Shown here: positions 1 through 64,000 of the stretch, one piece after another
Numbering within the stretch: the stretch's first letter is position 1
How the letters are laid out: each line of letters begins with the position of its first letter
Assembly: GCA_964532285.1 (NCBI GenBank)
Contig: CAZHHB010000002.1
Coordinates: 36,684-100,683 of the forward strand
Reading direction: 5' to 3'
Length of the DNA stretch: 64,000 nt
Source of the DNA: an uncultured Candidatus Saccharibacteria bacterium
GTDB taxonomy: Bacteria; Patescibacteriota; Minisyncoccia; Phycocordibacterales; PALSA-1337
Notes under the pieces: model-generated
Databases searched by the model: none
What the model was told of the DNA's origin: nothing
What the model saw: only the letters and a program-made list of their open reading frames with translations
Made by a program: the position numbers and the translations under genes

Positions 1-897
1 ATCTCTTCATCATTCATCTTACTCATTGCTGTAATACCTCCTTTTATAACATCGATCAAGGCATCACCGACTTCATAAGGTTCTTGCGGACCGAAGATCG
101 GCTCGTCACTACGATATATGATCTTGCGTGGATTTTGTTTATCAAGAATTACAAAACCAAGCTGATATCGAAAAGCTTCATCAATGCCGTGATAGAGAAC
201 TAGCCAACCTTTTTCGGTAAGGATGGGAGGTGGACCTGTTTCTATAAAAGTATTATCAAAATAGTGTGTTCCCTTTCTGGGAGTTAAGATCGGTTCTGAA
301 TCAGCGACATAACTACTCCCATCAGATGAACTCGCCAGCCACATGAAATATTCTCCGAAAATAAGGGTGATCTCTCCCGAAATACGCTCAGGGAATAATG
401 CTCCGGATTTATTCCAAACGGTACCGCGCTTGGTGGTCGTCTTTTCAACCGGCTTGCCACCTTTCCAACTGACCATCTTTCCGCCATTCTTGAAGAAATC
501 AAAATCAGGGAGCATAGTGCCCTTGCGAGTCCATGGACCATCCAGAGATGTAGCTGTAGCGCTGTGGAGAAGTACCCTCTTTCCATCGTATGCAGAAAAG
601 ACAATGTAATAGATGCCGTCCAAGAAAATCACGCGGGGATCTTCCAAACCTCTCTTTTCACTTTTTCCGGTTCTGACCAAGATGGGCTCCTTGTCCCATT
701 CGAAATGTTCACCGTCAGTAGAAACCGCATGAGTTATGCGCGAATGCCAGTCCAATTCCTTCTTCACAACACGCGGGAAGATATGTATTTTGCCTGTCTC
801 GTCAATCGCCGCCCCAGGATTGTAAATTTTCCACCATTCAGTGTCTTTTGGGTTGAGGATAGGATTAAACTTTGACCGTGTGAAGATGTTTTTCATA
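1..897 (-). CDS. Glycoside hydrolase family 130-like (beta-mannoside phosphorylase-like) protein, 3' end outside window
   Basis: Reverse-strand translation from ATG at 897 reads MKNIFTRSKFNPILNPKDTEWWKIYNPGAAIDETGKIHIF...DGPWT.... The NPGA/DG.W pattern and overall layout resemble the GH130 five-bladed propeller. It runs off the window edge, so it is absent from the complete-ORF track. Confidence 0.55.
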
Positions 898-969
898 ATT
901 TAGAATTATAACATCTATTATTAAAAGTCGTTGCCCTCTACCTTATTTCATGCTTGAATTGGCTTAGAT

Positions 970-1185
970 ATGAATAACTATGATGTAATAAAGGGAAAGA
1001 AGGGCCAAAAACAGGTCAGATTCTGGCCTCATCCGAAAGTCCAGCCCATCAACATGAACGATTTCAAGAAAGCCATTGATGCAGAATTCCCAGGAGTTGA
1101 CCCCAAGGAACTCTGGATTGTCCCCGGATTTATGAGTTTCTGGGTCGAACACAAGGTTGATGGAACGGTTGATCTCGAAAGTTAA
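970..1185 (+). CDS. Small hypothetical protein (71 aa)
   Basis: Complete ORF, followed by a plus-strand hairpin and T-run at 1214-1245. The overlapping minus ORF 964-1203 is an alternative. Confidence 0.35.
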   Translation: MNNYDVIKGKKGQKQVRFWPHPKVQPINMNDFKKAIDAEFPGVDPKELWIVPGFMSFWVEHKVDGTVDLES

Positions 1186-1213
1186 CGCGCGCACGACGCA
1201 CAAATAACATCAA

Positions 1214-1245
1214 GTCGGAGAACGAACAGTCTCCGGCTTTTTTAT
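1214..1245 (+). terminator. Rho-independent terminator-like hairpin (cggaga..tctccg, then T7)
   Basis: Stem cggaga/tctccg at 1216-1235 is followed by gcttttttatt. Confidence 0.5.
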
Positions 1246-1252
1246 TACTTAT

Positions 1253-1483
1253 TTAAACCTTCCCCATAATATCTGCGTATTCCTGCACAGAAATGCCAAG
1301 CACACGGAGATTATTTCGTATAACAAAGACTGGTATAGCAGAGGTCTTAGGAAGAACCACAGGACGCTTGAGTCCGGTCCTGCCCCAAATGCGGTGATCG
1401 CCCTTTTCACGGAGAAGCGTACAGCCGACAAAAGTTAGAAACTTTTCAAAGCGTTTCCAGTCTGTCGGAGCTAGGCCGGGCAT
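1253..1483 (-). CDS. hicA: HicA-family (YcfA-like) toxin, mRNA interferase
   Basis: 76 aa; KGDHRIWGRTGLKRPVVLPKTSAIP...LRVLGIS matches the HicA/YcfA KGSH...P.H motif. It lies 4 bp downstream of the HicB-like ORF. Confidence 0.7.
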   Translation of the reverse strand: MPGLAPTDWKRFEKFLTFVGCTLLREKGDHRIWGRTGLKRPVVLPKTSAIPVFVIRNNLRVLGISVQEYADIMGKV

Positions 1484-1486
1484 GAG

Positions 1487-1777
1487 TTACGCCGGCATCG
1501 GCACATTAAACATCTGCGTATCCTGCGCCACGACCGTCGGTGGATTCCATCCACTATTTTGTTTATTCCAGCCAAGATCAGACAAAACGGATTCAAGCGT
1601 ACCCATATTGAGACACTCTTCAAAGAAAATACCTACCACCTCGTTAAAGCGCTTTTTTGCTTGTTCGAAGGTATCTCCTGATGTAGAGAGGTCTAGTGCA
1701 GGAGTATAAGCAACGAATTGCTCGCCTTCGCGGAGAAATGTTACTGGTAATGAGGCTTGAAAGTTGATCTTTCTCAT
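1487..1777 (-). CDS. hicB: HicB-family antitoxin (UPF0150)
   Basis: 96 aa; FVAYTPALDLSTSGDTFEQAKKRFNEVVGIFFEE is a typical HicB N-terminal fold motif. It forms an operon with hicA. Confidence 0.65.
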   Translation of the reverse strand: MRKINFQASLPVTFLREGEQFVAYTPALDLSTSGDTFEQAKKRFNEVVGIFFEECLNMGTLESVLSDLGWNKQNSGWNPPTVVAQDTQMFNVPMPA

Positions 1778-1977
1778 GGCTCAATACTATCAAATATACG
1801 CCTGTAAAGCAATTTCACGTTTCAACCATACTACTAGCAATGAAACTTTATAAAGTTACGCAAAATAGTGGATTCCTATAAAGTTAGTTGGGCGTTACCA
1901 CTCGTCAATGGAAATTGAAACCTTGTAATACCCAGCGCTTTCATTCGGCACCAGAGTACAGAGACAGAGATGACAAT

Positions 1978-2232
1978 ATGACACCATTCATACAATCAGA
2001 AATATTCTTCTTTATAGCTTCAATAGGCTTTGTCGTAGTCGGAGTCGTTATTTTCATCTTCGCCACCTACTCAATCAAAGTGGTCCGCTCCCTGCTCCGA
2101 ATAGTTGAACGAATCGAATCCAGCCTGAATGACATTGGCGACATAACAATAGAGCTCCTCGATGACTTGCGCAATAATATATTCTTCAGGATATTATTCC
2201 CTACCAAGAAGAAACGGAACAATAAACGATAA
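1978..2232 (+). CDS. Small membrane protein, hypothetical
   Basis: Internal Met start (MTPFIQSEIFFFIASIGFVVVGVVIFIFATY) gives one TM helix. The ORF-track start at 1888 is probably too far upstream. Confidence 0.4.
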   Translation: MTPFIQSEIFFFIASIGFVVVGVVIFIFATYSIKVVRSLLRIVERIESSLNDIGDITIELLDDLRNNIFFRILFPTKKKRNNKR

Positions 2233-2263
2233 AAAATCTATTAATTAATCACAAAAAAATATT

Positions 2264-2602
2264 ATGAAAAATAAACCAAATAAAAATAAAATATCAAAAG
2301 GAAAGGTGGTGGCACTCGGCGCTAGTGCGATCGCTCTCGCCGCAAGCACATATTATTTCTTCGGACCGCTAGGCAAGATCCATCGCACTAAAGCTTTGGG
2401 TTGGATGATCAGAATGAAAGGCGAGATCATAGAGAAGATTGAGGAAGCTGGCGAAATGACTAAGGAAGGCTACAACAAGATCGTTGACTCAGTGTTAGAT
2501 ACATATATCACTGCTGGTAAGATAGCTAAACCCGAACTACAGACTTTCGCTAACAATTTGAAGAAGCAGTGGAAACACATACTAGAGACTTTGCCGAGTT
2601 AG
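2264..2602 (+). CDS. Hypothetical membrane-anchored protein (YtxH-like topology)
   Basis: N-terminal K-rich segment plus TM (VVALGASAIALAAS), followed by a helical charged region. Confidence 0.4.
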   Translation: MKNKPNKNKISKGKVVALGASAIALAASTYYFFGPLGKIHRTKALGWMIRMKGEIIEKIEEAGEMTKEGYNKIVDSVLDTYITAGKIAKPELQTFANNLKKQWKHILETLPS

Positions 2603-2638
2603 GTGAATTAGCCGACAAGATAATGGTTGCCAATGAAA

Positions 2639-3292
2639 TTAGAATGCATTAGAAGTATTGAAAATATTCTTCTTCCCAAGACCGATAATTTTGGTCGTCT
2701 TTCCATTTATCAATACTGCCTGCTTATCAGTTAACGCTATTACTGGGTATTTTGTCTTTTTCGTGCCCTCAATAACTGCATCGCGACATTCCCTATTGAA
2801 ATGTGCCGTGATTAAAAATGGAACCAGATTCAATCCTCGCAGATTCTTCAGACCTAAATTATCCCTATCAGCATGTTTCCATGTCGCCGCCTCAATCGTT
2901 GGACATGCTACATAACTCCCCGCGCTCAATCCCAAATATACACCCCCTTTCTTAACGAAATGCTTTATAGCCTTATCTAGACCAGTTTTCCTGATACCAT
3001 TCAGATATTCAAAGGTATTTCCTCCAAAAACAAATACCGCATCAAATGCCTTCAATTCACTGTTTTTTATCTTTCTATCGAATTGAAAAAAGGTAATGTT
3101 CTCTTTTAGTATATGAACTCCTTTGAATTGTCTGAACTGGCGAAGAATATATTTATTGCGTTTGAGATATTTTACTGGCGTGATAACCAATAATATCCTG
3201 ATATCGGAAGGTTTCTTACCGACCAATTTAACAAACTCTTTGCCTATAGAAGGGTTTTTCCACCAACCTGCCGATGTAAGAAGTAATTTCAT
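2639..3292 (-). CDS. Peptidase S51 family (peptidase E / cyanophycinase-like)
   Basis: MKLLLTSAG start, GGNTFEYL, and the catalytic-Ser context GLSAGSYV are typical of the S51 family. Confidence 0.7.
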   Translation of the reverse strand: MKLLLTSAGWWKNPSIGKEFVKLVGKKPSDIRILLVITPVKYLKRNKYILRQFRQFKGVHILKENITFFQFDRKIKNSELKAFDAVFVFGGNTFEYLNGIRKTGLDKAIKHFVKKGGVYLGLSAGSYVACPTIEAATWKHADRDNLGLKNLRGLNLVPFLITAHFNRECRDAVIEGTKKTKYPVIALTDKQAVLINGKTTKIIGLGKKNIFNTSNAF

Positions 3293-3436
3293 AATTATGA
3301 ATATATCATAATAATTTTTAATTCACATCCGGCTCTATACAGTGATTGTATTACACAATCTTTGTTACCGATGTGACCTGCGTCAGTGAATATTGGAACT
3401 AGTTATTATCACAAATTACCAATTATTCGCATATTA

Positions 3437-4006
3437 TTAATTCTTCAACAAGACCGGCTCTTTAATAACAGGAATTATAAGATCTGTACTTATGTTTGGT
3501 AATTGCATTCTAATCCTGTCCAGATTATTTCCGCCAGTATCAATAAAATACCATGTCTTGCCTTTATCTGGCGATATCGCAATTAACGCACCTTGTGACA
3601 CGAGAAGTCCTGTTGGTATCTTTATCTCGAGAGTCTGAGGGAGTACTGACTGTAGTTCGGTACCAGTATCGACAATTTTTGTTGGCTCACTAAATATAAC
3701 TTTAGAGAGAATCGTGTCTTTTGAAACAGCATCCTTCATGATCTGAATAAACTTGTCTTTACCTCCCAGAGCACTAACAATTTTTGGATAGGCAAATTCA
3801 GAAAACTTTTCGTAATCTTTGCTTATCAAAGCCTGAGCCATTTTATTTGCCTGTTCTATCATCACAGAGGCAGTACTAGTACTAGTGGTCTCAATATTAT
3901 TTTTTACAGTATTTTCATTCGGCTTATTATTAAAAATAATCATTCCACACACAATAACTAAAGCTAATGTAATTACTACAACTATGTTTCGTTTTTGATT
4001 TTTCAT
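3437..4006 (-). CDS. Hypothetical membrane-anchored secreted protein
   Basis: Start chosen at MKNQKRNIVVVITLALVIVCGMIIF (signal anchor). The ORF-track start at 4042 is upstream of this. Confidence 0.4.
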   Translation of the reverse strand: MKNQKRNIVVVITLALVIVCGMIIFNNKPNENTVKNNIETTSTSTASVMIEQANKMAQALISKDYEKFSEFAYPKIVSALGGKDKFIQIMKDAVSKDTILSKVIFSEPTKIVDTGTELQSVLPQTLEIKIPTGLLVSQGALIAISPDKGKTWYFIDTGGNNLDRIRMQLPNISTDLIIPVIKEPVLLKN

Positions 4007-4051
4007 ATAAATGATTAAACCACGACATGTCATTACACACAAGACTCATTG

Positions 4052-4123
4052 TAGCCCTACAGGGAATCGAACCCTGATTACTGCCTTGAGAAGGCAATGT
4101 CCTAACCGTTAGACGATAGGGCC
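4052..4123 (-). tRNA. tRNA-Glu (anticodon CUC)
   Basis: Reverse complement GGCCCTATCGTCTAACGGTTAGGACATTGCCTTCTCAAGGCAGTAATCAGGGTTCGATTCCCTGTAGGGCTA folds as a cloverleaf. Anticodon loop is TTCTCAA, T-loop is GGTTCGATTCC, and the D-arm is Glu-like. Confidence 0.8.
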
Positions 4124-4213
4124 CTTCGTCGCTTCGCTCCTCAGGGCCTCCGGCCCAAATACTCAGAGAGAATCAACTCGTGCACTATAACCCGAAAATT
4201 AAACTTATTCAAC

Positions 4214-4234
4214 TACCGAGATCGGATCTTGGTG
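4214..4234. repeat. 21-bp palindromic repeat unit (taccgagatcggatcttggtg), family P
   Basis: Matches units at 32724, 35876, 37441, 45545, 47039, 47666, 48893 and 52130. Confidence 0.7.
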
Positions 4235-4237
4235 TTT

Positions 4238-5608
4238 CTAAGCTTTCTCCAGCCACTCCTTCTCTTGTCTGACCAGGAGTCTCGCCGCTCGATCTGGTTC
4301 TCTCATCAGAGCCTTTACAACTCTCTCCATCCTTATAGATTGTGAACCCTTCACCAGGATAATATCACCAGGCTTCATGATCGATACGAGATAATCTGGC
4401 ACTTGACTTGAAGAGTCAAATGAAACGACGGCACTTTCGGCAAGACCAGCTTGGACAGCCTCTCCGGCTGTTGACCGAGACCTTTGCCCTACCGTTATCA
4501 GACGGCCAACAACATTCGCAGCTGCCCTACCGACACTACGATGTTCTTCAGAGGCATATTTACCCAATTCCATCATGTCTCCCAAGACAGCAATCTTCGT
4601 TCCATTACATTTCAAATCTTTCAGGGCCTGGAGTGCGGAGAGTGTTGCATCAGGAGAAGAATTGTAAGTATCATCTATGATCGTGGTTTCATTCAAACCA
4701 GGGATGATATTCATACGCCCATGAGGAGCCTCGTATGTGTTCAATCCTTTGACTATAGTTTCAAAACTCAAATTGCGAGCCTTACCGACAGCCGCGGCCG
4801 CCAATAGAGGATATTGATAGACATTTCCCAAAACATTACCAATCCTGATCTTTTCTGTTCGACCTTCAATTATCAAATCAAATGTAATGCCTATAGGAAT
4901 ATCTACCTGTTTTGAATTTGAAATACCTAAGCCTTCTGTAGTATTAGAAACACTCGTAGCCCCCAACATGTTTGATTCGTAAACCGTTGAAACGCCGCCC
5001 GACCTAACTGTTGCTTCGGGATTTGTGCCGTATGACAAAACCTTAACATCCTTATCCTTGATCATACCCTTCATAGACATCACTTTCTCATCATCAGCAA
5101 AAAGTATCACCGTACCACCATCTTTCACCGCTTGAACCAAAGAGAACTTCTCTTCAAAAACTTGTTCGGGGGATGTGAAGAATTCGACATGAACCGGAGT
5201 ACGACTAACCATAGTGATCACAGAAATATCTGGATGCAACCATTTCGCAATCTTTTTGATGTCTCCTGGATAATCTGCCCCTATTTCTAGAATCAGACAA
5301 TCAGGATATTCTTGGCGTTTCAGGATCAAACTCAATCCTCTATGAATATTCTCAAGCCACAGAGCGACACTATGCCAAGCATTTGGGACACCGATCACAG
5401 TCAGGGGTAGTCCGATATCACTATTGAAACTCTTGTCGCTTTTCCTCACATATTTACTCTGATCTTTTAGGACACAATAAATAGCATCTTTTGTAGAAGT
5501 CTTGCCGACACTACCTGTTACGGCAACGATAAAAGGCTTGTATTTACGCAATATCAAACGAGATTCCCAAATGAGAATCTTTATGATTATCTTCTTGAAA
5601 ATAAACAT
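4238..5608 (-). CDS. murF: UDP-N-acetylmuramoyl-tripeptide--D-alanyl-D-alanine ligase
   Basis: 456 aa; P-loop AVTGSVGKTSTK and Mur ligase domain architecture. Sits in dcw cluster context. Confidence 0.9.
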   Translation of the reverse strand: MFIFKKIIIKILIWESRLILRKYKPFIVAVTGSVGKTSTKDAIYCVLKDQSKYVRKSDKSFNSDIGLPLTVIGVPNAWHSVALWLENIHRGLSLILKRQEYPDCLILEIGADYPGDIKKIAKWLHPDISVITMVSRTPVHVEFFTSPEQVFEEKFSLVQAVKDGGTVILFADDEKVMSMKGMIKDKDVKVLSYGTNPEATVRSGGVSTVYESNMLGATSVSNTTEGLGISNSKQVDIPIGITFDLIIEGRTEKIRIGNVLGNVYQYPLLAAAAVGKARNLSFETIVKGLNTYEAPHGRMNIIPGLNETTIIDDTYNSSPDATLSALQALKDLKCNGTKIAVLGDMMELGKYASEEHRSVGRAAANVVGRLITVGQRSRSTAGEAVQAGLAESAVVSFDSSSQVPDYLVSIMKPGDIILVKGSQSIRMERVVKALMREPDRAARLLVRQEKEWLEKA

Positions 5609-5611
5609 ATT

Positions 5612-7333
5612 TTATCTATCGGGTACGATATTGTAATAGCTTATCAGAAACTTCGCCAAATCGCTAAAGGGGTCTGTTAGAGTCTCCGAGGCGTATTCGG
5701 CACCCTTTGGGTAGACTTGATACAAGAATACTAAAAATTCTGGATCATACGCAGGGAAATATCCGAAAAATGAATGTAAATACCTATCAGAATAGTATCC
5801 CCCACTCTTATCAGCAATCTGGGCCGTACCAGTCTTGGCGGCAATACTATATCTCTCCATGCGTATATTGGGATGCGAAACAGCGATTTTCTCATCGACA
5901 ACTTTGACCAACATACCAGTAACACTGTCCGTAGTTTCTTTTGAAAGTACCGGCCCACTTCTCTGTGGTTGATTCTTCTTTATTGTCCCATCAGAATAAT
6001 CTATCTCTTTCATCAGATGAGGTGTAACCAAATAACCCCCATTGGCAAGGACAGAGAGCACTCTGGTCATACTTATAGGAGAAATGGATATGCCTTGACC
6101 ATATGCCATAGTGGCAATTTCTACATCACGCCCAGTCTTTAGATTGGTAGCTATGCCCGCAGATTCAAACGGCTGATCAATACCGGTTTTCTCCCCCAAA
6201 CCAAATTCAGTAAAATATTTTACAAAGACTTCTTTACCCATTTTGAGAGCAATCGTAGCCGCCCCGACATTCAAAGACTGACTGAGTATTTCCTGCATCG
6301 GGATAATGCCTCGAGCCTTACCGTCATAGTTAGATATCTTTTTACCCGACAAAGTCATCGTTCCAGTATCATCATATGTAGAGTGTGGTTTTTCTGTACC
6401 GCTATCCAAGGCGGCGGCCATAGTCAAAGGTTTCATGATTGACCCCATCTCGTAAGCGCTCTCGACCAGGGGATTGGATAGGATAGAAATGTTTTTGATT
6501 GATGAGGTATTATTCGGATTGAAAGTGGGCAGAGAAGACATGGCTATAATCTCCCCTGTTTTTGGGTCTATGACAATTCCACCGATTTCATCTGGACGCC
6601 AGATGGTATTGGTTTGAACCAAGACTCTTTCCAAATATCTTTCAACCGTCGGTTCTACGGTCATGATGATATCGCCTTCTTTTTTGGAACTACCACCGAA
6701 GATAGTATTCCTCAAACCAGAAAAAAGCTCAGCAAAGACATTGATATTATTACTGCTACCAGAACGGCTCAAAACATCTTCGTATACGCGCTCCAGACCA
6801 TAACGCCCAGTGACAGATGAGGATTTCGAATCTTCACCTACAATACCCAGAGTATGAGCCGCCAAACTTCCCCCCGGATAAGATCTCCAAGTTTTTGGGA
6901 TTACACTTACTCCATTTATAAGCAAATTCTTCACAGACTGTGCAACCACAGCATCAGTCTGATCAACCAGTACTTCATAATGACTATTGGGTTTACCGGC
7001 TTTCGCCAAGAAATCCGTCTCATTTAATTTTATATACTGAGATAATGCTTCATATACCTGCACGGGGTTGGCTATAACCGTCGGATTCATAAATATAATG
7101 AAACCACTTTCCAGAGTAGCGGCTGAAGCTTTGGTGCCATCTTTCGATTGAAAATACATGGATCCCCTATCGAAAAGTGTATTTAACGGTTTGACATATT
7201 GTTCATTTGCTTTAGTGGCATATGATTTACCCCTGACAATTTGCGTCCAGTAAAGAGACACGGCTATCACCATCGCCCCCATAACGATTAAAATTAGAAC
7301 TATTTTAGCTCGCGAATATTGTTCAGAGTTCAT
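5612..7333 (-). CDS. ftsI: Penicillin-binding protein, class B transpeptidase (FtsI-like)
   Basis: 573 aa; N-terminal TM, transpeptidase motifs SIMKP, SSN-like and KTGTAQ. Lies downstream of ftsL. Confidence 0.85.
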   Translation of the reverse strand: MNSEQYSRAKIVLILIVMGAMVIAVSLYWTQIVRGKSYATKANEQYVKPLNTLFDRGSMYFQSKDGTKASAATLESGFIIFMNPTVIANPVQVYEALSQYIKLNETDFLAKAGKPNSHYEVLVDQTDAVVAQSVKNLLINGVSVIPKTWRSYPGGSLAAHTLGIVGEDSKSSSVTGRYGLERVYEDVLSRSGSSNNINVFAELFSGLRNTIFGGSSKKEGDIIMTVEPTVERYLERVLVQTNTIWRPDEIGGIVIDPKTGEIIAMSSLPTFNPNNTSSIKNISILSNPLVESAYEMGSIMKPLTMAAALDSGTEKPHSTYDDTGTMTLSGKKISNYDGKARGIIPMQEILSQSLNVGAATIALKMGKEVFVKYFTEFGLGEKTGIDQPFESAGIATNLKTGRDVEIATMAYGQGISISPISMTRVLSVLANGGYLVTPHLMKEIDYSDGTIKKNQPQRSGPVLSKETTDSVTGMLVKVVDEKIAVSHPNIRMERYSIAAKTGTAQIADKSGGYYSDRYLHSFFGYFPAYDPEFLVFLYQVYPKGAEYASETLTDPFSDLAKFLISYYNIVPDR

Positions 7334-7655
7334 TTCCAGTCATGGCGACACGACCAATCGGAACAGATCGAGGAATATATTCACTTACATGCCCCTGACT
7401 CATACCATGAACGGATAGGCTGTCAGGCATGATGGTGCTGGAAAGTTCTATATATTTACCATCCAAACGATCGACAGAAGCACTCAGAGTCTTCATCTCT
7501 ACCCCAATCTTTTGTATAGAAACTGTATTCGAAACTATCTTATAAATATTGATGGCATACAACAGGGCCAATACAGGACAAATAACAAAGAATACATAAG
7601 CGATCTTTGTACGATATTCGGAAGCAATATTATAAGTTTGTGCTATTTGTTTCAT
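7323..7655 (-). CDS. ftsL: Cell division protein FtsL-like
   Basis: 110 aa single-TM coiled-coil protein between rsmH and ftsI; position is conserved in dcw clusters. Confidence 0.6.
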   Translation of the reverse strand: MKQIAQTYNIASEYRTKIAYVFFVICPVLALLYAINIYKIVSNTVSIQKIGVEMKTLSASVDRLDGKYIELSSTIMPDSLSVHGMSQGHVSEYIPRSVPIGRVAMTGNEL

Positions 7656-8588
7656 TTATTTTTCAAGTATTCTTAATTTTGCACTTCTAGATCTTGGATT
7701 GATTGCTACTTCTTCATTACTAGGTCTAATCGGCTTTTTCGTGACAATCAATGCGCCATCTTTTGCTTTTTCTTTATAAAAATTCTTAACGATACGATCC
7801 TCTAAACTATGAAATGAAATTATCGCCATCCTCCCTCCATAATTCAAAAACTCATATCCTTTGGCGAGACCTTCTTTGAGAGCACCGAGTTCATCATTCA
7901 CTGCTATCCTCAACGCTTGGAATGTCTTCGTGGCTGGATGTATCTTTCCTCTCCTATAAAATGCCGGGACTGAACTCTTCACTATCTCTGAAAGTTCTCC
8001 TGAGGTCTCTATCTTCTTTTTTGCCCGATAGCTGATGATGGCTCTACTGATACGCCTGGCGAATCTCTCTTCTCCATATCCAAATATGACATCAGCGATA
8101 GTTTCTTCACTCCACTCATTGACTATTGTCTTTGCATTGAATGGATAGCTCGCGGGATCACCCATAGTCATCAGTAATTCTTCATCTTTCTGAAATGAAA
8201 ACCCTTTGCCTGAAGACTGTAGTTCATCTGAAGAAATGCCCAGATCCAAAATAATAAAATCTATATTTTGAATACCGTACTTATTCAGAACCTTGTCTAT
8301 ATTACGGAAATTCTCACATTCGAGAATGATCTTGTTTGCCTTGCCAGACAGAGTCTTTGCGGCTTGTTCTGTGGCTTTTGGATCTCTATCGAGCCCGATC
8401 AGGTTGATCCTCTCATGGAAGAATCCGCAAATTTCCAGAGAATGTCCGGCTCCGCCCAGGGTGCCGTCCACAACCGTTATTGTCTTCTCCCCACTTATAG
8501 ATGTCTGCCTACTATTGATCTGCGACCAATAATCAGTCAAATGAGATGTAACCTCGTGTAAAAGAACAGGTTTGTGCACACTTTGCAT
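7656..8588 (-). CDS. rsmH: 16S rRNA (cytosine1402-N4)-methyltransferase RsmH/MraW
   Basis: 310 aa; VVDGTLGGAGHS motif and mraZ-rsmH linkage. Confidence 0.9.
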   Translation of the reverse strand: MQSVHKPVLLHEVTSHLTDYWSQINSRQTSISGEKTITVVDGTLGGAGHSLEICGFFHERINLIGLDRDPKATEQAAKTLSGKANKIILECENFRNIDKVLNKYGIQNIDFIILDLGISSDELQSSGKGFSFQKDEELLMTMGDPASYPFNAKTIVNEWSEETIADVIFGYGEERFARRISRAIISYRAKKKIETSGELSEIVKSSVPAFYRRGKIHPATKTFQALRIAVNDELGALKEGLAKGYEFLNYGGRMAIISFHSLEDRIVKNFYKEKAKDGALIVTKKPIRPSNEEVAINPRSRSAKLRILEK

Positions 8589-8594
8589 GATCTC

Positions 8595-9035
8595 CTATAG
8601 CATGCCCGCTTGACCCAACTTCTCCGCCAAAGCATCGGCTTTATTCTCGATGGATTGACGATAAGCGTTCCAAGTATCCTCATCCCACAGTTCGGCTCGA
8701 TCTTTGACGCCAATGAAGACAACTTTGGTCTTGAGTTTGGCACGATCGCGAAGATAACTAGGGATAAGCATGCGGCCGACTGCATCAACCTCGACTTCAA
8801 CCGCACCTCCGAGAAGATATCGGTTGAAGCCTCGATTGTCCGCCTGCAGTATCGAACTTTCACTCACTGACAAACGCGCGGATATCTTTTCCCATTCTTT
8901 CATCGTGAAGATGAATAGACAGGAATCAAGTCCGGGCGTTATAACCACTTTTTTGCCCATCTCCTGTCTGAATTTGGCAGGGAGGGATAAGCGGCTTTTG
9001 TCATCGATAGAATGAGTGTATTGTCCGATGATCAT
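8595..9035 (-). CDS. mraZ: Transcriptional regulator MraZ
   Basis: 146 aa; duplicated MraZ domain (DDKSRLSLPAKFR ... RMLIPSYLR); first gene of the dcw cluster. Confidence 0.9.
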   Translation of the reverse strand: MIIGQYTHSIDDKSRLSLPAKFRQEMGKKVVITPGLDSCLFIFTMKEWEKISARLSVSESSILQADNRGFNRYLLGGAVEVEVDAVGRMLIPSYLRDRAKLKTKVVFIGVKDRAELWDEDTWNAYRQSIENKADALAEKLGQAGML

Positions 9036-9165
9036 AATTGCCCGCGGGATTTTGTGTAAAATTATTTCTTCAAAATTATCAAATTATGAGAAATATATTT
9101 ATACCACTTCTTCCCACTTGGTGACCATTATATCCCACTTAATGGTTTTTCACAGCAAAAATAAC

Positions 9166-9185
9166 AGTGGATAAGCTGTGGATAA
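9166..9185 (+). promoter_or_regulatory. Two tandem DnaA-box-like 9-mers (agtggataa / tgtggataa, the reverse complement of TTATCCACA) upstream of mraZ
   Basis: tgtggataa at 9177-9185 is a perfect DnaA box; agtggataa at 9166-9174 has one mismatch. They sit 11 bp apart in the same orientation. Confidence 0.4.
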
Positions 9186-9202
9186 GATTTAACCGTGCGA
9201 CA

Positions 9203-9354
9203 GGTTGGAATATTCTATTCCGAACCCACGATCGGCCTTGCTCGTACAACGGAACACCTCGCAAGGCCGTCTCTTCTCGCGCTGGTGTTATTGGTATACA
9301 GAGTTAATCTACAACAGCGCTCCGAAAGGGGTGTCGTCATAGAATATTCCAACC
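9203..9354. ncRNA. 152-nt GC-rich structured element with 16-bp perfect terminal inverted repeats; candidate ncRNA/structured element
   Basis: ggttggaatattctat (9203-9218) pairs with atagaatattccaacc (9339-9354). Inside are a 9-bp stem cggccttgc/gcaaggccg and a 6-bp stem gcgctg/cagcgc. GC content is far above the flanking sequence. Confidence 0.35.
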
Positions 9355-9363
9355 TGCCGTATT

Positions 9364-10818
9364 TTACTTGGGTCTCATCAATGGGAATAACTGTGTCTCG
9401 CGCAGAGGTTTGTTGGCCATAATAGCGAAGAATCTTTCACCGAAACCAAAACCGCAGGTAGGTGGCATGCCATGCTCTAGCATCTCCACGAATTCATGAT
9501 CATGCATCATAGCCTCGGTATCCCCTTTTTCTAGAAGTTTCTGTTGTTCCTTGAATCTATTTTCTTGGTCAATAGGATCATTCAATTCTGAATAACCACG
9601 ACCTATCTCACTACCAGCGATAATTGGCTGGAACATCTGGACGGTTCCAGGATTATTCTTCATACTCTTTGCGAGCGGTGCGATCAAGATCGGGTGGTTG
9701 ATTAGGAATGCCGGACCGGCGATATTCTTGCGACAATACTTCCAGAGCGTATCCACGAGTCTTTCGCGATTTGTACCCTCGTAGGAGATTTTCAAATCCT
9801 CCAATTTCTTCTTTATTTCAGAGTCCTTGGCTTTGTTGATATCCAATCCTGTCTGTTTTATTATCTCTTCGGCATAATCAATCTTCTTCCATTCATCATT
9901 TAGATCAAATTCATAATCTTTGTACTTGAATTTGGTCGTACCAAAGACTTCCTTTGCTAATTTACGATAAAGTTCTATGACAAGTTTCATACCGTCCTTA
10001 TAATCAGCATACGACCAGTAAAATTCCATATTGGTAAACTCTTGTAGATGTTCTGGACTAGAGCCCTCATTGCGAAAAGTTCTGCCTATTTCGAAAGTCT
10101 TCGGAAATCCCGCCGCCATGAGTCTCTTTTGCCACAATTCCCCTACGGAGATACGCAGGAAAACATCCAAGTCATAATCATTGTGATGTGTTTTGAATGG
10201 AGTGACTTCGGCACCACCGGTCGTAATCTCCAATGAAGGTGTCTCTACCTCTAGGAAACCCTGCTCTTCTAGAAAGGAGCGCGTAGTCTTCCAAAAGAGC
10301 GCTTTCTTTTTGAATAGATCTCGTGTTTCTGGATCCATGATGAAATCCAGGTAACGCTTGCGGAGTTTCTCATCAGGATCAGTGAGCCCATGCCATTTCT
10401 CAGGTAAAGGTAATAGAGATTTTGAAGCCATTGTCCACGAAGTCACGAGGATACTCTGTTCCCCTCTCTGGGTTGTGAAAAACTTACCAGTCACACTCAA
10501 AATATCACCGATATCGACGGTGTCAGATAAAAGATTGAATAATTGTTCACTCAAAACATCCTTTTTTATCACTGCCTGGAAAGTTGATTTGCCATCATCG
10601 AGAACGAAGAATAATATAGCCCCTTGTCCACGGATAGCCATGACTCTGCCAGCTAGAGAGACTTCTCTTTGAGATTTCTCATATTCAACGAAGTTATTTT
10701 TCGCATCAGCCAAACAAGAATCACGAGGGACTTTGGCAGGATAAGGATCCATCCCAGCCTTTTTCAATAGGTCGAGTTTGTGCAAACGCGTGGCGCGAAG
10801 TTCTTCTAGTGAAGCCAT
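9364..10818 (-). CDS. lysS: Lysine--tRNA ligase (class II)
   Basis: 484 aa; N-terminal OB anticodon-binding domain plus class II core motifs (FRNEG..., GGxGxGxDR-like). Confidence 0.9.
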   Translation of the reverse strand: MASLEELRATRLHKLDLLKKAGMDPYPAKVPRDSCLADAKNNFVEYEKSQREVSLAGRVMAIRGQGAILFFVLDDGKSTFQAVIKKDVLSEQLFNLLSDTVDIGDILSVTGKFFTTQRGEQSILVTSWTMASKSLLPLPEKWHGLTDPDEKLRKRYLDFIMDPETRDLFKKKALFWKTTRSFLEEQGFLEVETPSLEITTGGAEVTPFKTHHNDYDLDVFLRISVGELWQKRLMAAGFPKTFEIGRTFRNEGSSPEHLQEFTNMEFYWSYADYKDGMKLVIELYRKLAKEVFGTTKFKYKDYEFDLNDEWKKIDYAEEIIKQTGLDINKAKDSEIKKKLEDLKISYEGTNRERLVDTLWKYCRKNIAGPAFLINHPILIAPLAKSMKNNPGTVQMFQPIIAGSEIGRGYSELNDPIDQENRFKEQQKLLEKGDTEAMMHDHEFVEMLEHGMPPTCGFGFGERFFAIMANKPLRETQLFPLMRPK

Positions 10819-10835
10819 TGGTTTTGTTTTATTAT

Positions 10836-11303
10836 CTATTTGATGGTTTCAACACTATATACCACTTCTCCCTTCGGGGTCTGAACTTTCACTGTATCAC
10901 CCTTCTTGTGACCCAAGAGAGCAGAACCTAGTGGTGACATATTGGAGATCTTGCCATGAGCCATGTCTGCTTCTTCTGAACCTACGATAGTGTATAAATA
11001 AGACTTATTATCGCCTTCTTTATTCAAGCGGAAAGTTGAACCGATAGTTATGACATTTTTACCACCCTCTCCGGTGATAACGGCATCTTTCAATAGATTC
11101 TCCAGGCGCATTATGCGATCTTCTATCTCTGCTTGTTCCTCACGAGCCTGATGATATTCGGCATTTTCTGATAAATCACCGAGTTTCTTGGCATATTCTA
11201 GATGTTCAGCGACTTCTTTGCGTCGTTCTACCTTCAAAAACTCCAATTCCTTTTGTAATTCAATAAATTTTTCGTTTGTGAGATATTGTACTTCAGTTGT
11301 CAT
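10836..11303 (-). CDS. greA: Transcription elongation factor GreA
   Basis: 155 aa; LTNEKFIELQKELEFLK coiled-coil N-domain, GDLSENAEY motif, and C-terminal FKBP-like domain. Confidence 0.9.
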   Translation of the reverse strand: MTTEVQYLTNEKFIELQKELEFLKVERRKEVAEHLEYAKKLGDLSENAEYHQAREEQAEIEDRIMRLENLLKDAVITGEGGKNVITIGSTFRLNKEGDNKSYLYTIVGSEEADMAHGKISNMSPLGSALLGHKKGDTVKVQTPKGEVVYSVETIK

Positions 11304-11394
11304 CTAAATAAATATTTAAGTTATTAAGTTATGCAGGTCTCTAATATAGCAAATAACTAGCGAAATTTCAACATTAACATACAATAAAAATATG

Positions 11395-13173
11395 CTACTT
11401 AAAATACTCCGGGGTATTGGCTTGCATCCAATCTAATTGTTGCCTCATGGCAGCGGCCGCACCGATGAGGTTATGAACCGACCCCCTCTCCAACATCACC
11501 ACAAAGGCGTACTTCGGGTTTTCATACGGCCAGAAACCAGTGATCCAAGAGTTAACTTTGTCTTTGGAAACACCCAACTCTGCTGTACCAGACTTCCCTG
11601 CAATATTCACATATGGGACATTCAAAGCCACGCTGGTGCCTTCTTTTGTACTCAAACGCATACCTTCATGAACGATCTTAAAATATTTTTCAGGAATATC
11701 TACAACCGATTCAATCTTCGGTTCCAATCCTTTAATTATAGTCGGCTCAAGAATAGTACCCTTATTCGCCATAGCAGCTACAGCACGGACAATCTGTATC
11801 AATGTCACCTGAAATCCGTATTGACCGATAGTGGTGTTGTAAGTATCACCCACATACCAGTCTTCATTGAATGTCTTCTTTTTCCACTCTGGTGTTGGTA
11901 TTGTCCCAGCTTTATTCAATAAGAATGATTCACCCTTACCCATAGTCGTAGTGCCGAAACCAAATAAGCGCAAGTATTTATCTATGTTCAAAATACCCAA
12001 TCCCTTTTGATCTTTGTACCCACCTCCTACAGTATAGAAATAAGCATCAGAAGACATGGCGATAGCATGACGCATATCCATAGCTCCGAGATTTTTCCAA
12101 TCTCTAAATATTGTGAACTTCGTAGAATCATATGGATTGGGTATAGAGATAGAACCTGTGGTGCGTATGATAGTCATAGGATCTATGATATTTTCATTCA
12201 AAACACCCAGAGCGACATAGGGCTTCACAATAGAACCAGGTGTGTACAGACCGTCAACTGCACGATTTAGAAAAGGCAATCCTTTGTTGGTCAAGAGTGC
12301 TCTGATGGCTGTATTATCCGTCTTATCTGACATGACCTTGGAGCTATATTCTGGATAACTGGTCAAAGCCAAAATCTCTCCGGAACGCACATCCATTATC
12401 ACTCCTGCTCCACCAGAAAATCCCACCCTCTTGGCAATATCATTGATATTTTCAAATAGAGCTGACTGTACTCTACTGTCTATAGACAAGATTATACTTT
12501 CGCCCTGGACAGGAGGTTTTATAATATTTTGAGAAACAATATTATTTAATGCATCTACTTCTACCAAACGCGAACCGGAGACTCCCTTGAGCCTATCATC
12601 AAAATATTTTTCCGAACCAGCCACACCTAGGAAATCTTCTTGGTAATAGAAACCATTATTGTCTTTTGAAGGATATTGAACATATCCGATGATATGAGAA
12701 AGACCTGTTGAAGTTGCGTATTTGCGTATAGAGACAGTATCTTCGGTGTTTATAATACTTTTCTCAGATGAATTCTCAATGACGATAGTCTCGCTATGTT
12801 TTGGCTCATTCCAAGCAAGAGGTTTGCCATTTCTGTCATATATAATACCTCTACCGGCAAATATTGGAACGGGACGAAGGAGGTTGTTTTGACTTCTGGT
12901 TCGATAGTTTTCTGTTTGGACTACCTGCAATTTGACTGCCTGAACCAACAAGATAGAAATCATAACAACGAACACCCCGCTTAATACATATAGGGTTAGA
13001 CGCGAGATTGATTTCTCCAATCGGCCTTCTAGTCGTGAAGTGTCGTAATTTGGAAGATTGCTGGAATCTATCAAAATTTCGTCAGGATCTATCTCCCGAC
13101 CTCTACGGACCTTGCGGGTCCATTTTATTTTATCGCTATATATATTTTTCCAAAATTTAATTATATTGTTCAT
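11395..13173 (-). CDS. mrdA: Penicillin-binding protein 2 (class B, elongasome transpeptidase)
   Basis: 592 aa; TM anchor, transpeptidase motifs SIVKP and KSGTAE. Lies immediately downstream of mreBCD. Confidence 0.8.
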   Translation of the reverse strand: MNNIIKFWKNIYSDKIKWTRKVRRGREIDPDEILIDSSNLPNYDTSRLEGRLEKSISRLTLYVLSGVFVVMISILLVQAVKLQVVQTENYRTRSQNNLLRPVPIFAGRGIIYDRNGKPLAWNEPKHSETIVIENSSEKSIINTEDTVSIRKYATSTGLSHIIGYVQYPSKDNNGFYYQEDFLGVAGSEKYFDDRLKGVSGSRLVEVDALNNIVSQNIIKPPVQGESIILSIDSRVQSALFENINDIAKRVGFSGGAGVIMDVRSGEILALTSYPEYSSKVMSDKTDNTAIRALLTNKGLPFLNRAVDGLYTPGSIVKPYVALGVLNENIIDPMTIIRTTGSISIPNPYDSTKFTIFRDWKNLGAMDMRHAIAMSSDAYFYTVGGGYKDQKGLGILNIDKYLRLFGFGTTTMGKGESFLLNKAGTIPTPEWKKKTFNEDWYVGDTYNTTIGQYGFQVTLIQIVRAVAAMANKGTILEPTIIKGLEPKIESVVDIPEKYFKIVHEGMRLSTKEGTSVALNVPYVNIAGKSGTAELGVSKDKVNSWITGFWPYENPKYAFVVMLERGSVHNLIGAAAAMRQQLDWMQANTPEYFK

Positions 13174-13191
13174 ATGAATAAATCACTCGCG

Positions 13192-13458
13192 TTATCTCCT
13201 CAAAATGTGCTTAAATCCGAACAAAGCTATAAATAGAATAATGGTACAAATCATCCCCAAATACCCTCTTATATCAGTTGAATATATTGGAGAAAAAAGC
13301 AAATCATACACTAGACCAATCAGGATGATCTCAATAAAAGAAGGAAATATCCATAAGCCCGCGATTCCAATAGGAATAATTATAATCCACAGGCCGTGTA
13401 TTACAGAGATGACTAAAATTATATCTATGATGATTCGTAAAAAAAGTCTTTTATCCAT
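13192..13458 (-). CDS. mreD: Rod shape-determining protein MreD-like (small polytopic membrane protein)
   Basis: 88 aa, highly hydrophobic, between mreC and mrdA; the assignment is mainly by position. Confidence 0.5.
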   Translation of the reverse strand: MDKRLFLRIIIDIILVISVIHGLWIIIIPIGIAGLWIFPSFIEIILIGLVYDLLFSPIYSTDIRGYLGMICTIILFIALFGFKHILRR

Positions 13459-13469
13459 TTTGAATTTCT

Positions 13470-14261
13470 CTAATTCTTATTGCTTGTATCGATGAGCACC
13501 CATCTCAATTGATAAATATTCACAGTAGGAGCAAATAATATTGTCTCAAATGGTTCCGTAGGATCGGAAGCCACCGATACAATAGATCCAAAAGGTTTAT
13601 CATCTACAGAAGGTGCTATGACAAAATCTCCTTCCTGAACTTTAACATCTCTAGGCAAATCCGCTCTATATTGCCCACCTCCACGCCCTATAGCTGTCGC
13701 GGAAATATTATCGGGACCTATGAGGACCTCATACTTTTCACCCGGCGATGAGAGAAGTCTGACCTTGGAAGTTTGACGAGCCACATCTACAATACGACCT
13801 ATCAAAACCTTGCCTGGAGCATAAACTTTATCACCCGCGGAAAAACCTAGAGTTGTTCCGCCATCAATAATCATGTCATCATAATCAATAACGGGCGGGC
13901 GCACGAGAACCGGAGCCAAAATCAGTTTGGTTGTTGTGGACTGTCCCATGAGAGCCTTGAGTTCTATATTCTCTTTTTCAATAGCTGTAATCGTGGAAAG
14001 TCTGATGACATCTTCATCTAAATTTCTCTTTAATTCCTCATTTTCGCGCAAAAGTTGATTATATGATTTCAATGAACCGCTCATTATAGAAAATTCTGCC
14101 TGCCAGAAAGGTCTGGCAATACTATTCGCAAGATTTGGTAATGTATGAGGTGATAACCATTCAAATAATACAAAGACGATCACCAAAATAGAACAGATCG
14201 CAATAACGATTTTTGAATAGAGACTCCCGAAACGGGGCTTATGTCTTTGAAGGTAAATCAT
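13470..14261 (-). CDS. mreC: Rod shape-determining protein MreC
   Basis: 263 aa; N-terminal TM, coiled coil (LLRENEELKRNLDE) and C-terminal beta domain. Lies downstream of mreB. Confidence 0.75.
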   Translation of the reverse strand: MIYLQRHKPRFGSLYSKIVIAICSILVIVFVLFEWLSPHTLPNLANSIARPFWQAEFSIMSGSLKSYNQLLRENEELKRNLDEDVIRLSTITAIEKENIELKALMGQSTTTKLILAPVLVRPPVIDYDDMIIDGGTTLGFSAGDKVYAPGKVLIGRIVDVARQTSKVRLLSSPGEKYEVLIGPDNISATAIGRGGGQYRADLPRDVKVQEGDFVIAPSVDDKPFGSIVSVASDPTEPFETILFAPTVNIYQLRWVLIDTSNKN

Positions 14262-15300
14262 CTTCGCTTGAGAGAAGGACGGACTTGTAAGTGTCCAAAT
14301 CTTCTAAAACAATACCAGCCCCTCTAGCTATAGCAGTCAAGGGATCATCGGCAATTGTAACCGGCAATTGTAATGTCTGACGAAGCAATTCGTCCAAACC
14401 CTTAAGTAAGGCTCCACCACCGACCAGATGAACCCCACGCCTCATGATATCAGCCAAGATTTCAGGTGGAGTAGTCTCCAAAACCTCCTTGGCGGAAGTG
14501 ACTATTATCTCTATAGACTGACCCATGGCTTCACGGATATCTGAATCTGTAATAATAACCTCTCTAGGTAATCCGGTGATAAGGTCGCGACCGCGGATAG
14601 TGGTCTCCAATGGTTCTCCCGGAATAACCATACCGACAGCAATCTTGACTTGTTCTGCGGTCATCTCGCCAATCAATATTTTGAATTCATTCCTTATATA
14701 GGAAATAATATCGCTATTAAGTTTGTCTCCGGCAACCTTGAGGCTCTTGGATTGGACGATACCACCGAGAGAAATAACTGCAATATCAGTAGTTCCACCA
14801 CCTATGTCTATGATCATGCTACCGACTGGATCATGAATAGGTAGACGAATACCTATGGCTCCAGCCATGGGCTGTTCTATGATGTAGACTTCCCGAGCTC
14901 CGGCGTTGCTGGTTGCATCACGGACAGCACGAACTTCTACATTGGTCACGCCGGAAGGTACACCGACGACAACTCTAGGTCCGAGCAACTTTTTGGGCAT
15001 GAACTCACCGGCTCTTTTCAAGAGATATGAAAGTAGTTCTTCGGTTATTTCAAAATCTGATATAACACCATCGACGAGCGGACGCACGGCTGTGATATGT
15101 CCTGGTGTACGACCGAGCATCTCCTTGGCGGCGGTACCTACAGCGACTACCTGACCAGTCTTCTCATTGACAGCGACGACGGATGGTTCGGTGACGACGA
15201 TACCCTTGCCACGAACATAAACTAGGGTATTGGCAGTACCGAGGTCTATGCCGACATCATTGGAAAATCTAGCTAGAAATTTGTCTTTTTTATCTTTCAT
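14239..15300 (-). CDS. mreB: Rod shape-determining protein MreB (actin homolog)
   Basis: Motifs GIDLGTANTLVYV, DIGGGTTD and LVGGGALL. Start chosen at MKDKKDKFLARF; a longer ORF extends to 15354. Confidence 0.9.
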   Translation of the reverse strand: MKDKKDKFLARFSNDVGIDLGTANTLVYVRGKGIVVTEPSVVAVNEKTGQVVAVGTAAKEMLGRTPGHITAVRPLVDGVISDFEITEELLSYLLKRAGEFMPKKLLGPRVVVGVPSGVTNVEVRAVRDATSNAGAREVYIIEQPMAGAIGIRLPIHDPVGSMIIDIGGGTTDIAVISLGGIVQSKSLKVAGDKLNSDIISYIRNEFKILIGEMTAEQVKIAVGMVIPGEPLETTIRGRDLITGLPREVIITDSDIREAMGQSIEIIVTSAKEVLETTPPEILADIMRRGVHLVGGGALLKGLDELLRQTLQLPVTIADDPLTAIARGAGIVLEDLDTYKSVLLSSEDDLPSKT

Positions 15301-15362
15301 CAGTAAGGGAACATTAGCATATAGGAGAGTAATGATACAAGATTCAATACCCATAATGAATC

Positions 15363-15505
15363 TGCCCTCTCGCCAGCCTGCGGAACTCGCTCGTTAAATT
15401 GCTAGGTAAAATGCTCAGGAATTATAAATAATTCCAACAACATTCGCATTTTACCAAGCAATTTATACTCACTCAGACAGTCCTCGGCTGTCTCGAAGAC
15501 AGATT
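15363..15505. repeat. Copy A of ~150-bp palindromic intergenic element (family L), extended by locus-specific IR cataatgaatctg / cagattcattatg
   Basis: Shares the core ...gaaattgctaggtaaaa.gctcaggaatt...aattccaac.acattcgc.ttttaccaagcaattt... with copies at 38941, 42325, 54150, 57577 and 63160. Confidence 0.8.
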
Positions 15506-15547
15506 CATTATGGGTACAAATAATAAGACATAAATCCGACCTATGTT

Positions 15548-17818
15548 TTATTTCGCAACCACCACTGCCTCTTCAAAAGCGATAGAGAGCAGACGAGACG
15601 AACCATCGTTGCCCATAGTCACACCATAGAGAACTCCAGCACGCGACATAGTTTCGCGATTGTGAGTAATCAAGATGAGTTGAGAATGTTTGGAGAGGTT
15701 CTCTATCATATCACCATACTTCTTGGAGTTAGCTTCATCCAGGGCCGCATCAGTCTCGTCCAAGATGATAAATGGCGGTGGATTGACTTGAGAGATGGCA
15801 AATAGGAGAGCAATAGATGTCAGGGCGCGCTCACCACCAGAGAGCATCATCAAACCTTTGACTTTCTTCCCTGGTAAACTAACATTTACTTCAATACCTT
15901 CTGGACCAGTTTCTTCATTTCCTTCGCCGATTGTCTCTGGCATGCCCGTATCTTCATTGAGCAGACTATCCAACTCTTCTTTATCACTATGTTTACGCCT
16001 GACAGGCTCTTTGACCAACGATAGTTGTGCCTTGCCTCCGCCGAACATCAGAGTAAAGAAGTTATGAAATTGCTCGTTAATCTTCAAAATGCCGTTTTTG
16101 AATTCGAAATCAATACGCATGTCCAGATCATTGACTAGGGTGTGTAGTTCCGTCTTGGCTTTTTCCAGATCCGCCAATTCTCTCACCAAGAAAGCATCTC
16201 TCTCTTCGGTTTCTTTGAACTCCTTCATCACCTCTGCCCCGCCTGCCGCACCGGAATCCTCAATTCTAATTTTATTTCTCTCAATCTTCTTGCGTCTTTC
16301 TTCTTGGAGAGAACGTAAATTAGAAATATCATCTTTAGACACTTGACCATCAGCATGATGGTAATCCACCGCTTCCCTACCAGCAATAATTGCCGCCTCA
16401 CCCAATTCACGCTTCAGATTTTCTTCTTCATGCAAGATGACGTTTGATTGCGCCGTCAAAACGGATATAACATTGCGAACTTCATTTTGTCTGGCAATAA
16501 TCCTAAAGACATCTTTCTCCGCTTCCCTATTCGTATCCTTTTCCTTTTCAATAGCATTTTTCAAATCATTGTATTCCCCAATCAGTTTTGATTCTGATCC
16601 TTCCAGATGTTTTATCCTCTCCTCCAAATCAGTGCGACCCTGAGACAATCTCTGTATCTCTTTTTCCAAATCAGCAATAACTACCGAATCATTCTTGGAA
16701 CGATGGCTGGCTATGAAATTCTTCAGAGTCGAGACCACTTCACTGAACAATTTCCTAGCATCTTCAATAGAATGGAAAGACTCTATGGTCTTCACGATAT
16801 CTTCTACATCCTTCACATAAACAGTTCTAGTCTCTTCATCCCGCAAACGATCCTCCTCTTTCTCAACAGCTCTCTTGCCAGCGTTGATTTCCCCTTCCAA
16901 TCTTCCAAGCTCTCGCATAACTACATCTTTCTCGCTCCGAGCATTTGCAATCTTTCCTTCTAAATCTATAATCCCATCACTCTTTTTATCTTTATTCTTG
17001 GAATCAGTCAGGATCTTCTTTGCTCTCTCCAGTTCAGCGTCCAGAGATGACATTTCTTTTCTAGGTCCAGATATCTCATTTGTGATCCTCTCCTTTTCAC
17101 TTTTTATGTAATGATCCTCGACCGCAAAATATTCCTTGTAAAGGATTATGAGCTCTTTACGTAATTCTTCTGTCTTCTCAAACTTCTCAACTTGCTTCTT
17201 CAAAAACTTGATATGTGGAGCGATCTCTCGACGCAGTGATTCAACCTGCTTCATATTCTCTTCTGTCTTTTCAAGCCTGCGCAAACTCTCCAACTTCTTC
17301 CACTGGTATTGTTTGAGTCCGAGTGCGTCCTCTACCATCTCTCTGCGTTCACGGATAGAAGCCGAGAGTATCCTATCAGCTTCACCTTGAGAGATTATAT
17401 GGTGTCCAGTGGATCCAATATGTGCACCTGAAAGCATCTCTACAATATCGCGAAGTCGGACTTGACTACCATTCAATAAATATTCATTGGAATTGTCTCT
17501 GTGAACAACGCGCTCCAAAGTCACTTCATCAAAATCAATATTGGGGAAGAGTTTCTTCCTATTATCAAAAGTAAGCTTCACACTTGCCCTATTGGCACGA
17601 CTATTGGTCTCGGCTCCATTCCAGATCATGTCTTCACCACGCTTACCGCGTAGTGATTTGATAGATTGCTCACCGAGAACGAAACGAAAGGCTTCAGCAG
17701 TATTGGATTTGCCGGAACCATTGGGTCCGACGATACCTGTTATAGAAGAAGTGAATTCCAAAGTCGCCTTTTTCGCAAAGGATTTGAAGCCGGAAAGTTC
17801 CAGAGATTTCAGATACAT
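15548..17818 (-). CDS. smc: SMC-family chromosome segregation ATPase (short form, 756 aa)
   Basis: N-terminal Walker A GPNGSGKSN, long coiled-coil middle, C-terminal signature LSGGERALTSIALLFA and Walker B ILDETDAALD. The hinge is not obvious at this length. Confidence 0.6.
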   Translation of the reverse strand: MYLKSLELSGFKSFAKKATLEFTSSITGIVGPNGSGKSNTAEAFRFVLGEQSIKSLRGKRGEDMIWNGAETNSRANRASVKLTFDNRKKLFPNIDFDEVTLERVVHRDNSNEYLLNGSQVRLRDIVEMLSGAHIGSTGHHIISQGEADRILSASIRERREMVEDALGLKQYQWKKLESLRRLEKTEENMKQVESLRREIAPHIKFLKKQVEKFEKTEELRKELIILYKEYFAVEDHYIKSEKERITNEISGPRKEMSSLDAELERAKKILTDSKNKDKKSDGIIDLEGKIANARSEKDVVMRELGRLEGEINAGKRAVEKEEDRLRDEETRTVYVKDVEDIVKTIESFHSIEDARKLFSEVVSTLKNFIASHRSKNDSVVIADLEKEIQRLSQGRTDLEERIKHLEGSESKLIGEYNDLKNAIEKEKDTNREAEKDVFRIIARQNEVRNVISVLTAQSNVILHEEENLKRELGEAAIIAGREAVDYHHADGQVSKDDISNLRSLQEERRKKIERNKIRIEDSGAAGGAEVMKEFKETEERDAFLVRELADLEKAKTELHTLVNDLDMRIDFEFKNGILKINEQFHNFFTLMFGGGKAQLSLVKEPVRRKHSDKEELDSLLNEDTGMPETIGEGNEETGPEGIEVNVSLPGKKVKGLMMLSGGERALTSIALLFAISQVNPPPFIILDETDAALDEANSKKYGDMIENLSKHSQLILITHNRETMSRAGVLYGVTMGNDGSSRLLSIAFEEAVVVAK

Positions 17819-17825
17819 AATTATA

Positions 17826-17880
17826 TTATACCCCGAGGTCCGACCTAGCGGTATCTAGGTCGGACCTAGCGGTATCTACC
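17826..17880. repeat. Divergent variant of palindromic repeat family P (ccgaggtccgacctagcggtat x2)
   Basis: Two tandem units gaggtccgacctagcggtatc / taggtcggacctagcggtatc. The palindrome is preserved with substitutions relative to ccaagatccgatcttggtata. Confidence 0.55.
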
Positions 17881-18583
17881 ACTTTTTTATCTCCAAAGCC
17901 TTCTCTGCCGCCATTTGTTCAGCCTCTTGCTTGGAAGCGCCAGCACCCGTGGCGATTTGCACATCACCGAGGAATACTCCGAGAGTGAATTGTTTGTTGT
18001 GATCAGGACCAGTCTCCTTCAATGTTTTGTATGACGGAGTGAGGCCGGCTTTCTCCTGGGCCCTCTCTTGGAAACGACTCTTGGCATCGAGCCAAGATTT
18101 CTTGGCTACAATGTCATCTATGTCTATGACATTCAAAATATGATCTGAGATGAAATTGGCCGAAGCATTATAACCCTGATCCATATAGATAGCGCCGATC
18201 AAGGCTTCAACAGCGTTAGCGAGGATGATAGAACGCGCACGACCAGTGTCTTTAGCCTCGCCTTTGGACATCAGGAGATAACTGTTCAAATCTAGATGTT
18301 CAGCCACCTTGGTCAGACTCACGGTATTCACTATAGCCGAACGAAAGGCTGTCAGCTCCCCTTCTGCTTTCTGTGGATATTTTCTAAATAGAAAACTAGT
18401 CACTACTAACTCCAAAACAGCATCTCCCAAAAACTCCAGACGCTCATTGTGTTCTATGTCTTCACCGCGATTTTCATTCAAAAAAGAACGGTGCGTGCAG
18501 GCATTACGAAGAAGTGCAGGATCATTGAACTGCACATTTATCTTTTTCTGAAAAGTTTCTAGGTTAGTCATATTATCCTTCAC
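17876..18583 (-). CDS. rnc: Ribonuclease III
   Basis: 235 aa; RNase III signature ERLEFLGDAVLELVV plus a C-terminal dsRBD. Confidence 0.9.
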   Translation of the reverse strand: MKDNMTNLETFQKKINVQFNDPALLRNACTHRSFLNENRGEDIEHNERLEFLGDAVLELVVTSFLFRKYPQKAEGELTAFRSAIVNTVSLTKVAEHLDLNSYLLMSKGEAKDTGRARSIILANAVEALIGAIYMDQGYNASANFISDHILNVIDIDDIVAKKSWLDAKSRFQERAQEKAGLTPSYKTLKETGPDHNKQFTLGVFLGDVQIATGAGASKQEAEQMAAEKALEIKKW

Positions 18584-19472
18584 TGAGCATCGTCACGGCC
18601 TTGGTTACAATCGGCAAAATATCATTATAAAAATTCAATTCCAATATATCAACTAGCTTGAACCATTTTGCATCATCCAATCCAGGCTTTTTCGCCAGAT
18701 GCAGATCCCCAAAAGATGATTCGGCCAAATAATAATGTACTTGCTTTCTGATCTTGCCGAGTTCCGGATCATTGGCTATATATTCATTTGTACCGAGGTC
18801 GGCCTTGATAGTTACATCCAACCCTATTTCCTCTTTAACCTTACTCACTGTACCAGTAGTAGGTTCAACACCTTCAGCGATCTTGCCTTTGGATAATGTC
18901 CAATGTCCGAAAATATCGTGGACAAAAGCCATATACATCTCTTCGCCATTTTTAGCATATACGATTGCCCCACCTAGATGTTGGACTGGCATCTGTTCAT
19001 AAGGGACTTCTGCGATCTTTTTCTTTTTGGCTGGAGCGGCGTCTTTGCCTGGTTCACCGAGTTCTTTATAAACTGCCCCTAATACACCGTTGACGAACCT
19101 TCCCGAAGTCTCTCCACCAAAAGTTTTGGCGAGTTCTATAGCTTCGTTGATGGCGACTTTGGCAGGCACTTCATCGCGATCAGAAAACAGGAGTTCATAT
19201 AGACCGAGCCTGAGGACATTTCTGTCGACCGGAGAGATCTTGTCTATCGGCCAATCAGGTGCGGCTTTCTCAATAATTTTATTTAGATCATCTTGTTTGG
19301 CCAGAATACCCTTCATCAAGTCTGCCATAAAGGATACATCAGACATGCCCGGTGCGAATTCTTTTGCATTCCTAGCAACAATAGCGCCAATATCTTTGTC
19401 ATGATGACCACGAGCGTCCCATTCAAATAGGGATTGTAAGACGACTGAGCGTGATAGGTGTCTATTTGCCAT
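18573..19472 (-). CDS. nusB: NusB antitermination factor fused to a C-terminal Nudix-like hydrolase domain
   Basis: 299 aa. The N-terminal ~150 aa are NusB-like (LFEWDARG..., RLGLYELLF). A K/A-rich linker is followed by a Nudix-box-like segment GKIAEGVEPTTGTVSKVKEEIGL. Confidence 0.7.
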   Translation of the reverse strand: MANRHLSRSVVLQSLFEWDARGHHDKDIGAIVARNAKEFAPGMSDVSFMADLMKGILAKQDDLNKIIEKAAPDWPIDKISPVDRNVLRLGLYELLFSDRDEVPAKVAINEAIELAKTFGGETSGRFVNGVLGAVYKELGEPGKDAAPAKKKKIAEVPYEQMPVQHLGGAIVYAKNGEEMYMAFVHDIFGHWTLSKGKIAEGVEPTTGTVSKVKEEIGLDVTIKADLGTNEYIANDPELGKIRKQVHYYLAESSFGDLHLAKKPGLDDAKWFKLVDILELNFYNDILPIVTKAVTMLSEG

Positions 19473-19657
19473 ATTTATTTAATGAAAGAACATTTGAATT
19501 AGAACGGGAAGATATAAGAGGTGATTAAGTTATAAAGTTTTAAAGTTTAAAGTTGTAAAGTATCCTTATAGAAAACCTTACAGACTTCGAATTTTACAAT
19601 CCCTATACTTACCTCCTATCTCTTGACTCTTTCTCAAAAAAACTGGCAAATCGCGAA

Positions 19658-19876
19658 CTACCTCGTTTGTGCCTTGGCCTTTGTAGCTTTGCGGGCTACT
19701 TTGGCTGCCAAATCAAGAACTTTGCGTCCGTTGTATGAGCCGCAATTGATACAAATGCGATGACTCTGGTGTAGAGCACTGCAATTGGAACATTTGGAAA
19801 AACGCATCACATTCAAAGCGTGATGTGATCTCCTATTGTTGCGGTGTGACCGCGTGGCGCGCATTCGATTTACCAT
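19658..19876 (-). CDS. rpmF: 50S ribosomal protein L32
   Basis: 72 aa; MVNRMRATRSHRNNRRSHHAL... with a CxxC...CxxC zinc ribbon. Confidence 0.85.
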   Translation of the reverse strand: MVNRMRATRSHRNNRRSHHALNVMRFSKCSNCSALHQSHRICINCGSYNGRKVLDLAAKVARKATKAKAQTR

Positions 19877-19956
19877 GGGTAGAGTATTACATATTTAATA
19901 AAGTTGCGCAAGACCAACATCTCTGTTATTGTTTGTATAGAAAATTTAAAAATATT

Positions 19957-19990
19957 CCCGCCCATAGCTGTTTTGGTAGTTGTTGGAGCA
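19957..19990 (+). pseudogene. Degenerate partial copy of the tRNA-Lys 5' half (pseudo-tRNA fragment)
   Basis: cccgcccatagctgttttggtagttgttggagca aligns with tRNA-Lys 5' tccgcccatagctcagctggtagagcag, which lies 75 bp downstream. Confidence 0.45.
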
Positions 19991-20031
19991 ATGTTCGCAT
20001 ATAGTTCTTTTTAGTTTAATTAATTTTATTT

Positions 20032-20104
20032 CCGCCCATAGCTCAGCTGGTAGAGCAGATCCCTCTTAAGGATAAGGTCGTAGGTTCGATCCCTACTGGG
20101 CGGA
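20032..20104 (+). tRNA. tRNA-Lys (anticodon CUU)
   Basis: CCGCCCATAGCTCAGCTGGTAGAGCAGATCCCTCTTAAGGATAAGGTCGTAGGTTCGATCCCTACTGGGCGGA. Anticodon loop CTCTTAA; T-loop GGTTCGATCC. Confidence 0.85.
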
Positions 20105-20132
20105 CTCGCAAAGTTATAAAGTTATTTGACCC

Positions 20133-20214
20133 GCCGGGGTGGCGAAATTGGTAGACGCACTTGGCTTAGGACCAAGCGGAGTAATCCATGGAGGTTCGAG
20201 TCCTCTCCCCGGCA
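20133..20214 (+). tRNA. tRNA-Leu (anticodon UAG), long variable arm
   Basis: GCCGGGGTGGCGAAATTGGTAGACGCACTTGGCTTAGGACCAAGCGGAGTAATCCATGGAGGTTCGAGTCCTCTCCCCGGCA. Anticodon loop CTTAGGA. Confidence 0.85.
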
Positions 20215-20500
20215 CACATCTCGTATACCACTAGCAAGCCCCCTGCGGGGCTTGCGTCCAAGACTCGAACGGCGGAGCGATGTTTCGCGCACCAGCGCGA
20301 AACCGCGAGCCGGTGGCTAGCCCGAACGAGCGGGTAGCGAGTGAGAGGCGAAGCCGAGTCCTCTGTACCGCGCCTGTAAGGCGAGAGTCCTCTCCCCGGC
20401 ACTTCTACGCTCTTCACTCGCTACGCTCATTCAGAGCTACGAAGTGCAGGCACAATAGAATGTTTTTTATAAGATACCGCATAGATAACTATAGTAGTCA
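20215..20500. other. GC-rich (~65%) structured non-coding segment carrying an 18-bp direct repeat of the tRNA-Leu 3' end (att-like scar)
   Basis: gagtcctctccccggcac occurs at 20189-20206 (within the tRNA) and again at 20385-20402; gagtcctct also occurs at 20359. Several GC hairpins are present (agcaagcccc/ggggcttgc; tttcgcgc/gcgcgaaa). Confidence 0.5.
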
Positions 20501-20537
20501 ATATTGTTTTTTATTTTTGAAATGAGAAAATTATGGC

Positions 20538-21368
20538 ATGGAAAAAGAGAAAAAACATTTAGCTATATTTGAAAGTAAACAGATTCGCCGACACTGGGAT
20601 GATCAGTCGGAGAAGTGGTATTTCTCCGTGGTTGATGTAGTGGGTGTATTATCTGAAAGCACAGACCCGAGGAACTATTGGAAGGTCTTGAAAAACAGGT
20701 TAAATGCGGAAGGTAGTGAGTTGGTTACAAAATGTAACCAACTGAAAATGAAATCATCTGATGATAAGTATTATTTAACTGATGCCGCTGACACCGAAGT
20801 ATTATTACGCCTCATCCAATCAATTCCATCCCCCAACGCCGAACCATTCAAGCTATGGCTTGCCAAGGTCGGCTATGAAAGACTAGAAGAAACCGCTGAT
20901 CCAGAGCTTGCTATCAATCGTGCCCTGAAGACTTATTTGGCAAAGGGCTATTCACCAGCGTGGATAATGCAGAGGTTGAAGAGTATTGAAATTCGCAAGG
21001 AACTTACTGATGAATGGGAGAAGGCAGGGGTTAAAGAGGGTCTAGAATTTGCCATCCTTACAGATGAGATTACCAAAGCATGGACAGGCATGACTACCCG
21101 TGAATACAAAAATCTCAAAGACCTCAAAAAGGAGAATCTGCGTGACAATATGACCAATCTTGAGTTAGTTCTCAATATGTTGGCTGAGACCGCTACTACG
21201 GAGATTTCCAAAAAAGTGGAGCCGAAAGGGTTGGAACCGAGTAAGAAGGTTGCTAAGAAAGGAGGTCAAATTGCCGGAAATGCTCGACGACAAGTGGAAG
21301 CGGAAACTGGAAAACCTGTTATTACTGGTGATAATTGGGAGACTAGAAAGAACAAATCACTCAAATGA
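20538..21368 (+). CDS. Bro-N domain protein, DinD-like (DNA-damage-inducible protein D family)
   Basis: 276 aa. The N-terminal KWYFSVVDVVGVLSESTDPRNYWKVLKNRL is Bro-N-like. The C-terminal region resembles DinD/KilA-C-like antirepressor proteins. Confidence 0.5.
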   Translation: MEKEKKHLAIFESKQIRRHWDDQSEKWYFSVVDVVGVLSESTDPRNYWKVLKNRLNAEGSELVTKCNQLKMKSSDDKYYLTDAADTEVLLRLIQSIPSPNAEPFKLWLAKVGYERLEETADPELAINRALKTYLAKGYSPAWIMQRLKSIEIRKELTDEWEKAGVKEGLEFAILTDEITKAWTGMTTREYKNLKDLKKENLRDNMTNLELVLNMLAETATTEISKKVEPKGLEPSKKVAKKGGQIAGNARRQVEAETGKPVITGDNWETRKNKSLK

Positions 21369-21455
21369 ATATAACCAGGCTATCGAAGATATAATTAAAC
21401 TAATAAAAAAGGCGCACACAGTGAAGTGCGCGCCCTGTGATAAAGAACTTGGAAA

Positions 21456-22553
21456 CTAACCCTTGCCACCGTAACCGCCTGGCGATACCAGCTTAATCCC
21501 TTGGGAGATGATGTGGTACACACCCTCAAGGGTATTCGTAACGGTTGTCTTCGTCTGGGGATCCAGTAATGCGGGAACCTCGATCTTTTTGCCAGTCGCC
21601 TGGTTTTCGAGCACATACGAGGTAGCAGCTTGCCCACCAGAAGTGTATGTGTGTAGAACGACGTTCGTCGTCGGTTTGTCAAATGTGACAATACCCAACG
21701 GGATGTTGCCGTACTCATTCCCCTCACCATCCTTCCAAGTCCAGACAACCATCGTCAAGTCGCTCGTGTTCTTGAAGGAGACGAGGTCACTTGAGTTTTG
21801 CAACAAAACCCTGACCTCCACGGGCGTAAGTGTAACCGGAGAACCGTCCTTGAGTGAGATCGTCTCTTGAAAATACGACCACACATTATCACCGGCCGGC
21901 TTCCATCCCGAGATGGCTATCACCCCGTTGCCGGCGTATTGGGATTGGAAATAAAAACCGTCACTATCCGTCCTCAAGGACACTGGATATGGGTTATTAT
22001 TGTTGGAGTCGCGAACGATGAGTCGCACCCCTCTCAACTGTACGCCGTTGGGCACCGCAATCTTGACTTCCGATGATAGGTATAAACCCACCATCTCTGC
22101 CCAATCTGGCAGTAGCCACCGACCATACTTGTCTTGGTAAGGTTGTGATGTGCTACCGCCACTGAATAGTGGCTGTGGTTTGTTCCCCGACCAGCGAATC
22201 TGATTCCAGTTGTTTGTGCTGTACAGATCCATGCTGATGGAGAAGTAGTCCTTCGGCGAAGTAACCTGCAAAACCCAGCGTTCGTTGACCAGCAGTTCCA
22301 TGATCCCTTCAAGAGTTTTGATCTTGTCGTTGTATTCATAGAACCGCTCGTTGTACCCATTGTCAGCCGTATCGCTGCCACAGGTCACATTCACCGCAAC
22401 CCCCTGCACCTGTTTGAAGGCGTAGGAGATCAGGGCGGTCCGATTGGTAAGCATGGACAAGTCCATGTTCACAGCAGTCTGCGCTTGAGTTTGCACTGGC
22501 ATCCAAATGCCGAGGCACAGGAAACCGACGATTAGTGTGAGTATGTTTTTCAT
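21456..22553 (-). CDS. Secreted hypothetical protein (signal peptide), GC-rich
   Basis: 365 aa; signal peptide MKNILTLIVGFLCLGIWMPVQTQAQT. Elevated GC compared with core genes. Confidence 0.5.
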   Translation of the reverse strand: MKNILTLIVGFLCLGIWMPVQTQAQTAVNMDLSMLTNRTALISYAFKQVQGVAVNVTCGSDTADNGYNERFYEYNDKIKTLEGIMELLVNERWVLQVTSPKDYFSISMDLYSTNNWNQIRWSGNKPQPLFSGGSTSQPYQDKYGRWLLPDWAEMVGLYLSSEVKIAVPNGVQLRGVRLIVRDSNNNNPYPVSLRTDSDGFYFQSQYAGNGVIAISGWKPAGDNVWSYFQETISLKDGSPVTLTPVEVRVLLQNSSDLVSFKNTSDLTMVVWTWKDGEGNEYGNIPLGIVTFDKPTTNVVLHTYTSGGQAATSYVLENQATGKKIEVPALLDPQTKTTVTNTLEGVYHIISQGIKLVSPGGYGGKG

Positions 22554-22607
22554 CTATCGCTCTCTCTTTCTTTGTTTGTTTTTTTGGTTTTTGTTTGTTA
22601 CCGCAGA

Positions 22608-22874
22608 TTACTTCAGCGTGATTTTGGTCACGCGAACCGTGACGTGATTTGTGTCCACAGGCCGTTCGGCACGAACAGTGTTACTGGAGGAGTTCTGCCC
22701 CCGCGAGGGATTCTGCTGATTCCTCACAGTCTCATCCACCTTGGACGCACCGTAAATCAACATACCGACGAAGGCCAAGACGGCGACGATCGAAAAGGCA
22801 CAAATCACCCAGATCACACCCCTTGTCTTCTCTTCCCGTTTTTCCTGCTTCCTGACTGTATTAACCTTTTTCAT
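22608..22874 (-). CDS. Small membrane protein, hypothetical
   Basis: 88 aa; K/R-rich N-terminus then one TM (VIWVICAFSIVAVLAFVGMLIY). Confidence 0.35.
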   Translation of the reverse strand: MKKVNTVRKQEKREEKTRGVIWVICAFSIVAVLAFVGMLIYGASKVDETVRNQQNPSRGQNSSSNTVRAERPVDTNHVTVRVTKITLK

Positions 22875-23160
22875 ATTATTTTGCTTTCAAACTGCGTTTC
22901 TGTCGTTTTTTCTGTCTCCAAATGAAAAGTGGCCCGTATAGCCATATCCATTAACTGGCAAGAGTGTATCAGACTAGTTGGCAGATGTCAATACTTAACT
23001 TGACAAGAACAACTCATAATGCTAACATGCAACCAGTACGCACAGTCTGCTTGAACCTTCAAATGTTCGCTTTGCGGATATGAGATGGGGCGGATTGATA
23101 ACATACCTAGGAAACTAGGATCATAATAAATGGCGATAAGCCATTAGCAGAAAGAACAGT

Positions 23161-23838
23161 ATGAGCACACAAGTAGCAGGAACGGCAACGAGCACGGAAG
23201 GACCAACACTTCTCGTGCTTGAAGAGAAACAGCCGATGACCACCGAAGCCTACGACTGGATGATGAGTATCAACTCTCTTCCTGGGTGCGGACTCTCCCC
23301 AATTCGTTTCATTGGGTTGAAAAACATCGAAAGGCTCTCGGAAGCCCTCGGACACCAGATAACCCTTGAGGAGGCGAAGATACTCGTCCGGTTGGACGGT
23401 GACAAAATGAAGTGCGATGATACTGAGAGGGAGTTCCAACCAATCGCATACTGGCCGTACATCAACGCGGACATGGAGAAGGACCTCGCGTCCGGGAAAA
23501 CACTGGCTGAAATCTCCGTGCCCTTTGGCGGAGCCTTCTTCCTCGAAGGCAAACAGATCTTCGCCTTCTCCGGACCGGTTTACGACAAACTCGGGGCTAG
23601 CTGGATGAATGAAAGCCCGCTTGTCAAAGCGTCAAAAGAAGCCGGCTTCATCAGGAAACTCAAACGCCCGATCTGGGGGAAATGCTTCCAGGTGTTGGCG
23701 GACTATCTGTCTGACGAGGTGGAGAGGAAGAGGCGTCAGCAAGAAAGCCGGGACCGCATCAAAGACAAGTTCTCTGGGAAAAAGCGGGGGCTGAATAAAC
23801 TGAACAATGTTTTTGCCTCGCTGGAACTGGAGGATTAA
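23161..23838 (+). CDS. Hypothetical protein (GC-rich island gene)
   Basis: 225 aa complete ORF with a protein-like composition. The antisense ORFs in this region are R/W/C-rich, which suggests they are artefacts. Confidence 0.4.
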   Translation: MSTQVAGTATSTEGPTLLVLEEKQPMTTEAYDWMMSINSLPGCGLSPIRFIGLKNIERLSEALGHQITLEEAKILVRLDGDKMKCDDTEREFQPIAYWPYINADMEKDLASGKTLAEISVPFGGAFFLEGKQIFAFSGPVYDKLGASWMNESPLVKASKEAGFIRKLKRPIWGKCFQVLADYLSDEVERKRRQQESRDRIKDKFSGKKRGLNKLNNVFASLELED

Positions 23839-24034
23839 CACCCGAGATCAAACAAGATCAAAGAGCCCGCATGTCTACATGCGGGCTCCCTTTTTATATG
23901 TAATATGGAACAAGCCTTGACATCACTATTGTAATGATATATAATGCTCGTCAGTGATTAAAGTTGTTTTGACAACAAATAGAAACGAAAACAAAGACCA
24001 CGAGCGATCGTAGGTCACAACCACAAGGAAACAA

Positions 24035-25534
24035 ATGAAAAGCAACCCAGCGGGATTGCCCGCAGTGAAAGGGTTCAGTCTGAACCATCCGTTTCAGGTG
24101 ACTTGGGGAGAAATTCCCAATACCGAATACATCACGACCGTGATCATCCCTCCCGATGGGAAGAGGATGAAGGGCACCAAGACCAAGAATAATGGTCTTG
24201 ATATCAGGGTCCTGAAAAACATCCCCGGGGAACATATCCTCGAGGTGTTGGCTACTACTCCTGACGGCTCCAGTAAGGGGCCGGCTGGGCGAGTCAGCTT
24301 CAAGATCGTGAATGAAAAAGTGGAGGAGTTCAAGGAACTGCCTCCCGAGGAAGAAGATGAGGACGAGGATCCAAACCAAATCCCCAACTTGTCGGGCGGA
24401 ACGGGATCGACCGCCGGAACTGGAACGGGCACTTCGCCCGCGCCGAATCCGACGCCTGGGTCCGGAGCTGGTCCGGTGAATCGTCCCGCCGGTCCCGTGA
24501 GTCAGCCGACTTCGGGAACCGCGAGTCACGACCTCAGTCTGGCCTTGAACCATCTGGGTGAGGGAATCAAAACCCTGGTCTCTCAGGGTGTGGCAAATAC
24601 AAACTCGCTCCGCACCTTGGCGGAAAGCAACAAGGGATTCGCCGAGGGATTCAGTTCCCTCAGTAGCGAGAATGGACCGCTGGCACAGATGACGCAGCTC
24701 CACGGCAAAACAGCGCTGGCGTTGGATGGGATTCTGATTAAACTCAACCAACTGCCGCCCGCCGCCATTACTACGCCCACCGGTACTGTGGCGACGACCG
24801 GAGTTCAGCAAAAGCCGCAGAAGACCAAAAAGTCCGGAAACGGGAAGTGGTGGCTGCCGGCTGTTGCAATCGTCGCAATGGTTGCGCTGGTTGCATTCGT
24901 TGCCATGAAATCCATGAATAACCTGACCCAAACTCCCCCTCCCGCCCAGTCGATTGAAACCGATAAAGCGGTGATGGATGCCCGAAGAATGGCAGTGGAG
25001 GCCAACAGTAAGGCCAACGAGATGCAGCAGCAGGTGGAAGCCATTCACCGCGAGTTGAACAAACCCGCGCCGGCTCCCATCGCACAGCCGATAACGGTGA
25101 ATGTTGTTGTGACGAACAACAATATCAACAACAACTGTTGTGGGGAAAGGCAAAAGGCGGAAACGCCTGCTGTCCAACCCCCGCCAGTTCCGGCTCCGAC
25201 TGCCCCACCCCAACCGGTGGCACAGGTTCCACAGCAAAAGGGTTATTGGTACCAAGAAGTGGTGCCCGTAGCTCAGACGGTTCAGACTTATGTGGAACCA
25301 CAACAAGTTGTGATCCAGCAGCCTGGATTCAATGGGTATTACTATCAACCGTACGGGCCATCCTGCGGAACTTCCGTTGGATTCCGTGTCGGTATCGGTG
25401 GTGGCTACGGCGGTGGTGGTGGAGGCTATTGTCCTCCGCCGGCACGCGGGGGGTTCTACTCCCCGACACAGTTGAGTCAACCATGTCCACCACAAGGTGG
25501 AGGTGGTCGCGGTGGCCATGGTGGTCGCCGATAA
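24035..25534 (+). CDS. Pro/Gly/Thr-rich low-complexity membrane protein, hypothetical
   Basis: 499 aa with a central TM (WWLPAVAIVAMVALVAFVAM), PAPxP repeats and a Gly-rich C-terminus. The antisense 536-aa ORF has R/W/C-rich composition typical of a GC-rich artefact. Confidence 0.45.
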   Translation: MKSNPAGLPAVKGFSLNHPFQVTWGEIPNTEYITTVIIPPDGKRMKGTKTKNNGLDIRVLKNIPGEHILEVLATTPDGSSKGPAGRVSFKIVNEKVEEFKELPPEEEDEDEDPNQIPNLSGGTGSTAGTGTGTSPAPNPTPGSGAGPVNRPAGPVSQPTSGTASHDLSLALNHLGEGIKTLVSQGVANTNSLRTLAESNKGFAEGFSSLSSENGPLAQMTQLHGKTALALDGILIKLNQLPPAAITTPTGTVATTGVQQKPQKTKKSGNGKWWLPAVAIVAMVALVAFVAMKSMNNLTQTPPPAQSIETDKAVMDARRMAVEANSKANEMQQQVEAIHRELNKPAPAPIAQPITVNVVVTNNNINNNCCGERQKAETPAVQPPPVPAPTAPPQPVAQVPQQKGYWYQEVVPVAQTVQTYVEPQQVVIQQPGFNGYYYQPYGPSCGTSVGFRVGIGGGYGGGGGGYCPPPARGGFYSPTQLSQPCPPQGGGGRGGHGGRR

Positions 25535-25561
25535 ACAATAGTTCCTTGTTCCAACACACAT

Positions 25562-25600
25562 CCCTCGCGCAGACTACAGAGTCTGCCGAGGGTTGTTTTT
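25562..25600 (+). terminator. Terminator-like hairpin gcagact..agtctgc followed by a T-run
   Basis: gcagactacagagtctgc is followed by cgagggttgttttttg. Confidence 0.5.
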
Positions 25601-25809
25601 TGTACTAAAAACTATCACAACACATAAATAAATTTTTGAATACTTGTGCAGAAACTAAAATCTTTGATAAAATTTAAGTATCAGTAGGTAGATTTGCTCA
25701 CGTCAAAGACGAAGGAACTACAATTAAATAATCCGAGGGCGCGCAGAGCCATCACAATCCACTTTTATGAATAAGTGGAAATTTTTTATTAAATTAAATA
25801 AACACGATC

Positions 25810-26799
25810 ATGAATATTCAAAACATAAAACAAAATGGGAATGTCGTCCTTTACACTGACAAACACGGTAATGTTGAATTACGCGCGGACTTAGAAAAAG
25901 ATACGATTTGGGCGACACAGGATCAAATCATGCGTTTGTTCGAGATTGATCAGTCTGTCGTATCACGTCATATAAATAATATAATCAAAGACGGTGAAAT
26001 TGATGGGAAAAGCAATATGCAAAAAATGCATAGTGCTAATTCAGATCGTCCGATAACCCTTTATTCACTTGATATTATATTGTCCGTTGGTTATAGAACC
26101 AATTCAAAGAATGCTATATCTTTCAGAAGATGGGCAACGGGCGTTCTCCGTGACTATCTCACTAAAGGTTACGCTATAAACCAACACAAACTAGCTGAGA
26201 CTCGAGAAAAGTTTACTGACTTACAAAAGGCGGTTGCTCTCATAGAATCGAAGTCACATCGTGAATCATTGAAAGGTAAAGCTGGAGATATCCTCGAGCT
26301 TCTGTCTGCATATTCGAAAACTCTCACTATTCTCGAACAATACGATAACGAGACTCTTACTGATATTAAGGGCAAAAGAAGTGTCTACAAACTAACCTAT
26401 GAAGATAGTTTAGGATTGATCGATGATATAGAAATGGAACTGTCTGTGAAGGGCGAAGCTAATGAACTCTTTGCTGTAGAACGCGGTGGCATGTTTGAAG
26501 GAGTTGTTAAATCTGTCTACCAGACATTTGGCGGCAAAGAGCTCTATCCAACGATAGAAGATAAGGCTGCCAACCTCTTATATTTCGTTATAAAAGATCA
26601 TCCTTTTTCTGATGGCAACAAGCGCATCGGCTCAATGGTGTTCTTGTATTTCCTGCATCGCAACAGATACCTCATCAGACCAAATGGTGAACGAAAGATA
26701 AATGATACCGCAATGGCTGCATTGGCACTCCTCGTGGCCGAGAGTGATCCTAAAGAGAAAGAAACCATAGTCAAATTAACCAAGAACCTAGTACACTGA
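25810..26799 (+). CDS. RhuM-family N-domain fused to Fic/Doc-family domain protein
   Basis: 329 aa. The N-terminus (VLYTDKHGNVELRADLEKDTIWATQDQIMRLFEIDQSVVSRHINNI) resembles RhuM/COG3943. The C-terminus has the Fic/Doc motif HPFSDGNKRIG. Confidence 0.7.
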   Translation: MNIQNIKQNGNVVLYTDKHGNVELRADLEKDTIWATQDQIMRLFEIDQSVVSRHINNIIKDGEIDGKSNMQKMHSANSDRPITLYSLDIILSVGYRTNSKNAISFRRWATGVLRDYLTKGYAINQHKLAETREKFTDLQKAVALIESKSHRESLKGKAGDILELLSAYSKTLTILEQYDNETLTDIKGKRSVYKLTYEDSLGLIDDIEMELSVKGEANELFAVERGGMFEGVVKSVYQTFGGKELYPTIEDKAANLLYFVIKDHPFSDGNKRIGSMVFLYFLHRNRYLIRPNGERKINDTAMAALALLVAESDPKEKETIVKLTKNLVH

Positions 26800-26852
26800 T
26801 TAAACCTATCATCTAAGCCATTCTAAGCCATATTCTCATTATTACATTTCCC

Positions 26853-26881
26853 TTGACATCCACCTCCAAAAATGATACAAT
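26853..26881 (+). promoter_or_regulatory. Sigma70-like promoter (TTGACA, 17-nt spacer, TACAAT)
   Basis: ttgaca at 26853-26858, 17-nt spacer, tacaat at 26876-26881, upstream of the SPFH-like gene. Confidence 0.4.
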
Positions 26882-27009
26882 ACGGGACAGTTAAGTCAGC
26901 AGTGTGATATTCGTGTGAGTGTCCCTGCGTTGACAATTTGAATAGAAAAAACGACAAAAACAATACTTCCCTACAAACGGGAGGTTACAAAATCGGAGGA
27001 AAGAGAGTT

Positions 27010-28041
27010 ATGAGTAAAGAACACGAATCAACACCAAACAAAGAAAGAAGGGGTGAATATCTCTTGGTAGCAATACTGGAGATCGTCATTATTGGGTTGG
27101 TATTGGGCTGGATAGTGAAATTCATACTGAACGAAAGGTATGAAATAGCGACCAGCACCATTTACATCTCGAGCATGATGGTGTGGATCTCTGTAATAGG
27201 TTTTACAGGACTTCACAGGAGGTTCTTCACCTATGTACCAGAAAATTCTGGAGCCGTGATTGTAAACCAACTCCGAACATACGAGGAGCCCAAGAAAGAA
27301 GAAGACCGCACGAAGCTGATGCCGACAAAATCACTTCGCGAAGTTGGTCCTGGTCTCCAAGGTCTTCTCCTATGGGAAAAAGTCGGATGGGTAATAGACC
27401 TCGGAAAACAGATCACCATCAAGAAAGAGGTTACAGCTTATTCAAAAGATAAGATTGAGCTCAAGCTTGATTGGCAAGTGATTCTCACGGCATTACGTGG
27501 ATACTTAGTCAATTTGGTACGACATGACGGTGACACTATAGCGTTATTCTTTGAAGGTGCTTGTCAGGCAAAATTAATTGAACTGATAAGTCATGAATAC
27601 GCCCAGGATGTACCGGCTGAAGCGGGGGCTGAAGCGATTCAGAGTCTATCAGAAAGACTTGTGATCATAAAGGAAGAATTTAATAACTTCCTTGGTGGTC
27701 CAAATGACACAGATGATATTGAGAAACAGTTTGGGACATTCACCAATAGTCCTCAAATCATCAATATTAGGTGGCCGAAAGGATTCACCGAATCAGCCGA
27801 GGCGTTGAGGGTAAACATGAACAATGCCGCAGCGATGACGGCACTAACGAGAGACAACCCTGGACTGAAACCAAACCAGGCCCTCATTGCAGTCTTAACT
27901 GCACAAGGAAAATCGCCTGATGGACTGATTGACTTAAACATCAGCGGTCTGGAAAACCTACACACACTAAACATGGCTGGCAATCCAGCCAATTTCCTAA
28001 AGAAAACTGGAAACAAGAAGAAAGGAGACGGTAATGAGTAA
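27010..28041 (+). CDS. SPFH/band-7-like membrane protein
   Basis: Start at MSKEHE with SD ggaggaaagag; the ORF could extend to 26938. N-terminal TM is followed by GAVIVNQLRTYEEP...GPGLQGL...VIDLGKQITIKKEVTAYSKDKIELKLDWQV, consistent with an SPFH core. Confidence 0.45.
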   Translation: MSKEHESTPNKERRGEYLLVAILEIVIIGLVLGWIVKFILNERYEIATSTIYISSMMVWISVIGFTGLHRRFFTYVPENSGAVIVNQLRTYEEPKKEEDRTKLMPTKSLREVGPGLQGLLLWEKVGWVIDLGKQITIKKEVTAYSKDKIELKLDWQVILTALRGYLVNLVRHDGDTIALFFEGACQAKLIELISHEYAQDVPAEAGAEAIQSLSERLVIIKEEFNNFLGGPNDTDDIEKQFGTFTNSPQIINIRWPKGFTESAEALRVNMNNAAAMTALTRDNPGLKPNQALIAVLTAQGKSPDGLIDLNISGLENLHTLNMAGNPANFLKKTGNKKKGDGNE

Positions 28042-28330
28042 AAAGACTGTGGCTTTCAGCCACGAAGATAGTCCTGGCGAAACAAAGCCTCCAGCTGACA
28101 AACCGGGGAGCCGTACAGACAACACACCAAAAGTTCTTGCAATCATATTGCTTGTCGCCGGAGGTCTGTTGTTGCTGATGATAAATCGGGATAGGGCAAC
28201 AAGCACCGGCAAACCCAAGGGAAATGCTCCGCTTGTCACCTCCTCCCCTCCCCTCATCCAAAGCGGTATCGTTGATATCGTGGTCGGTGAGTGGACAAAG
28301 CCAATTGTGTGCGCCCAGGGGGGGGGGTAA
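28034..28330 (+). CDS. Small membrane protein; ORF ends immediately after a G10 tract (possible frameshifted NfeD-like partner)
   Basis: 98 aa; TM (VLAIILLVAGGLLLLMI). Reading through the G10 tract at 28318-28327 would fuse it to frame 28339-28580. Confidence 0.35.
   Translation: MSKKTVAFSHEDSPGETKPPADKPGSRTDNTPKVLAIILLVAGGLLLLMINRDRATSTGKPKGNAPLVTSSPPLIQSGIVDIVVGEWTKPIVCAQGGG
28318..28327. repeat. Homopolymeric G10 tract
   Basis: cccaGGGGGGGGGGtaa joins two ORFs in different frames. Confidence 0.9.
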
Positions 28331-28607
28331 ACGCATCATGGCTGCGGTAATGACAGAGGGTGTCATGGTAGATGCCCTTCTTGATGGGACTCGGCCTTAT
28401 GTGATAGTGCCCAAAGGCTGGCCTGGGGCCAAACACTTGGAAATCACGAATGGTTTCAACGCCATTCAGCTCCAGGTACGAGCCGGGCAGACAAATAGGC
28501 TCGGTCAGCCGATCACAAGTGCGAAGGCGTCATGGGAAATAGTCCCCCGCAAAGACATTGTCGCTTCCGCTTGGAATTAGTTACTTGGAGCTCATCAGAG
28601 CTCACGC

Positions 28608-28648
28608 AAAACAGGCCACAGAGTAATATCTGCGGCCTGTCTTTTTTT
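28608..28648 (+). terminator. Rho-independent terminator (acaggcc...ggcctgt, T7)
   Basis: acaggccacagagtaatatctgcggcctgt followed by ctttttttg. Confidence 0.6.
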
Positions 28649-28678
28649 GTCCGAGGCCTACCCTTCGGAGGCCTTACA

Positions 28679-28978
28679 TCACAAAGCCTTAACTGTATTT
28701 GAGATGAGATATATTATTCCCCAAGCTGAGACCATGATGAATAAACCAAGCACGCCATACAATATCATCATCTTCCCTTTCGATCTGGCATCCTCATCGC
28801 CACCTTTTATGATCATCTGCAAAACTCCGTAAACAAAGACCACAACCGCTACACCGAACAGGAGTCCCAGGACTGGATAGACGATGTTTGAAATGATTGG
28901 ACTTAGAGTATTACCAAGAACCGTGGCATCTACTGCCGCATTAGCTTGCAGGATTGGCTCTGATAATAGAGAAAACAT
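28679..28978 (-). CDS. Small secreted two-TM protein, paralog 1 of 6 (VirB2/TrbC-pilin-like topology)
   Basis: 99 aa; hydrophobic N-terminus, two TM helices separated by the charged loop KGGDEDARSKGK. Confidence 0.45.
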   Translation of the reverse strand: MFSLLSEPILQANAAVDATVLGNTLSPIISNIVYPVLGLLFGVAVVVFVYGVLQMIIKGGDEDARSKGKMMILYGVLGLFIMVSAWGIIYLISNTVKAL

Positions 28979-28984
28979 TGATAA

Positions 28985-29380
28985 TTACTGAACGATAGGT
29001 ACTTGTCTGGCTGGTATACCATCTATCTGTTCATTATTCGTGAAGTTTGGAATCTTTTTGTCAGTTGGTTGTGTCCCAAATGTATTAGTCAAGATATTCA
29101 CCAAACCCCAGATAGATACAATGATGAATAGACCGACTATGCCCCAGAGGATATTCATACCGGCGGCTCCACGACCCTCTTCTCCCTTGCCCTTTATGAG
29201 ATACATCACAACATTCCATACGATGAATAGAACAGCGGCGGCGACTAAGATGTACACAATCGTACTACCAATACCCAGGATCTTGGTACTCAAGGAGTTG
29301 ACATCCACGACTCTGGCGGTTGTTTGAGCAAAAGCCATAGACGGAGCAATAGTTACGACAAAAGCAATGATTTTTTTCAT
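28985..29380 (-). CDS. Small secreted two-TM protein, paralog 2 of 6 (VirB2/TrbC-pilin-like)
   Basis: Signal peptide MKKIIAFVVTIAPSMAFAQTT; loop KGKGEEGRGAAG between two TMs. About 128 nt are identical to paralog 3. Confidence 0.5.
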   Translation of the reverse strand: MKKIIAFVVTIAPSMAFAQTTARVVDVNSLSTKILGIGSTIVYILVAAAVLFIVWNVVMYLIKGKGEEGRGAAGMNILWGIVGLFIIVSIWGLVNILTNTFGTQPTDKKIPNFTNNEQIDGIPARQVPIVQ

Positions 29381-29484
29381 ATTATTATATAAACTTATAA
29401 ATCTGATTAACACCTCTAATTATACCCCATAAGATAGAAAGTACGGCAAGAGTATCTGTGGATTAGTATTATACTCTGTAAGAT

Positions 29485-29901
29485 CTAATCTGGAGTCAGA
29501 GGACCCGAATTGTTACTGGTAAAATCAGTACTAGGGAAACGGTCTCTGGGAACATTATTATTTGTCCCAAATGTATTAGTCAAGATATTCACCAAACCCC
29601 AGATAGATACAATGATGAATAGACCGACTATGCCCCAGAGGATATTCATACCGGCGGCTCCACGACCCTCTTCTCCCTTGCCCTTGATAAGATAGAAGAC
29701 TACATTGTATACAATAAATACAACCGCCAAGACCACGAGAATATAGATGACAACATCGGCAATACCGATGAATTTCGTCTTTAAATCCTCGAGATTGTTG
29801 ATCTGCTTCAATGGGCCCTGAACTTGAGTCGTTGCCTGAGCAAATGAGATCAATGGTATAAAAACCAGAACGGACAATATCGCTAATAGTTTATTTTTCA
29901 T
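29485..29901 (-). CDS. Small secreted two-TM protein, paralog 3 of 6 (VirB2/TrbC-pilin-like)
   Basis: Start at MKNKLLAILSVLVFIPLISFAQATT. The C-terminal half is identical to paralog 2 (…KGKGEEGRGAAGMNILWGIVGLFIIVSIWGLVNILTNTFGT). Confidence 0.5.
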   Translation of the reverse strand: MKNKLLAILSVLVFIPLISFAQATTQVQGPLKQINNLEDLKTKFIGIADVVIYILVVLAVVFIVYNVVFYLIKGKGEEGRGAAGMNILWGIVGLFIIVSIWGLVNILTNTFGTNNNVPRDRFPSTDFTSNNSGPLTPD

Positions 29902-29918
29902 ACGGATGATTGTTATTA

Positions 29919-30284
29919 TTAATTTGGAAAAATATTCTTCAAATTCGCCCAACTACCTGGAGTATTAGGACCGAGATTAAATGTCGCGGTAACGATATTC
30001 ACTAGACCCCACATTGATAATATGACGAAGAATCCAATCAGACTCCACATCAGATACTTGCCAGCCTCAGTACGACCATCACCACCTTCATTCGGCATGA
30101 TGAAATATTTTACGATATAAAATACAAACATCAACACTGCCACACCCATAAGAAGTAGTAGAGCCTGATTCAAATAACCAGCGATAGATCCTATGAGATC
30201 GGATAATTTCTTGGTCGTAGCCGCAAAAGAAATGAGTGGAGATGCAAGCGTTATCGCGGGAATGATGTATTTTATTTTTTTCAT
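29919..30284 (-). CDS. Small secreted two-TM protein, paralog 4 of 6 (VirB2/TrbC-pilin-like)
   Basis: 121 aa; signal peptide MKKIKYIIPAITLASPLISFAATT; loop PNEGGDGRTEAG between TMs. Confidence 0.5.
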   Translation of the reverse strand: MKKIKYIIPAITLASPLISFAATTKKLSDLIGSIAGYLNQALLLLMGVAVLMFVFYIVKYFIMPNEGGDGRTEAGKYLMWSLIGFFVILSMWGLVNIVTATFNLGPNTPGSWANLKNIFPN

Positions 30285-30308
30285 ATAATAAATTGGTTAT
30301 CTATTTAT

Positions 30309-30788
30309 CTATCTTAAAGCATCTCTAGAGCCCTGCATAACTTGCGGACTGACTGTGCCGGTAGCTTCAATGGTATTTATAATAACTTCCACCATCACGC
30401 GTGCACCTATGACCACAGCCACACCTATGGCTAGCCACATAAGTCTCTTGTGCTGTTCCGCGATCTTGGCGGCATTACCTTGTGCTGCATACATGATGTA
30501 CATGAAGCCTACATAGATGAACATCAGTACCGCTATCAGGATGACGACATAACTGAATATCTCTACAGCACTCTTCACAAGACCACCAACAGAATCAACT
30601 TTCAATGGGTTCTGTAAAGTGAAGGTTTGTTGGCTATTCGTATTTCCGCCAATAGTTCCACCATTAGGAGTATTGCCCCCAATCGTACCCGGACCTTCTT
30701 CTATCGCAAAAACAGGACTTGCCATAGAAACCGAGACCGCAAGAACCATCACGATAGCTAAAATAGTTTTTTTATTGAAATATTTCAT
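30309..30788 (-). CDS. Small secreted two-TM protein, paralog 5 of 6 (VirB2/TrbC-pilin-like)
   Basis: 159 aa; signal peptide ...SMASPVFAIEE, Gly-rich GTIGGNT repeats, two C-terminal TMs. Confidence 0.45.
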   Translation of the reverse strand: MKYFNKKTILAIVMVLAVSVSMASPVFAIEEGPGTIGGNTPNGGTIGGNTNSQQTFTLQNPLKVDSVGGLVKSAVEIFSYVVILIAVLMFIYVGFMYIMYAAQGNAAKIAEQHKRLMWLAIGVAVVIGARVMVEVIINTIEATGTVSPQVMQGSRDALR

Positions 30789-30796
30789 ATTTTTAT

Positions 30797-31315
30797 TTAC
30801 TTACCCAGAAGCGCTCCGAATCCCGATTTGCCTGTAAGCCAACTCAATACTTGGAAAACGATGAGCCAAGCTGACAGCATTATTATAAACCCTATGAGCA
30901 CTTTTTTGAAAACACTGTGGGCCTGAGTCAACTTGCCTGGATCTCCAGAGCCCGTGATGTATAGGAATCCCGCGTATGAGAAACCGAGTATAGCTACAAG
31001 AACACCAACGACAATAGCGATATTTATCAGATGTTGAACCTGCATCATCAGACCGTTGAAGTCACATGGAATGTAATCGTCTTTAAGTGGATATTTGTAT
31101 GAACCATTTAATTTCTCTGATGAGAATTCCTTGGTTACTGGATTATAATGCCCCGCACCATCTGGCCCATCGCAAACTACCAACTTGAAGCCTTTGTCGC
31201 TAATATCCGTCGTCGGCAACTGATCATTCAATGTCCTTGTTGTCTGTGCGTAAACATTTACGACTGGTGTCATCAATACAAACACACCTAGAACAGAAAT
31301 AAATATTCTCTGCAT
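30797..31315 (-). CDS. Small secreted two-TM protein, paralog 6 of 6 (VirB2/TrbC-pilin-like)
   Basis: Start at MQRIFISVLGVFVLMTPVVNVYAQTT; two C-terminal TMs with loop GSGDPGKLTQ. The ORF could extend to 31393. Confidence 0.45.
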   Translation of the reverse strand: MQRIFISVLGVFVLMTPVVNVYAQTTRTLNDQLPTTDISDKGFKLVVCDGPDGAGHYNPVTKEFSSEKLNGSYKYPLKDDYIPCDFNGLMMQVQHLINIAIVVGVLVAILGFSYAGFLYITGSGDPGKLTQAHSVFKKVLIGFIIMLSAWLIVFQVLSWLTGKSGFGALLGK

Positions 31316-31394
31316 CAAAACTTTATAACTTTCTATCCTTCGAGACTGAGAGTCTCTCAGGACCTGATCGGCTTTATAACTTTTTAACTTCATT

Positions 31395-32708
31395 TTATTG
31401 TCCGGCTTGTCTTAGAATAATATCATACTGCGCACCTGTATCTTGAAGCGCTTGATCTGCTGTCTTTTGTCCACTCGTTACAGAATCAACCATGGAACTC
31501 AAAAGATTCCTGGATTGTATCGGGTCAATATCGAGCCAGGTCTTGGCGATCAAAGCCGCCTGATTGAATATGGTTATGTAAGGATCGCTTGAACCCTGGG
31601 CGATTATATCATTGCGAACTGATGGTATATACATATCACTAGACAATGTCGCCAGATTTTGCGGTGAAGTTAAGATGGCGATAACCTGATATGAGGTATT
31701 CAGATTTTGTGAAGCGCGCACCAGAGAGAAGCCGTACATCTTGCCGTAAGCGGCACTCTTGTCACTACTGGTGCGGGATTGTGGCAGTGGAGCTACATCA
31801 AAGTTTAGGTTCTGGTTCTTGTTACGAATATCGGATAGTTCGGAAGCAAAACCGAAATATGTTGCCAAAGTTCCAGAGAGGAAAGCCGTTTTGTCATTTT
31901 GCATTCCCCTATTCCAAGAATAATTGACACTCAACGGATTGACAGCATCACTGAAGAATTTCAATGCCGGCGAAATGTTCACCGAGTCAGAGGTTTTTAG
32001 GGTGGACTGCATAAAGCCTTGATTATTCATAACTGTCACCCTGTTCCCTTTTTGCAAAAACAAAGAACCGAGCAATTCTCTGGCATTGGTTATGTTGCTA
32101 AAGTTCCCCATTGCCAAAGCTGTCTTCCTCAAATTGCCATTCTGGTCTTTGGAAGTAAGTTTCTGAATCAACCCCATATTTTGAGATGTGCCGGTGAATT
32201 CATCCCAGTACTTCGGGTAGCTGGCAATACCGGCGGCATTGAATGTATCTCTATTCCAATACATCACCAACGGATCAACTGTAAATGGTACCGCCAATAA
32301 CCCATCCGATGACATATACACATCCGCCTCATCTATATACGACTCCATGAATGTCCTCTGCGGCAAAGCAGAATAAGGTATAAACGTGAGTTTGTTTTGC
32401 TGTGGCAAGATCATATCAGCAGTGATGAGCAGGACATCCGGACCTTGTCCGAGAGCTAGAGCATTGACGAAATCGCGAGAGAGAGTGTCGGGCTTTTTCT
32501 CTACATAATTGACCGTAATTTGCTGTGCCAAAGAACTGTTGATCGTAGAAACATACTGTGTGAAAGTATTCGTTGGGAATGTCCCCCAAATAGTTATGGC
32601 TGGTAGATTCGGGTTGGAATTGCTACCTCTATATAATGCAAAACCCATCACACCGCCGATGATGCATAAAACGAATATTCCCAGGGTTATGATTTGAAAT
32701 TTTGACAT
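31395..32708 (-). CDS. Extracellular solute-binding protein family 1-like (membrane-anchored)
   Basis: 437 aa; N-terminal anchor, then an SBP-like core (DVLLITADMIL, LAVPFTVDPLVMYWNRDTF). No permease or ATPase gene is adjacent. Confidence 0.4.
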   Translation of the reverse strand: MSKFQIITLGIFVLCIIGGVMGFALYRGSNSNPNLPAITIWGTFPTNTFTQYVSTINSSLAQQITVNYVEKKPDTLSRDFVNALALGQGPDVLLITADMILPQQNKLTFIPYSALPQRTFMESYIDEADVYMSSDGLLAVPFTVDPLVMYWNRDTFNAAGIASYPKYWDEFTGTSQNMGLIQKLTSKDQNGNLRKTALAMGNFSNITNARELLGSLFLQKGNRVTVMNNQGFMQSTLKTSDSVNISPALKFFSDAVNPLSVNYSWNRGMQNDKTAFLSGTLATYFGFASELSDIRNKNQNLNFDVAPLPQSRTSSDKSAAYGKMYGFSLVRASQNLNTSYQVIAILTSPQNLATLSSDMYIPSVRNDIIAQGSSDPYITIFNQAALIAKTWLDIDPIQSRNLLSSMVDSVTSGQKTADQALQDTGAQYDIILRQAGQ

Positions 32709-32723
32709 TTTATTGTTTGCTTG

Positions 32724-32744
32724 CCAAGATCCGATCTTGGTATA
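32724..32744. repeat. 21-bp palindromic repeat unit (ccaagatccgatcttggtata), family P
   Basis: Consensus unit; one arm reverse-complements the other around a central C. Confidence 0.75.
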
Positions 32745-33260
32745 TTATCTCATAAAAACCATCCCGTAGTGATGATCGCCTGCGTCGAATGACTGATCGA
32801 GCTTGAAACCTGATTTCTCAAAGAGAACTCTTGCCGTTGTCGCCGGAACTGTATGTTTCGGACTAAGATTGGAGACTTCACTCCAATCGATCAGGAGAAC
32901 CTTGCCGTCTGGTTTCAATATCCTCTTGATTTCTAGGACGAAACTGTCGGGTTTTTCTATCTGCGAAAGGACATTGGAAGCAATGACCCTGTCAGCGATC
33001 CCTTCACGGAGTTTCGTTCCACCAATCTTCTCGGCATTACCCCAGATCACTTCTATATTACGGAGTCCTTGATTGGCTCCAGCAGAGCGAAGACGCTCCA
33101 GAAGATCCTTCTGGACATCGACAGCATATACACGACCGCTTGTACCGACCCTCTTGGCAGTTTCAAAAGAATAGAAGCCAGAACCAGCCCCTAGGTCAAC
33201 CACTCTCATACCATCATTGATACCCAATTTGGCTAGATTTGAGGATGGATCAGAAAACAT
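32745..33260 (-). CDS. Class I SAM-dependent methyltransferase
   Basis: 171 aa; motif I VVDLGAGSGFYS; acidic residue after beta-2 (AVDV). Confidence 0.75.
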   Translation of the reverse strand: MFSDPSSNLAKLGINDGMRVVDLGAGSGFYSFETAKRVGTSGRVYAVDVQKDLLERLRSAGANQGLRNIEVIWGNAEKIGGTKLREGIADRVIASNVLSQIEKPDSFVLEIKRILKPDGKVLLIDWSEVSNLSPKHTVPATTARVLFEKSGFKLDQSFDAGDHHYGMVFMR

Positions 33261-33331
33261 GATGTAATTATAACACTTCGTTACACTCAGTGCCTCCGGT
33301 ATGTGGGGACAAAGTTACAAAACGTAACCAC

Positions 33332-35809
33332 CTACAAACAAATGAGCGAAGCCAACGAATCCCCTTCCCTGAGTTTCATAACTCTAACGCCTTGTGTAGA
33401 TCTGCCCAGCTTTGGTATTTCCTTGAGATCAACACGGATGACCTGACTCTTCTTGGACATGGCCACAGCCTCTTCTACATCATCAGTCACAACTTTTGCA
33501 GCTATAAGAGATCCCGTCTTGGCAGTAATATTCATAGTGAGTATTCCGGAACCGCCGCGATTCTGGGTCTTGTATTCGGAGAGACTGGTTTTCTTGCCAT
33601 AGCCATTTGCTCCCATGACGAATAGAGCGGGATTCTTGGCATCTGGAGAGACAATATCAGCAGAGATGACGGCGTCTTTGTCCAACTTGATAACACGCAC
33701 ACCACCGGCATTCCTCCCCATCTCTCTGACATCACTTTCTTTGAATCTTATAGACTGACCTTCTCTGGTCGCAATGACTATCTCATCTTTTGAACTGATG
33801 AAAGAAGCAGATATGAGTTCATCACCGTCATCTAGTGATATCGCGATGAGTCCAGAACGACGTACATCCTTGAAATGTTTTGCTGAAGTCTTCTTGCCGG
33901 TACCATCTTTTGTAACCATCATGAGAGACAGACCTTCGGCCTCTTTCTTATTCCTTGGCATAGGCAAAATGGAAGTTATGCGTTCATTTTCCGCCAAAGA
34001 AAGGAAATTCATGACCGACTTGCCCTTGGTAGCACGACGACCTTCGGGAATATCATACATTTTGATCTGATATGCCTTGCCTTTGTCTGTGAAGAAAAGC
34101 AGATCGTTGTGAGTAGTAGCGAAAACTAGATGTGTGATGAAGTCCTCCTCCTTTGTATCCAGATCAACCACACCAACCCCACCACGCTTCTGTTGGCGAT
34201 ATTCATCAGGATTGGTACGCTTGATATAGCCGCCTTTTGTGAGAATAAGGACTGACTCTTCATCTGCAATGAGATCTTCTGGATTGAAATCTTTGACACC
34301 GTGTTTGACGATCTTGGTCCTACGGTCATCGCCGTATTTTTCGCGAATCTCTTTCAATTCATCTTTGATAATACCTCTGACTTTCTTTTCGCTGGCCAAA
34401 ATTTCCTTGAGTTGACCGATGAGCTCTTGAACTTCTTTCAATTCATCTAAAACCTTTTTGCGCTCCAGACCAGCAAGTCTCTGCAACTTCATCTCCAAAA
34501 TAGCGGTGGCTTGTTTGTCACTAAACTTGAATTTCTTTATCAAATTGGCATGTGCCTCTACTGCATCTTTGGAAGCGCGGATGAGAGAGATGATCTCGTC
34601 TATGTGATCTAGGGCTTTCTTGAGACCAAGGAGAATATGTTCACGATCTTCGGCTTTGGTTAGGTCGAACTGTGTACGACGACGAACAACGGTGATGCGA
34701 TGTTTGACGAATTCTTCCAAGATCGATTTCAAAGACAGTGTATGTGGCACTCCATCTACGAGAGCGACGGTGTTTACATGGAAAGCATCCTCTAACTGCG
34801 TGTGTTTGTAAAGAAGATTGAGAACTTTTTCTGGATATGAACCTTGTTTGAGATCAATAACAATGCGGAGATCGTGATCGGATTCGTCACGGAGACCCTT
34901 GACTCCTTCTATAACTTTCTCGCGGACAAGATCAGCCATACGGATGATGAGATCAGACTTGTTCACTCTATAAGGAATAGAAGTGATGATGATTTGATAT
35001 TGACCCTTCTTGTCCTCCACTATCTCTGCTTCTCCACGGACGACGATACCTCCGCGCCCTGTAGCATAGGTATGGTTAATGTCTTTCTCACCATACATCA
35101 CAGCACCGGTCGGGAAATCAGGACCCTTGATGAATTGTAAGAGGTCTTCGGTAGTAGCGTCTTTGTTGTCTATTAGATGGACGGTAGCATCAACTACTTC
35201 ACGGAGATTGTGCGGAGCGATATTGGTGGCCATACCGACAGCGATACCGAGAGTGCCATTCAATAAAAGGTTCGGCACAGCGGTCGGAAGTACAATAGGC
35301 TCTTTGCGAGTACCATCATAGTTCGGCCTGAAATCTACTGTATCTTTGTCTATATCACGGAGGAGTTCGGCGGACAGACGAGACATCTTGGCTTCTGTAT
35401 AACGCATAGCGGCGGCAGGATCTCCATCTAGGTTACCAAAGTTTCCTTGACCTTGAACGAGCTGGTATCTCATAGAAAAATCCTGAGCCATCTTGACCAT
35501 GGATTCGTAAACAGCGGCGTCACCGTGTGGGTGGTAGTTACCGAGAACATCTCCGACGACCACGGCAGACTTACGGAACTTGGCTTGGAAAGTGAGACCT
35601 TTTTCATGCATGGCGAAGAGAATACGACGATGAACGGGTTTCAAACCATCACGAACATCAGGTAGAGCGCGGGCAGTGATAACTGACATGGCGTAGTCGA
35701 GATATGACTCACGCATCTCTGTTGTAATGTTGCGCGAGACAACGCCCGCACCATCGCGAGCGTTTACTTTGTCTGTGTTTGTTTTCTGTTCGCCGGGTTT
35801 TCTAGCCAT
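33332..35809 (-). CDS. gyrA: DNA gyrase subunit A
   Basis: 825 aa; [25 protein letters not shown] and the active-site Tyr region, with C-terminal beta-pinwheel repeats. Confidence 0.9.
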
Positions 35810-35875
35810 AAATCAAAAAGGAATCTCTTCCTTAATTGCTTACATTATAGCAGAAAAGGGGTGAAGATTCCAGTA

Positions 35876-35913
35876 CAAGATCGGATCTTGGTATACCGAG
35901 ATCGGATCTTGGA
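35876..35913. repeat. Inverted pair of family P palindromic units (acaagatcggatcttggtata / taccgagatcggatcttgga)
   Basis: Two units in tandem. They are translated as PRSDLGIPRSDL in the spurious ORF 35832-36152. Confidence 0.75.
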
Positions 35914-35920
35914 TAACCCC

Positions 35921-36220
35921 CTACTTCTTCCCCGCCCTCACTTCCACACTTGAGTAAATAACTTTCTTGGGACCGAATAGTAAATCCTTGATATCTGAAA
36001 CAAAAGTTCCGACGCCAGCAATGAGGGATTGTGCTGGGGTGCCAGCTTTGTTGACGGTAGTCTTTACCACTACCTTCGAAGTCTGACCGAGAGTTGTGAC
36101 TGAACCGATCCAGAAAGCGAAAATGATAGCGGTTAGACCGAATGATGTCCAAAAAGCATATCGCTTGCGAACATGCTCTGGTTTCGCACGGAGATTTTCT
36201 AAACTAGTCTGAAATGACAT
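35921..36220 (-). CDS. Small membrane protein, hypothetical
   Basis: 99 aa; TM (FWTSFGLTAIIFAFWIGSV) upstream of gyrA. Confidence 0.35.
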   Translation of the reverse strand: MSFQTSLENLRAKPEHVRKRYAFWTSFGLTAIIFAFWIGSVTTLGQTSKVVVKTTVNKAGTPAQSLIAGVGTFVSDIKDLLFGPKKVIYSSVEVRAGKK

Positions 36221-36232
36221 GACTATATTGTA

Positions 36233-36865
36233 CTACTCTTTCTCCAGCACAACAATCTCTGCATCTTTGCCTTCTAGGTCTTTCTTCTTCAGAGTGAGCT
36301 TGGTCTCAGGCTTCGGGTTTTCGCCAGCTTCTTTGAGGAAAAGTTTCAGAGCATCTTTATTACCAAGGTCTCCGTAGTGTATCGGGATGATTATCTTTGG
36401 CCCTATTGAAACAGCCAATTTGTAAGCTCCGGCAGGATTCAAGACTCCTTCTCCACCTATCGGTACGAACAAGATATCCACATCATCAATAGCTTCGTCG
36501 GCCTCTTTTGGTAATTCAACAGAATTCACGGCACCTAGAAAACAAATATTCATACCCTCTAGGTTCACACTAAAAATAGTATTTATGCGCTTTTCTTTGT
36601 CATATTCAGTCTCTGATGATAGGCCTTTGATGAAGACACCCCTCACTTCGTATTCACCTGGACCATTGATCACAAAGGGTTTCTTCTCTCCGAATATGAC
36701 TTGATCGACACCATTCATATCTACATGGTTCAAGCTGGACAAAACGATGTCTGCACCGAATTTTGCAGTCTTCAATTTTGAATCCTTGGAAACAGGATTG
36801 AATGCGAGAATGGTGTCGCCAAATTGCACTTTTACAAATTCGCCTCCGAGATAAGTGATGATCAT
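36233..36865 (-). CDS. MBL-fold metallo-hydrolase
   Basis: 210 aa; beta-lactamase-like fold signatures (…HVDMNG…, …IPIHYGD…). Confidence 0.6.
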   Translation of the reverse strand: MIITYLGGEFVKVQFGDTILAFNPVSKDSKLKTAKFGADIVLSSLNHVDMNGVDQVIFGEKKPFVINGPGEYEVRGVFIKGLSSETEYDKEKRINTIFSVNLEGMNICFLGAVNSVELPKEADEAIDDVDILFVPIGGEGVLNPAGAYKLAVSIGPKIIIPIHYGDLGNKDALKLFLKEAGENPKPETKLTLKKKDLEGKDAEIVVLEKE

Positions 36866-36976
36866 AGTGCGGTAATAGTAGCAAAACTAGGCACTTTTTG
36901 TAACTTGACTTTTGTACTTAAGTATGCTATCATGGTATTAGGTAGAAACAATCAACAACACAGAACATTAAAACCT

Positions 36977-37378
36977 ATGCGCAAACGAAGAATATTACTA
37001 GTAGACGATGACGGTGACATACGGAGCATGGTCAGAAAGCTCCTGGAAGTGATCGCCGGTGGGGCGACTATCGTCGTGGAATGTTCCACCTTAATCGAGG
37101 CGCTCAATGCCCTCGCGGAGAGTGTGACCAGCGGAAATCGGTTCGACTTGGTCATAACGGACTTCCAAATCCCCGCCGGCAAAGAAGGCGGAGATATTGC
37201 CCGGGCTGTCAAGGAACTTTCACCTTCAGTTCCCGTCATCATTATGAGCGGGAACATGGAAGGGGTCCTCAAATCGGAAGCGCCCGCGGACTTCATCTTG
37301 TCCAAACCATTTGAGTTCAGGGCGTTTGCCAATACGGTTACCAAGGGCTTTGAAATCGCCCAGGTCTCCTCCTCGTAG
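36977..37378 (+). CDS. Single-domain response regulator (CheY-like receiver), GC-rich orphan
   Basis: Start at MRKRRILLVDDDGDIRSM; conserved acidic pocket DDD, phospho-acceptor in LVITDFQIP, and K in SKPF. GC is about 55% against a low-GC background. Confidence 0.7.
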   Translation: MRKRRILLVDDDGDIRSMVRKLLEVIAGGATIVVECSTLIEALNALAESVTSGNRFDLVITDFQIPAGKEGGDIARAVKELSPSVPVIIMSGNMEGVLKSEAPADFILSKPFEFRAFANTVTKGFEIAQVSSS

Positions 37379-37406
37379 GATTACTCTACGAAAAACAACA
37401 CCTCAC

Positions 37407-37440
37407 CGCACAGCTTCAAGCTATGCGGTGATTTATTTTA
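37407..37440 (+). terminator. Terminator-like hairpin caccgca...tgcggtg followed by a T-rich run
   Basis: caccgcacagcttcaagctatgcggtg followed by atttatttta. Confidence 0.5.
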
Positions 37441-37483
37441 TACCAAGATCCGATCTCGGTATACCGAGATCGGATCTTGGTAG
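37441..37483. repeat. Inverted pair of family P palindromic units (taccaagatccgatctcggta / taccgagatcggatcttggta)
   Basis: 42-bp composite palindrome immediately after the terminator. Confidence 0.8.
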
Positions 37484-37601
37484 ACACCGCCCCATTTCCA
37501 TGCTAGATTCCTATTACACGGCAAGGGCCGTTTTTAATAGTCTCGCGTAACCCCGCAATTATTTATTAATCGTTAAAAAGCGGAACGGAGACACACATAA
37601 C

Positions 37602-38924
37602 ATGTTTAAAAAACTTAAAGAGACATTGACTGGACACAAAGAGAGTTCACCAGCTATAGAGGATCACAAATCAGAGAAAGTTAAAGAGGTAGAAGAGATG
37701 ACAGCGCCAAAAAATGACGCTGTTGAAGCTTCACCAGTTGCACCAAAGGTCGCAAAAACTTCAAAGAAAACTGCTACACTCAAAACTCCGCGCACAGCTG
37801 AGCAGATTGCCGCTACTCCGAAGAATAAAGGCGATCTAGAGATGACTGATGAACAGAAAGAGACTGTCATGGGCAAACTCATTGCTAGCATGAAGAATCC
37901 CCCTATCATTGGCGACTTGGTAGAAGGACCAGTTATCGCAATCGAGAAATCATCTGTCTATGTAGACCTCGCTCCATTCGGAACAGGTATCATATATGGT
38001 CGTGAATTCCTCGTTGCTCGCGACATTATAAAGAAAGTAAACATCGGAGATGTCATCGCCGCCAAGATCGTAGATACCGCTCACAAAGAAGGCTATTACG
38101 AACTATCACTCAAAGAAGCTCGCCAGGCTCTCATTTGGAATGAGGCTGAAGTCGCTATAAGAGAAAAGAAGGTCCTCGACCTCCCTATCAAAGAAGCAAA
38201 CAAGGGCGGATTGCTTATAGAATGGCAAGGTATTGTTGGTTTCTTGCCAGCTTCACAGCTCAAGACCGAACATTATCCTAGAATTTCCGATGGAGACAAA
38301 GACAAGATATTGGATGAGCTCAAGAAGCTCGTCGGTACTCGTCTCAATGTAGCCATCATCACTGCTGATCCAAAGGAAGGTAAATTGATATTCTCCGAAA
38401 AGGGTTCAGAATTCAAAGAAAAAGAAAAGATCGTCAGCAAATACGAGATTGGCGATGAAGTAGACGGAACAGTTACCGGTATCGTAGATTTTGGTGTCTT
38501 CGTCAAACTAGAAGAAGGACTGGAAGGCCTCATCCATATCTCCGAGATAGATTGGGGTCTAGTAGATGATCCTAGAAACTTTGTAAAAGTAGGGTCAAAG
38601 ATCAAAGCCAAGATCATAGAGATCAAGGATGGCAAGATTTCCCTATCACTGAAACAACTCAAGACAAATCCTTGGACAGAAGCTGCGAAGAAATACAAGA
38701 AAGATATGCCTGTTACAGGAGTCATCATCAAGTTCAATAAGCATGGCGCCCTGGCTTCCATAGAAGAAGGTGTTGCAGGACTCATACATGTATCTGAATT
38801 TGGTTCAGAAGAAAAACTCCGCAAGGCTCTAGAATTGGGCAAGACTTACGATTTCAAGATCACTCTATTTGATCCAAAGGAACAGAAGATGGCGTTATCT
38901 TACGCAGGGGCAGTTAACAAGTAA
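37602..38924 (+). CDS. rpsA: 30S ribosomal protein S1
   Basis: 440 aa; K/A-rich N-terminal extension followed by four S1 (OB) repeats (GDVIAAKIV..., GTVTGIVDFGVFVKL, GVIIKFNKHGALASI). Confidence 0.8.
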   Translation: MFKKLKETLTGHKESSPAIEDHKSEKVKEVEEMTAPKNDAVEASPVAPKVAKTSKKTATLKTPRTAEQIAATPKNKGDLEMTDEQKETVMGKLIASMKNPPIIGDLVEGPVIAIEKSSVYVDLAPFGTGIIYGREFLVARDIIKKVNIGDVIAAKIVDTAHKEGYYELSLKEARQALIWNEAEVAIREKKVLDLPIKEANKGGLLIEWQGIVGFLPASQLKTEHYPRISDGDKDKILDELKKLVGTRLNVAIITADPKEGKLIFSEKGSEFKEKEKIVSKYEIGDEVDGTVTGIVDFGVFVKLEEGLEGLIHISEIDWGLVDDPRNFVKVGSKIKAKIIEIKDGKISLSLKQLKTNPWTEAAKKYKKDMPVTGVIIKFNKHGALASIEEGVAGLIHVSEFGSEEKLRKALELGKTYDFKITLFDPKEQKMALSYAGAVNK

Positions 38925-38940
38925 GAATATTTTAAGAGTC

Positions 38941-39095
38941 TGGCGATACGTCTTCGAGACAGCCGAGGACCTGTTTGAGCGCAGTAGAAATTGCTTGGTA
39001 AAAGGCGAATGTCGTTGGAATTGTTTACAATTCCTGAGCCTTTTACCTAGCAATTTCACGAAGCGAGTTCCGCAGGCTGGCGAGAGGACGTATCA
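38941..39095. repeat. Copy B of ~150-bp palindromic element (family L), opposite orientation to copy A; locus-specific IR tggcgatacgtc / gacgtatcacca
   Basis: About 90% identical to the reverse complement of copy A, between the convergent genes rpsA and pth. Confidence 0.8.
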
Positions 39096-39109
39096 CCAGA
39101 CTCAAAAGA

Positions 39110-39703
39110 TCATCCGGCGTTAAATACACTCATAGCCTTTTCTCTGCCCTCTTTGATCAACATCACGATTGCTTCCGTGACGCTTTTTGATACCTTCTTC
39201 AGGATCTTCAATTCTTCATCTTTGAATTTGCCGAGAATGAACTTCTCTATCTTGTCATCGCCATGCGGAGTCTTTGCTACACCCTTGGCGTTAGCTGGGG
39301 AGGTACCGATCCTAATCCTCACGAAAGCCTCTGTCTTTACAGCTTTGATAATAGACTCCACGCCATTGTGTCCGCCTGAACTGCGGTTGTAAGACAACTT
39401 CATACGACCAAGTGGCAAATTGAAATCATCATAAATAACTATCAATTTCCCGGCGGCTTTGACATTTTTGACCAAGAGACCAACAGACTTGCCGGAATTA
39501 TTCATAAATGTTTCTGGCGCAATCATCACTACTTTCTCTTGACCGATCTTCCCTTCTGCAAATTGCGCATTCAGCTTTTTATTAAATGAAAATTCCCCAG
39601 CGTATTCTTTACGGACAGCTTCAAGAACCATTCTACCAGTATTGTGGCGTGTACTATCATATTCCGCTCCGGGATTTCCCAATCCGACTATTATATAAGG
39701 CAT
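39110..39703 (-). CDS. pth: Peptidyl-tRNA hydrolase
   Basis: 197 aa; MPYIIVGLGNPGAEYDSTRHNTG signature. Confidence 0.9.
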   Translation of the reverse strand: MPYIIVGLGNPGAEYDSTRHNTGRMVLEAVRKEYAGEFSFNKKLNAQFAEGKIGQEKVVMIAPETFMNNSGKSVGLLVKNVKAAGKLIVIYDDFNLPLGRMKLSYNRSSGGHNGVESIIKAVKTEAFVRIRIGTSPANAKGVAKTPHGDDKIEKFILGKFKDEELKILKKVSKSVTEAIVMLIKEGREKAMSVFNAG

Positions 39704-39762
39704 ATTGGAAGTATAAGTGTAAATTTGGAGAAAAACAACTTTCGCGCTATAATGGCTCCACT

Positions 39763-40389
39763 ATGGATCCCGTAAGCGATAAACACAGTAATCTTTGGAA
39801 AGAACTACTGGAATGGGTAAAGGTCATCGTTATCGCTCTTATAATCTCTCTCCCTATCAGATATTTCATCGCTGAACCATTCATCGTGAATGGTGCTTCA
39901 ATGGACCCAGCTTTTTCTACTAGCCAATTCCTCATTGTAGACCGTGTCACATACCGCTTCAATGAACCAAAGCGCGGAGATGTTATCGTCTTCAAATACC
40001 CGAATGATCCAAGTACTTATTACATAAAACGCATTATAGGATTGCCAGGAGAAACATTAAATATAAAAAATGGCAAGGTAATACTTGGAAAATATGATTC
40101 AGAATGCAACACTATTGAGAATCGCTCATCGGCTTATTCAGATTGCATCATTCAAACTTTGGATGAACCGTATGTAAGTAGTACTCACGCTTCCAATGAC
40201 ACATTGACCGTCACTCTGAAATCTACTGAATATTTCGTAATGGGAGACAACCGTGCTCAAAGTTCAGACTCGCGCATTTGGGGACCTCTCGACAAAAGCT
40301 TCATCATCGGTCGCCCGATTGTGAGACTTTATCCATTTGACACATTATCATTATTCCCCGGTGAGCATCATGCGTATACACAAAAATAA
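39763..40389 (+). CDS. lepB: Signal peptidase I (S26)
   Basis: Start at MDPVSDKH; TM, then the catalytic Ser box NGASMDP and a K in the GDNR..SDSR box. Confidence 0.8.
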   Translation: MDPVSDKHSNLWKELLEWVKVIVIALIISLPIRYFIAEPFIVNGASMDPAFSTSQFLIVDRVTYRFNEPKRGDVIVFKYPNDPSTYYIKRIIGLPGETLNIKNGKVILGKYDSECNTIENRSSAYSDCIIQTLDEPYVSSTHASNDTLTVTLKSTEYFVMGDNRAQSSDSRIWGPLDKSFIIGRPIVRLYPFDTLSLFPGEHHAYTQK

Positions 40390-40390
40390 C

Positions 40391-41659
40391 ATGAAAACAA
40401 AGGAAAAGAGAAAAACGACCATATCGCGATACATAAATTACAATCATCTAGACAAAATAGGCGAGATCGCTGTCTACTATGGATTCACACCCGCCAAAAG
40501 TCCGATAATTTCCAAGGTTGATCTAGATTTCGCCAAAGGTATCACGGAGGGTGACTATGTGGACGATGAAACTTCCGAGCACGGCAGACTCCCGCTTCAT
40601 GTAGAAGAAAAGATCGCCCTGATCCGCACTTACCAAGAAGAAAATATGTACAATCTTTCCCAGCCGGTTATGCAATATTTCAAAGATCCTTGCAAAAACT
40701 CATATCACACCGGCAATGCTAAGAAAAACATCTATAATCGCTATGCGGATCTGGAGATCCTGGGTGCTTCAGGACCAATAGCCGAAGCCACACTCATCCA
40801 GACAGCCAGAGTGATTTTGGCCGAAGAGGGATATACGGATACGAGAGTGGACATCAACTCCATAGGTGAGCGTGACGCAATAAATCGCTTTGTACGCGAA
40901 CTGACTGCTTATTATCGCAAGAATCTAAACGAGATGACGCCTGAATGTAGGCAGATGTTCAAACGGGATCCGTTTGAATTATTATCTTCGCATGACAAAT
41001 CTGCCAAGGAATTAAATGCCAAGGCACCGCGCTCCATGGACTTCTTATCAGAAGATAGCCGAAAACACCTGGAGGAGGTCTTAGAATATTTAGAAGCTCT
41101 GAAGATACCTTACAACATCAATAACAATCTGATGGGTAATAGGAAATATTGTACAGAGACAATATTCACTATAGTCAATGTTGAACAAAGCAGTGATGAA
41201 AACAAGAAAACTGGCCAACACATACTTGCTTTGGGCGTACGTTATAATGGGCTGGCAAAACGCCTATCAGCCAAAAGAGATGTGCAGGGAGTCGGTATCT
41301 CGATACTGATCAAAAACCACAACAACGGCCTCCGTAAACCTTCTCCAAAAATGAAGAAACCAATCGCTTCATTTGTACAACTCGGCTTACAATCTAAATT
41401 GCTCTCACTGGAAGTTGTAGAAAAACTAAGACAATCAAAAATTCCACTTTACCTATCTTTAGCCAAAGATCACCTAGGCGCTCAGGTTTCTTCCGTAGAG
41501 AGATACCACACCCAATACGTCATAGTTATAGGCAAGAAAGAGGCTGTGGAACGCACGGCTATCGTTAGGAAAAATGATACTCACTCTCAAGAGATTGTTC
41601 CGTTGGATGAATTACCCAAATATATGAAAAAAGTGGAGACACAGTTGTACAAGAGGTAA
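40391..41659 (+). CDS. HisRS-like class II aaRS paralog (HisZ-like); function uncertain
   Basis: 423 aa; motifs RYADLEILG, GVRYNGL (degenerate motif 3) and a C-terminal anticodon-binding-like domain. The genuine hisS is at 55496-56800. Confidence 0.5.
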   Translation: MKTKEKRKTTISRYINYNHLDKIGEIAVYYGFTPAKSPIISKVDLDFAKGITEGDYVDDETSEHGRLPLHVEEKIALIRTYQEENMYNLSQPVMQYFKDPCKNSYHTGNAKKNIYNRYADLEILGASGPIAEATLIQTARVILAEEGYTDTRVDINSIGERDAINRFVRELTAYYRKNLNEMTPECRQMFKRDPFELLSSHDKSAKELNAKAPRSMDFLSEDSRKHLEEVLEYLEALKIPYNINNNLMGNRKYCTETIFTIVNVEQSSDENKKTGQHILALGVRYNGLAKRLSAKRDVQGVGISILIKNHNNGLRKPSPKMKKPIASFVQLGLQSKLLSLEVVEKLRQSKIPLYLSLAKDHLGAQVSSVERYHTQYVIVIGKKEAVERTAIVRKNDTHSQEIVPLDELPKYMKKVETQLYKR

Positions 41660-41682
41660 TTCTATGCTAACATTTCCCAATC

Positions 41683-41925
41683 ATGATTAATGCAGAAGTA
41701 ACTAGGAATCAAGGAGAAAACGCCATGGGCGTGATACGCCGTTTTACCCGCAAAGTACAAGGGGCCGGCATATTGCCTCGCGTACGCAGTCTCCGTTCCA
41801 GCACCCGTATCCAATCTCACTACAAAGTCAAAAAGCGCGCTTTGACACTGATCAAGCGCCGCGAACATATGGCCGAACTCATCAAACTCGGTAAGGCTCC
41901 AGTCAAAGCAGAGAGACGCAAATAA
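41683..41925 (+). CDS. rpsU: 30S ribosomal protein S21
   Basis: 80 aa; VIRRFTRKVQGAGILPRVRSLRS... basic S21 pattern. Operonic with ybeY. Confidence 0.7.
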   Translation: MINAEVTRNQGENAMGVIRRFTRKVQGAGILPRVRSLRSSTRIQSHYKVKKRALTLIKRREHMAELIKLGKAPVKAERRK

Positions 41926-41930
41926 GCTAG

Positions 41931-42317
41931 ATGTCAAAATCTTTCTCCTTAATTAACGAAACACGCACGAAATCTCCAAGTGCGTCTGTTTTCTTGTCTA
42001 TTAAAAATGCTTCTCTCGGCAAGAACTATCATTTGAATATCATTATCACTACGCCTGCCAAAATTAAAAAACTAAATACGATCTACCGCGACAAAGAAGA
42101 GGCGACGGATATACTAAGCTTCCCTATTTCAGATAATGAGGGCGAGATCTTCATTTGTCCTAGTGAAGCCAAGAAAGAGGCTGTGAAATTCGGCAGGACT
42201 TACGAAAATTTCTTGAAATTTCTCCTTATCCACGGTTGTGTCCATTTGAAAGGCTACGACCATGGTAGTACAATGGAGAACATAGAGGTCGGGCTTCGCA
42301 AGGAGTTCGGGGTGTAG
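41931..42317 (+). CDS. ybeY: Endoribonuclease YbeY (rRNA maturation factor)
   Basis: 128 aa; metal-binding motif HGCVHLKGYDH. Confidence 0.85.
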   Translation: MSKSFSLINETRTKSPSASVFLSIKNASLGKNYHLNIIITTPAKIKKLNTIYRDKEEATDILSFPISDNEGEIFICPSEAKKEAVKFGRTYENFLKFLLIHGCVHLKGYDHGSTMENIEVGLRKEFGV

Positions 42318-42324
42318 TTATACT

Positions 42325-42480
42325 GTGCTTGTGATATGTCTTCTAGCGAGCCGAGGACCTGTTTGAGCAGAGTATAAATTGCTAGGTTTTTATGCTCGGA
42401 CTGCCAGATGCCCCGTGAGCGTAAAAACCTTGCAATTTAACGATAGCGAGTCCCGCAGGCGAGTGAGAAGATATATCACA
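42325..42480. repeat. Copy C of family L palindromic element (degenerate core); locus-specific IR tgtgatatgtcttct / agaagatatatcaca
   Basis: Shares the arms cgagccgaggacctgtttgagc...gaaattgctagg and ...caatttaacg.tagcgagtcccgcagg. The central part is replaced. Confidence 0.65.
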
Positions 42481-42518
42481 GGCACAGTACACAACAACTA
42501 TTCAACCAACCAAATCAC

Positions 42519-43700
42519 ATGTCACGAAATATCATAACCGGAATAGATGTAGGCACTTATTATGTGAAAGTGATCATTGCAAGTGCGCATGAACGCAATG
42601 AAAAAGGCATGCCGAAGATATTAGCAGCGGCCTCCACCGAATCCAAAGGTGTCAGACATGGTTATGTGACGAATGTCAGGGATGTATCAGATGCCATAAA
42701 GCGCGCGGTAGAACTCGCCGAAGAAAAAGCTGGAGTAAAAATAAAAAAAGCTTTCGTGGGTATATCAGGCATAGGACTATCTTCTGTTTCTGTGAATAGC
42801 ACCGTCATGACTTCGCGAGCTGATGCGGAGATCACTGAATTGGACCTCAAGAAACTTCACGAACAATGCGAGAAGGATATACCACATTCAGCCATAGTAA
42901 ACCGCAGGATAATATATGAGATCCCTCTGCAATACAAAATAGACGGATTCCCTTCCATGGGATCGTTGGATGGTATGAAAGGCAATAAAATAGAACAAAA
43001 AGCTCTATTCATAACATGCCTAGATCGTCATGTAGCAGACCTCATCTCTGCTGTTAACGAAGCTGGGGTTGAAGTTGAGGATATAATGGCGGCCCCTATA
43101 GCTGCCGGATTCGTAACTCTTTCAAAAACCCAAAAAGTCGCTGGTTGTGTCCTAGCGAACATAGGTGCCGAAACAGTCTCTATCGCTGTTTTTGAAAATA
43201 ATATCCCCACATCACTTGAAGTCTTCCCCATCGGGTCAACCGATATTACAAATGACATTGCTCTCGGTCTCAAAGTCCCATTGGAAGAAGCCGAACAAAT
43301 CAAGGTTGGCGCGATCACAGGAACTTCATATCCACGGAAGAAACTTGATGAGATAATCTCAGCTCGTCTTTCCGATATATTTGAATTGATAGAGGCACAT
43401 TTGAAAAAGATTGGGAGAAATGGTCTCTTGCCAGCAGGAATTATCATTACCGGAGGTGGTTCCAGCCTGTCGTCCATAGATACGATGGCAAAAGTCTCAC
43501 TCAAATTACCTTCCAGGATAGGACTTATCGGTTTCGTCGACGGAAAATCTTCTTTCAAAGAAGCGGCTTGGGCGGTAGCATACGGACTGTGTATCTGGGG
43601 TGTTCACGCCGAAGAAAGTCCAGAACTAGACAATTCAACCCAATTCATCAAACATACATGGAAGGTCACGGGAAGGTGGTTCAAGCAATTTCTTCCTTAA
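42519..43700 (+). CDS. ftsA: Cell division protein FtsA
   Basis: 393 aa; actin fold (GIDVGTYYVKV, ITGGGSSL). Confidence 0.85.
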   Translation: MSRNIITGIDVGTYYVKVIIASAHERNEKGMPKILAAASTESKGVRHGYVTNVRDVSDAIKRAVELAEEKAGVKIKKAFVGISGIGLSSVSVNSTVMTSRADAEITELDLKKLHEQCEKDIPHSAIVNRRIIYEIPLQYKIDGFPSMGSLDGMKGNKIEQKALFITCLDRHVADLISAVNEAGVEVEDIMAAPIAAGFVTLSKTQKVAGCVLANIGAETVSIAVFENNIPTSLEVFPIGSTDITNDIALGLKVPLEEAEQIKVGAITGTSYPRKKLDEIISARLSDIFELIEAHLKKIGRNGLLPAGIIITGGGSSLSSIDTMAKVSLKLPSRIGLIGFVDGKSSFKEAAWAVAYGLCIWGVHAEESPELDNSTQFIKHTWKVTGRWFKQFLP

Positions 43701-43723
43701 TCAATATTTCCTAAAATAATACT

Positions 43724-44296
43724 ATGATTTTACCTGGGCATTTGGCTGGAGGATATCTCGTGACGAAGGCGCTGGCCCTCGTAGTAAATCCTGCCATGAG
43801 TCCAGAACAGATGGTGGCTATTTTTATTATAGGCACACTAGCTGGTGAACTACCCGATATAGATATCGCCATTCACATATTCACAAAATACTTTACAAAG
43901 AGAATCGACAAGCCCAACCACAGAGAGTATATAACCCACACACCACTTTTCTGGGCAATCATATCCGGAATAATATCTTCTATCGGATATCTAATAAATT
44001 CAGATTTTGTAATCTTCGGCGGACTAATCATTTTGGCCGGCACATGGTCACATCTTCTGTTGGATTCTATAGAATACGGAGTGCGCTGGTTGTGGCCATT
44101 TTCCAACAAGAGATACTCTATTATCAAAGAATCTACAGAAAAGGTAGTCTTCAATAATCCAGGATCGATATCTTATTATTTCGATGTTTTAAAGTTTTCC
44201 TGTGGACACAAACTCCTGTTATACATAGAGATATGTATCACACTACTTGCTCTGTATTTTGTAATTCTCACTTGTGTACTTAAATCCCTATGGTAA
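43724..44296 (+). CDS. Membrane-bound metal-dependent hydrolase-like protein (YdjM/DUF457-like)
   Basis: 190 aa polytopic protein; MILPGHLAGGYL...SHLLLD pattern. Confidence 0.4.
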   Translation: MILPGHLAGGYLVTKALALVVNPAMSPEQMVAIFIIGTLAGELPDIDIAIHIFTKYFTKRIDKPNHREYITHTPLFWAIISGIISSIGYLINSDFVIFGGLIILAGTWSHLLLDSIEYGVRWLWPFSNKRYSIIKESTEKVVFNNPGSISYYFDVLKFSCGHKLLLYIEICITLLALYFVILTCVLKSLW

Positions 44297-44327
44297 TATA
44301 CAACACATAGAAAGCTAAATCCCCAAT

Positions 44328-45536
44328 ATGCCAAACATAACTCCAGACATAGAAGCATTTGCCAGAATAAAAGTCCTCGGTGTCGGTGGCTCAGGAATGA
44401 ATGCCGTCAACCACATGATCAACTGCAAAGTTCGCGGTGTTGATTTCATGGCTATCAATACAGATTCGCAAGATTTGCATCGCTCTCTAGCCAAGAAACG
44501 CATCCACATAGGCAAAAGTCTCACTCGCGGTCTAGGTACTGGTATGAATCCAGATCTAGGCAGACGCGCCGTAGAAGAGACCAAGGACGAGATCCAGGAA
44601 GCCGTTAAGGGTGCTGATATGGTATTCGTCACATGTGGACTGGGGGGTGGTACCGGTAGTGGCGCAAGCCCAACAGTTGCACGTACCGCAAAAGAGCTCG
44701 GCTGTTTGACAGTAGCAGTTGTGACCAAGCCATTCTATTTCGAAGGACGCCAGCGTGCACGCATTGCCGAAGCGGCTCTAGATGAACTGCGCAAAGAAGT
44801 AGACGCTATCATTGTCATCCCGAACGATCGCCTGCTCTCTTCTATCAACAAAGAGACCACAGTCAAAAATGCTTTCTCTCAATGTGATGAGATATTGCGC
44901 CAAGCAGTCGAGGGTATATCTGACCTCATCACCACTCCAGGCTTGATCAATATAGACTTTGCCGACATTCGTACAGTCATGGAAAATGCTGGATCAGCTC
45001 TCATGGGTATCGGTTCTGCCTCTGGAGAGAATCGCGCCATCGAAGCCGCCAAAGCTGCTATCAATTCCCCACTTCTGGATGTCTCTATCGCCGGAGCCAA
45101 GGGTGTTCTATTCTCCATTGCTGGCGGTGAAGACCTGACAATGTTCGAGATCCAGGATGCCGCCAAGGTCATTACCGAATCCATAGACCAAGAAGCCAAG
45201 ATTATCTTCGGTACAGTGAGAGATGATAAGTTGAAGAAAAATGAGATCAAGATCACAGTTATCGCCACGGGTTTCCCAGAAGGTGTCTCAGCTTCGGGCA
45301 GTAGACAGACTCCTACCACTGCCACACAGCCTGCACCTACCGAGTCATCCATCTCTTCTCTGATGCGTCGTGGTGAAAAGAGCAAGATCTACAGTCAGTC
45401 AGAGGATGCCTCAAAGACTCCTACTGTTCCTAACTCCGAAAAAACCGAAACAAAAAATATAAAACCAGAGACGAAAGATGACGATGATGATTGGGGTGCA
45501 ATACCGGCGTTTTTGAGGAGAAGTAGGTTGAAGTAA
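44328..45536 (+). CDS. ftsZ: Cell division GTPase FtsZ
   Basis: 402 aa; tubulin signature GGGTGSG and T7 loop NxDFAD; P/T-rich C-terminal linker. Confidence 0.9.
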
Positions 45537-45544
45537 ACTTTCTT

Positions 45545-45565
45545 CCAAGATCCGATCTCGGTATA
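45545..45565. repeat. 21-bp palindromic repeat unit, family P
   Basis: ccaagatccgatctcggtata immediately after the ftsZ stop. Confidence 0.75.
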
Positions 45566-45609
45566 TTGACATCACATATACATAGTGATACTTTTTACCA
45601 TAGACGAAA

Positions 45610-45981
45610 TTGAAAAACTATAAAATTATGACTGCAACAAAAGATCCTATCATCTCCCAGGATGACCTAGAGGAATTGGCTAGAATAAAATACACAGACG
45701 GAGAATTGGCTTGCATGGAATCTTTCCTGTCTGATTTCTGCAAAACGGCCCGCCTGTATCTGACTCGTATCTTCGTCAGGGGGAAAATCAGCGGCAAGAC
45801 ATTCAGCGAAATATTGGACGTGTGCTCCACACTGAATGAAACTGTCTGGAAAAATGGTACAGAAGAACGCATCGGCGATCCGGATGATGTCGCACCACCG
45901 AATGTTGGTATGAATAATACCGCGGCTTTTTACAAAGCTTACGAAATGCTTGGACTCCGGTCACCGAAATTTCTCTTTTGA
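45610..45981 (+). CDS. Hypothetical protein (123 aa)
   Basis: Complete ORF with no recognisable motif. Confidence 0.35.
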   Translation: MKNYKIMTATKDPIISQDDLEELARIKYTDGELACMESFLSDFCKTARLYLTRIFVRGKISGKTFSEILDVCSTLNETVWKNGTEERIGDPDDVAPPNVGMNNTAAFYKAYEMLGLRSPKFLF

Positions 45982-46091
45982 TCACTATGTTCGAGTTAGC
46001 CCCGTCCACAAGGATGGGGCTATTTTATACACGAAAATAAATTTCTTTTCCTCTCCCACCCATGCTCCTTTTCTGCTACAATAAGAAACCT

Positions 46092-47033
46092 ATGACATAC
46101 GATCTTGCAATCATCGGTGGTGGACCTGCGGGAGCGGCGGCGGGAGTTTATGCCGCCAGAAAGCGCCTGCGTACCATATTCATCACAAAAGACTGGTTCG
46201 GGCAAAGCTCCGTCTCAGAAAAAGTCGAAAACTGGATAGGAACAGTTGCCATATCGGGGACTGAACTTTCAAATAGTCTGGAAAAACATGTTAAAGCTTA
46301 CGCCGGAGATATCATAGATATACACGAGGGTGAGGGCTGCAAAAATATCTCTAGAGATTCTGCGGATGTTTCATCGGGCGAAATTTTCTCAATAACTACA
46401 GACAAGGGTGAGTACAAAGCCAAGACTATCCTCATCACATCAGGTAGTCGCAGACGTAAGATGGATATACCAGGGGCTGACAAATATGAACACAAAGGTC
46501 TCACCTACTGTGCTACCTGCGACGGACCTATGTATGCTGACCAGGATGTAGCTGTTATCGGCAGTGGCAATGCTGGATTTGAGAGTGCTGCGCAATTATT
46601 GGCGTATTGCAAGAGTGTTACTTTATTGAATAGAAGCGGTGTGTTCAAAGCTGATCCAGAAACAATAGAGAAGGTCTTGAAACATCCGAAAATGAAAGTC
46701 CTCAAGTTCGCTGTACCAAAAGAGATAAAGGGTGACAAATTCGTAACCTCCATTGTCTATACGGATTCGCAATCTGGCAAAGATGTTGAACTCCCAGTCA
46801 CGGGAATATTCGCCGAGATCGGATCTATACCGAACACTGATTTTACCAAAGGTTTCGTTGAGTTGGATAAATACGATCACATTGTAATAGATGCAAAGAA
46901 TCAACGCGCCTCTGTAGATGGCATCTGGTCTGCCGGAGATTGTACTGATGGATTATTCCACCAAAATAACATTGCGGCGGGTGATGCTGTAAAAGCTATT
47001 GAAGATATTTATTTGTGGTTGAATGCGAGGTAG
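46092..47033 (+). CDS. trxB: Thioredoxin-disulfide reductase
   Basis: Start at MTYDLAIIGGGPAGAAAGVYAA (FAD GxGxxG); redox-active CATCDG; second NAD(P) motif GSGNAG. Confidence 0.8.
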   Translation: MTYDLAIIGGGPAGAAAGVYAARKRLRTIFITKDWFGQSSVSEKVENWIGTVAISGTELSNSLEKHVKAYAGDIIDIHEGEGCKNISRDSADVSSGEIFSITTDKGEYKAKTILITSGSRRRKMDIPGADKYEHKGLTYCATCDGPMYADQDVAVIGSGNAGFESAAQLLAYCKSVTLLNRSGVFKADPETIEKVLKHPKMKVLKFAVPKEIKGDKFVTSIVYTDSQSGKDVELPVTGIFAEIGSIPNTDFTKGFVELDKYDHIVIDAKNQRASVDGIWSAGDCTDGLFHQNNIAAGDAVKAIEDIYLWLNAR

Positions 47034-47038
47034 TTACT

Positions 47039-47078
47039 ACCAAGATCCGATCTTGGTATACCTAGATCCGATCTAGCT
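47039..47078. repeat. Family P palindromic unit plus a degenerate second unit (accaagatccgatcttggtata / cctagatccgatctagc)
   Basis: Immediately after the trxB stop. Confidence 0.7.
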
Positions 47079-47423
47079 ACCCCCAACCCCGCCTAATTCC
47101 GCCTTAACCTTAATCAAAACATTCCCATTGAAATAATTTTCAATATTCGCGATACAACCAAACTCGGGTACGCTCACTTCCCCATTCAAAAAGTAATCTT
47201 TGGCAATCATCAGAGTTGCTGTATCCAGACAGGCGTTCGCATTGAAACGAGCTTGGATGCGGAGTTCGTGGCGATTTACAGTATCGGCGTAAGAGATGGC
47301 GGCTGACATTGTAACTAGGGAAAAAGAAATGGTGCCGAGGGCAAGCAGGATGACGGCGGTTACAGCCATGAAGCCCTTGTTCGAGGGTAGGCCTCGGTTA
47401 GTTTTGAATATCTTGTATATCAT
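47073..47423 (-). CDS. Pseudopilin/minor-pilin-like protein
   Basis: 116 aa; N-terminal KGFMAVTAVILLALG hydrophobic segment resembling a prepilin N-terminus but lacking Glu5. Confidence 0.4.
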   Translation of the reverse strand: MIYKIFKTNRGLPSNKGFMAVTAVILLALGTISFSLVTMSAAISYADTVNRHELRIQARFNANACLDTATLMIAKDYFLNGEVSVPEFGCIANIENYFNGNVLIKVKAELGGVGGS

Positions 47424-47595
47424 TTATTATTTCTATATTTCTTAAGTGCGTGCTATATGAATATTGAATGAAACCAGCCAGCAAAAAAGAAAGGAGCGTT
47501 GCGTAAATCAAAGATTCTATCAAAGTGAAGCCGTTACACGGTAACTTGATTGATATTTTGGGCTTAATAAGTAATTTCATAAACAACGGGAGCAT
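47398..47595 (-). CDS. pilA: Type IV prepilin (short)
   Basis: 65 aa; canonical class III signal ...NG|FTLIESLIYATLLSFLLAG. Confidence 0.6.
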   Translation of the reverse strand: MLPLFMKLLIKPKISIKLPCNGFTLIESLIYATLLSFLLAGFIQYSYSTHLRNIEIINDIQDIQN

Positions 47596-48943
47596 TAGCG
47601 GCTAATATGTAGAGATGGTTGCGATCACAAGTAATAGTCTTCGGTAAGATTGGTAGTGAGTAAGCCTCGAGATCCGATCTAGGTATACCAAGATCGGATC
47701 TTGGTATATCAAAAATCTGCAATTCCCTATCTACTTCTCGAGTGATAATAAACGATCTGGAACGATCTGCTACAATCCCATAGACACCGCCCCGAATATC
47801 GGTAGATGTTGGACTAGCAAGAGTTGTGGAGGAATTCGTAGGCCAAGAGAATAATTCATGATCAGAAGTGAGATTGAAACCACCAGAAGTGCGACCGAAT
47901 TTCAAACCGTCTTCAAATAATGAAATGTTCTTCCCTTCTTGTCTTTGCCAGCCAGATGGACTGAGTGAATTCAGAAGTACAGGGTTGGCGGGATCATGTA
48001 CATCAACTACTCGCAACTGTTTCTCATCGGAAGCTGCGATGTAAGCAATACCGTCTCTTACAAAAATATCATTAACTTTTGAATTGGTTTCCATACCGCT
48101 CAACCAGACAGGGTTGGCTGGATCAATGACATCAATAATATTAAATTCATCGCCGTCCCATTTCTCTGTACCGAGATAGACCTTGTTATCATTGAAGAAG
48201 ATGGCACTACCTAGTGCTGGTGTAGCTGTGGCGTAAGGTAGAGGCAATCTATATTTCTTCTCAAGGACTAGATTTTGCAGACTATCCATCCTGATGACAT
48301 GAAGTTCGGATGCTGTGCTTGGGGCTGAAGCAAATATTCTTTTGCCAGCCAGAGCTATTGAGGAGATGCCTGGACCGGTGTTTATCTGTGAGATGATTGA
48401 TGGATTGTCTTGATCTTTTGCATCTATTATCAAGAAGTCTGGATCAGAAGCGGTTGAAGAGTCGGCTCCAATATAGAAAACGCCATTTCTAACTTCAATG
48501 TCGGTTAACGGTAGAAGTGGATCGATTGGGAGATTGATAAGTTTGATGATTGGTGTGGACGCAGAGAAATCAACAGAACAAAGCGGTGTCCCAATGGCAT
48601 AAGAAGCGTCACTTAATTGGAAGACATTCTGAGAATTGGCTTGACGGGCAGAGACGGAAACAAATCGCAGAGTACTAGAAGCAACTTCAATATCTGTCTG
48701 AAACATATCATTACCATAAAGCTTCGTGCTTGAGGTGTAATCGCCAGCCTCATAAAGCTTCAGTGCTTCATCACGAGCTTGGGCTTGTTCAAATATTTCT
48801 TGTGAACCAGTTGAGAGTGAAGCAGTTACAGCAATAAAGATCGTCGCCAATGTCAGCGCCAAAATAATATCAATCGTAAGCGAGCCGGTTTTCCAAGATC
48901 CGATCTCGGTATATTTACTTTTGTAATGCTCTCGAAATATCAT
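47564..48943 (-). CDS. Large pilin-like/pilus-associated protein with N-terminal prepilin-like helix; C-terminus contains an in-frame family P repeat pair
   Basis: 459 aa; KTGSLTIDIILALTLATIFIAV N-terminus. The repeat at 47666-47707 is translated as IPRSDLGIPRSDLE 30 codons before the stop. Confidence 0.45.
   Translation of the reverse strand: MIFREHYKSKYTEIGSWKTGSLTIDIILALTLATIFIAVTASLSTGSQEIFEQAQARDEALKLYEAGDYTSSTKLYGNDMFQTDIEVASSTLRFVSVSARQANSQNVFQLSDASYAIGTPLCSVDFSASTPIIKLINLPIDPLLPLTDIEVRNGVFYIGADSSTASDPDFLIIDAKDQDNPSIISQINTGPGISSIALAGKRIFASAPSTASELHVIRMDSLQNLVLEKKYRLPLPYATATPALGSAIFFNDNKVYLGTEKWDGDEFNIIDVIDPANPVWLSGMETNSKVNDIFVRDGIAYIAASDEKQLRVVDVHDPANPVLLNSLSPSGWQRQEGKNISLFEDGLKFGRTSGGFNLTSDHELFSWPTNSSTTLASPTSTDIRGGVYGIVADRSRSFIITREVDRELQIFDIPRSDLGIPRSDLEAYSLPILPKTITCDRNHLYILAANAPVVYEITY
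47666..47707. repeat. Inverted pair of family P palindromic units inside a coding ORF
   Basis: ctcgagatccgatctaggtata / taccaagatcggatcttggtata. Confidence 0.75.
48893..48913. repeat. 21-bp palindromic repeat unit, family P
   Basis: ccaagatccgatctcggtata at the pilC / 459-aa ORF junction. Confidence 0.7.
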
Positions 48944-49970
48944 ATATCGGCATCATTATTGATAAAGCGATGGCACCGACTATGAGCCCCATGCCTGCCA
49001 TCATCACGGGTTCTATGAGAGAAGTTAAGCGTTTCAGGGAATGTTCAATATCACGATCAATAATAGAGGCCGCACGGATAATAGAAATGCCCAGAGTTCC
49101 AGACGATTCCCCTGCACGCAAGAGAGGTGCGACATAAGATGGGATTTTATTAAATGAAAGAATATTACCAAATGGAATACCACGCTTGGCATCCGACTCA
49201 GTTGACTGTAACCGCATCCTAAGTGGAATAAGAGAAATCGTCCTGATCGTATCAGAATAAGCACGCGAAGATGATATGCCAGACTCGACCAAGGCCCCAA
49301 ATGAGTGCAGAAACATAGATAATGAATATGAATATATGAGTGAACCGATAATAGGTACTCTGGAAATAAGAACGTGACAAAATTTCTTAAAAGTTTGTGA
49401 CTTCTTGAAAGCTGTTATACATACGACCGATACAACAATAAAGCCCCCGCCGCCAAATATTCCATAATTTAAAAACCCTTCTGAGATTGAAATAACCACG
49501 CGAGTCAAAAAAGGTAAATTTACATTCAAACCCTTGAGCATAGGAATGATCTGAGGCATCACTCCACGAACAAGCCCGACGGTCAAAAGTGTGGCAAATA
49601 AGCCGATGACGACTGGATAGACCATGGCTGAGGTGCATTTCTTGCGGAGTTCTTCTCCTCGTTCCATGGTAGATCTAGAAGCAGATAGAGATGAAGATAA
49701 ATTTCCCGAAAGTTCACCGTGCTCTATCAAGCTGGATATCGTAGGCGATAGTCCGATGTTTTTCGTAAGTGCTTGTGACAATAATCCTCCAGACTCTACG
49801 GCTAGACGAACACTCTCCAGAGAAGACTTTTGTTTCGGAGATATTCCTTCTCCGGCTATTTCAAGAGCTTTGTTGATAGTAAGTCCTGAAGAAACATAAA
49901 GCTCCAATCTTTCCAGAAGTAGAGTGATGTCTCTGCGCTTCCATTTTTTATTTAATGAAATTAGTTTCAT
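48915..49970 (-). CDS. pilC: Type IV pilus / type II secretion platform protein (GspF/PilC family)
   Basis: 351 aa polytopic protein with GspF-like repeats. Confidence 0.8.
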   Translation of the reverse strand: MKLISLNKKWKRRDITLLLERLELYVSSGLTINKALEIAGEGISPKQKSSLESVRLAVESGGLLSQALTKNIGLSPTISSLIEHGELSGNLSSSLSASRSTMERGEELRKKCTSAMVYPVVIGLFATLLTVGLVRGVMPQIIPMLKGLNVNLPFLTRVVISISEGFLNYGIFGGGGFIVVSVVCITAFKKSQTFKKFCHVLISRVPIIGSLIYSYSLSMFLHSFGALVESGISSSRAYSDTIRTISLIPLRMRLQSTESDAKRGIPFGNILSFNKIPSYVAPLLRAGESSGTLGISIIRAASIIDRDIEHSLKRLTSLIEPVMMAGMGLIVGAIALSIMMPIYDISRALQK

Positions 49971-49982
49971 ATTGGTTTGACA

Positions 49983-51092
49983 TCATGTGTACAAAACCCT
50001 CGCGACTTCTTCTCTGGTTGTAATCCCCCACTCTACCTTTTCCAAACCATCTTCGGTAATAGGACGAAAGCCTCTATCGCGGGCATAATCGCTACAAACA
50101 TTCAAAGACTCTTTCTTGGCGATGAGATCCCGCATACCCGCATCTATCTCCAATGCCTCTGCGATCACAGAGCGTCCGATAAAACCCGAATACCGACAAC
50201 GATCACAGCCTTCTGCGAAACATTCATGGCACATCGTACGGATCAGGCGCTGAGCGATGATAAGTTTCAAGGTGGAAGCCAGTAGGTATTGATCCACGCC
50301 CATATCCATAAGTCGCGGTATAGTCTCAAGAGCAGAATTGGTATGTAATGTAGACAAAACCAAGTGACCCGTAAGAGCTGTGTGAATAGCGACCTTGGCA
50401 GTTTCGTTGTCCCTGATCTCACCAACCATGATGACATCGGGATCTTGACGCAAGGCCGAACGCAGACCATTGGCGAAAGTGACACCGTGAGCGTGATTGA
50501 TATGAACTTGTCTAACTCCTTTGATCTCGTATTCGACAGGATCTTCTAATGTAATGATGGAAAGTGGCTCGCTGACTTTCAAAGACAGAGAGGTGTGGAG
50601 AGTAGTTGTCTTGCCGGAACCGGTTGGGCCAGTGACGAGGATGAGTCCGTGGGTTCTTTTCAATGCATCATCTATAGCACGCACATGGTCTGGGGTAAAT
50701 CCAAGTTTAGAAAATGAAATATTGCGAATTGAGTCGGCAGGAAGAAGACGCAATACAGCATTTTCTCCATGATATGTAGGCAAAAATGAAATACGGATAT
50801 TGTAAATCTCTCCAGCAACATCAGATCTGAAACGCCCATCTTGTGGCAGGGCGTGTATATCTGTACGCGCACCGGAAAGGATCTTGAGACGAGCGATCAT
50901 CTCTTCGTGAAGTCTCTTGGGTAAAATACCTGCTTCTGTGATCTGCCCGTCAACTCGTAATCGTACGACGACCGTATCAACACTGGGGTCACAGTGAATA
51001 TCAGACGCTCGCATATAAACGGCATACGCCAAAATATCATCTATTGTTTCTACTGCCGTAGATGGATTTTTAGGAAACTTTATTTTGTTCAT
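49983..51092 (-). CDS. pilB: Type IV pilus assembly ATPase (GspE/PilB family, short form)
   Basis: 369 aa; Walker A VTGPTGSGKTTTL, Asp box, His box and a C-terminal tetracysteine CHEC...CDRC. Confidence 0.85.
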   Translation of the reverse strand: MNKIKFPKNPSTAVETIDDILAYAVYMRASDIHCDPSVDTVVVRLRVDGQITEAGILPKRLHEEMIARLKILSGARTDIHALPQDGRFRSDVAGEIYNIRISFLPTYHGENAVLRLLPADSIRNISFSKLGFTPDHVRAIDDALKRTHGLILVTGPTGSGKTTTLHTSLSLKVSEPLSIITLEDPVEYEIKGVRQVHINHAHGVTFANGLRSALRQDPDVIMVGEIRDNETAKVAIHTALTGHLVLSTLHTNSALETIPRLMDMGVDQYLLASTLKLIIAQRLIRTMCHECFAEGCDRCRYSGFIGRSVIAEALEIDAGMRDLIAKKESLNVCSDYARDRGFRPITEDGLEKVEWGITTREEVARVLYT

Positions 51093-51111
51093 GTGGCAAT
51101 CGTATCAAACA

Positions 51112-51153
51112 AAGATAAATTCCTGATAAAAAAGAGATAAATTCCTGATAAAA
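51112..51153 (+). promoter_or_regulatory. Two 19-bp direct repeats (agataaattcctgataaaa) in the divergent pilB / kinase-like intergenic region
   Basis: Copies at 51112-51130 and 51135-51153, followed by a GC-rich segment with ggctcgccgtag x2. Confidence 0.45.
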
Positions 51154-51341
51154 TTCTTCGGCTCGCCGTAGTCCTGAGCCTGTCGAAGGACGAAGGCGGT
51201 CTAGGCTCGCCGTAGCCATGGGCGGAGGCGGCCCCTTCCCTTTTTTGAAATATGTGGTATTATCTTTCGCAGGCTGTTCTTTCTAGAAAACGATTGGAAA
51301 GACTTGCCTTTCGGCTGTTAAACAATCAAAAATACATAAAG

Positions 51342-52061
51342 ATGGCAAAAAGACTCAAGATCAACGGCATTCTGGCAACGGGTATCAGTCACAGTGGTAA
51401 GGGAACGCTCCTTAAACTGTTGGAGGAGGCCTTGTACCCCCACCATTCTGGGGGTCAGGTGAGTCGTGTGAGCATGGGAGACATCATTGTTTGGGGCAGC
51501 GACCTCAGCAACAAAATCGGCGAGGATGTGCGGAGGGAGCAATTGGAAGTCCTCGGTGGTGGCAGGTTCAGCGATGGCGTACTTATCCGCCTCTTTGACT
51601 TCTGGCTCGCCAGCGAGTTGGAAAGGGACCCGCAGATCAACACCGTTCTCATGAGCGACGCGCCCAGGAGTGTCCCCCAGCTCAATGCATTCACGAGCTT
51701 CGACAAATGGGCGGTGATTCACGTTAAGCTCGGGTGCGAGACCGCACGGCACATCAACCTCAAGAGGAGCGAGAAGGGTGGACGTGTCAACGAGGCCGTT
51801 ATCAGGAATGTGTTCGAGAGGCGGTGGAATCAGTATCGGGACGACACACTCTCCGCACTGAGTCAGTTGAAAAAATCCACAGTGCATGTTGATTACCACG
51901 ACCCCATCAGCATCAAACTGAAGCATGTCCTGCACCACCTCTCGGGAATGGGGAAAGAAAAATCCCCCATACCGCAAAAATTGGTGTCCCACGCCCTGGC
52001 TCGGCTCGAGGTGGAAGATCACCCGATCCATGAACGAATCCGAGCGGTCCAGATGTTCTGA
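51342..52061 (+). CDS. Adenylate-kinase-like nucleoside monophosphate kinase (GC-rich, likely horizontally acquired)
   Basis: Start at MAKRLKINGILATGISHSGKGT (P-loop); NMP-binding-like segment GGGRFSDGVLIRLFDF...DAPRSVPQ. GC is about 58%; the antisense 288-aa ORF is judged an artefact. Confidence 0.5.
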   Translation: MAKRLKINGILATGISHSGKGTLLKLLEEALYPHHSGGQVSRVSMGDIIVWGSDLSNKIGEDVRREQLEVLGGGRFSDGVLIRLFDFWLASELERDPQINTVLMSDAPRSVPQLNAFTSFDKWAVIHVKLGCETARHINLKRSEKGGRVNEAVIRNVFERRWNQYRDDTLSALSQLKKSTVHVDYHDPISIKLKHVLHHLSGMGKEKSPIPQKLVSHALARLEVEDHPIHERIRAVQMF

Positions 52062-52085
52062 TCGAACTGGCCATGAATCATCATC

Positions 52086-52116
52086 TCCCCTACTGCATGC
52101 AGTCGGGGATTTTTTA
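52086..52116 (+). terminator. Rho-independent terminator (cccctactgca/tgcagtcgggg, T6)
   Basis: Hairpin followed by attttttat. Confidence 0.55.
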
Positions 52117-52129
52117 TATCTTGTCCAAA

Positions 52130-52170
52130 TCCAAGATCCGATCTTGGTATACCAAGATCCGACCTTGGTT
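52130..52170. repeat. Two family P palindromic units (ccaagatccgatcttggtata / ccaagatccgaccttggttga)
   Basis: Immediately downstream of the terminator. Confidence 0.75.
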
Positions 52171-52241
52171 GACTTATAACCCATTTTTATGCTTTACTTA
52201 TGGGACGAGCCACGGGCTCTTCTTTTTATCTTCCAAACCAA

Positions 52242-54149
52242 ATGGATATCAGAAACATCGCAATTATCGCGCACGTTGACCACGGCAAGACCACTCTTAC
52301 CGATGCCATTATGACCCAGTGTGGCCATGGTGACGAAGGAACAATGGACTCAAACGCCCTAGAACAAGAGCGCGGTATTACTATATACGCAAAGAATACC
52401 TCTATTATATACAAGGATAGCAAGATAAATATTGTTGATACTCCTGGACACGCCGATTTCGGCTCAGAGGTGGAGCGTGTCTTGCGTTCTATTGATACTG
52501 TTCTCTTGGTCGTCGATGCTCAAGAAGGTCCGATGCCACAGACGAGATTCGTTTTAAAAAAGTCTTTGGAATTGGGGCTGAAGCCAATCGTAGTTATAAA
52601 TAAAATAGACAAACCAGCAGCGAATCCTATGCGCGTGCACGATGAAGTATTGGAGCTATTTATGGAATTGGGTGCCAACGACGAGCAGATTAACTTCCCT
52701 ACTATATATGCAATCGGCCGTACTGGTGTGGCGAAGAGGAAGATGGAAGATGAGGCGAAAGATTTGACACCATTACTTGATGTCATACTTGAACATGTAC
52801 CTCCGGCAAACAGACAGCCGATGGCAGGAGAAAGCGGTTCGATGGACACGCTGTCAGAGCCTGCTGGCTCTGCAGCTAGTTCTCCCTCGCCTTCGCTCAG
52901 TCCGAAATGTCCATCGCCCTCGCTTTCTCCTGCCATCGGCTCCACCACTACCCTTACCGCGCAAGTCTTCAACCTCGGTTATGACAATTTCCTCGGAAGA
53001 TTGGCAGTCTGCCGTATATATACTGGAGTTATCAAAAATGGTCAGAATGTCTGGGTCAAAGATATAAATGGCAAATCATTTACTGGAAAAATAACAAAGC
53101 TTTTTACATTCAGCGGCAAAAAGCGTCTGGAGACAGAAATGGCCGAATCAGGAGATATTGTAACTGTTGCTGGCATGCCTGATATCTATATCGGCGAGAC
53201 AATCACTGATAATGAAAACATTTCTGCTCTCCCGGCAATCACCGTTGATGAACCTACTATTTCTCTACAATTCTTGGTCAACAATTCCCCTTTTGCTGGC
53301 AAGGAAGGAACTTTCGTTACAGGCAGACAGATCCGCGAACGCTTACAGCTTGAACTAGAGACCAATGTCGGCTTGAAAGTAGACTTTTCTCAAAACGAAT
53401 ATTTCACCGTCTATGGTCGCGGAGAACTCCACGTCGCTATATTGATTGAAAATATGCGCCGTGAAGGTTACGAACTGCAAGTCTCCCAACCAAAAGTTAT
53501 AACAAAAGAAGAAAATGGCAAAACCTTGGAACCTTTTGAAGAAATGATCATAGATACGCCACAGGAATATTCTGGAGCTATTATCGAAACTCTAGGCAAG
53601 CGCAAAGGTATCATGCATGACATGAAGAATCATGGCAATCAAGTGCGTATGGTTTTCGAAATACCGACTCGCGGACTACTTGGTTATAGGAATGCATTTA
53701 CTATAGATACAAAGGGCGAGGGTATCATGTCTTCACGCGTGATCGGATTCAAAGAGCACGCCGGCGATATAGAGAAACGCGAGACTGGATCCATGACTTC
53801 TATGGTATCTGGCAAATCATTTGGATTTTCACTATGGAATCTGCAGGATCGCGGACGCCTATTCATCATCCCGGCTATGGAAATATATGAGGGTATGGTT
53901 ATCGGCGACACATCCAAGGGTGACGATTTGGAAGTTAATCCCTGCAAAGGAAAACAGCTATCCAACATGCGTTCATCTGGTAAGGATGAGGCTCTGACTC
54001 TCGTACCACCTTTTACTTTGAGTATTGAACGCGGTCTTGAACTGATGCGTGATGATGAATACTTAGAAATCACCCCAAAGAGTGTAAGGTTGCGCAAGAA
54101 ATTTCTAACTGAATTGGATAGGGCCAGAGCGAGAAGGAAGGATTTGTAG
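52242..54149 (+). CDS. typA: Translational GTPase TypA/BipA with a ~45-aa Ser/Pro-rich insertion
   Basis: Start at MDIRNIAIIAHVDHGKTT; G-domain DTPGHADF, NKID. The GC-rich insertion ...GESGSMDTLSEPAGSAASSPSPSLSPKCPSPSLSPAIGSTTT lies between domains G and II. Confidence 0.9.
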   Translation: MDIRNIAIIAHVDHGKTTLTDAIMTQCGHGDEGTMDSNALEQERGITIYAKNTSIIYKDSKINIVDTPGHADFGSEVERVLRSIDTVLLVVDAQEGPMPQTRFVLKKSLELGLKPIVVINKIDKPAANPMRVHDEVLELFMELGANDEQINFPTIYAIGRTGVAKRKMEDEAKDLTPLLDVILEHVPPANRQPMAGESGSMDTLSEPAGSAASSPSPSLSPKCPSPSLSPAIGSTTTLTAQVFNLGYDNFLGRLAVCRIYTGVIKNGQNVWVKDINGKSFTGKITKLFTFSGKKRLETEMAESGDIVTVAGMPDIYIGETITDNENISALPAITVDEPTISLQFLVNNSPFAGKEGTFVTGRQIRERLQLELETNVGLKVDFSQNEYFTVYGRGELHVAILIENMRREGYELQVSQPKVITKEENGKTLEPFEEMIIDTPQEYSGAIIETLGKRKGIMHDMKNHGNQVRMVFEIPTRGLLGYRNAFTIDTKGEGIMSSRVIGFKEHAGDIEKRETGSMTSMVSGKSFGFSLWNLQDRGRLFIIPAMEIYEGMVIGDTSKGDDLEVNPCKGKQLSNMRSSGKDEALTLVPPFTLSIERGLELMRDDEYLEITPKSVRLRKKFLTELDRARARRKDL

Positions 54150-54321
54150 ACGAGCCCTGCAACATGTTTTTCACCAGCCTGCGGTACTCGCTCCGTGAAA
54201 TTGCTAGGTAAAAGGCTCAGGAATTATGAATAATTCCAACGACATTCGCCTTTTACCAAGCAATTTCTACTGCGCTCAGACATGTCCTCGGCTGGCTCTA
54301 AAACATGTTGCAGGGCTCGCT
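54150..54321. repeat. Copy D of family L palindromic element, flanked by an 18-bp locus-specific perfect IR (gagccctgcaacatgttt / aaacatgttgcagggctc)
   Basis: Core ...gaaattgctaggtaaaaggctcaggaattatgaataattccaacgacattcgccttttaccaagcaattt..., between the convergent genes typA and the bPH-AlbA_2 gene. Confidence 0.8.
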
Positions 54322-54322
54322 T

Positions 54323-55300
54323 TTACTTCCACCTCGTCTTTATATACTCTTCCGCTTCACTCATAGAAAAAGGTTGTGTGGAGTTCCCCATTCTCACATA
54401 AAACTCTTCCTTACCTCCAGAATTCTGTATGTAAGCCGGCTTATGACTAGGCTCAACATGTATCAGGCAAGCTTCATTGTCGTTGAAGTAGTCAAAGCGT
54501 ACACGAATGTAATTTACGAACTTGATGCCGATCATAGTCTTTACCAGCATATTTAAATGATTCTCAAGACCATCGCGATTCTTCTTTGCCAGAGTTTCAT
54601 AATCGTCTTTCAGACCAGTAACCTTGCCATCATCATCAACACCGATGATGAGGGTACCACCGTCTGCATTCATAAAACCGGCGATAGCTTTTGCAATAGA
54701 ATGTTCTACATCTTTACTGACAGTTTTCTTGCGCACATCATATCTCATGGTTTGTTTGAATTCCAAAAACATTCCCTCCCCTTCTTTTAGGAATAACTGC
54801 AGACTGCGGTTATGCATGGGTTTCTTGGAAGAATTTTCAATGGTCTGTTTTATGACAGAAGCGTGTTCGGCGAACTCTGAGACATTGCGTATCTTTGTGA
54901 CACGACCATTGTCATGTTCCAAGATGAGAGTGGCGTGACGAGTGATGCGATCTAACGGCGACTGAGTTATCTCTACAGCGACAACATGGAGCAGTGAGAC
55001 TGACTTCTGGCGACGGAAGATGAAACCGGAGCGCCTGACAATTTCCTTCTCTCTGATTTCAAAATATTTGAAATACCAATCAAAGAATAGAGACAGCACA
55101 TAAATGAGCTGAAACAGAGAGAAAACTATCATCAAAAAGTTGTTGTAGCTCAAAATCTTCAATAAACCCATATTGCGGAAGAAATCTTCATAGTTCGCGA
55201 CATAAGAGATGGCGACAAAGAATATACAAGCCACTATTTCCATCACGAGGACATTGCGAAGGAAGACTACGGGACCTTCTTTGATGATTATTCGCTTCAT
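54323..55300 (-). CDS. Membrane protein with bacterial PH (bPH_2/YdbT-like) domain fused to AlbA_2/Schlafen-like domain
   Basis: 325 aa; two N-terminal TMs, FEIREKEIVRRSGFIFRRQKSVSL (bPH-like), and C-terminal FLEFKQT...AIAGFMNADGGTLIIGVDDDGKVTGL (AlbA_2-like). Confidence 0.5.
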   Translation of the reverse strand: MKRIIIKEGPVVFLRNVLVMEIVACIFFVAISYVANYEDFFRNMGLLKILSYNNFLMIVFSLFQLIYVLSLFFDWYFKYFEIREKEIVRRSGFIFRRQKSVSLLHVVAVEITQSPLDRITRHATLILEHDNGRVTKIRNVSEFAEHASVIKQTIENSSKKPMHNRSLQLFLKEGEGMFLEFKQTMRYDVRKKTVSKDVEHSIAKAIAGFMNADGGTLIIGVDDDGKVTGLKDDYETLAKKNRDGLENHLNMLVKTMIGIKFVNYIRVRFDYFNDNEACLIHVEPSHKPAYIQNSGGKEEFYVRMGNSTQPFSMSEAEEYIKTRWK

Positions 55301-55495
55301 GTGATTATCCTAGCATATGGATAAGATCCCACCACCCCTAGCGAGACACGAGGTCGGACCTTGAACAAACAGACAACATGCCGCTAGGCACTGAGCGAAG
55401 CGAAGTGCTATATTCGCTTCGCTCATATATCGCCTACGCTCGGATTTTGTGTAAGTGGGCTTCCACAAATCCTCACTTGGCGCTATAATCTCCCC

Positions 55496-56800
55496 ATGCC
55501 AGAAAAGCTGAAAAAACTAGATACTGGAGCCTACAAAGGCGTTAGAGACTTCTTCCCAGAAGACATGGCGGTGGAGAAGAAGATTTTTGATATCTGGAAG
55601 AATGCATGCGAAAAGTATGGCTACGAAGAATATGGCGCTTCTGTTTTGGAGCCGGCAGATCTCTATCGTGCCAAGACTGGTGAAGAGATAGTCAATGAAC
55701 AGACTTACACATTCAAAGATCGCGGTGATCGCGAGGTTACTCTCCGACCAGAGATGACTCCGACACTCGCCCGCATGGTGGCCGCTCGCAAGCGCGAGCT
55801 TGTATTCCCTTTGCGCTGGTATTCTATCCCCAACCTATTCCGATACGAACAACCCCAGCGAGGACGTACTCGTGAACATTGGCAGTTGAATGCAGATATC
55901 TTCGGCGTGGATTCTACAAATGCCGAGATTGAAGTCATTAATATAGCTTATGACATCATGCGAGCCTATGGTTTGAAAGATACTGATTTTGAGATTCGTA
56001 TCAATAGTAGAAAGATTGTTAACTACATCACAAGTAGTGTTTTTGGATTGAATGAAGAGACTGCCAAGAAAGTTTCCAAGCTCATAGATAAGAAAGATAA
56101 GATGAAACCGGAAGCGTTTGAAGCTTGTTTGAAAGATATTATGCCAGACAGGTTAAATGAATTCCTCACCCTACTCAATTCCAAAAACTTTGAAGAATTC
56201 GTATCAAAGTTACCGAAGACGGATGAGGAACAAAACGGTTTGAAAGAAGTCCGTGAAGTTATCCGAGGACTAGAGCGTCTAGGAATCAAGAATGCTCGTT
56301 TTGATCAGACGCTGATGCGTGGTTTTGATTATTATACAGGTGTAGTATTCGAAGTCTTCGACCTCAATCCAGCCAATAAGCGTTCAATTTTCGGCGGTGG
56401 ACGATACGACGATCTACTATCACTATTTGGAAATGAAAAGATAACGGCTGTTGGATTTGGTGCGGGTGATCTGATCGCCAGAGATTTGATGGAGACTTAC
56501 GGAACTCTACCAAAGGCCAACGCTTCAGCAGATCTGATGATATGTATAGCAGGTGAAGAAAATACCCCTTATGCTTTGGAACTGGCACAGAAGTTGCGTT
56601 CCAAAGGAATACGCGTGAGTGTTGATCTGTCTGGCAAGAAATTGGGTGATCAGATAGGCAATGCAGACAAACGCAAGATCCCGAAAGTTGTTTGCATCGG
56701 GGATGAAGAAGTCAAAAGTGGAAAGTTGAAAGTGAAAAGTTTAGCAACTAAAGAAGAGGTTGATGCAACAGAAGAAAACGTCATTCGAATTCTAAGGTAG
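55496..56800 (+). CDS. hisS: Histidine--tRNA ligase
   Basis: 434 aa; class II motifs (RPEMTP, FDYYTG, GGGRYDDL) and a C-terminal anticodon-binding domain. Confidence 0.9.
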   Translation: MPEKLKKLDTGAYKGVRDFFPEDMAVEKKIFDIWKNACEKYGYEEYGASVLEPADLYRAKTGEEIVNEQTYTFKDRGDREVTLRPEMTPTLARMVAARKRELVFPLRWYSIPNLFRYEQPQRGRTREHWQLNADIFGVDSTNAEIEVINIAYDIMRAYGLKDTDFEIRINSRKIVNYITSSVFGLNEETAKKVSKLIDKKDKMKPEAFEACLKDIMPDRLNEFLTLLNSKNFEEFVSKLPKTDEEQNGLKEVREVIRGLERLGIKNARFDQTLMRGFDYYTGVVFEVFDLNPANKRSIFGGGRYDDLLSLFGNEKITAVGFGAGDLIARDLMETYGTLPKANASADLMICIAGEENTPYALELAQKLRSKGIRVSVDLSGKKLGDQIGNADKRKIPKVVCIGDEEVKSGKLKVKSLATKEEVDATEENVIRILR

Positions 56801-56928
56801 GTGAAGGTGACGAATGTATGTTTCGAGGAAACGAACGGAGCCTTGCAAGGCTCCGTTCTCGGCTTCGGAAATTTTCTGCTGAAAATTTCCTGCAGATGTT
56901 CCTCGAAACATACATTCGTCACCTTCAC
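56801..56928. other. 128-nt three-hairpin palindromic element: a perfect 30-bp inverted repeat enclosing two internal stem-loops, directly after the hisS stop
   Basis: gtgaaggtgacgaatgtatgtttcgaggaa (56801-56830) pairs with ttcctcgaaacatacattcgtcaccttcac (56899-56928). Internal stems are aacggagcc/ggctccgtt and ggaaattttc/gaaaatttcc. Confidence 0.6.
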
Positions 56929-56984
56929 AAAACATTTCGTAATACTATTTGCCTATTCCGTGTCCGTAACCTACAATATTACCC

Positions 56985-57560
56985 ATGCGCAGAATTACTC
57001 TAGATATAGAAACGAAAAACTTTTTCAGTGATGTTGGCTCCAATGATCCCACTGACCTGGATATTGCCGTAGTCTGTCTACACGATTCATTTGATGATCA
57101 GTATAAGAGCTTTCTGGAACAAGACTTTTCAAAGCTATGGGGCATACTAGAACAAGCGGATGTCCTCGTAACATGGAATGGTGACCACTTCGATATTCCC
57201 CTGCTTGGCAAATACTACTCCGGAGATCTCACGAAGATAAAGAGTGTTGACTTGATGAAAGAAGCTCAGAAAGTACTCGGAAGGCGTCTGAAACTAGACG
57301 GCGTCTGCGGAGCCACACTTGGCGTTAATAAGTCTGGAGATGGTATTGAGTCGGTGGAGTGGTGGAGAAACGGTGAGGTTGATAAGGTCATCAAATATTG
57401 TATAGACGATGTCAGACTTACAAAAGAACTCTATGACTATGCTCTCGCGAACAATCATCTGAAATACAGTGACGCCGGTACTATCAAACAAATAAAGCTA
57501 GATACCAGTAAATGGGAAGTTCCAGAATCTGGCGCTATGACTTTCACTTTACCTTTTTGA
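56985..57560 (+). CDS. DEDDy-type 3'-5' exonuclease (RNase H-like fold, PolB-exo-like)
   Basis: 191 aa; Exo I LDIETKN, Exo II TWNGDHFDIPLL, Exo III YCIDDVRLTKELYDY. Confidence 0.6.
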   Translation: MRRITLDIETKNFFSDVGSNDPTDLDIAVVCLHDSFDDQYKSFLEQDFSKLWGILEQADVLVTWNGDHFDIPLLGKYYSGDLTKIKSVDLMKEAQKVLGRRLKLDGVCGATLGVNKSGDGIESVEWWRNGEVDKVIKYCIDDVRLTKELYDYALANNHLKYSDAGTIKQIKLDTSKWEVPESGAMTFTLPF

Positions 57561-57576
57561 GATTGATGGCCCCAGT

Positions 57577-57726
57577 GAATATGTCCTCTCGCCAGCCTGC
57601 GAGACTCGCTTCGTGAAATTGCTAGGTAAAAGGCTCAGGAATTGTAAACAATTCCAACGACATTCGCCTTTTACCAAGCAATTTCAACTCGCTCAAACAA
57701 GTTCTCGGCTGTCTCGAAGACATATT
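57577..57726. repeat. Copy E of family L palindromic element; locus-specific IR gaatatgtc / gacatattc
   Basis: Same orientation as copy A, between the convergent exonuclease gene and the giant surface protein gene. Confidence 0.8.
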
Positions 57727-57739
57727 CACTGGGGTCGTG

Positions 57740-60700
57740 CTATTTCAACCCAAAGAATGCTGCGATAGCATCCCATATAGATGAATTAAGATTTCTAGGA
57801 TTTATTCTCGTCACTGGTGATTCTGATGGATCTGGTTCTGGTGAAGCTGAGGGATCTGGTTCTGGTGTTGGTGATGATTCTGGTGAAGCTGATGGGGTTG
57901 GAGTGGTGGTTGTTGTTGGAGAGGCTGTCGGAGAAACTGTAGGTGATACTGTAGGTGTCACTGTTGGTGAAACTGTAGGAGATGCTGTTGGGGAAACCGT
58001 TGGTGTAACTGTTACTGTAGGTGTTGGGGTCGGTGAGGTCGTAGGAGATATTGTTGGAGATACAGTCGGTGATACTGTAGGAGTAATAGTTACTGTGGGT
58101 GTAGGAGTCGGGGTTGGGGTGGCGGTAGGAGTCGGTGTTGGGGTTGGTGAAGGGCAAATAAATGAAGGCATCGGGATTAAAGAAGGTGGTGTAGGTGTTG
58201 GAACCACAGCACTTGGTGTAGAACCAGGTGATGGCGATACCGACGGTCTCGGTATCGCGGTTGCGGTTATACTATCTATTCGCCATGGGAAAATTGGGCT
58301 TAATGGAAGACTAGGTGGTCCTTTTAAGAGAGTGACTGTAAATTCAAGGGATACCTCTTGAGACCATTCCTGATCTGGGAGTGGATTAATAGCAAAAGGA
58401 TCACTGATGAAAGTATTGTCGTAAAGTCTAAATTCATTGCTAGCTACAAATTCTTCAAGTGAATGAATAACATACCATCTACCACCTATAAGATAATACC
58501 TTTCTCCACTATGTTCTATATATTCTAGCAATGAGGCGTTATCAAGAATTAACGTTATATTTATACTCGCAGGATCACACTCTCCTACTTTTGAGTTCTT
58601 GAACAAAGCTCTCCATGGATGTGTTACATCTCGATTAGAAATAGTTCGCTCCATAATCGATGTACCAGTACATGCACTTCTCCGTACCGAACAATTAATT
58701 GGAGTCGGGGTCGGCGTTGGCGACACTGATGATCTGGCAACGACAGAAATACTCGGTGTGGGCGTGCTTCCCGGAGAGACGGCAGGGGTCGGAGTGGCTG
58801 ACGAAGCGGGAGATGGTGATACTGAGGAGACTGGAGACAGATTCTGGTCACCGACAATCAAAGACACAGTGGAGGAGATGGTGGAAACAACAGACTCTGT
58901 AATTCTTTGTACGCGTGAAGATATAGTATTTTGGGCGCGAGATATTACCCTACTCAGGAAACCTTGTGGCTTATCTTCCATGGTGACTATCAAAGACTCT
59001 GGCGATGAAGATGTAGCTTGAGGGGACGGTATGGCTTTAGGGGATGGCAGAATCGTTATTTGCGATGTGGCACCAACTGCATAATTAGGATTATCCTTGA
59101 AATATACATAGAAATTCGGAACAACGTACTGTGGCCAATCTGCTTTACTTGAAAAGGAAAACTCTGTAGCTCTAATCGATGTATTGGGGAAAATGTACCA
59201 TTTATTACACAGGTCTGTGCCATCTGTTCCATTTCCACCTACAGAAGTGACCCCCGATGGACAATGCAGGAATAGTTTTGTGGACACAGCACCTCCCGGG
59301 ACTTCATAATTCAATGTTACTGTCTCCCCCGATGTAATCCTGTCTTTATCAGGAGTTACTGATTGAACCATTGTCGGGGCGGATATACTAATACGAGCAA
59401 TATTACTCGCACCAGTTTTCGGATGAGTAACTTGGACGACATAGTCATCCGGCACAGTATTTGGGATGAACTCTAGAGATGTACCGTCTTTTGAGGAAAC
59501 AAGATACTGTCTAAAACTATCACAAGCAAATCCCTCTGGACATTTTGATTCCACAGAACTCAGAGTAACCGTATTCTTCTCTACCGTGGAAAAACGTGCA
59601 CCGGAGACTGTAATCAATTCATTAGATGGAATCTTCTCAGGCGAGACAGAGTTGATATATGGAGATTTTTCACCGACGACAACCACTGTATTGGTAGTAT
59701 TCGGCGTAGGGATTGTTAAATATATTGGATTACTATAATAATCACCGAGCATAATCCTGTCCAATACGCCATAATACGCGCCGGCAAACATATTCTTTAT
59801 ATTAAAAGATGTACTGACATTAAATATTGCTGTGGTATTTGCAGGGATAATATAAAAACCATTACCGTCATCGGTGGTACCAGAAGGTTGTGCATATTGT
59901 ATGGATAATGCCTGGGCATAGATATCACTATCTGTCTTTGCATATGTCCAAATAGCGTAATCTTTGGCAATTTTCTGACTTCTATTGCCAGCTGTAACTG
60001 CAATGTTGAATGTACTTATTAAAGCACTCTCATCGCCGCCTGGTCTGTCATAAGACAGAGAAAGAGTTGAGCTACCAACGATATTAACTGAGGGTGCTGT
60101 AGATGTTCCCGATGAGTTGATTCTAAAATAATTACTCTCCCCTCCTATGTTTGTATTTCTGTATCGCAATGATATTTTGTATTGACCAGGATCAATGTCT
60201 ACCAATTCCCATGAACCACGACCATTGCCACCTGGTGCATTGCTGTATTCATACACCTTACCAACTTCCCATGTGTTTGTATTTTCGCTAGATGAGATAC
60301 TATTATCAGGATTTGAAATATAATGACCACCCCTATCTGAACTAGTAATTATTATCTCCATGGGCTGATTCGGGGTACCGCTCCATTTAATCTGATACAA
60401 ATCCCCAAAAGCTAGTTTATCGTCTGCTTTTGGAGAAATTATCTCTATAGGATCGAAGTAACCGAGATCTAGACTGCCAGTTTTTGCTTCGAGTGTGAGT
60501 GGTGTGACATTATTATTCGGTTGGAAACTATTCATCTGAATATAGTATGCGTCTTTCAATAATTCTCCTGAATTTATCGGTGCACTTAGAGAAAATCTGA
60601 CTGTGGAATTCGGCGGTATGGAGTAATATGGTCCAGCATAATCTTCAATATTTCCAGATATCGGAGAATATTCAAAATCAATATCCTTTTGATCAATACC

Positions 60701-62221
60701 GCTGGTGCCGACCAGCTCGGCTTGAAAAGCGTTGCCGTATCTAGATTTAGACATCTGTACGGCTGAATCAGTGGTTTTGACCTCAACCACTAAACTGACC
60801 TGGCCATTTTTGACCACACCCGAAGAGGGTGCGCCGGTACAATCAAAACCTTTTGGACAAGGCACCGCGGGATTGGAGTCGGAACTATAAACAAATGTAG
60901 GGGTACCGATCATGGATACAGAAAGACCTGATACAGCCTTCGCTGTGCGGTAACAACTACTAAAAAATGTTTGTCTGTGAGAATTATATTCCTCGTCTGA
61001 AGTGAACGGCAAAACAACCGACCGCGACTCATATGTCTGATTGATACTTGAAGCAAAATCAGATGAATTGAAATATTTTGCATATTGATAGAATTTGATC
61101 TTCAAATATTCAATCAACTTTTCTTTATCTACATCTTTGTATGGAAAATCGTTAACGAGACTTATCATCTGATTCAAAGAGGTAGAGTTACCAAATATTT
61201 CTTTTGTAATACGGTAAAAGGCACTTTGATATGAAGATCGACTATTTACAGGTAGTCCATTGATCATATTAATAATCTGAATATCGGATGGATCAATTGA
61301 GAAGCAGGAGAAAGAGGAGTCAAATCCATGAGGTATAAGTTTGGCTTTTCCTGTTATCCAGTCAATTCCCCAGTCTTCATTGTGGAGATAATCCATATCT
61401 CCAACATTCAAGAAATCAGTTAGAAGTAAGAATTTGATCGTGCTGTCTTGATCGAAGGGTATTGTTATCTTTGAATTATCAGAAATCTTCGTAAGTACAG
61501 CCTGTGTCAATCGGTTTGAATTACTATAATCAAGATTCCAAGGTCGAGCTGATGATTCGTACACGCCCGATTCATACAGACTTGGATTCAAATTGAACTG
61601 TGTCGTAAAAGGTATCTGATCATCTTGTTCTGCTGGTCTCTGAACTATAATGTATCTGAAAGATTTTCCATTATATCCTGTATCGGGTGCGACAAAAGTC
61701 ACATTTGCAAAGCCCACAACATCTGCTGTAGGTATTCCAAATTTCCTGAATATCTTGAATATAATGTATTCACGAAGAGAAACATTGAGCTGACCACTAA
61801 ACCCCGTATCCCCATTACTCTTCCAATAATCGTTCCATATATCACATTCCGGAATCAATCTAATCTTCTGATATTGGAGTGTTGTAGCACCATCAAATGT
61901 GCTCACCCCGGTAAAATATTCTTTGGCTTTTCCCTTATCAAAACTCAAATTCAAAACAGGGGGTTCGCATATACCACGGCTACTACCTTTGTGCTCATAT
62001 TTGATCTTCCAGTCTTTTAGTAGAGTATCGCCAGAATATTCCTTCAATCTTCCATCTCTATCCAATTCAGTACCATTCAAAAGTAGCGTCTTACTCAAAG
62101 TATCCAATGTAAGATTTCTTATAGGATACGCCGTACTTTGAGCCTTTACTTGATTGGAGAATACGAAAAAGACTGACGCTATCGAGATAGCCACAGAGAG
62201 GGCTGTAACTATTTTTTTCAT
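57740..62221 (-). CDS. Giant secreted surface protein (1493 aa) with C-terminal Thr/Pro-rich repeats; possible CotH-like N-terminal domain
   Basis: Signal peptide MKKIVTALSVAISIASVFFVFSNQVKAQS. GIDWITGKAKLIPHGFDSSFS resembles the CotH lipWDlD motif. The C-terminal ~300 aa are PT/SPTV repeats. Confidence 0.55.
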   Translation of the reverse strand: MKKIVTALSVAISIASVFFVFSNQVKAQSTAYPIRNLTLDTLSKTLLLNGTELDRDGRLKEYSGDTLLKDWKIKYEHKGSSRGICEPPVLNLSFDKGKAKEYFTGVSTFDGATTLQYQKIRLIPECDIWNDYWKSNGDTGFSGQLNVSLREYIIFKIFRKFGIPTADVVGFANVTFVAPDTGYNGKSFRYIIVQRPAEQDDQIPFTTQFNLNPSLYESGVYESSARPWNLDYSNSNRLTQAVLTKISDNSKITIPFDQDSTIKFLLLTDFLNVGDMDYLHNEDWGIDWITGKAKLIPHGFDSSFSCFSIDPSDIQIINMINGLPVNSRSSYQSAFYRITKEIFGNSTSLNQMISLVNDFPYKDVDKEKLIEYLKIKFYQYAKYFNSSDFASSINQTYESRSVVLPFTSDEEYNSHRQTFFSSCYRTAKAVSGLSVSMIGTPTFVYSSDSNPAVPCPKGFDCTGAPSSGVVKNGQVSLVVEVKTTDSAVQMSKSRYGNAFQAELVGTSGIDQKDIDFEYSPISGNIEDYAGPYYSIPPNSTVRFSLSAPINSGELLKDAYYIQMNSFQPNNNVTPLTLEAKTGSLDLGYFDPIEIISPKADDKLAFGDLYQIKWSGTPNQPMEIIITSSDRGGHYISNPDNSISSSENTNTWEVGKVYEYSNAPGGNGRGSWELVDIDPGQYKISLRYRNTNIGGESNYFRINSSGTSTAPSVNIVGSSTLSLSYDRPGGDESALISTFNIAVTAGNRSQKIAKDYAIWTYAKTDSDIYAQALSIQYAQPSGTTDDGNGFYIIPANTTAIFNVSTSFNIKNMFAGAYYGVLDRIMLGDYYSNPIYLTIPTPNTTNTVVVVGEKSPYINSVSPEKIPSNELITVSGARFSTVEKNTVTLSSVESKCPEGFACDSFRQYLVSSKDGTSLEFIPNTVPDDYVVQVTHPKTGASNIARISISAPTMVQSVTPDKDRITSGETVTLNYEVPGGAVSTKLFLHCPSGVTSVGGNGTDGTDLCNKWYIFPNTSIRATEFSFSSKADWPQYVVPNFYVYFKDNPNYAVGATSQITILPSPKAIPSPQATSSSPESLIVTMEDKPQGFLSRVISRAQNTISSRVQRITESVVSTISSTVSLIVGDQNLSPVSSVSPSPASSATPTPAVSPGSTPTPSISVVARSSVSPTPTPTPINCSVRRSACTGTSIMERTISNRDVTHPWRALFKNSKVGECDPASINITLILDNASLLEYIEHSGERYYLIGGRWYVIHSLEEFVASNEFRLYDNTFISDPFAINPLPDQEWSQEVSLEFTVTLLKGPPSLPLSPIFPWRIDSITATAIPRPSVSPSPGSTPSAVVPTPTPPSLIPMPSFICPSPTPTPTPTATPTPTPTPTVTITPTVSPTVSPTISPTTSPTPTPTVTVTPTVSPTASPTVSPTVTPTVSPTVSPTASPTTTTTPTPSASPESSPTPEPDPSASPEPDPSESPVTRINPRNLNSSIWDAIAAFFGLK
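57800..58260. repeat. Tandem 24-nt periodic repeats encoding (PTVSPTVS)n in the giant protein
   Basis: Reiterated ggtga(a/g)actgt(a/c)gg(a/t)gat(a/g)ctgt units; the antisense ORF 57903-58361 is an artefact. Confidence 0.7.
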
Positions 62222-62313
62222 ATCTCAATTATACTCAATAGAATAACATCTTGATAGTTGATAACTTTCACAAAAAATATCGGTTAAGTCCTAAAATAAG
62301 GTACAATATTTCA

Positions 62314-63129
62314 ATGCATACAGACAAGATCGTAAAATCTGGCATTTATGTTTTCGCCCTCATCGGCTTTGTCATGACTTCTGGATATGTTGCCGTAAGA
62401 ATGGGTATAACAAATGAAAAAGGTGTAATCGACAACCAGAGAGCCAGTTTTTTGGAATCAACCTCAAATACTGGCGCAAATCCAACCACTCCCGATTGGG
62501 TTTCAAGTGAAGAGTGGCGGATCTTGAAACAGGCAATTATAAAAGATGCGCCCGTTATCTATAAAGTAGCTGGCATAACAGATATAGAACCGCGTTTGAT
62601 CGTAACTTTATTGGTTCCGGAACAATTACGACTTTTCCATGATAATAGAGAGGTATTCAAACAGATTTTTGCTCCACTCAAGATTCTTGGCAGTCAAAGT
62701 CAGTTCTCCTGGGGCATTATGGGCATCAAACATAATACCGCCGTTGCTATTGAAAAGAACCTGAAAGACACAAGCTCGTCATTTTATCCTGGGAAAGAGT
62801 ATGAGAACTTACTTGATTTTACTTCCAGCGATATTGAAAATGAACGCTTCATACGGATAACTGATGATAAAAATCACTATTATGGTTACTTATATGCCGC
62901 CCTCTATGCAAAACAAGTCATACAGCAATGGCAAAAATCAGGTTTTGATATTTCCGAAAAACCCGATATTCTAGGCACACTTTATAATATTGGTTTTAAT
63001 AATTCACATCCCAATCCCGATCCGCATTCAGGTGGTGCAATTATTGATATAAGCGGTAAAGAGTATAGTTTTGGTTCTTTGGCAGATGAATTTTATCGTT
63101 CAAATGAGTTAAAAGAGTATTTTCCCTAA
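62314..63129 (+). CDS. Hypothetical membrane-anchored protein
   Basis: Start at MHTDKIVKSGIYVFALIGFVMTSGYVAV (signal anchor); the ORF could extend to 62251. Confidence 0.4.
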   Translation: MHTDKIVKSGIYVFALIGFVMTSGYVAVRMGITNEKGVIDNQRASFLESTSNTGANPTTPDWVSSEEWRILKQAIIKDAPVIYKVAGITDIEPRLIVTLLVPEQLRLFHDNREVFKQIFAPLKILGSQSQFSWGIMGIKHNTAVAIEKNLKDTSSSFYPGKEYENLLDFTSSDIENERFIRITDDKNHYYGYLYAALYAKQVIQQWQKSGFDISEKPDILGTLYNIGFNNSHPNPDPHSGGAIIDISGKEYSFGSLADEFYRSNELKEYFP

Positions 63130-63159
63130 TAAGGACTCACGGAACTCGCAAAGGTGTCT

Positions 63160-63292
63160 TTGGGGTAGTCGAGGACATGTCTGAGCGCAGTAGAAATTGC
63201 TTGGTAAAAGGCGAATGTCGTTGGAATTATTTATAATTCCTGAGCCTTTTACCTAGCAATTTCACGGAGCGAGTACCGCAGACTACCCCAGA
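63160..63292. repeat. Copy F of family L palindromic element; outer stem ggggtagtc / gactacccc (a compensatory variant of cagcc/ggctg in other copies)
   Basis: Core about 95% identical to copy B, with flanking IR ggtgtctttggggtagtc / gactaccccagaggcacc. Confidence 0.8.
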
Positions 63293-63343
63293 GGCACCCT
63301 TGTGAGTCCCATGCTATACTTTAACCACTAATTAAATAAAACC

Positions 63344-64000
63344 ATGGAAAATAAACCAACCGTCAGTTTCCTGAATCTACCTAGTGCCATCGTCATCGCT
63401 GGAGCTATCATCGCCATCGCTATCATCTGGGTCAAAAGTCCAACCACTACGCCCGTAGCACAGAACACTGATGATCAAGTACGACAGGTCAACCTAACTC
63501 CAATAACCAGTGCAGATCATATCAAGGGCAACCCGAACGCCCCAATAAAGATCGTTGAATATTCCGACACATCATGCCCATTCTGCAAGACCTTCAGTTC
63601 CACGATGAATCGTGTTATGGATCAATATGGGCCAGATGGTAAGGTCGCTTGGGTGTACAGGCATTTCCCTCTAGACAAGCCGAATGTTGATGGTTCCATC
63701 TTGCACCCGAACGCTGGCTATGAAGCTCAGGCTATGGAATGTGCTGCTTCTGTCGGTAGCAATGAAAAATTCTGGGCTTTTGAAAAGCGCCTATATGAAG
63801 TCACACCATCAGTCACATCATCTTCTCCGAATGGTCTGGATAGGAAACAATTACCAGAGATAGCCAAGTATGTAGGTATCAATGTAACAAATTTCAATGA
63901 ATGTCTCTCCGGTGATAGATTCAAAGGTGAAGTAGAAGCCGACTATACAAGTGGAGTCAACGCTGGAGTTTCCGGTACACCAACCAACTTCATTGTACTT
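63344..64000 (+). CDS. DsbA-family thiol:disulfide oxidoreductase (partial, 3' end outside window)
   Basis: N-terminal TM; thioredoxin-fold CPFC active site (…YSDTSCPFCKTF…). Confidence 0.6.
   Translation, partial: MENKPTVSFLNLPSAIVIAGAIIAIAIIWVKSPTTTPVAQNTDDQVRQVNLTPITSADHIKGNPNAPIKIVEYSDTSCPFCKTFSSTMNRVMDQYGPDGKVAWVYRHFPLDKPNVDGSILHPNAGYEAQAMECAASVGSNEKFWAFEKRLYEVTPSVTSSSPNGLDRKQLPEIAKYVGINVTNFNECLSGDRFKGEVEADYTSGVNAGVSGTPTNFIVL

Follow-up and report, generated by a model that had tools for sequence, protein, structure and literature searches.

Can a self-propagating repeat settle in a bacterial chromosome that has hardly any room for it? CPR/Patescibacteria have heavily streamlined genomes of ~1 Mb. 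A repeat family that copies itself into their scarce intergenic nucleotides is therefore unexpected, and our searches of the literature turned up no such family in this group and no REPs in CPR bacteria. The window studied here, a stretch of 64,000 nucleotides from a Paceibacterota (CPR) chromosome, carries housekeeping genes and, scattered between them, a 21-bp palindromic sequence that an initial annotation had described as REP/BIME-like. We call this sequence Family P. With a probability of about 0.6, its short interspersed palindromic modules make up a REP/BIME-like family that is lineage-restricted.

Structure of the repeat

The repeat family is real. Allowing up to 3 mismatches to the 21-mer, we observe 18 strand-hits where 0.00 are expected (100 dinucleotide shuffles), and the positions given in the initial annotation hold to within 1-2 nt. 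The GATC-type consensus is CCAAGATC-C-GATCTYGG-TATA, represented by 14 units at 9 loci. More generally, the module is oriented and 21-22 nt long, 5'-CCAAGATC-C-GATCT(C/T)GG-TATA(T)-3', with an 8+1+8 palindrome followed by a 3' TATA. Matches to the 17-mer core CCRAGATCSGATCTYGG number 10, 2, 1 and 2 at 0, 1, 2 and 3 mismatches, respectively. From 4 mismatches upward the count equals the Markov-3 background, so the spectrum is bimodal. One partial match, at 46812 in trxB, was rejected as a family member because it consists of conserved EIGS codons and is a chance resemblance.

The palindrome is preserved even where the sequence changes. Compensatory substitutions altered both sides in 5 of 10 pairs, and the covariation score of 0.239 (against 0.122) was reached in 0 of 500 shuffles. 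A covarying GGTC/GACC subfamily comprises 3 units at 2 loci (17832-17875 and 55347). The first of these had already been recognized as a divergent variant that keeps its symmetry; the second, at 55347-55365, is an additional member. The whole family thus amounts to 17 units at 11 loci in 75.7 kb. A role for the GATC sites had also been considered. GATC is not essential, and the existence of a GGTC...GACC subfamily weakens the Dam/GATC idea.

Although the palindrome is nearly symmetric, the units have a direction. When oriented with C as the centre base, the 6 units whose arms differ all read CCAAG...CTCGG, none the other way round, and TA flanks the 3' side of 12 of 14 units but the 5' side of only 6 of 14. 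Centre base, arm variant and flank thus share a linked polarity, which indicates that the units descend from oriented master copies and did not converge on a symmetric site. Five loci hold doublets, always with an exact 21-bp period and a 4-bp TATA spacer; doublets of exactly this period exist in both subfamilies, GATC and GGTC. The pairs had been taken to be inverted. Judged by the centre base, this is true for two of the five (37443/64 and 47667/88), whereas the other three are direct tandems.

All units can form hairpins, with arms of 8-12 nt. A single unit yields a stem of 7-9 bp with a 3-nt loop and folds as single-stranded DNA at about -3.3 to -7.9 kcal/mol. Inverted doublets produce perfect 19-bp stems, and the one at 37439..37484 reaches -21.8 kcal/mol. 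Across the units, independent assemblies from Logan and ENA match with 100% identity, which excludes an assembly artefact; three Logan assemblies break within the doublet at 47040.

Placement between genes

Family P is dispersed and strongly extragenic, as initially proposed: 9 of 11 loci are intergenic although intergenic DNA makes up 10.8% of the sequence (P = 9e-8). The proposed REP/BIME-like behaviour holds as well, since most units lie right behind a stop codon or terminator and are often paired. At 6 loci they lie 0-8 nt past stop codons. A single unit at 4212..4232 (minus strand, reading CCAAGATCCGATCTCGG-TAGT) lies 5 nt past the stop of a Mur-ligase gene (4238-5608, minus strand) and upstream of tRNA-Glu. 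The unit CCAAGATCCGATCTTGG-TATA at 32724..32744 (plus strand) adjoins the stop of a methyltransferase gene (32745) and is 15 nt from the start of a solute-binding-protein gene (32708). At 45545..45565 (plus strand) a single unit begins 8 nt past the ftsZ stop codon, and at 47036..47079 (plus strand) a direct doublet begins 2-6 nt past that of trxB. The second unit of this doublet, a CTAG variant, contains the TAG with which a convergent 116-aa gene ends. Another single unit, at 48893..48913 (plus strand), lies 1 nt past the pilC stop and is also read in frame by the neighbouring gene.

The GGTC-type doublet (CCGAGGTCCGACCTAGCGGTAT / CTAGGTCGGACCTAGCGGTAT; 21-bp period, no strand assigned) at 17832..17875 takes up the 57 nt that separate the stop codon of RNase III (17876) from the start codon of SMC (17818). 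A single GGTC-type unit, CACGAGGTCGGACCTTGAA, at 55347..55365 (no strand assigned) is found in a divergent intergenic region. The direct, head-to-tail doublet at 35875..35912 (minus strand) has the gyrA start codon 66 nt downstream and falls within a probably spurious ORF, 35832-36152. The initial annotation had reported the same peptide in two spurious ORFs. IPRSDLG does occur in 35832-36152, but the other ORF, 51318-52184 (probably spurious too), reads the unit in a different frame.

Two GC-rich genes deserve separate mention. A REC-domain gene and a P-loop kinase-like gene (48% and 53% GC against 43.5% in the window) each end in a canonical terminator followed by a doublet, just as had been noticed at first reading. 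Immediately past the REC-domain terminator lies an inverted, tail-to-tail doublet that forms a perfect 42-nt palindrome (37439..37484, no strand assigned). Past the terminator of the kinase-like gene lies a direct doublet (52131..52172, plus strand), whose second unit is a GATC/GACC hybrid, with the bipA start codon 28 nt further on.

This placement raises the question of whether the units act in RNA, as conserved-sequence terminators, mRNA 3'-end stabilizers or RNase III sites. Neisseria DUS pairs, mycobacterial TRIT and pneumococcal SPRITE are analogues. The majority of copies directly 3' of stop codons, the perfect stems of inverted doublets, the doublet behind the RNase III gene itself, and the canonical terminators or other palindromes that relatives carry at equivalent positions would all suit such a function. 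However, no T-tract follows the units, and a scan for intrinsic terminators flags only 32722-32742, on the antisense strand. The two doublets behind strong canonical terminators would seldom be transcribed. The stem of a single unit is short and its DNA fold weak, and the sense strand of most single units contains an A-C mismatch, not the G-U form. An RNA-level function is therefore unlikely.

Alternatively, the units could bind a symmetric dimeric protein (a global regulator, a nucleoid or partition protein, a centromere-like array) and be selected in place instead of being copied. The 8-1-8 half-sites, a doublet spacing of exactly two helical turns and the joint change of half-sites between subfamilies are what one would expect of a dimeric site. 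The arms of palindromes in rsmE are also perfectly kept between genomes (see below), and 8 of 11 loci lie within 20 kb. Yet this clustering falls short of significance (P about 0.07), and the units lie at gene 3' ends, in coding loops and past terminators, not at promoters. DnaA-box clusters or origin features are absent, and DnaA boxes are not enriched. The linked polarity points to copying, a 29-nt insertion polymorphism exists, and the same syntenic intergenic regions of relatives lack the units. We consider binding-site selection distinctly unlikely. A parS- or centromere-like array in particular was rejected: the motif is missing from syntenic relatives and its sequence is unrelated to the parS consensus.

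Copies inside genes

One gene of the window carries three in-frame units. It encodes a 459-aa prepilin-like LVIVD beta-propeller protein (47564..48943, minus strand). The inverted doublet at 47667..47708 (no strand assigned) is translated as IPRSDLGIPRSDLE, residues 413-426, in a low-confidence loop between two beta-strands, and the unit at 48893 encodes residues 11-17 (YTEIGSW) in the variable leader. The doublet had been interpreted as an in-frame insertion. Compared with orthologs, the loop is indeed longer: theirs has about 10 residues (D-RSLSTT-TAL), the one here 15 (DIPRSDLGIPRSDLE). Hence the doublet has taken the place of a variable surface loop and adds 5 aa net, which is not a clean insertion of 14.

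The only other gene found with a unit is rsmE, in another Paceibacterota genome. Here the insertion idea fails. The unit overlaps an RSDL(G) motif that is ancestral protein sequence, and the length of RsmE is unchanged. Simple transposition does not explain this coincidence. In-gene copies are not simple insertions; the ancestral sequence at these sites was already unit-like. This suggests homology-seeded conversion or "perfecting" by template switching at a hairpin.

Relatives and other carriers

Three syntenic relatives with the same gene order (L006-L008) contain no Family P units. Where the window has Family P they carry canonical terminators or other palindromes; repeated ones lie behind ftsZ and in the gap that separates pilC from the gene of the 459-aa protein. 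One sequence that they have at such gaps, ATTCCCGCGAAGGCGGGAAT, fits the Neisseria dRS3 consensus, ATTCCC-N8-GGGAAT. It resembles dRS3 elements, which are targets of a recombinase or phage, and differs in sequence from Family P. Such gaps are therefore generic landing or survival sites.

The Family P unit does occur in a distant, non-syntenic Paceibacterota MAG with 37% GC, and the GGTC-type unit at 55347 is almost the same as one in the other carrier genome (L003:9467). A close relative of that carrier differs by an insertion: L014, which shares 88% nucleotide identity with L004, has one more GGTC-type palindrome of 23 bp, contained in a 29-nt indel that falls exactly on the stop codon of rsmE. 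It belongs to the GGTC subfamily of another genome and not to the Family P of the window. This palindrome copies a unit that lies 234 nt upstream, with the centre base flipped, and the RsmE C-terminus in L014 is extended by 9 aa. Between these 12%-diverged genomes, the two palindromes inside rsmE have identical arms (0 differences in 40 nt, P = 0.006); only the centre base varies.

An identical motif in distant lineages could also mean that the unit resembles a DNA-uptake signal, enriched through biased uptake and recombination. CPR bacteria rely on a type IV pilus/competence system, and the window contains type IV pilus genes (PilB, PilC, pseudopilin-like). Neisseria DUS and Pasteurellaceae USS are non-palindromic 9-12-mers that occur about once per kb and spread by drive rather than insertion. 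Like these, Family P is a short over-represented motif with extragenic pairs behind genes and, as for USS in Haemophilus genes, in-gene copies at a compatible ancestral peptide without a change in length. A putative island at 20-28.6 kb is devoid of units, though not significantly so. In contrast to known uptake sequences, the 17-bp core is palindromic and bears signatures of copy-paste (exact doublets, the 29-nt insertion, linked polarity features). Its units are patchily distributed, at about 1 per 5 kb, whereas DUS and USS are evenly spread. Near-matches show no graded excess, and the motif is missing from the closest syntenic relatives. We consider an uptake signal very unlikely.

Comparison with known systems

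Among the closest counterparts of Family P are REP sequences, such as the selfish REP/BIME repeats of E. coli. RAYT is a Y1 HUH transposase, and the cognate RAYT gene is flanked by REPs. Family P shares with REP/BIME its short palindromic units (about 20-35 nt) at gene 3' ends, almost wholly extragenic over the 75.7 kb covered, its closely spaced doublets, covarying stems, lineage-specific sequence and several subfamilies per genome. It differs in that its palindrome is almost perfect around one central base, where REPs form a bulged stem-loop, in its fixed 4-bp TATA linker, in its direct as well as inverted doublets, in the copies that are translated in frame, and in its host, a CPR bacterium.

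In Gammaproteobacteria, REP/BIME/REPIN sequences are mobilized by RAYTs (PMC3686654, PMC3337134), and a RAYT-associated REP is defined by a conserved 5' GT(A/G)G tetranucleotide directly upstream of the palindrome (PMC3686654). The initial annotation had pointed to a RAYT/IS200-like transposase as a possible partner. There is none in the 75.7 kb, and neither GTAG nor GTGG flanks any of the 14 units on either strand (the flanks are TATA, ACTA, CTTG, TCTT, TTTT, AAAT etc.). More broadly, Pfam/NCBIfam scans found no transposase of any kind among the window ORFs, and precomputed Pfam annotations contain no transposase domain in either flank extension.

Rickettsia palindromic elements (RPEs) are also palindromic repeats of a reduced genome that lie in frame within unrelated housekeeping genes, where protein surface regions tolerate them (PMC10969869). 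However, an RPE is about 100-150 bp long and brings in an entire peptide segment (PMC10969869), whereas Family P measures 21 bp (7 aa), is mostly intergenic, and its coding copies take the place of similarly long loops or match an ancestral motif.

Family P does not have the makeup of a MITE. MITEs consist of terminal inverted repeats around ~50-500 bp of internal sequence and are bordered by target-site duplications. The 21-bp unit has no internal sequence, and among the units there is no target-site duplication or consistently duplicated flank. A separate, true MITE-like family of ~160 nt is also present in the window.

How the family may spread

In the REP/BIME-like reading, the unit would spread by copy-and-paste, as singles or as doublets with a 21-bp period, through a putative trans-acting activity that recognizes the hairpin or the palindrome. 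Copies would persist where they are harmless, in the handful of nucleotides that separate a stop codon or terminator from the gene behind it; some may also persist in protein loops that are variable and lie at the surface. Within coding sequence they can be tolerated because 21 bp equal 7 codons and the unit has a stop in no frame. Several observations count against this reading: the scanned 75.7 kb hold no transposase, the units have neither the 5' GT(A/G)G nor target-site duplications, the rsmE copy left the protein length unchanged, and the flanks (about 11.5 kb to the left and 16 kb to the right) are nearly free of units.

Two further mechanisms, taken together, seem very unlikely. The unit may be an uptake-sequence analogue, a self-recognition signal of the CPR competence/type IV pilus system. 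Or it may be a hairpin element that needs no dedicated transposase and spreads when replication switches templates, or through short-patch conversion, seeded in either case by quasi-palindromes that were already there; the RSDL(G) codons of rsmE would be one such site and possibly its birthplace.

Implications

In practice, short-read assemblies of CPR MAGs break at the units, which also generate spurious ORFs and gene extensions. If full genomes confirm our reading, Family P would serve to trace horizontal exchange among lineages of Paceibacterota, since distant genomes have the identical unit and syntenic relatives do not. A comparison of carriers with non-carriers would then offer a way to the putative copying enzyme. 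Family P would also be the second natural case, beside the RPEs of Rickettsia, of palindromic DNA written into protein loops.

A family of oriented palindromes

The repeat family, Family P, is genuine. When up to three mismatches are tolerated, the 21-mer CCAAGATCCGATCTTGGTATA gives 18 strand-hits in the window where 0 are expected, at the very coordinates where the initial annotation had placed a 21-bp palindromic family. Its 17-bp core, CCRAGATCSGATCTYGG, occurs in the window ten times perfectly, twice with one mismatch, once with two and twice with three. For four, five and six mismatches the number of sites (5, 22 and 80) matches the Markov-3 background (4.1, 24.7 and 121). One three-mismatch site, 46813 in trxB, is a chance match, because its codons specify a conserved peptide, EIGS, which relatives encode too. 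With no excess at four to six mismatches and the trxB match explained by these codons, we reject a graded drive toward the motif as the main process.

With relaxed search criteria a GGTC...GACC subfamily (GGTC-type, next to the GATC-type) also emerges, comprising one doublet and one single unit (55347-55365). A GATC/GACC hybrid forms the second unit at 52152. Units are 100% identical across independent assemblies from four runs. Three Logan contigs stop at window position 47067, within a doublet, as expected from a multi-copy k-mer. Empty sites or strain polymorphism were not seen among the Logan and ENA contigs of the population, all of which are 100% identical.

The units consist of an 8+1+8 palindrome with TATA behind it. 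Pairs keep an exact 21-bp period, both those of GATC-type (5/5) and the one of GGTC-type. Given the palindromic structure, only the centre base tells "direct" from "inverted" pairs. By this measure the inverted arrangement described initially applies to two pairs (37443/64 and 47667/88, tail-to-tail) but not to three others, which are head-to-tail. When units are oriented to a centre C, unequal arms always read CCAAG...CTCGG (6/6, the converse never occurs), TA forms the 3′ flank of 12 of 14 units, and the 5′ flank is variable. These three asymmetric features are linked. Such linkage is expected when an oriented template is copied, and not when sequences converge independently on a symmetric site for a protein.

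In a comparison of the two subfamilies over four genomes, 5 of 10 palindrome positions have changed on both sides. The score for covariation, 0.239 versus 0.122, was attained in 0/500 shuffles. Hence symmetry itself is maintained and GATC is dispensable. The divergent variant noted initially, the GGTC-type doublet at 17832-17875, does keep its palindrome through substitutions.

Units are placed behind genes

Nine of 11 loci are intergenic, although intergenic sequence makes up only 10.8% of the window (binomial P = 9e-8). As the initial annotation had stated, units sit after stop codons and terminators. At six loci they start 0-8 nt past a stop codon (Mur ligase, RNase III, methyltransferase, FtsZ, TrxB and PilC). 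Two GC-rich genes end in a canonical hairpin-plus-T-tract terminator with a doublet immediately behind it, again as described. Several units occupy nearly the entire gap between two genes, and one unit variant supplies the TAG stop of a convergent 116-aa gene.

If the units acted at the RNA level, as terminators or stabilisers, they should not look like this: the units themselves carry no T-tracts, doublets lie behind real terminators, and most single units have an A-C mismatch on the sense strand. We therefore disfavor this explanation. An outward extended -10 promoter (TGGTATATT) is rejected because its orientation is inconsistent with the neighbouring genes; promoter-like matches are no more frequent than in shuffles.

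The apparent cluster at 32.7-52.2 kb lacks significance (P about 0.07), and no units were seen in the flanks (7.4 kb left of the window and 4.3 kb right of it). Since clustering is this weak and DnaA boxes are not enriched, an origin or centromere is rejected as well. The window holds no dnaA gene. Its GC skew is confounded by gene strand, and locally dominated by a 12-nt-period region (57814-58129) encoding Thr/Pro/Ser/Val repeats (PTVSPT...) in the C-terminal part of a 1493-aa secreted or surface protein (57740-62221).

Genomic setting

Pfam scans show the window (43.5% GC) to be filled with housekeeping genes of a bacterial chromosome: mraZ/mraW, PBPs, Mur ligase, MreBC, SMC, RNase III, NusB, GyrA, ribosomal protein S1, Pth, signal peptidase, YbeY, FtsA, FtsZ, TrxB, PilB/PilC, BipA and HisRS. 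Homologs of the 459-aa gene (47564..48943, minus strand) are labelled Candidatus Paceibacterota or Patescibacteria in their sources, which makes the organism a CPR bacterium. An Rfam search of the window returned tRNAs only. There are two HisRS-like genes (40337-41659 and 55496-56800), one canonical and one a divergent paralog. The latter has only weak tRNA-synt_His and anticodon-binding matches, is perhaps HisZ-like, and keeps its synteny in relatives. Two tandem T4SS-pilin-like genes (28985-29413 and 29485-29952) have a 165-nt segment in common (93% identity), suggesting that they duplicated recently.

A probable integrated island (20216-28600, about 20.2-28.6 kb) sits immediately behind tRNA-Lys and tRNA-Leu. 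GC content reaches 47-52%, Bro-N and RhuM/Fic domain genes are present, and several ORFs have no family match, including a long overlapping pair on opposite strands (23951-25561 and 24035-25534). No Family P units occur in the island. Within the overlapping GC-rich ORFs ARAGORN predicts a tRNA-Asn whose anticodon, ATT, is unusual (25398-25473). The call is probably a false positive, because Rfam does not confirm it at the gathering threshold. Between pilB and bipA, a GC-rich (52.8%) P-loop kinase-like gene (GISHSGKGT; 51252-52061) has no Pfam or NCBIfam match. It looks inserted in the window's lineage, because the syntenic relative L006 has just a 617-nt gap without a called gene at the equivalent position.

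A second family, of repeats about 160 nt long, has terminal inverted repeats of about 20 bp (AATATGTCCTCTCGCCAGCC...GGCTGTCTCGAAGACATATT) and a long internal hairpin. Its 5-6 copies (15350-15520, 38925-39100, 42318-42420, which is partial, 54160-54330, 57570-57740 and 63135-63300) all occupy gaps between genes, at gene 3′ ends, and the family looks MITE-like. The Logan contig L018 starts and ends inside two copies of it. Perfect palindromes are densely stacked downstream of HisRS (56801-56928), with one pair of 30-nt arms showing 100% complementarity and further palindromes at 56833-56858 and 56867-56890. Analogous palindromes follow the 462-aa gene of the syntenic relative L007 (5745-5803).

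Family P is patchily distributed

Exact-pattern scans of 185,579 GTDB species genomes and of JGI metagenomes found the unit in one other organism only, a 37%-GC Paceibacterota MAG (JBAZBL010000004 = Ga0172379_10000613). Within about 21 kb it carries three TACCGAGATCSGATCTCGGTA units and three GGTC-type units. The fetched loci of this MAG cover other genes, with no detectable sequence similarity to the window. The RNase Y and clpP genes of the MAG are also separated by an insertion of some 2.2 kb (L001 1721-4009 versus L014 2315-2425). The insertion includes an ORF of unknown function and is missing from an 88%-identical relative. We attribute a single viral-contig match, within an ORF of a contig with 58% GC, to chance; plasmid and phage BLAST with the doublet gave no match.

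Gene order is kept in the relatives L006 (GCA_041666915.1), L007 and L008 (Pth...FtsA-YdjM-FtsZ-TrxB-(459 aa)-PilC-PilB-BipA), and these loci contain no Family P units. Equivalent gaps, among them the gap after ftsZ and the one separating pilC from the 459-aa gene, hold different repeated palindromes, ATTCCCGCGAAGGCGGGAAT and CCCCCTTTTTCAAAGGGGG (L006 14373-14458; L007 650, 4096, 7366-7393 and 11021; L007 10111, 10256, 12883 and 12954). Of these, ATTCCCGCGAAGGCGGGAAT fits the Neisseria dRS3 consensus, ATTCCC-N8-GGGAAT. Thus, lineages differ in the palindrome family that they carry at the same safe sites. The absence of units from syntenic relatives, together with the polarity linkage, disfavors symmetric protein-binding sites, which the initial annotation had considered in the form of a dimeric site.

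Units within genes

The doublet at 47667-47708 is translated to IPRSDLGIPRSDLE in the 459-aa protein, a prepilin-like LVIVD protein. When it is aligned with 24 orthologs (51-59% identity), the spacing from ELQIF to AYSLP is about 10 residues in orthologs (D-RSLSTT-TAL) and 15 in the window. The doublet hence stands in place of a variable loop, which it lengthens by a net 5 residues: the in-frame insertion proposed initially is indeed translated in frame, but it is not a simple addition. In an AlphaFold model (mean pLDDT 81.5) residues 413-426 form a loop between strands 408-412 and 425-428, with pLDDT <50 at residues 415-422. The ortholog alignment also shows that the gene truly starts at the ATG at 48943, because an N-terminal MIF(R/Q)K... 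motif recurs among several orthologs. With this start, the unit at 48893 encodes leader residues 11-17 (YTEIGSW), in a stretch whose length varies. A peptide query of IPRSDLG x6 for further in-frame copies gave no match at E <= 10.

In the other carrier, a unit within rsmE encodes IPRSDLG and a GGTC-type unit 40 nt upstream encodes YGGQTSV. Here an in-frame insertion does not apply. About 100 Paceibacterota RsmE orthologs share the loop x(R/K)SD(L/I)(G/S), for example FERSDLGE and LHRSDLSE, so RSDL(G) is ancestral. Solved RsmE structures show no gap at the unit position. In a 59%-identical ortholog (L016) the RSDL codons AGG TCG GAC CTC form a GGTC-type core that is still palindromic; these codons are thus palindromic in 2/2 independent lineages.

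L004 and L014, two genomes with 12% divergence, show 0 differences in the 40 arm nucleotides of two intragenic palindromes (P = 0.006); the sole change is one flipped centre base. The stop codon of rsmE is also the precise site of a 29-nt indel between them. At this stop L014 has an extra ATACGGAGGTCTGACCTCCGTAT, which copies, with its centre flipped, the unit located 234 nt upstream. The extra copy lengthens RsmE by SEYGGLTSV, while all other orthologs end soon after VVF. The extra unit in this indel is direct evidence that units of the superfamily are gained at stop codons.

Family P as a probable REP/BIME-like element

Family P fits a REP/BIME-like propagated element. This reading draws on the copy-type mismatch spectrum, the linked polarity, exact doublets, patchy phylogeny, insertion polymorphism and extragenic survival. 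An uptake-signal-like sequence is disfavored by some of the same features, namely the exact doublets and insertion polymorphism, as well as by low and patchy density and a palindromic core.

For copies within genes propagation would not suffice, and an extra ingredient would be required. These copies occupy places where the ancestral sequence was already unit-like. Given this resemblance, they may have arisen by homology-seeded short-patch conversion or by quasi-palindrome template-switching, a mechanism reviewed in PMC7202029. Alternatively, the rsmE segment may be related to the origin of the family.

The RAYT-type REP family is defined by a 5′ GT(A/G)G (PMC3686654). Unlike these REPs, Family P lacks 5′ GT(A/G)G, and neither a Y1 nor any other transposase was seen in the 75.7 kb comprising the window and its readable flanks. 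Judged by these features, Family P is not a member of the RAYT-type family. The initial proposals of an in-frame insertion and of a REP-associated transposase acting on a GATC-containing unit hold in part only. Family P works like REP/BIME elements but differs from them as a new form; literature searches found none described in this phylum.

Follow-up and report, generated by a model that had tools for sequence, protein, structure and literature searches.

Family L, a hairpin-forming repeat past gene ends in a Candidatus Saccharibacteria genome, with stems that continue into local sequence

Six copies in a 64-kb window

The stretch of DNA analyzed here, called the window, is 64 kb long and comes from an uncultured Candidatus Saccharibacteria bacterium. 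It includes a gene for RNase III, and the homologues of its TypA and FtsA proteins all belong to Patescibacteria/Paceibacterota; the host is a Paceibacteria-like member of the Patescibacteria. A preliminary description of the window listed six copies of a palindromic intergenic element, family L, and all six are present where it placed them. The extents it gave were too short, as the full hairpins measure 165-180 nt. All six copies lie within 48 kb, and their full hairpins are as follows.

Copy A: 15348-15516, (-) strand; perfect outer arms of 17 bp (15348-15364 / 15500-15516); 31 nt past the SMC stop codon and upstream of mreB, its forward strand co-oriented with both.
Copy B: 38936-39103, (+) strand; outer arms GAGTCTGGCGATACGTC / GACGTATCACCAGACTC with one C.A mismatch; 11 nt past the stop of an S1-domain gene and convergent with pth, the stop of which is 6 nt off.
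Copy C: 42321-42489, (+) strand; divergent, with a different apical segment whose stem carries A-U to U-A swaps; outer arms of 24 nt, 92% complementary, both mismatches being G.T; 3 nt past the ybeY stop codon and 29 nt ahead of ftsA.
Copy D: 54151-54319, (-) strand; perfect 20-bp arms (54151-54170 / 54300-54319); fills the gap between typA (stop 1 nt off) and a convergent Schlafen/bPH_2 gene (stop 3 nt off); unique, GC-rich outer stem CGAGCCC(TGC), then CTTTTAC.
Copy E: 57570-57734, (-) strand; perfect 16-bp arms (57570-57585 / 57719-57734); 5 nt past the stop of a 1493-aa gene and convergent with an RNase_H_2 gene; left edge of a 5.7-kb insertion as compared with relatives.
Copy F: 63133-63313, (+) strand; homogenized terminal-segment arms TTTGGGGTAGTC / GACTACCCCAGAG with two T.G pairs, and a further outer stem GGACTCA / TGAGTCC beyond a 9-nt bulge; 3 nt past the stop of a 271-aa gene and 31 nt ahead of a DsbA-like gene; right edge of the same 5.7-kb insertion.

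The cores of the six copies are about 135-150 bp long and share 89-96% pairwise identity, the apical part of copy C being different. When a profile built from the copies (nhmmer) is run against the window, it returns these six matches, with E values from 1e-39 to 1e-55, and nothing else. A 19-mer of the core occurs 10 times in the window, compared to 0.02 occurrences expected. The family has no coding capacity, with most frames containing stop codons or having no start codon, and it gives no protein match. Logan contigs end within copies C, E, and F, and another Logan contig ends within a single-copy hairpin at 9198-9359.

Every copy is intergenic and three of them (B, D, and E) stand between convergent genes, just as originally described. 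Each begins 3-31 nt past a stop codon. The strand that folds better is sense to the gene immediately upstream, and in the three tandem contexts the orientation of the element agrees with that gene in every case. Position past a gene brings intrinsic terminators to mind, and the canonical terminators of the window do share their stem style with the outer stem of copy D, which is GC-rich, 7-10 bp long, and followed by a T-run on the forward strand (CTTTTAC). The other five copies have no T-run past the stem, so family L is not a canonical intrinsic terminator. A consensus terminator scan of the window, which does find the terminator at 45997-46022, lists none of the six copies, and the identification as a Rho-independent terminator, defined by a GC-rich stem of about 5-14 bp with a short loop and a U-tract right after it, was rejected.

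Pairing and covariation

Each copy folds from end to end into a single hairpin with local sequence as its outer stem, reaching a fold z of -12 both as RNA and as DNA, and paired cells in the family alignment amount to 95.8%. The compensatory changes first noticed in the outer stem (cagcc/ggctg in some copies, tagtc/gacta in others) are correct and turn out to be part of a wider pattern, in which 23 of 62 pairs have changed on both sides. Shuffled alignments give 9.8 +/- 2.2 such pairs (0 of 500 shuffles reach 23) and slid controls give 3-8. Most of the 23 (19) fall in the outer helix, the outermost columns of which are non-homologous between copies, but compensatory changes, transversions included, are also seen within the conserved core. 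Family L in this respect fits a structured RNA element whose pairs are kept by compensatory changes, though template switching can give the same pattern.

The two strands are not equivalent. The forward strand folds more stably than the opposite one in all six copies, and when mismatches are read on the sense strand of the upstream gene, 25 are of the G.U type and 8 of the A.C type, counts that are not independent because some of the mismatches are shared by descent. Taken with position and orientation, this asymmetry suggests that transcription of the upstream gene probably runs on into family L, which would form the 3' tail of the mRNA. Such a tail would be a 165-180 nt hairpin of about 70-80 bp, and as a 3'-end structure it could serve as a substitute for a terminator, a block to exonucleases, or a site for RNase III. 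Selection on a long hairpin, one of two explanations offered in the preliminary description, is thus favored by the compensatory changes in the core and by both kinds of strand asymmetry, but it is not sufficient alone.

One could go further and consider that family L is not mobile DNA at all. The copies would then be paralogous structured RNA genes or cis-regulatory RNA motifs with a functional core and a closing stem that is free to vary as long as it stays paired. The most conserved parts of the element are indeed two poorly paired internal-loop segments, GCCGAGGAC.TGT.TGAGC and AGCGAGT.CCGCAGGC, which are kept even in copy C, and covariation is found in all helices of a consistently oriented element whose forward strand is the better-folding one and the richer in G.U. 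However, known RNA families offer no counterpart. Rfam 15 at gathering thresholds finds only three tRNAs in the window, and a permissive search with copy B (E <= 10) returns only two chance matches to microRNA hairpins, with E values of 1.7 and 6.7. The element is missing from the same sites in syntenic relatives and was not found in 185,579 species genomes, in metagenome contigs, or in 5.8 billion proteins, the DNA searches requiring an exact 19-mer match. Also, the cores have stayed nearly identical while the genes flanking them have diverged by 20-34% from those of relatives, which suggests that the copies multiplied recently. An RNA gene or motif family is accordingly an improbable reading. 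The element has spread to at least six gene ends, probably recently and within one lineage.

The strand asymmetry also bears on the idea that the DNA itself is recognized, either as a palindromic binding or structural site (centromere-like, nucleoid-organizing, or replication-related) or as inverted termini that delimit composite mobile segments, of which the one between E and F would be an example. The core does have long motifs with dyad symmetry, namely GGAATTnnnnnnAATTCC and an inverted repeat of 19 bp, the copies all fall within 48 kb, and E and F are inverted relative to each other around a segment that relatives lack. Recognition of double-stranded DNA does not explain a tolerance of mismatches that differs between strands, though; E and F have outer stems that bear no relation to each other, the 5.7-kb segment is not framed by any duplication, and none of the remaining four copies belongs to a pair that encloses inserted DNA. 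This reading is extremely unlikely.

Flanks, empty sites, and template switching

The ends of family L, TGAATATGTCTTCGAGACAGCC / GGCTGGCGAGAGGACATATTCA, pair imperfectly (11 of 14 positions in the inner part), and the differences between copies are mirrored. For example, where one copy has GAATAT and another GATAT, the difference is found on both arms, so that substitutions and indels alike are mirrored in the termini, and the arms of copy F are homogenized. The preliminary description had each copy flanked by a perfect inverted repeat of its own. The flanks are perfect in A (17 bp), D (20 bp), and E (16 bp), whereas the arms that were quoted for the other copies contain one C.A in B, one G.T in C, and two T.G in F. 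The arms are also less locus-specific than proposed. Their inner 8-10 bp or so can be aligned between copies and so are part of the element, a diverged end with the consensus TGAATATGTC...GACATATTCA, and the locus-specific part comes to about 6-12 bp per arm. The helices run continuously through the junction between element and flank, with no remnant of a loop.

These ends matter for the most familiar explanation of a short dispersed repeat, a classical miniature element (MITE) derived by deletion from an insertion sequence (IS), with a DDE transposase acting on identical terminal inverted repeats and duplicating its target directly. Family L resembles MITEs in being a short (about 150 bp), multi-copy, intergenic element with no coding capacity and no transposase gene of its own, in its imperfect terminal inverted repeats with possible 5'-TG...CA-3' ends, and in its absence from orthologous sites. 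What it does not have is a direct target-site duplication of fixed length. When all boundary choices were scanned, none was common to the copies, and the scan matched only a self-complementary 8-mer in D and a chance-level 7-mer in A. The original judgment that a simple transposon is unlikely is therefore upheld, because there is no consistent direct target duplication. A single transposase would not favor termini whose differences are mirrored, and no transposase, integrase, or reverse transcriptase is found among the roughly 50 open reading frames (ORFs) of the window that were scanned. A classical MITE is thus very unlikely.

What, then, do relatives carry in these places? Eight loci from relatives give no match to the family in a profile search, and their orthologous gaps at sites B, C, D, and E/F do not contain the element, although the relatives are distant (66-80% nucleotide identity in genes). 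At the D site, past typA, the gap of relative L026 is a 27-bp perfect palindromic terminator and that of L031 holds a hairpin with an 11-bp stem; at the B site, a canonical terminator follows the S1 gene in L029. At the C site the gaps measure 40-51 bp, one of them with a 13-bp hairpin and those of two relatives with none. Where the 5.7-kb insertion bounded by E and F stands, both relatives have a gap of 39-41 bp and neither has a hairpin. The preliminary description had suggested that empty sites in relatives be inspected for intact terminator hairpins, and the outcome is divided, with hairpins at D and B but not in those two relatives at C or in either relative at E/F.

The same division applies to its second explanation, insertion into the loops of terminator hairpins. 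In its favor, two relatives have short terminator hairpins of unique sequence at the end of typA, and the outer stem of copy D with its CTTTTAC is in register with the terminator of the relative. Against it are the missing loop remnants, a T-tract lacking from most copies, and the relatives without hairpins at C and E/F.

A process that could make up the difference is template switching, a documented mechanism by which mutations create and maintain hairpins (PMC8794818). The window contains a putative example in a hairpin other than family L, an in-frame palindromic insert of 126 nt in typA (52816-52941), which falls in a surface loop of this conserved protein. Compared to the orthologue in L031, the TypA hairpin carries an insertion of 12 nt whose sequence exactly reverse-complements the opposite arm, and the two orthologous hairpins have had their arms lengthened differently. 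From its sequence, the insertion looks like a visible footprint of template switching in the same genome. Rickettsia palindromic elements (RPE; Ogata et al. 2000; listed in PMC3184786) reportedly insert in frame into protein genes, and it is this TypA hairpin that they resemble. Family L, with all six copies intergenic, bears no sequence relation to RPE.

We put at about even the chance that family L is a lineage-specific, non-autonomous dispersed hairpin repeat of the MITE/ERIC/BOX type that forms 3' mRNA ends, is nested in local hairpins, and is maintained by template switching. In the first step, the element would land in, or be tolerated only in, hairpins already present at gene ends, and the two halves of the local stem would therefore become its inverted flanks. 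In the second, template switching during replication, in which one arm is copied as the reverse complement of the other, would heal the junction and lengthen the stem. Such healing is needed because plain insertion into a hairpin loop would not be expected to leave junctions free of loop remnants. It would yield continuous and often perfect helices, as well as the mirrored changes in the termini.

Alternatively, no preexisting hairpin may be needed, and the inverted flanks may themselves be made by copying. Here, family L would integrate beside a sequence X, and fold-back synthesis (self-primed or by a template switch) would write X reverse-complemented on the opposite side, an inverted target duplication. 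This possibility is doubtful. Pairing across the junction is continuous in the way it predicts (perfect in A, D, and E; near-perfect in B and C), the unique stems keep to a narrow range of sizes, two relatives at the C site and both at E/F have no hairpin that could have been entered, and the reverse-complement insertion in TypA is of the right kind. Unrelated single-copy hairpins of the window have even longer perfect arms (30, 21, and 18 bp), and 13 bp is the most that any empty hairpin reaches. On the other hand, the outer stem and T-tract of copy D are in register with a terminator of relatives, the unique stem varies in length, and an ancestral arm cannot be identified at any site of the family (for the apparent match between the L029 gap and the right arm of copy C, p = 0.45, which is not significant). 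No enzyme for such copying was found, and to our knowledge none is known for fold-back inverted target duplication. A broader version, about which we are equally tentative, is that family L and the other long hairpins of the clade are self-lengthening palindromes. Each time a copy was made or replicated, synthesis starting at the hairpin base, by fold-back or template switch, would write the neighboring flank in reverse complement, giving every copy a perfect outer stem specific to its locus, in effect an inverted target duplication, and would also repair one arm from the other.

Known repeats and the biology of the lineage

The closest known systems are ERIC, Correia (NEMIS), BOX, and RUP, which are MITE-like intergenic repeats that are co-transcribed and form long RNA hairpins (PMC3184786, PMC3049150). 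Like them, family L is an imperfect palindrome of 100-170 bp in many copies without coding capacity, found past genes and often between convergent ones, with an orientation that follows the coding strand and termini that pair in the transcript. It differs in its CPR host, in having no sequence similarity to any of them and no TA or other direct target duplication, and in termini that vary in a mirrored way, with a stem that runs on into 6-12 bp of complementary sequence specific to each copy.

REPINs are doublets of REP sequences that form hairpins and are moved by RAYT transposases, and a single-stranded hairpin stage has been proposed for them (PMC3116915). They too are dispersed hairpins (about 70-110 nt or more) in which two-sided compensatory changes are common and classical target duplications are missing. 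The layout, however, is the opposite. In REPINs the outer ends (16-mers) are conserved and the spacer is variable yet paired, whereas in family L the middle is conserved and the outside variable, and on this layout a REPIN identity was rejected. There is also no GTAG-type REP motif, and no RAYT (Y1 HUH transposase) gene in the 64-kb window.

Some insertion sequences, such as IS1397, ISKpn1, IS621, and ISPpu9/10, target palindromic REP units (PMC1525189). These sit within a palindrome and have its halves as inverted flanks, as family L does, but their target is a repeated sequence read by the transposase and short direct repeats are usual, while the flanks of family L all differ. SPRITE, a terminator-like repeat with an 18-bp stem and then a long U-rich tract (PMC3049150), is likewise found preferentially within a few bases of the 3' ends of genes, above all where two genes converge, and has been suggested as a stand-in for terminators; in family L the stem measures about 75 bp, and a U-tract is absent from five of the six copies. 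Finally, hairpins made by template switching have perfect stems and gain multi-base "compensatory" changes in one step, much like the continuous junctions and mirrored termini seen here, but the published cases concern rRNA and other RNA genes compared across species and do not present the process as the source of copy-specific stems around a dispersed repeat (PMC8794818).

Family L is therefore a new family and not a new kind of system. The general kind is known from ERIC, Correia, BOX/RUP, and REPIN, and the family is a variant of these hairpin-forming intergenic repeats because in each copy local sequence extends the stem.

The genomes of CPR/Patescibacteria are very small and are usually described as streamlined. 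Of the few intergenic gaps of any size in these 64 kb, family L nevertheless occupies six, which suggests that selfish or co-opted hairpin DNA still shapes gene ends in the CPR. Its copies stand just past genes, and at two of the compared sites the relatives have ordinary terminators in that place. In practice, hairpins of this type break short-read assemblies and create spurious ORFs, which matters for the annotation of metagenome-assembled CPR genomes.

The family is also a compact test case for whether matched changes in a stem come from selection or from template switching that writes both sides at once, as this lineage has conserved cores beside freshly made, perfect, locus-specific stems. 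If the notion of self-lengthening palindromes is true, repeats would spread and hairpins arise here in a way undescribed for bacterial dispersed repeats, and the lineage would offer a natural system whose "compensatory evolution" is largely the product of mutation and not of selection.

The six copies of L: anatomy, setting and pairing

L is a palindromic intergenic repeat of about 150 bp, and the six copies (A-F) put forward in the preliminary description are real and all lie where they were placed. In a repeat scan, B and E share 96% identity over 111 nt, D and F 94% over 130 nt, B and D 89% over 148 nt, and A and F 94% over 78 nt. A profile built from the six-copy alignment gives six matches in the window (E 1e-39 to 1e-55), and the same search finds no further copy there, full or partial. 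The 19-mer core AAATTGCTWGGTAAAAGGC occurs 10 times in the window compared to 0.02 expected, being present twice per element in five of the copies.

Full hairpins of the six copies of L (window coordinates; orientation, by convention; distance from stop codon to hairpin on the forward strand; neighbouring genes)
A: 15348-15516; reversed; 31 nt; tandem
B: 38936-39103; forward; 11 nt; convergent
C: 42321-42489; forward; 3 nt; tandem
D: 54151-54319; reversed; 3 nt; convergent
E: 57570-57734; reversed; 5 nt; convergent
F: 63133-63313; forward; 3 nt; tandem

The three copies said to lie between convergent genes do so (B, D and E), and in the tandem contexts of A, C and F the forward strand is sense for both neighbours. 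L is flanked by housekeeping genes: mreB, smc, a gene with an S1 domain, pth, ybeY, ftsA, typA, hisS, an RNase_H_2-like gene and a DsbA-like gene. In every case the closest homologues belong to Patescibacteria (under the labels Paceibacterota, Parcubacteria or Taylorbacteria), which rules out a cyanobacterial origin and the known cyanobacterial MITEs. The window lies within a contig of 118,585 bp. Four Logan contigs (L022, L023, L027 and L028), which are independent short-read assemblies of the same organism, stop inside C, E, F and a further hairpin at 9198-9359. The palindromes therefore fragment assemblies, and the contig ends confirm the gene-proximal junctions independently. Logan contigs matching the source contig are short, at about 2.7-5.5 kb, and the organism is also present in the reads of ERR3094292 and ERR3094302.

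Together with its flanks, each copy forms a single long hairpin of 165-180 nt. For example, copy E has a minimum free energy of -90.3 kcal/mol as RNA and -51.9 as DNA, with folding z scores of -12.1 (RNA) and -12.8 (DNA) against dinucleotide shuffles. The flanking inverted repeats, first described as perfect and specific to each locus, do exist, but they are perfect only in A (17 bp), D (20 bp) and E (16 bp); as originally quoted, the flanks of B contain one C.A mismatch, those of C one G.T and those of F two T.G. Nor are they wholly locus-specific. The inner 8-10 bp of the arms can be aligned across copies (consensus TGAATATGTC ... GACATATTCA) and are therefore the diverged end of the element itself, with unique sequence proper making up about 6-12 bp per arm. 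L has no conserved ORF.

Standard pairs fill 95.8% of the cells in an alignment of the six hairpins. The proposed compensatory changes are well supported: 23 of the 62 pairs have changed on both sides, compared to 9.8 +/- 2.2 in shuffles, none of which (0/500) reaches that number, and sliding the partner by 1-3 columns leaves 3-8. The outer helix holds 19 of the 23; its outermost columns are non-homologous and so simply restate each copy's own inverted repeat. At homologous positions, G-C is replaced by U-A on both sides in A and C (columns 58/129). The same replacement is seen in A at columns 75/111, the apical stem has A-U to G-C (columns 94/99), and copy E has G-C to A-U (columns 39/143). 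The covariation of cagcc/ggctg with tagtc/gacta, also reported at the outset, consists of two C-G to U-A swaps in F. Several further double-sided changes fall within the terminal 8 bp of B, A, D and F, and the arm of copy C holds a block of A-U to U-A swaps.

The forward strand is more stable than its complement in all six copies, and this better-folding strand is sense to the upstream gene. Comparing each left arm with the reverse complement of its right arm in a strand-neutral alignment gives 25 forward-strand G.U mismatches compared to 8 on the reverse strand, counts that are not independent since some of the mismatches are common by descent. Transcription of the forward strand along with the upstream gene would be expected to give both the strand asymmetry and the orientation rule; recognition of the site as double-stranded DNA would not.

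Orthologous sites and the origin of the copy-specific stems

Several related metagenomic contigs (L024, L026, L029/L030, L031, L032 and L034) have the gene order of the window. Their coding regions are 66-80% identical to those of the window, and a profile search finds no L in these relatives' loci. Hairpins are present at some of the orthologous sites and absent from others. At the site of D, the 27-bp gap of L026 is a perfect palindromic bidirectional terminator (AAATAAAAAAGGAGGTT/AACCTCCTTTTTTATTT), and L031 has the hairpin ATGCGTCGAAA-tctt-TTCGACGCAT. At the site of B, L029 has a canonical terminator 3' of the S1 gene. At the site of C, L032 has a hairpin with a 13-bp stem, but the gaps of L029 (51 bp) and L034 (40 bp) are without one. 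Copies E and F are the edges of a 5.7-kb segment (57570-63313), inverted, each behind one of its two genes, which are a gene for a 1493-aa protein without a Pfam match (with 12-nt tandem repeats at 57866-58129) and a divergent 271-aa gene. L024 and L026 lack this segment, and a gap of 39-41 bp separates their RNase_H_2 and DsbA genes; neither of the two relatives has a hairpin at the E/F site. The absence of L from these loci, together with the terminators and gaps found at the orthologous sites, argues that L is a recent, lineage-specific occupant of gene-end positions.

Ordinary terminators are still present in the window (for example, at 23863-23888 and 45997-46022). The unique outer stem of D, CGAGCCC(TGC) and then CTTTTAC, resembles them, and its register to the downstream stop codon is that of the L026 terminator. 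A search for ancestral sequence common to the right arm of C and the L029 gap gave nothing significant (p = 0.45).

Two processes fit the copy-specific stems: insertion of L into local hairpins, which was one of the alternatives originally offered, and reverse-complement copying. We think that both act. Nesting in local 3' hairpins would account for every copy being flanked and for the terminator-like size of the unique stems, which at 6-12 bp are in the ordinary range (empty hairpins in the window have 11-13-bp stems). It would also explain the T-tract retained by D and the unique hairpins that relatives have at the same gene ends. Insertion sequences lodged within palindromic REP units provide a precedent (PMC1525189). 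However, nesting alone has difficulties, among them the relatives without a hairpin and a T-tract that is missing in four of five copies. It should also leave unpaired loop remnants at the junction, contrary to the helices seen, which run continuously through the junction in A, C, D and E, with a lone C.A right at the junction in B. From copy to copy, the termini of L vary by substitutions and by the loss of one base, changes that the opposite arm mirrors, and the arms of the terminal segment are nearly identical to each other in F but differ in the other copies. Template switching during replication yields such features by reverse-complement copying (PMC8794818), and the continuous junctions, mirrored termini and homogenised arms of F look like its products. 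A less likely alternative is that the copying process itself writes the inverted flanks.

A hairpin of the window other than L holds a direct footprint of such copying. The typA gene (52200-54149, plus strand) carries a 126-nt in-frame palindrome at 52816-52941, with 21-bp perfect arms, in a variable surface loop of the protein. Its orthologue in L031 (protein P0010; about 2560-2700) has the same core, encoding SPSPSLSPK, and arms that are different yet still complementary. The version in the window has 12 inserted nucleotides, CCTGCCATCGGC, that exactly reverse-complement the opposite arm; that of L031 forms its stem instead with the neighbouring CACCACTCACT, the window homologue of which is unpaired, just outside the hairpin. 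This in-frame palindrome resembles the Rickettsia palindromic elements. Its antisense strand is more stable than the sense strand, and in other relatives this loop holds insertions of unrelated sequence (for example, VIPAKAGIQ...RGND in the TypA protein P0007).

An unpaired bulge in the left flank of F (CGGAACTCGC, 63140-63149) is the reverse complement of an L right-arm motif, GCGAGTTCCG, which occurs in that form in copies A and B; about 0.03 such matches are expected by chance. It may be a further template-switch footprint or the relic of an older copy.

Other palindromes and variable regions

Two other long hairpins in the window are single-copy, with perfect arms far longer than those of any empty terminator. 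The first (56801-56928) is a 30-bp perfect inverted repeat around a 68-nt insert that consists of two small hairpins. Its first base directly follows the hisS stop codon, where relatives have a 3-bp gap or a 69-bp gap with a small terminator, and its similarity to L is not significant. The second (9198-9359, arms 9201-9356) has 18-bp perfect arms and a 120-nt interior. Relatives have similar structures, such as the 33-bp perfect arms at 996-1239 of contig L036, and so this clade appears to be characterised by long hairpins whose outer stems are freshly perfect. A 21-bp perfect inverted repeat at 19014-19159 of L029 was set aside as a parallel case, as it flanks a run of N and may be a scaffolding artefact. 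Two DnaA-box-like motifs (TGTGGATAA, 9168-9190) adjoin the second hairpin, and this region (9168-9359), upstream of a class II aminoacyl-tRNA synthetase gene, may be origin-related.

A second family of short palindromic repeats, CCAAGATCCGATCTTGGTATA, has at least 15 units in small gaps behind genes. They often occur as dimers, either inverted or in tandem, of which one forms a perfect 42-bp palindrome, and they are without a T-tract. This is probably another terminator-position repeat.

Positions of CCAAGATCCGATCTTGGTATA units in the window
4214
17836-17867
32722
35873-35921
37441-37482
45543
47038-47079
47670-47713
48891
52129-52177

Related CPR genomes have gene-end palindromic families of their own, including inverted GTCATTCCCGCGAAGGCGGGAATCC pairs behind ftsZ and dsbA and nested hairpins with arms of 33-36 nt. 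On this comparison, gene-end palindromes are clade-wide, and each sequence family is genome-specific.

Gene-end palindromes in contigs of relatives
L026, 2612-2711
L026, 18515-18630
L036, 906-1292
L032, 13568-13701
L032, 8184-8408

The stretch at 20000-31400, behind three tRNA genes, has a higher G+C content (0.47 compared to 0.42) and contains Bro-N and RhuM/Fic genes, several ORFs without a family match and, at 28679-31393, six tandem T4SS-pilin-like paralogues. It is probably an integrated mobile element or a variable region.

L among known repeat families

Outside the window, the exact 19-mer core has 9 matches in species genomes, 12 in metagenome contigs and none in viral contigs. These are single chance matches rather than copies of L: about 9 are expected in 596 Gb, and the profile aligns over the 19-mer alone. 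Diverged relatives of L would escape such exact searches. Peptides translated from L have no match among 5.8 billion proteins, and Rfam gives no match to a ribozyme or other known RNA motif. Scans for promoter and terminator consensus sequences give counts at the level of shuffles, with the L sites unlisted. Neither a transposase nor a RAYT or reverse transcriptase is encoded by the roughly 50 ORFs of the window. Whichever boundaries are chosen, no direct target duplication is found; a 7-bp direct repeat around copy A (TGAATCT) is no more than expected by chance and is not matched in the other copies. A superfamily uniting L with other long hairpins (56801, 9198, the TypA element, L024:997, L031:1878 and 55392) through shared termini such as AATATGTCTT was dropped because local alignment scores are not above those of shuffles (p 0.1-0.6).

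L is a six-copy palindromic family whose presence at gene ends is lineage-specific and whose pairing is maintained; it shows no target duplication. It works like the ERIC, Correia, BOX/RUP and REPIN elements (PMC3184786, PMC3049150, PMC3116915), but it lacks the direct target duplication of a MITE, its layout is the reverse of that of a REPIN, and it is not a canonical intrinsic terminator. Since the searches by exact 19-mer, translated peptide and Rfam found no sequence relatives either, we rate L as a new repeat family; repeats of this sort in CPR bacteria are not described in the literature searched. In the mechanism we propose, L would nest in local hairpins, and template switching would then heal and lengthen the stem. 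L would be transcribed as the 3' end of the upstream mRNA, where its hairpin could act as a terminator substitute, an exonuclease block or a substrate for RNase III, a gene for which lies in the window (17876-18583).

Follow-up and report, generated by a model that had tools for sequence, protein, structure and literature searches.

A NusB protein fused to an Ap4A-hydrolase-type Nudix domain with a degenerate Nudix box in ultra-small CPR bacteria

NusB, a core and near-universal transcription factor, acts in rRNA antitermination, where it binds BoxA RNA jointly with S10 (NusE). Known NusB proteins have a single domain. The stretch of DNA analysed here (64,000 nucleotides from a Parcubacteria-type bacterium of the candidate phyla radiation, CPR; called the window below) carries a nusB gene whose product continues into a second domain with a Nudix fold, and the window holds no second, plain nusB. 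What is a Nudix domain doing on NusB, and is it still an enzyme? The first-pass annotation of the window had suggested that it may be regulatory rather than catalytic. Our literature searches returned no paper describing a NusB-Nudix fusion, the 2017 review of the Nudix clan (PMC5389931) does not mention NusB, and public databases label the fusion proteins simply 'NusB'. The fusion has apparently not been described previously.

Domain architecture and gene neighbourhood

The nusB-Nudix gene occupies positions 18573..19472 on the minus strand. It has 299 codons, with an ATG start and a TAA stop (18573..18575). The first-pass annotation had read it as a 299-amino-acid ORF with a complete NusB N-terminal half, a K/A-rich linker and a Nudix-like C-terminal domain, and each of these parts is recovered. 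The Pfam NusB family (PF01029) matches residues 7-136 (E=1.4e-34; 119.7 bits against 23.1) and the NCBIfam nusB model TIGR01951 scores 125.2 bits against a cutoff of 88.35. Residues 1-138 (19059..19472, minus strand) constitute an all-helical domain whose end matches that of the solved NusB proteins: solved chains are 139-156 residues long and stop at about query residue 137. Residues 1-138 align end-to-end with NusB of Thermotoga, Aquifex and E. coli. In the AlphaFold2 (AF2) model this half has seven helices (residues 4-138, pLDDT about 90) and Foldseek matches it to M. tuberculosis NusB (1eyv; TM 0.84 normalised to target). RsmB models also match here (E=1e-10 to 1e-15) with scores far below the RsmB cutoffs and so, on sequence grounds, this half is a true NusB equivalog and not the N-terminal domain of RsmB.

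The resemblance to canonical NusB (E. coli, Aquifex, Thermotoga, M. tuberculosis) lies in these 138 residues and their predicted all-helical fold. A single-domain NusB would have about 130-150 residues. Where canonical NusB ends (residue 137 here), this protein of 299 residues continues into a linker and then a Nudix domain of 137 residues. The linker (residues 139-162, GEPGKDAAPAKKKKIAEVPYEQMP; 18987..19058, minus strand) opens with a GEPGK motif, whose residues G139, E140, P141, G142 and K143 each show at least 90% conservation among relatives, and continues as a Lys-rich tract with predicted disorder. Since pLDDT falls below 50 for residues 143-154 and the pTM of the model is 0.48, the orientation of the two domains relative to one another is not predicted as fixed.

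Residues 163-299 (18576..18986, minus strand) form the Nudix-fold domain, which domain, profile and fold searches all identify as complete. Pfam NUDIX (PF00293) covers residues 186-283 with 28.9 bits, above the gathering score of 21.1, and the AF2 model shows a beta-grasp and helix topology over residues 163-298 (pLDDT about 90). The top Foldseek matches are Rv2985, the Aquifex Ap4A hydrolase (TM 0.84 normalised to target), CT771, the C. elegans Ap4A hydrolase and Ndx1. When a profile of this half is compared with the PDB, the matches are 3i7u (1.1e-12), 4ilq (3.7e-11), 1kt9 (2.7e-10) and NUDT2 3u53 (7.2e-10). Judged by profile and predicted fold, the Nudix half is nearest to the Ap4A/ApnA hydrolases, and Dcp2 comes next. 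The NCBIfam RppH model NF001936 reaches 16 bits against a cutoff of 118 (E=0.0081, residues 176-221 only), which places the protein outside RppH. The Nudix domain of NrtR (3gz8) is a secondary structural match (Foldseek, E=4.9e-8), and Pfam finds no winged helix-turn-helix (wHTH) domain in the nusB-Nudix protein, which thus lacks the NrtR-type architecture.

Downstream of nusB-Nudix lies rnc (RNase III; 17876..18571, minus strand) and upstream, across a 185-nt spacer, rpmF (ribosomal protein L32; 19658..19876, minus strand). The ORF listing gives rnc as 17876..18583; the ATG at 18571 is the likely start instead. It lies one nucleotide past the nusB-Nudix stop, which suggests that the two genes are translationally coupled. 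In the relatives' loci with enough flanking DNA, rnc directly follows nusB-Nudix in 78 of 78. The position between rnc and rpmF had been called usual; it is so here and in the lineage but is not known to be so in model bacteria. In E. coli the neighbourhood is ribH-nusB, unlike this gene locked beside rnc. A scan for promoters and terminators around nusB-Nudix gave results not above shuffle expectation.

A BoxA-like element (GTTCTTTCATT; 19481..19491, minus strand) ends 8 nt upstream of the nusB-Nudix ATG, and no Shine-Dalgarno-like sequence precedes this ATG. The element GTTCTTT is about 20-fold enriched just upstream of the nusB-Nudix start across relatives. Among the ATG-initiated ORFs of at least 80 amino acids in the window, only nusB-Nudix carries GTTCTTT within 20 nt upstream. 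A general translation-start motif was considered and rejected (17 occurrences observed in the window against 12.2 expected). The BoxA consensus used for comparison is GYTCTTTAANA (PMC5725501); the window contains no rRNA, and no 16S 5' end was found in any of the relatives' loci searched. The motif is circumstantial with respect to the putative binding of BoxA RNA by the NusB half as a heterodimer with S10.

State of the Nudix box and of the ligand-type residues

The Nudix box (residues 196-218, GKIAEGVEPTTGTVSKVKEEIGL; 18819..18887, minus strand) was placed in register by ungapped alignment to GX5EX7REUXEEXGU, CT771 and NUDT2. It departs from this canonical pattern at three conserved positions (E to V202, R to S210 and E to K211). 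G196, E214, E215, G217 and L218 are kept and V212 occupies a U position. The first-pass annotation had rightly called the box degenerate; its register has to be corrected. The Arg is replaced by Ser210 and not by Lys, the Lys (K211) stands in for the Glu of 'RE', and V202 is a further substitution.

The same state is found in the close relatives (at least 80% identity). In 119 of 120, position 202 is V, I, L or T, position 210 is A, N, S, L, M or F, and position 211 is K. The degeneracy does not extend to the whole family, whose consensus box is canonical. Across 259 diverse fusions, the canonical residues E202, R210, E211, E214 and E215 are all kept in only 87 (34%) and Glu occupies position 211 in only 117. 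The box state changes roughly 40-50 times when Fitch counts are made on a crude UPGMA tree with no proper phylogenetic correction, and this tree is compatible with either a canonical or a degenerate ancestral box. E202 and R210 are kept or lost together (counts 169/10/10/70; a Fisher test with no proper phylogenetic correction); from this pattern, the pair is probably a structural salt bridge.

The Glu of 'RE', where this copy has K211, is a metal ligand or catalytic base position. K211 aligns with E63 of NUDT2, the catalytic Glu of the pair; the NUDT2 chain in PDB entry 1xsa reads RATQEE where 3u53 reads RETQEE, and E50Q is the Ndx1 variant used for a ligand complex. With E202, R210 and E211 lost, the Nudix domain is most likely catalytically dead in this clade. 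E214, E215 and D266 are still present and may be able to bind metal. Some Nudix enzymes with non-canonical boxes are active (for example, the GDP-mannose hydrolases, with RLx2AE; PMC5389931), and loss of activity is for this reason predicted rather than proven. In the lineages that make up the canonical-box third of the family, a catalytic role would fit.

The residues expected to hold a ligand behave differently from the catalytic ones. Among the 259 fusions W191 (259/259), K195 (258/259), W270 (256/259), Y231 (254/259) and Y282 (254/259) are near-invariant. Y231 aligns with Y87 of NUDT2 (the Tyr of 'ELNY'), Y282 with Y121 of the C. elegans enzyme and K195 with K36. Tyr87 of human NUDT2 is a specificity residue downstream of the Nudix box (PMC5389931). 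In all, the purine-stacking and phosphate-holding residues of Ap4A hydrolases kept here are Y231, Y282, K195, H190 and K243. These conserved aromatic and Lys residues could alternatively be determinants of the fold or core and not ligand contacts.

Selection was compared between the two halves as pN/pS only and not as dN/dS, since even the closest species representatives are already saturated at synonymous sites. Values are 0.10-0.31 in both halves alike. A decaying pseudo-domain is ruled out, the Nudix half having pN/pS as low as that of the NusB half. The proposal that the domain is regulatory rather than catalytic gains support, for this clade, from the loss of the three box residues in nearly all close relatives combined with this low pN/pS. 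Labile catalytic residues together with fixed ligand-type residues may mark a Nudix enzyme fold that is turning into a binding module.

Possible roles of the Nudix half

The reading that we prefer, and to which we give about an even chance, is that this is a housekeeping NusB to which a Nudix module, probably non-catalytic here, is tethered. The module would bind nucleotides or RNA 5' ends and make antitermination and processing of rRNA responsive to nucleotide status or the transcript 5' end. In such a scheme the NusB half would dock on BoxA and S10 in the transcription complex, and the tethered Nudix half would bind, without cleavage, a purine nucleoside polyphosphate. The ligand might be a free signal molecule of ApnA or NTP type, or else the nascent leader RNA, bound by a 5' end that carries a triphosphate or an Np4 cap. 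Through this binding, nucleotide status or that 5' end would influence antitermination and the processing in which the co-expressed RNase III takes part. The domain architecture, fold, subfamily affinity, residue states, low pN/pS and conserved gene order are established by the analysis; that a ligand is bound, which ligand it is and what regulation follows are what we infer here. Canonical-box relatives (roughly one third) may still hydrolyse such ligands. Non-catalytic Nudix domains are typically found in multidomain proteins, where they bind small molecules or other domains (PMC5389931).

A more specific form of this proposal is offered tentatively, as a good deal less probable than the general one. 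The Nudix half would be a reader (in canonical-box lineages also an eraser) of an ApnA-type alarmone or of a 5'-ppp/Np4 cap, built into the NusB/S10-BoxA complex, so that nucleotide or stress status would control both rRNA synthesis and processing by RNase III, with feedback through the BoxA-like element that replaces the Shine-Dalgarno sequence. There is a parallel in E. coli: SuhB is an enzyme-family component of the NusB/E-BoxA antitermination complex (PMC6614797) and suhB is autoregulated via a BoxA beside its ribosome-binding site (PMC5725501, PMC6614797). SuhB is a separate protein of unrelated fold, and a functional analogy between it and the Nudix half is speculation.

Could the Nudix half instead be an active tethered hydrolase? 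It would be an ApnA hydrolase, or an RNA 5'-pyrophosphohydrolase or Np4-decapping enzyme of the RppH/NUDT2 kind, which NusB delivers to nascent BoxA transcripts and whose conversion of the 5' end licenses processing with RNase III. Its nearest sequence and fold relatives, real Ap4A/ApnA hydrolases and then Dcp2, favour this, as do the canonical family consensus and the retention of all five key residues in 87 of 259 fusions. RNA pyrophosphohydrolase activity may also be present in ApnA hydrolases (PMC5389931), and bacterial RNA can carry NpnN caps, which RppH and ApaH remove (PMC7044304, PMC8833179). RsmB/Sun provides a precedent for the arrangement: in it, an RNA-binding domain of NusB fold is joined to a domain of enzyme fold acting on rRNA, a 16S rRNA m5C methyltransferase where the window protein has Nudix. 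We nevertheless consider an active hydrolase unlikely. E202, R210 and E211 are missing from the window copy, as from 119 of 120 close relatives, with K211 at the very Glu that is Ala in 1xsa and mutated in the Ndx1 E50Q complex; the catalytic positions switch state dozens of times while the rest of the domain is conserved, and the RppH model stays far below its cutoff.

The Ap4A/ApnA hydrolases (aq_158 3i7u, CT771, C. elegans 1ktg, NUDT2, Ndx1 and the N-terminal domain of Rv2985/MutT1) give the best profile and fold matches and have in common with the Nudix half an HWT-x-x-KG motif, Y231, Y282 and a K-x-V-x-Y-[FWY]-L-A strand. The window copy differs from them in lacking three box residues and in being fused to NusB and, from the animal Ap4A hydrolases, in a 5-residue insertion after Y231.

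At the other extreme, the domain could be a purely structural protein-protein module with no ligand, an extra subunit-like part of the antitermination complex comparable to SuhB. We consider this about as unlikely as an active hydrolase. Dispensable catalytic residues in a strongly conserved domain would be expected of such a module, and there are Nudix domains without enzymatic function that mediate protein interactions (PMC5389931). SuhB itself, an inositol monophosphatase, interacts with NusA and is integral to the rRNA antitermination complex of E. coli (PMC6614797, PMC6614801). Against a purely structural module, the near-invariant residues align exactly with those that stack the base and bind the phosphates in Ap4A hydrolases, a pattern that a retained ligand pocket explains more easily, and the AlphaFold model gives the two halves no fixed contact with one another.

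Other regulators, too, contain non-catalytic Nudix domains. NrtR combines a Nudix-like domain with a winged-helix DNA-binding domain and binds ADP-ribose. NrtR (Nudix+wHTH), NUDT21/CFIm25 and DBC1 resemble the window protein in having a degenerate box (in NUDT21, GX5EX7RLX2EIXGR; PMC5389931), in being multidomain or complex-forming and in serving transcription or RNA processing. The window Nudix domain is not close to any of the three, because Ap4A hydrolases score better; in NrtR, moreover, the partner is a DNA-binding HTH and here it is NusB.

Spread of the fusion and its possible meaning

The fusion is lineage-wide. Relatives of nusB-Nudix were found in at least 589 species-level genomes of Paceibacterota/Parcubacteria. 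All 80 of the species-representative loci examined carry one uninterrupted ORF of about 300 amino acids with both domains, and never two genes. The databases hold more than 8000 homologues, of which the top 120 all have both Pfam domains, and a second, independent assembly encodes exactly the same protein. An assembly chimera, a frameshift or read-through that joins nusB to a separate Nudix gene is ruled out as an explanation by this identical protein and by the uninterrupted ORFs, and the wealth of two-domain homologues, the conserved GEPGK motif of the linker and the low pN/pS over both halves leave it with a vanishingly small probability.

Relatives also show fusions to other partners (Rho_N; Sigma70_r4 with DnaA_C; and a weak CSD match), which are nucleic-acid-binding or transcription-related. 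When a stand-alone Nudix relative, P0167, was used as the query, an HMM of the N-terminal half found nusB beside the stand-alone Nudix relatives in none of 80 metagenome loci. P0167 itself lies in a phage-like contig. A scan of viral contigs with the C-terminal profile gave no relatives.

An Ap4A-hydrolase-type Nudix domain has thus been welded onto NusB across a major lineage of ultra-small CPR bacteria. Should the Nudix half sense or process ApnA-type nucleotides or the 5' ends of RNA, rRNA antitermination would be tied directly to the biology of alarmones or non-canonical caps. If this is true, these bacteria would offer a compact, testable system of 300 amino acids with natural catalytic and non-catalytic variants.

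The fused gene and its distribution

The nusB-Nudix gene (18573..19472, minus strand) encodes a protein of 299 aa with an ATG start. The first-pass annotation had described a NusB-like N-terminal half and a C-terminal Nudix-like domain, and both Pfam families score above their gathering thresholds (PF01029 at residues 7-136, E=1.4e-34; PF00293 at residues 186-283, 28.9 bits against a gathering score of 21.1). The NCBIfam NusB equivalog TIGR01951 is also matched (125 bits, cutoff 88). The strings that the annotation quoted for the linker and the Nudix box are found at residues 139-162 and 196-218, and the gene indeed lies between rnc and rpmF: the RNase III gene is downstream on the minus strand (likely ATG at 18571, 1 nt past the nusB stop) and that of ribosomal protein L32 is upstream, also on the minus strand. 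The genes smc, mreB and mreC are farther downstream than rnc.

An AlphaFold2 model built on a 133-sequence alignment (mean pLDDT 88.5) predicts seven helices at residues 4-138, disorder at residues 143-154 (pLDDT <50) and a beta-grasp-plus-helix domain at residues 163-298. With a pTM of only 0.48, the model does not predict a fixed arrangement of the two domains. Over its whole length the NusB half aligns with the solved NusB proteins of Thermotoga, Aquifex and E. coli. These stop at about query residue 137, so the extension begins exactly where a normal NusB finishes. A GEPGK motif, conserved at 90% or more, opens the linker and gives way to a Lys-rich tract.

Searching 5.8 billion proteins yielded at least 8000 matches. 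The best 120 of these share 80-100% identity, are about 300 aa long and each carry both Pfam domains; where named, they are called 'NusB [Patescibacteria / Ca. Paceibacterota]'. Among GTDB contigs (one genome per species), at least 589 loci contain a relative. The best 80 (58-85% identity) come from Adler-, Kaiser-, Taylor-, Nomura-, Lloyd-, Zambryski- and Yonath-bacteria and other Parcubacteria. It had been asked whether relatives carry the fusion or two separate genes: in all 80 a single uninterrupted ORF of about 300 aa spans both domains. Where flanking DNA was sufficient, rnc follows directly in 78/78 loci and rpmF lies ahead in 48/78. An identical protein, with rnc called directly after it, is present in an independent assembly from a different sequencing run; together with the 80 uninterrupted ORFs, this rules out an artefact. 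An exhaustive HMMER search with the C-terminal 150 aa against 1.84 billion cluster representatives brought up 487 clusters (E<=1e-3), many of them about 290-320 aa long, matching at about residues 155-300 and falling to 25-30% identity. Taken together, these results show an old and diverse fusion.

Variant architectures also occur. Seven relatives of 346-370 aa (P0134, P0284, P0308, P0325, P0329, P0346 and P0380) add a C-terminal Rho_N/SAP-like helix-extended-helix domain to NusB and NUDIX. P0201 (379 aa, ENA metagenome) joins the same Nudix subfamily to Sigma70_r4 and a DnaA C-terminal HTH, with NusB absent, and P0227 is a NusB-Nudix protein with a long N-terminal extension and a weak CSD match. 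P0227 and P0231 (contig L162, 5001..5948) form a divergent NusB-Nudix branch with no ribosomal context, which is probably a paralogue without a housekeeping role in bacteria outside the CPR. The neighbours of P0231 are a 1068-aa TPR protein, an NYN nuclease, DUF3226 and an AAA ATPase, and its genome carries NAD and histidine biosynthesis genes. P0167 (contig L161, 5001..5453) is a stand-alone 150-aa Nudix-domain relative with a canonical box, on a phage- or mobile-element-like contig (integrase, DNA methylase, faint Phage_rep_O match).

The upstream region and neighbouring features

A BoxA-like element, GTTCTTT(A/C)A, lies on the minus strand at 19481..19491, upstream of the nusB-Nudix ATG; the gene strand immediately before the start codon reads AATGTTCTTTCATTAAATAAAT|ATG. 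The element also occurs 7-24 nt before the ATG in loci of relatives (L001, L002, L004-L006, L008, L009 and others). GTTCTT is the top enriched hexamer in the 45-nt upstream region and is present within 45 nt of the start in 22 of 80 sequences (the window and 21 loci with enough upstream DNA) against about 1.0-1.3 expected. With GYTCTTTAANA, the gamma-proteobacterial consensus (PMC5725501), 11/80 loci match with at most one mismatch (0.2 expected) and 26/80 with at most two (2.7 expected). A Shine-Dalgarno-like sequence was found within 20 nt upstream of the start in only 1/80 loci. Across the window the BoxA-like motif shows no general enrichment, and none was found upstream of its other clear gene starts. 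The window contains no rRNA, and the relatives' loci no 16S 5' end, for comparison with an rRNA-leader BoxA. Baniulyte et al. (PMC5725501) showed that a BoxA lying 6 nt from the Shine-Dalgarno sequence mediates repression of suhB translation, and they suggested that nusB regulates itself in pseudomonads. It is therefore reasonable to hypothesise that nusB-Nudix is autoregulated, and by analogy with the suhB BoxA the element may be a candidate site for it.

The rpmF-nusB spacer RNA (19473..19657, 185 nt) is predicted to form a single long hairpin with imperfect pairing (MFE -39.3 kcal/mol; z = -2.47; 3/200 shuffles fold equally well). It includes a tandem 8-nt periodic repeat, ACTTTACA ACTTTAAA CTTTAAAA CTTTATAA, on the gene strand (19525..19560, minus), and the spacers of several relatives contain other short direct or inverted repeats. 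A sigma-70-like match, TTGATA-17-TATAAT (11/12; 18624..18652, minus strand), lies inside the nusB-Nudix 3' end, some 50 nt ahead of the rnc start; taken whole, the promoter scan around the gene was not above shuffle expectation.

Two tRNA genes (20032..20104 and 20133..20214, plus strand) diverge from rpmF, and a GTTCTTT lies 22 nt upstream of the first. The mechanical ORFs over the pair (20122..20417) overlap the tRNA genes and are spurious. Directly after the pair is a 276-aa ORF (20538..21368, plus strand), whose N-terminus we take to resemble a phage Bro-N/antirepressor-type domain; it may be the trace of a mobile element inserted at the tRNA genes. The 536-aa mechanical ORF at 23951..25561 (minus strand), with its low-complexity translation rich in Arg, Gly, Ser and His, is probably non-coding, or else read antisense to a real gene.

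An Ap4A hydrolase-type domain with an altered Nudix box

Structure and sequence both place the C-terminal half among the Nudix hydrolases. In Foldseek searches against the PDB, the top ranks are Nudix (di)adenosine polyphosphate hydrolases: the N-terminal domain of M. tuberculosis Rv2985/MutT1, the Aquifex Ap4A hydrolase 3i7u (TM 0.84, normalised to target), Chlamydia CT771, the C. elegans Ap4A hydrolase and the T. thermophilus Ap6A hydrolase Ndx1 (TM 0.82, likewise normalised). Lower in the list are Dcp2, NudC and the Nudix domain of NrtR. The sequence profile built from 48 C-terminal domains agrees on this subfamily (3i7u, 1e-12; CT771, 4e-11; C. elegans Ap4A hydrolase, 3e-10; human NUDT2, 7e-10; then Ndx1, Rv2985 and Dcp2).

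The box register was set by gap-free alignment to GX5EX7REUXEEXGU, CT771 and NUDT2. The window copy retains G196, E214, E215, G217 and L218, with V202 replacing the GX5E Glu, S210 the Arg and K211 the Glu of 'RE'. The box is thus degenerate, as first noted, but the reported replacement of Arg by Lys was off by one, since S210 occupies the Arg site and K211 the Glu site. K211 aligns to NUDT2 E63, precisely the site at which 1xsa and 3u53 differ (RATQEE versus RETQEE); among the Foldseek matches, Ndx1 E50Q, a mutant at the equivalent Glu, served for the ligand complex. Mutants of this Glu in NUDT2 and Ndx1 are reportedly inactive yet bind ligand.

The 81-species consensus is a canonical box, GKIEEGEDVEEGTVREIKEEIGL. 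The combination [VILT]202, [ANSLMF]210 and K211 is found in 119/120 relatives at 80% identity or more; the window's clade has lost three box residues. A survey of 259 diverse full-length fusions finds the complete set of E202, R210, E211, E214 and E215 in only 87 (34%) and E211 in 117. A crude reconstruction (UPGMA and Fitch parsimony, with no maximum-likelihood tree) gives about 40-50 changes of box state. Its root came out non-canonical, so either the canonical or the degenerate box may be ancestral. E202 and R210 are kept or lost jointly (counts 169/10/10/70), which fits the structural role, stabilising the loop-helix-loop, suggested for the GX5E Glu in a 2017 review (PMC5389931).

Other positions are essentially fixed in the 259 fusions (W191, 259; K195, 258; W270, 256; Y231, Y282 and F188, 254 each; K243, 243). 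In the profile alignment F188, H190, K195 and Y282 correspond to C. elegans Y27, H31, K36 and Y121, residues whose roles are reportedly described in a 2002 structure paper. Y231 corresponds to human NUDT2 Y87, the ApnA-hydrolase specificity tyrosine, which touches adenine (PMC5389931).

A possible role for the fused domain

Synonymous sites have reached saturation in the clade with the degenerate box. There pN/pS is 0.10-0.31, with little difference between the NusB half and the Nudix half. These low values argue that the degenerate Nudix domain is held by selection and is not decaying. Its selected function appears to be something other than hydrolysis. The retained residues are those that in Ap4A hydrolases make up the cleft for purine and phosphate binding. 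An active hydrolase, a less likely reading, would have to work with three box residues lost, although E214 and E215 could still bind a metal; activity possibly persists in the lineages with a canonical box. A purely structural module, also less likely, would share the low pN/pS, but the fixed cleft residues are more readily explained by binding. With moderate confidence we favour a regulatory and not a catalytic domain, a possibility that the first-pass annotation had raised: a module, tethered to NusB, that binds either a purine nucleoside polyphosphate or the 5' end of an RNA and would be catalytically inactive in the window's organism. The second ligand is plausible because bacterial RNA bears NpnN caps that the Nudix enzyme RppH removes (PMC7044304, PMC8833179).

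A role in nascent RNA or transcription agrees with the constant rnc linkage, with the other fusion partners (Rho_N/SAP-like, Sigma70_r4 with DnaA_C, and the weak CSD) and with three precedents: RsmB, in which a NusB fold is fused to an enzyme; SuhB, an enzyme-fold protein within the antitermination complex (PMC6614797); and the non-catalytic Nudix domains of multidomain regulators (PMC5389931).

No account of a NusB-Nudix fusion turned up in full-text literature searches, and databases label these proteins plain NusB. Both parts are well-known families; their combination is undescribed yet very widespread. While its mechanism is read solely from sequence, the fusion itself is real, well founded and open to test, and belongs to a major lineage of uncultured bacteria.
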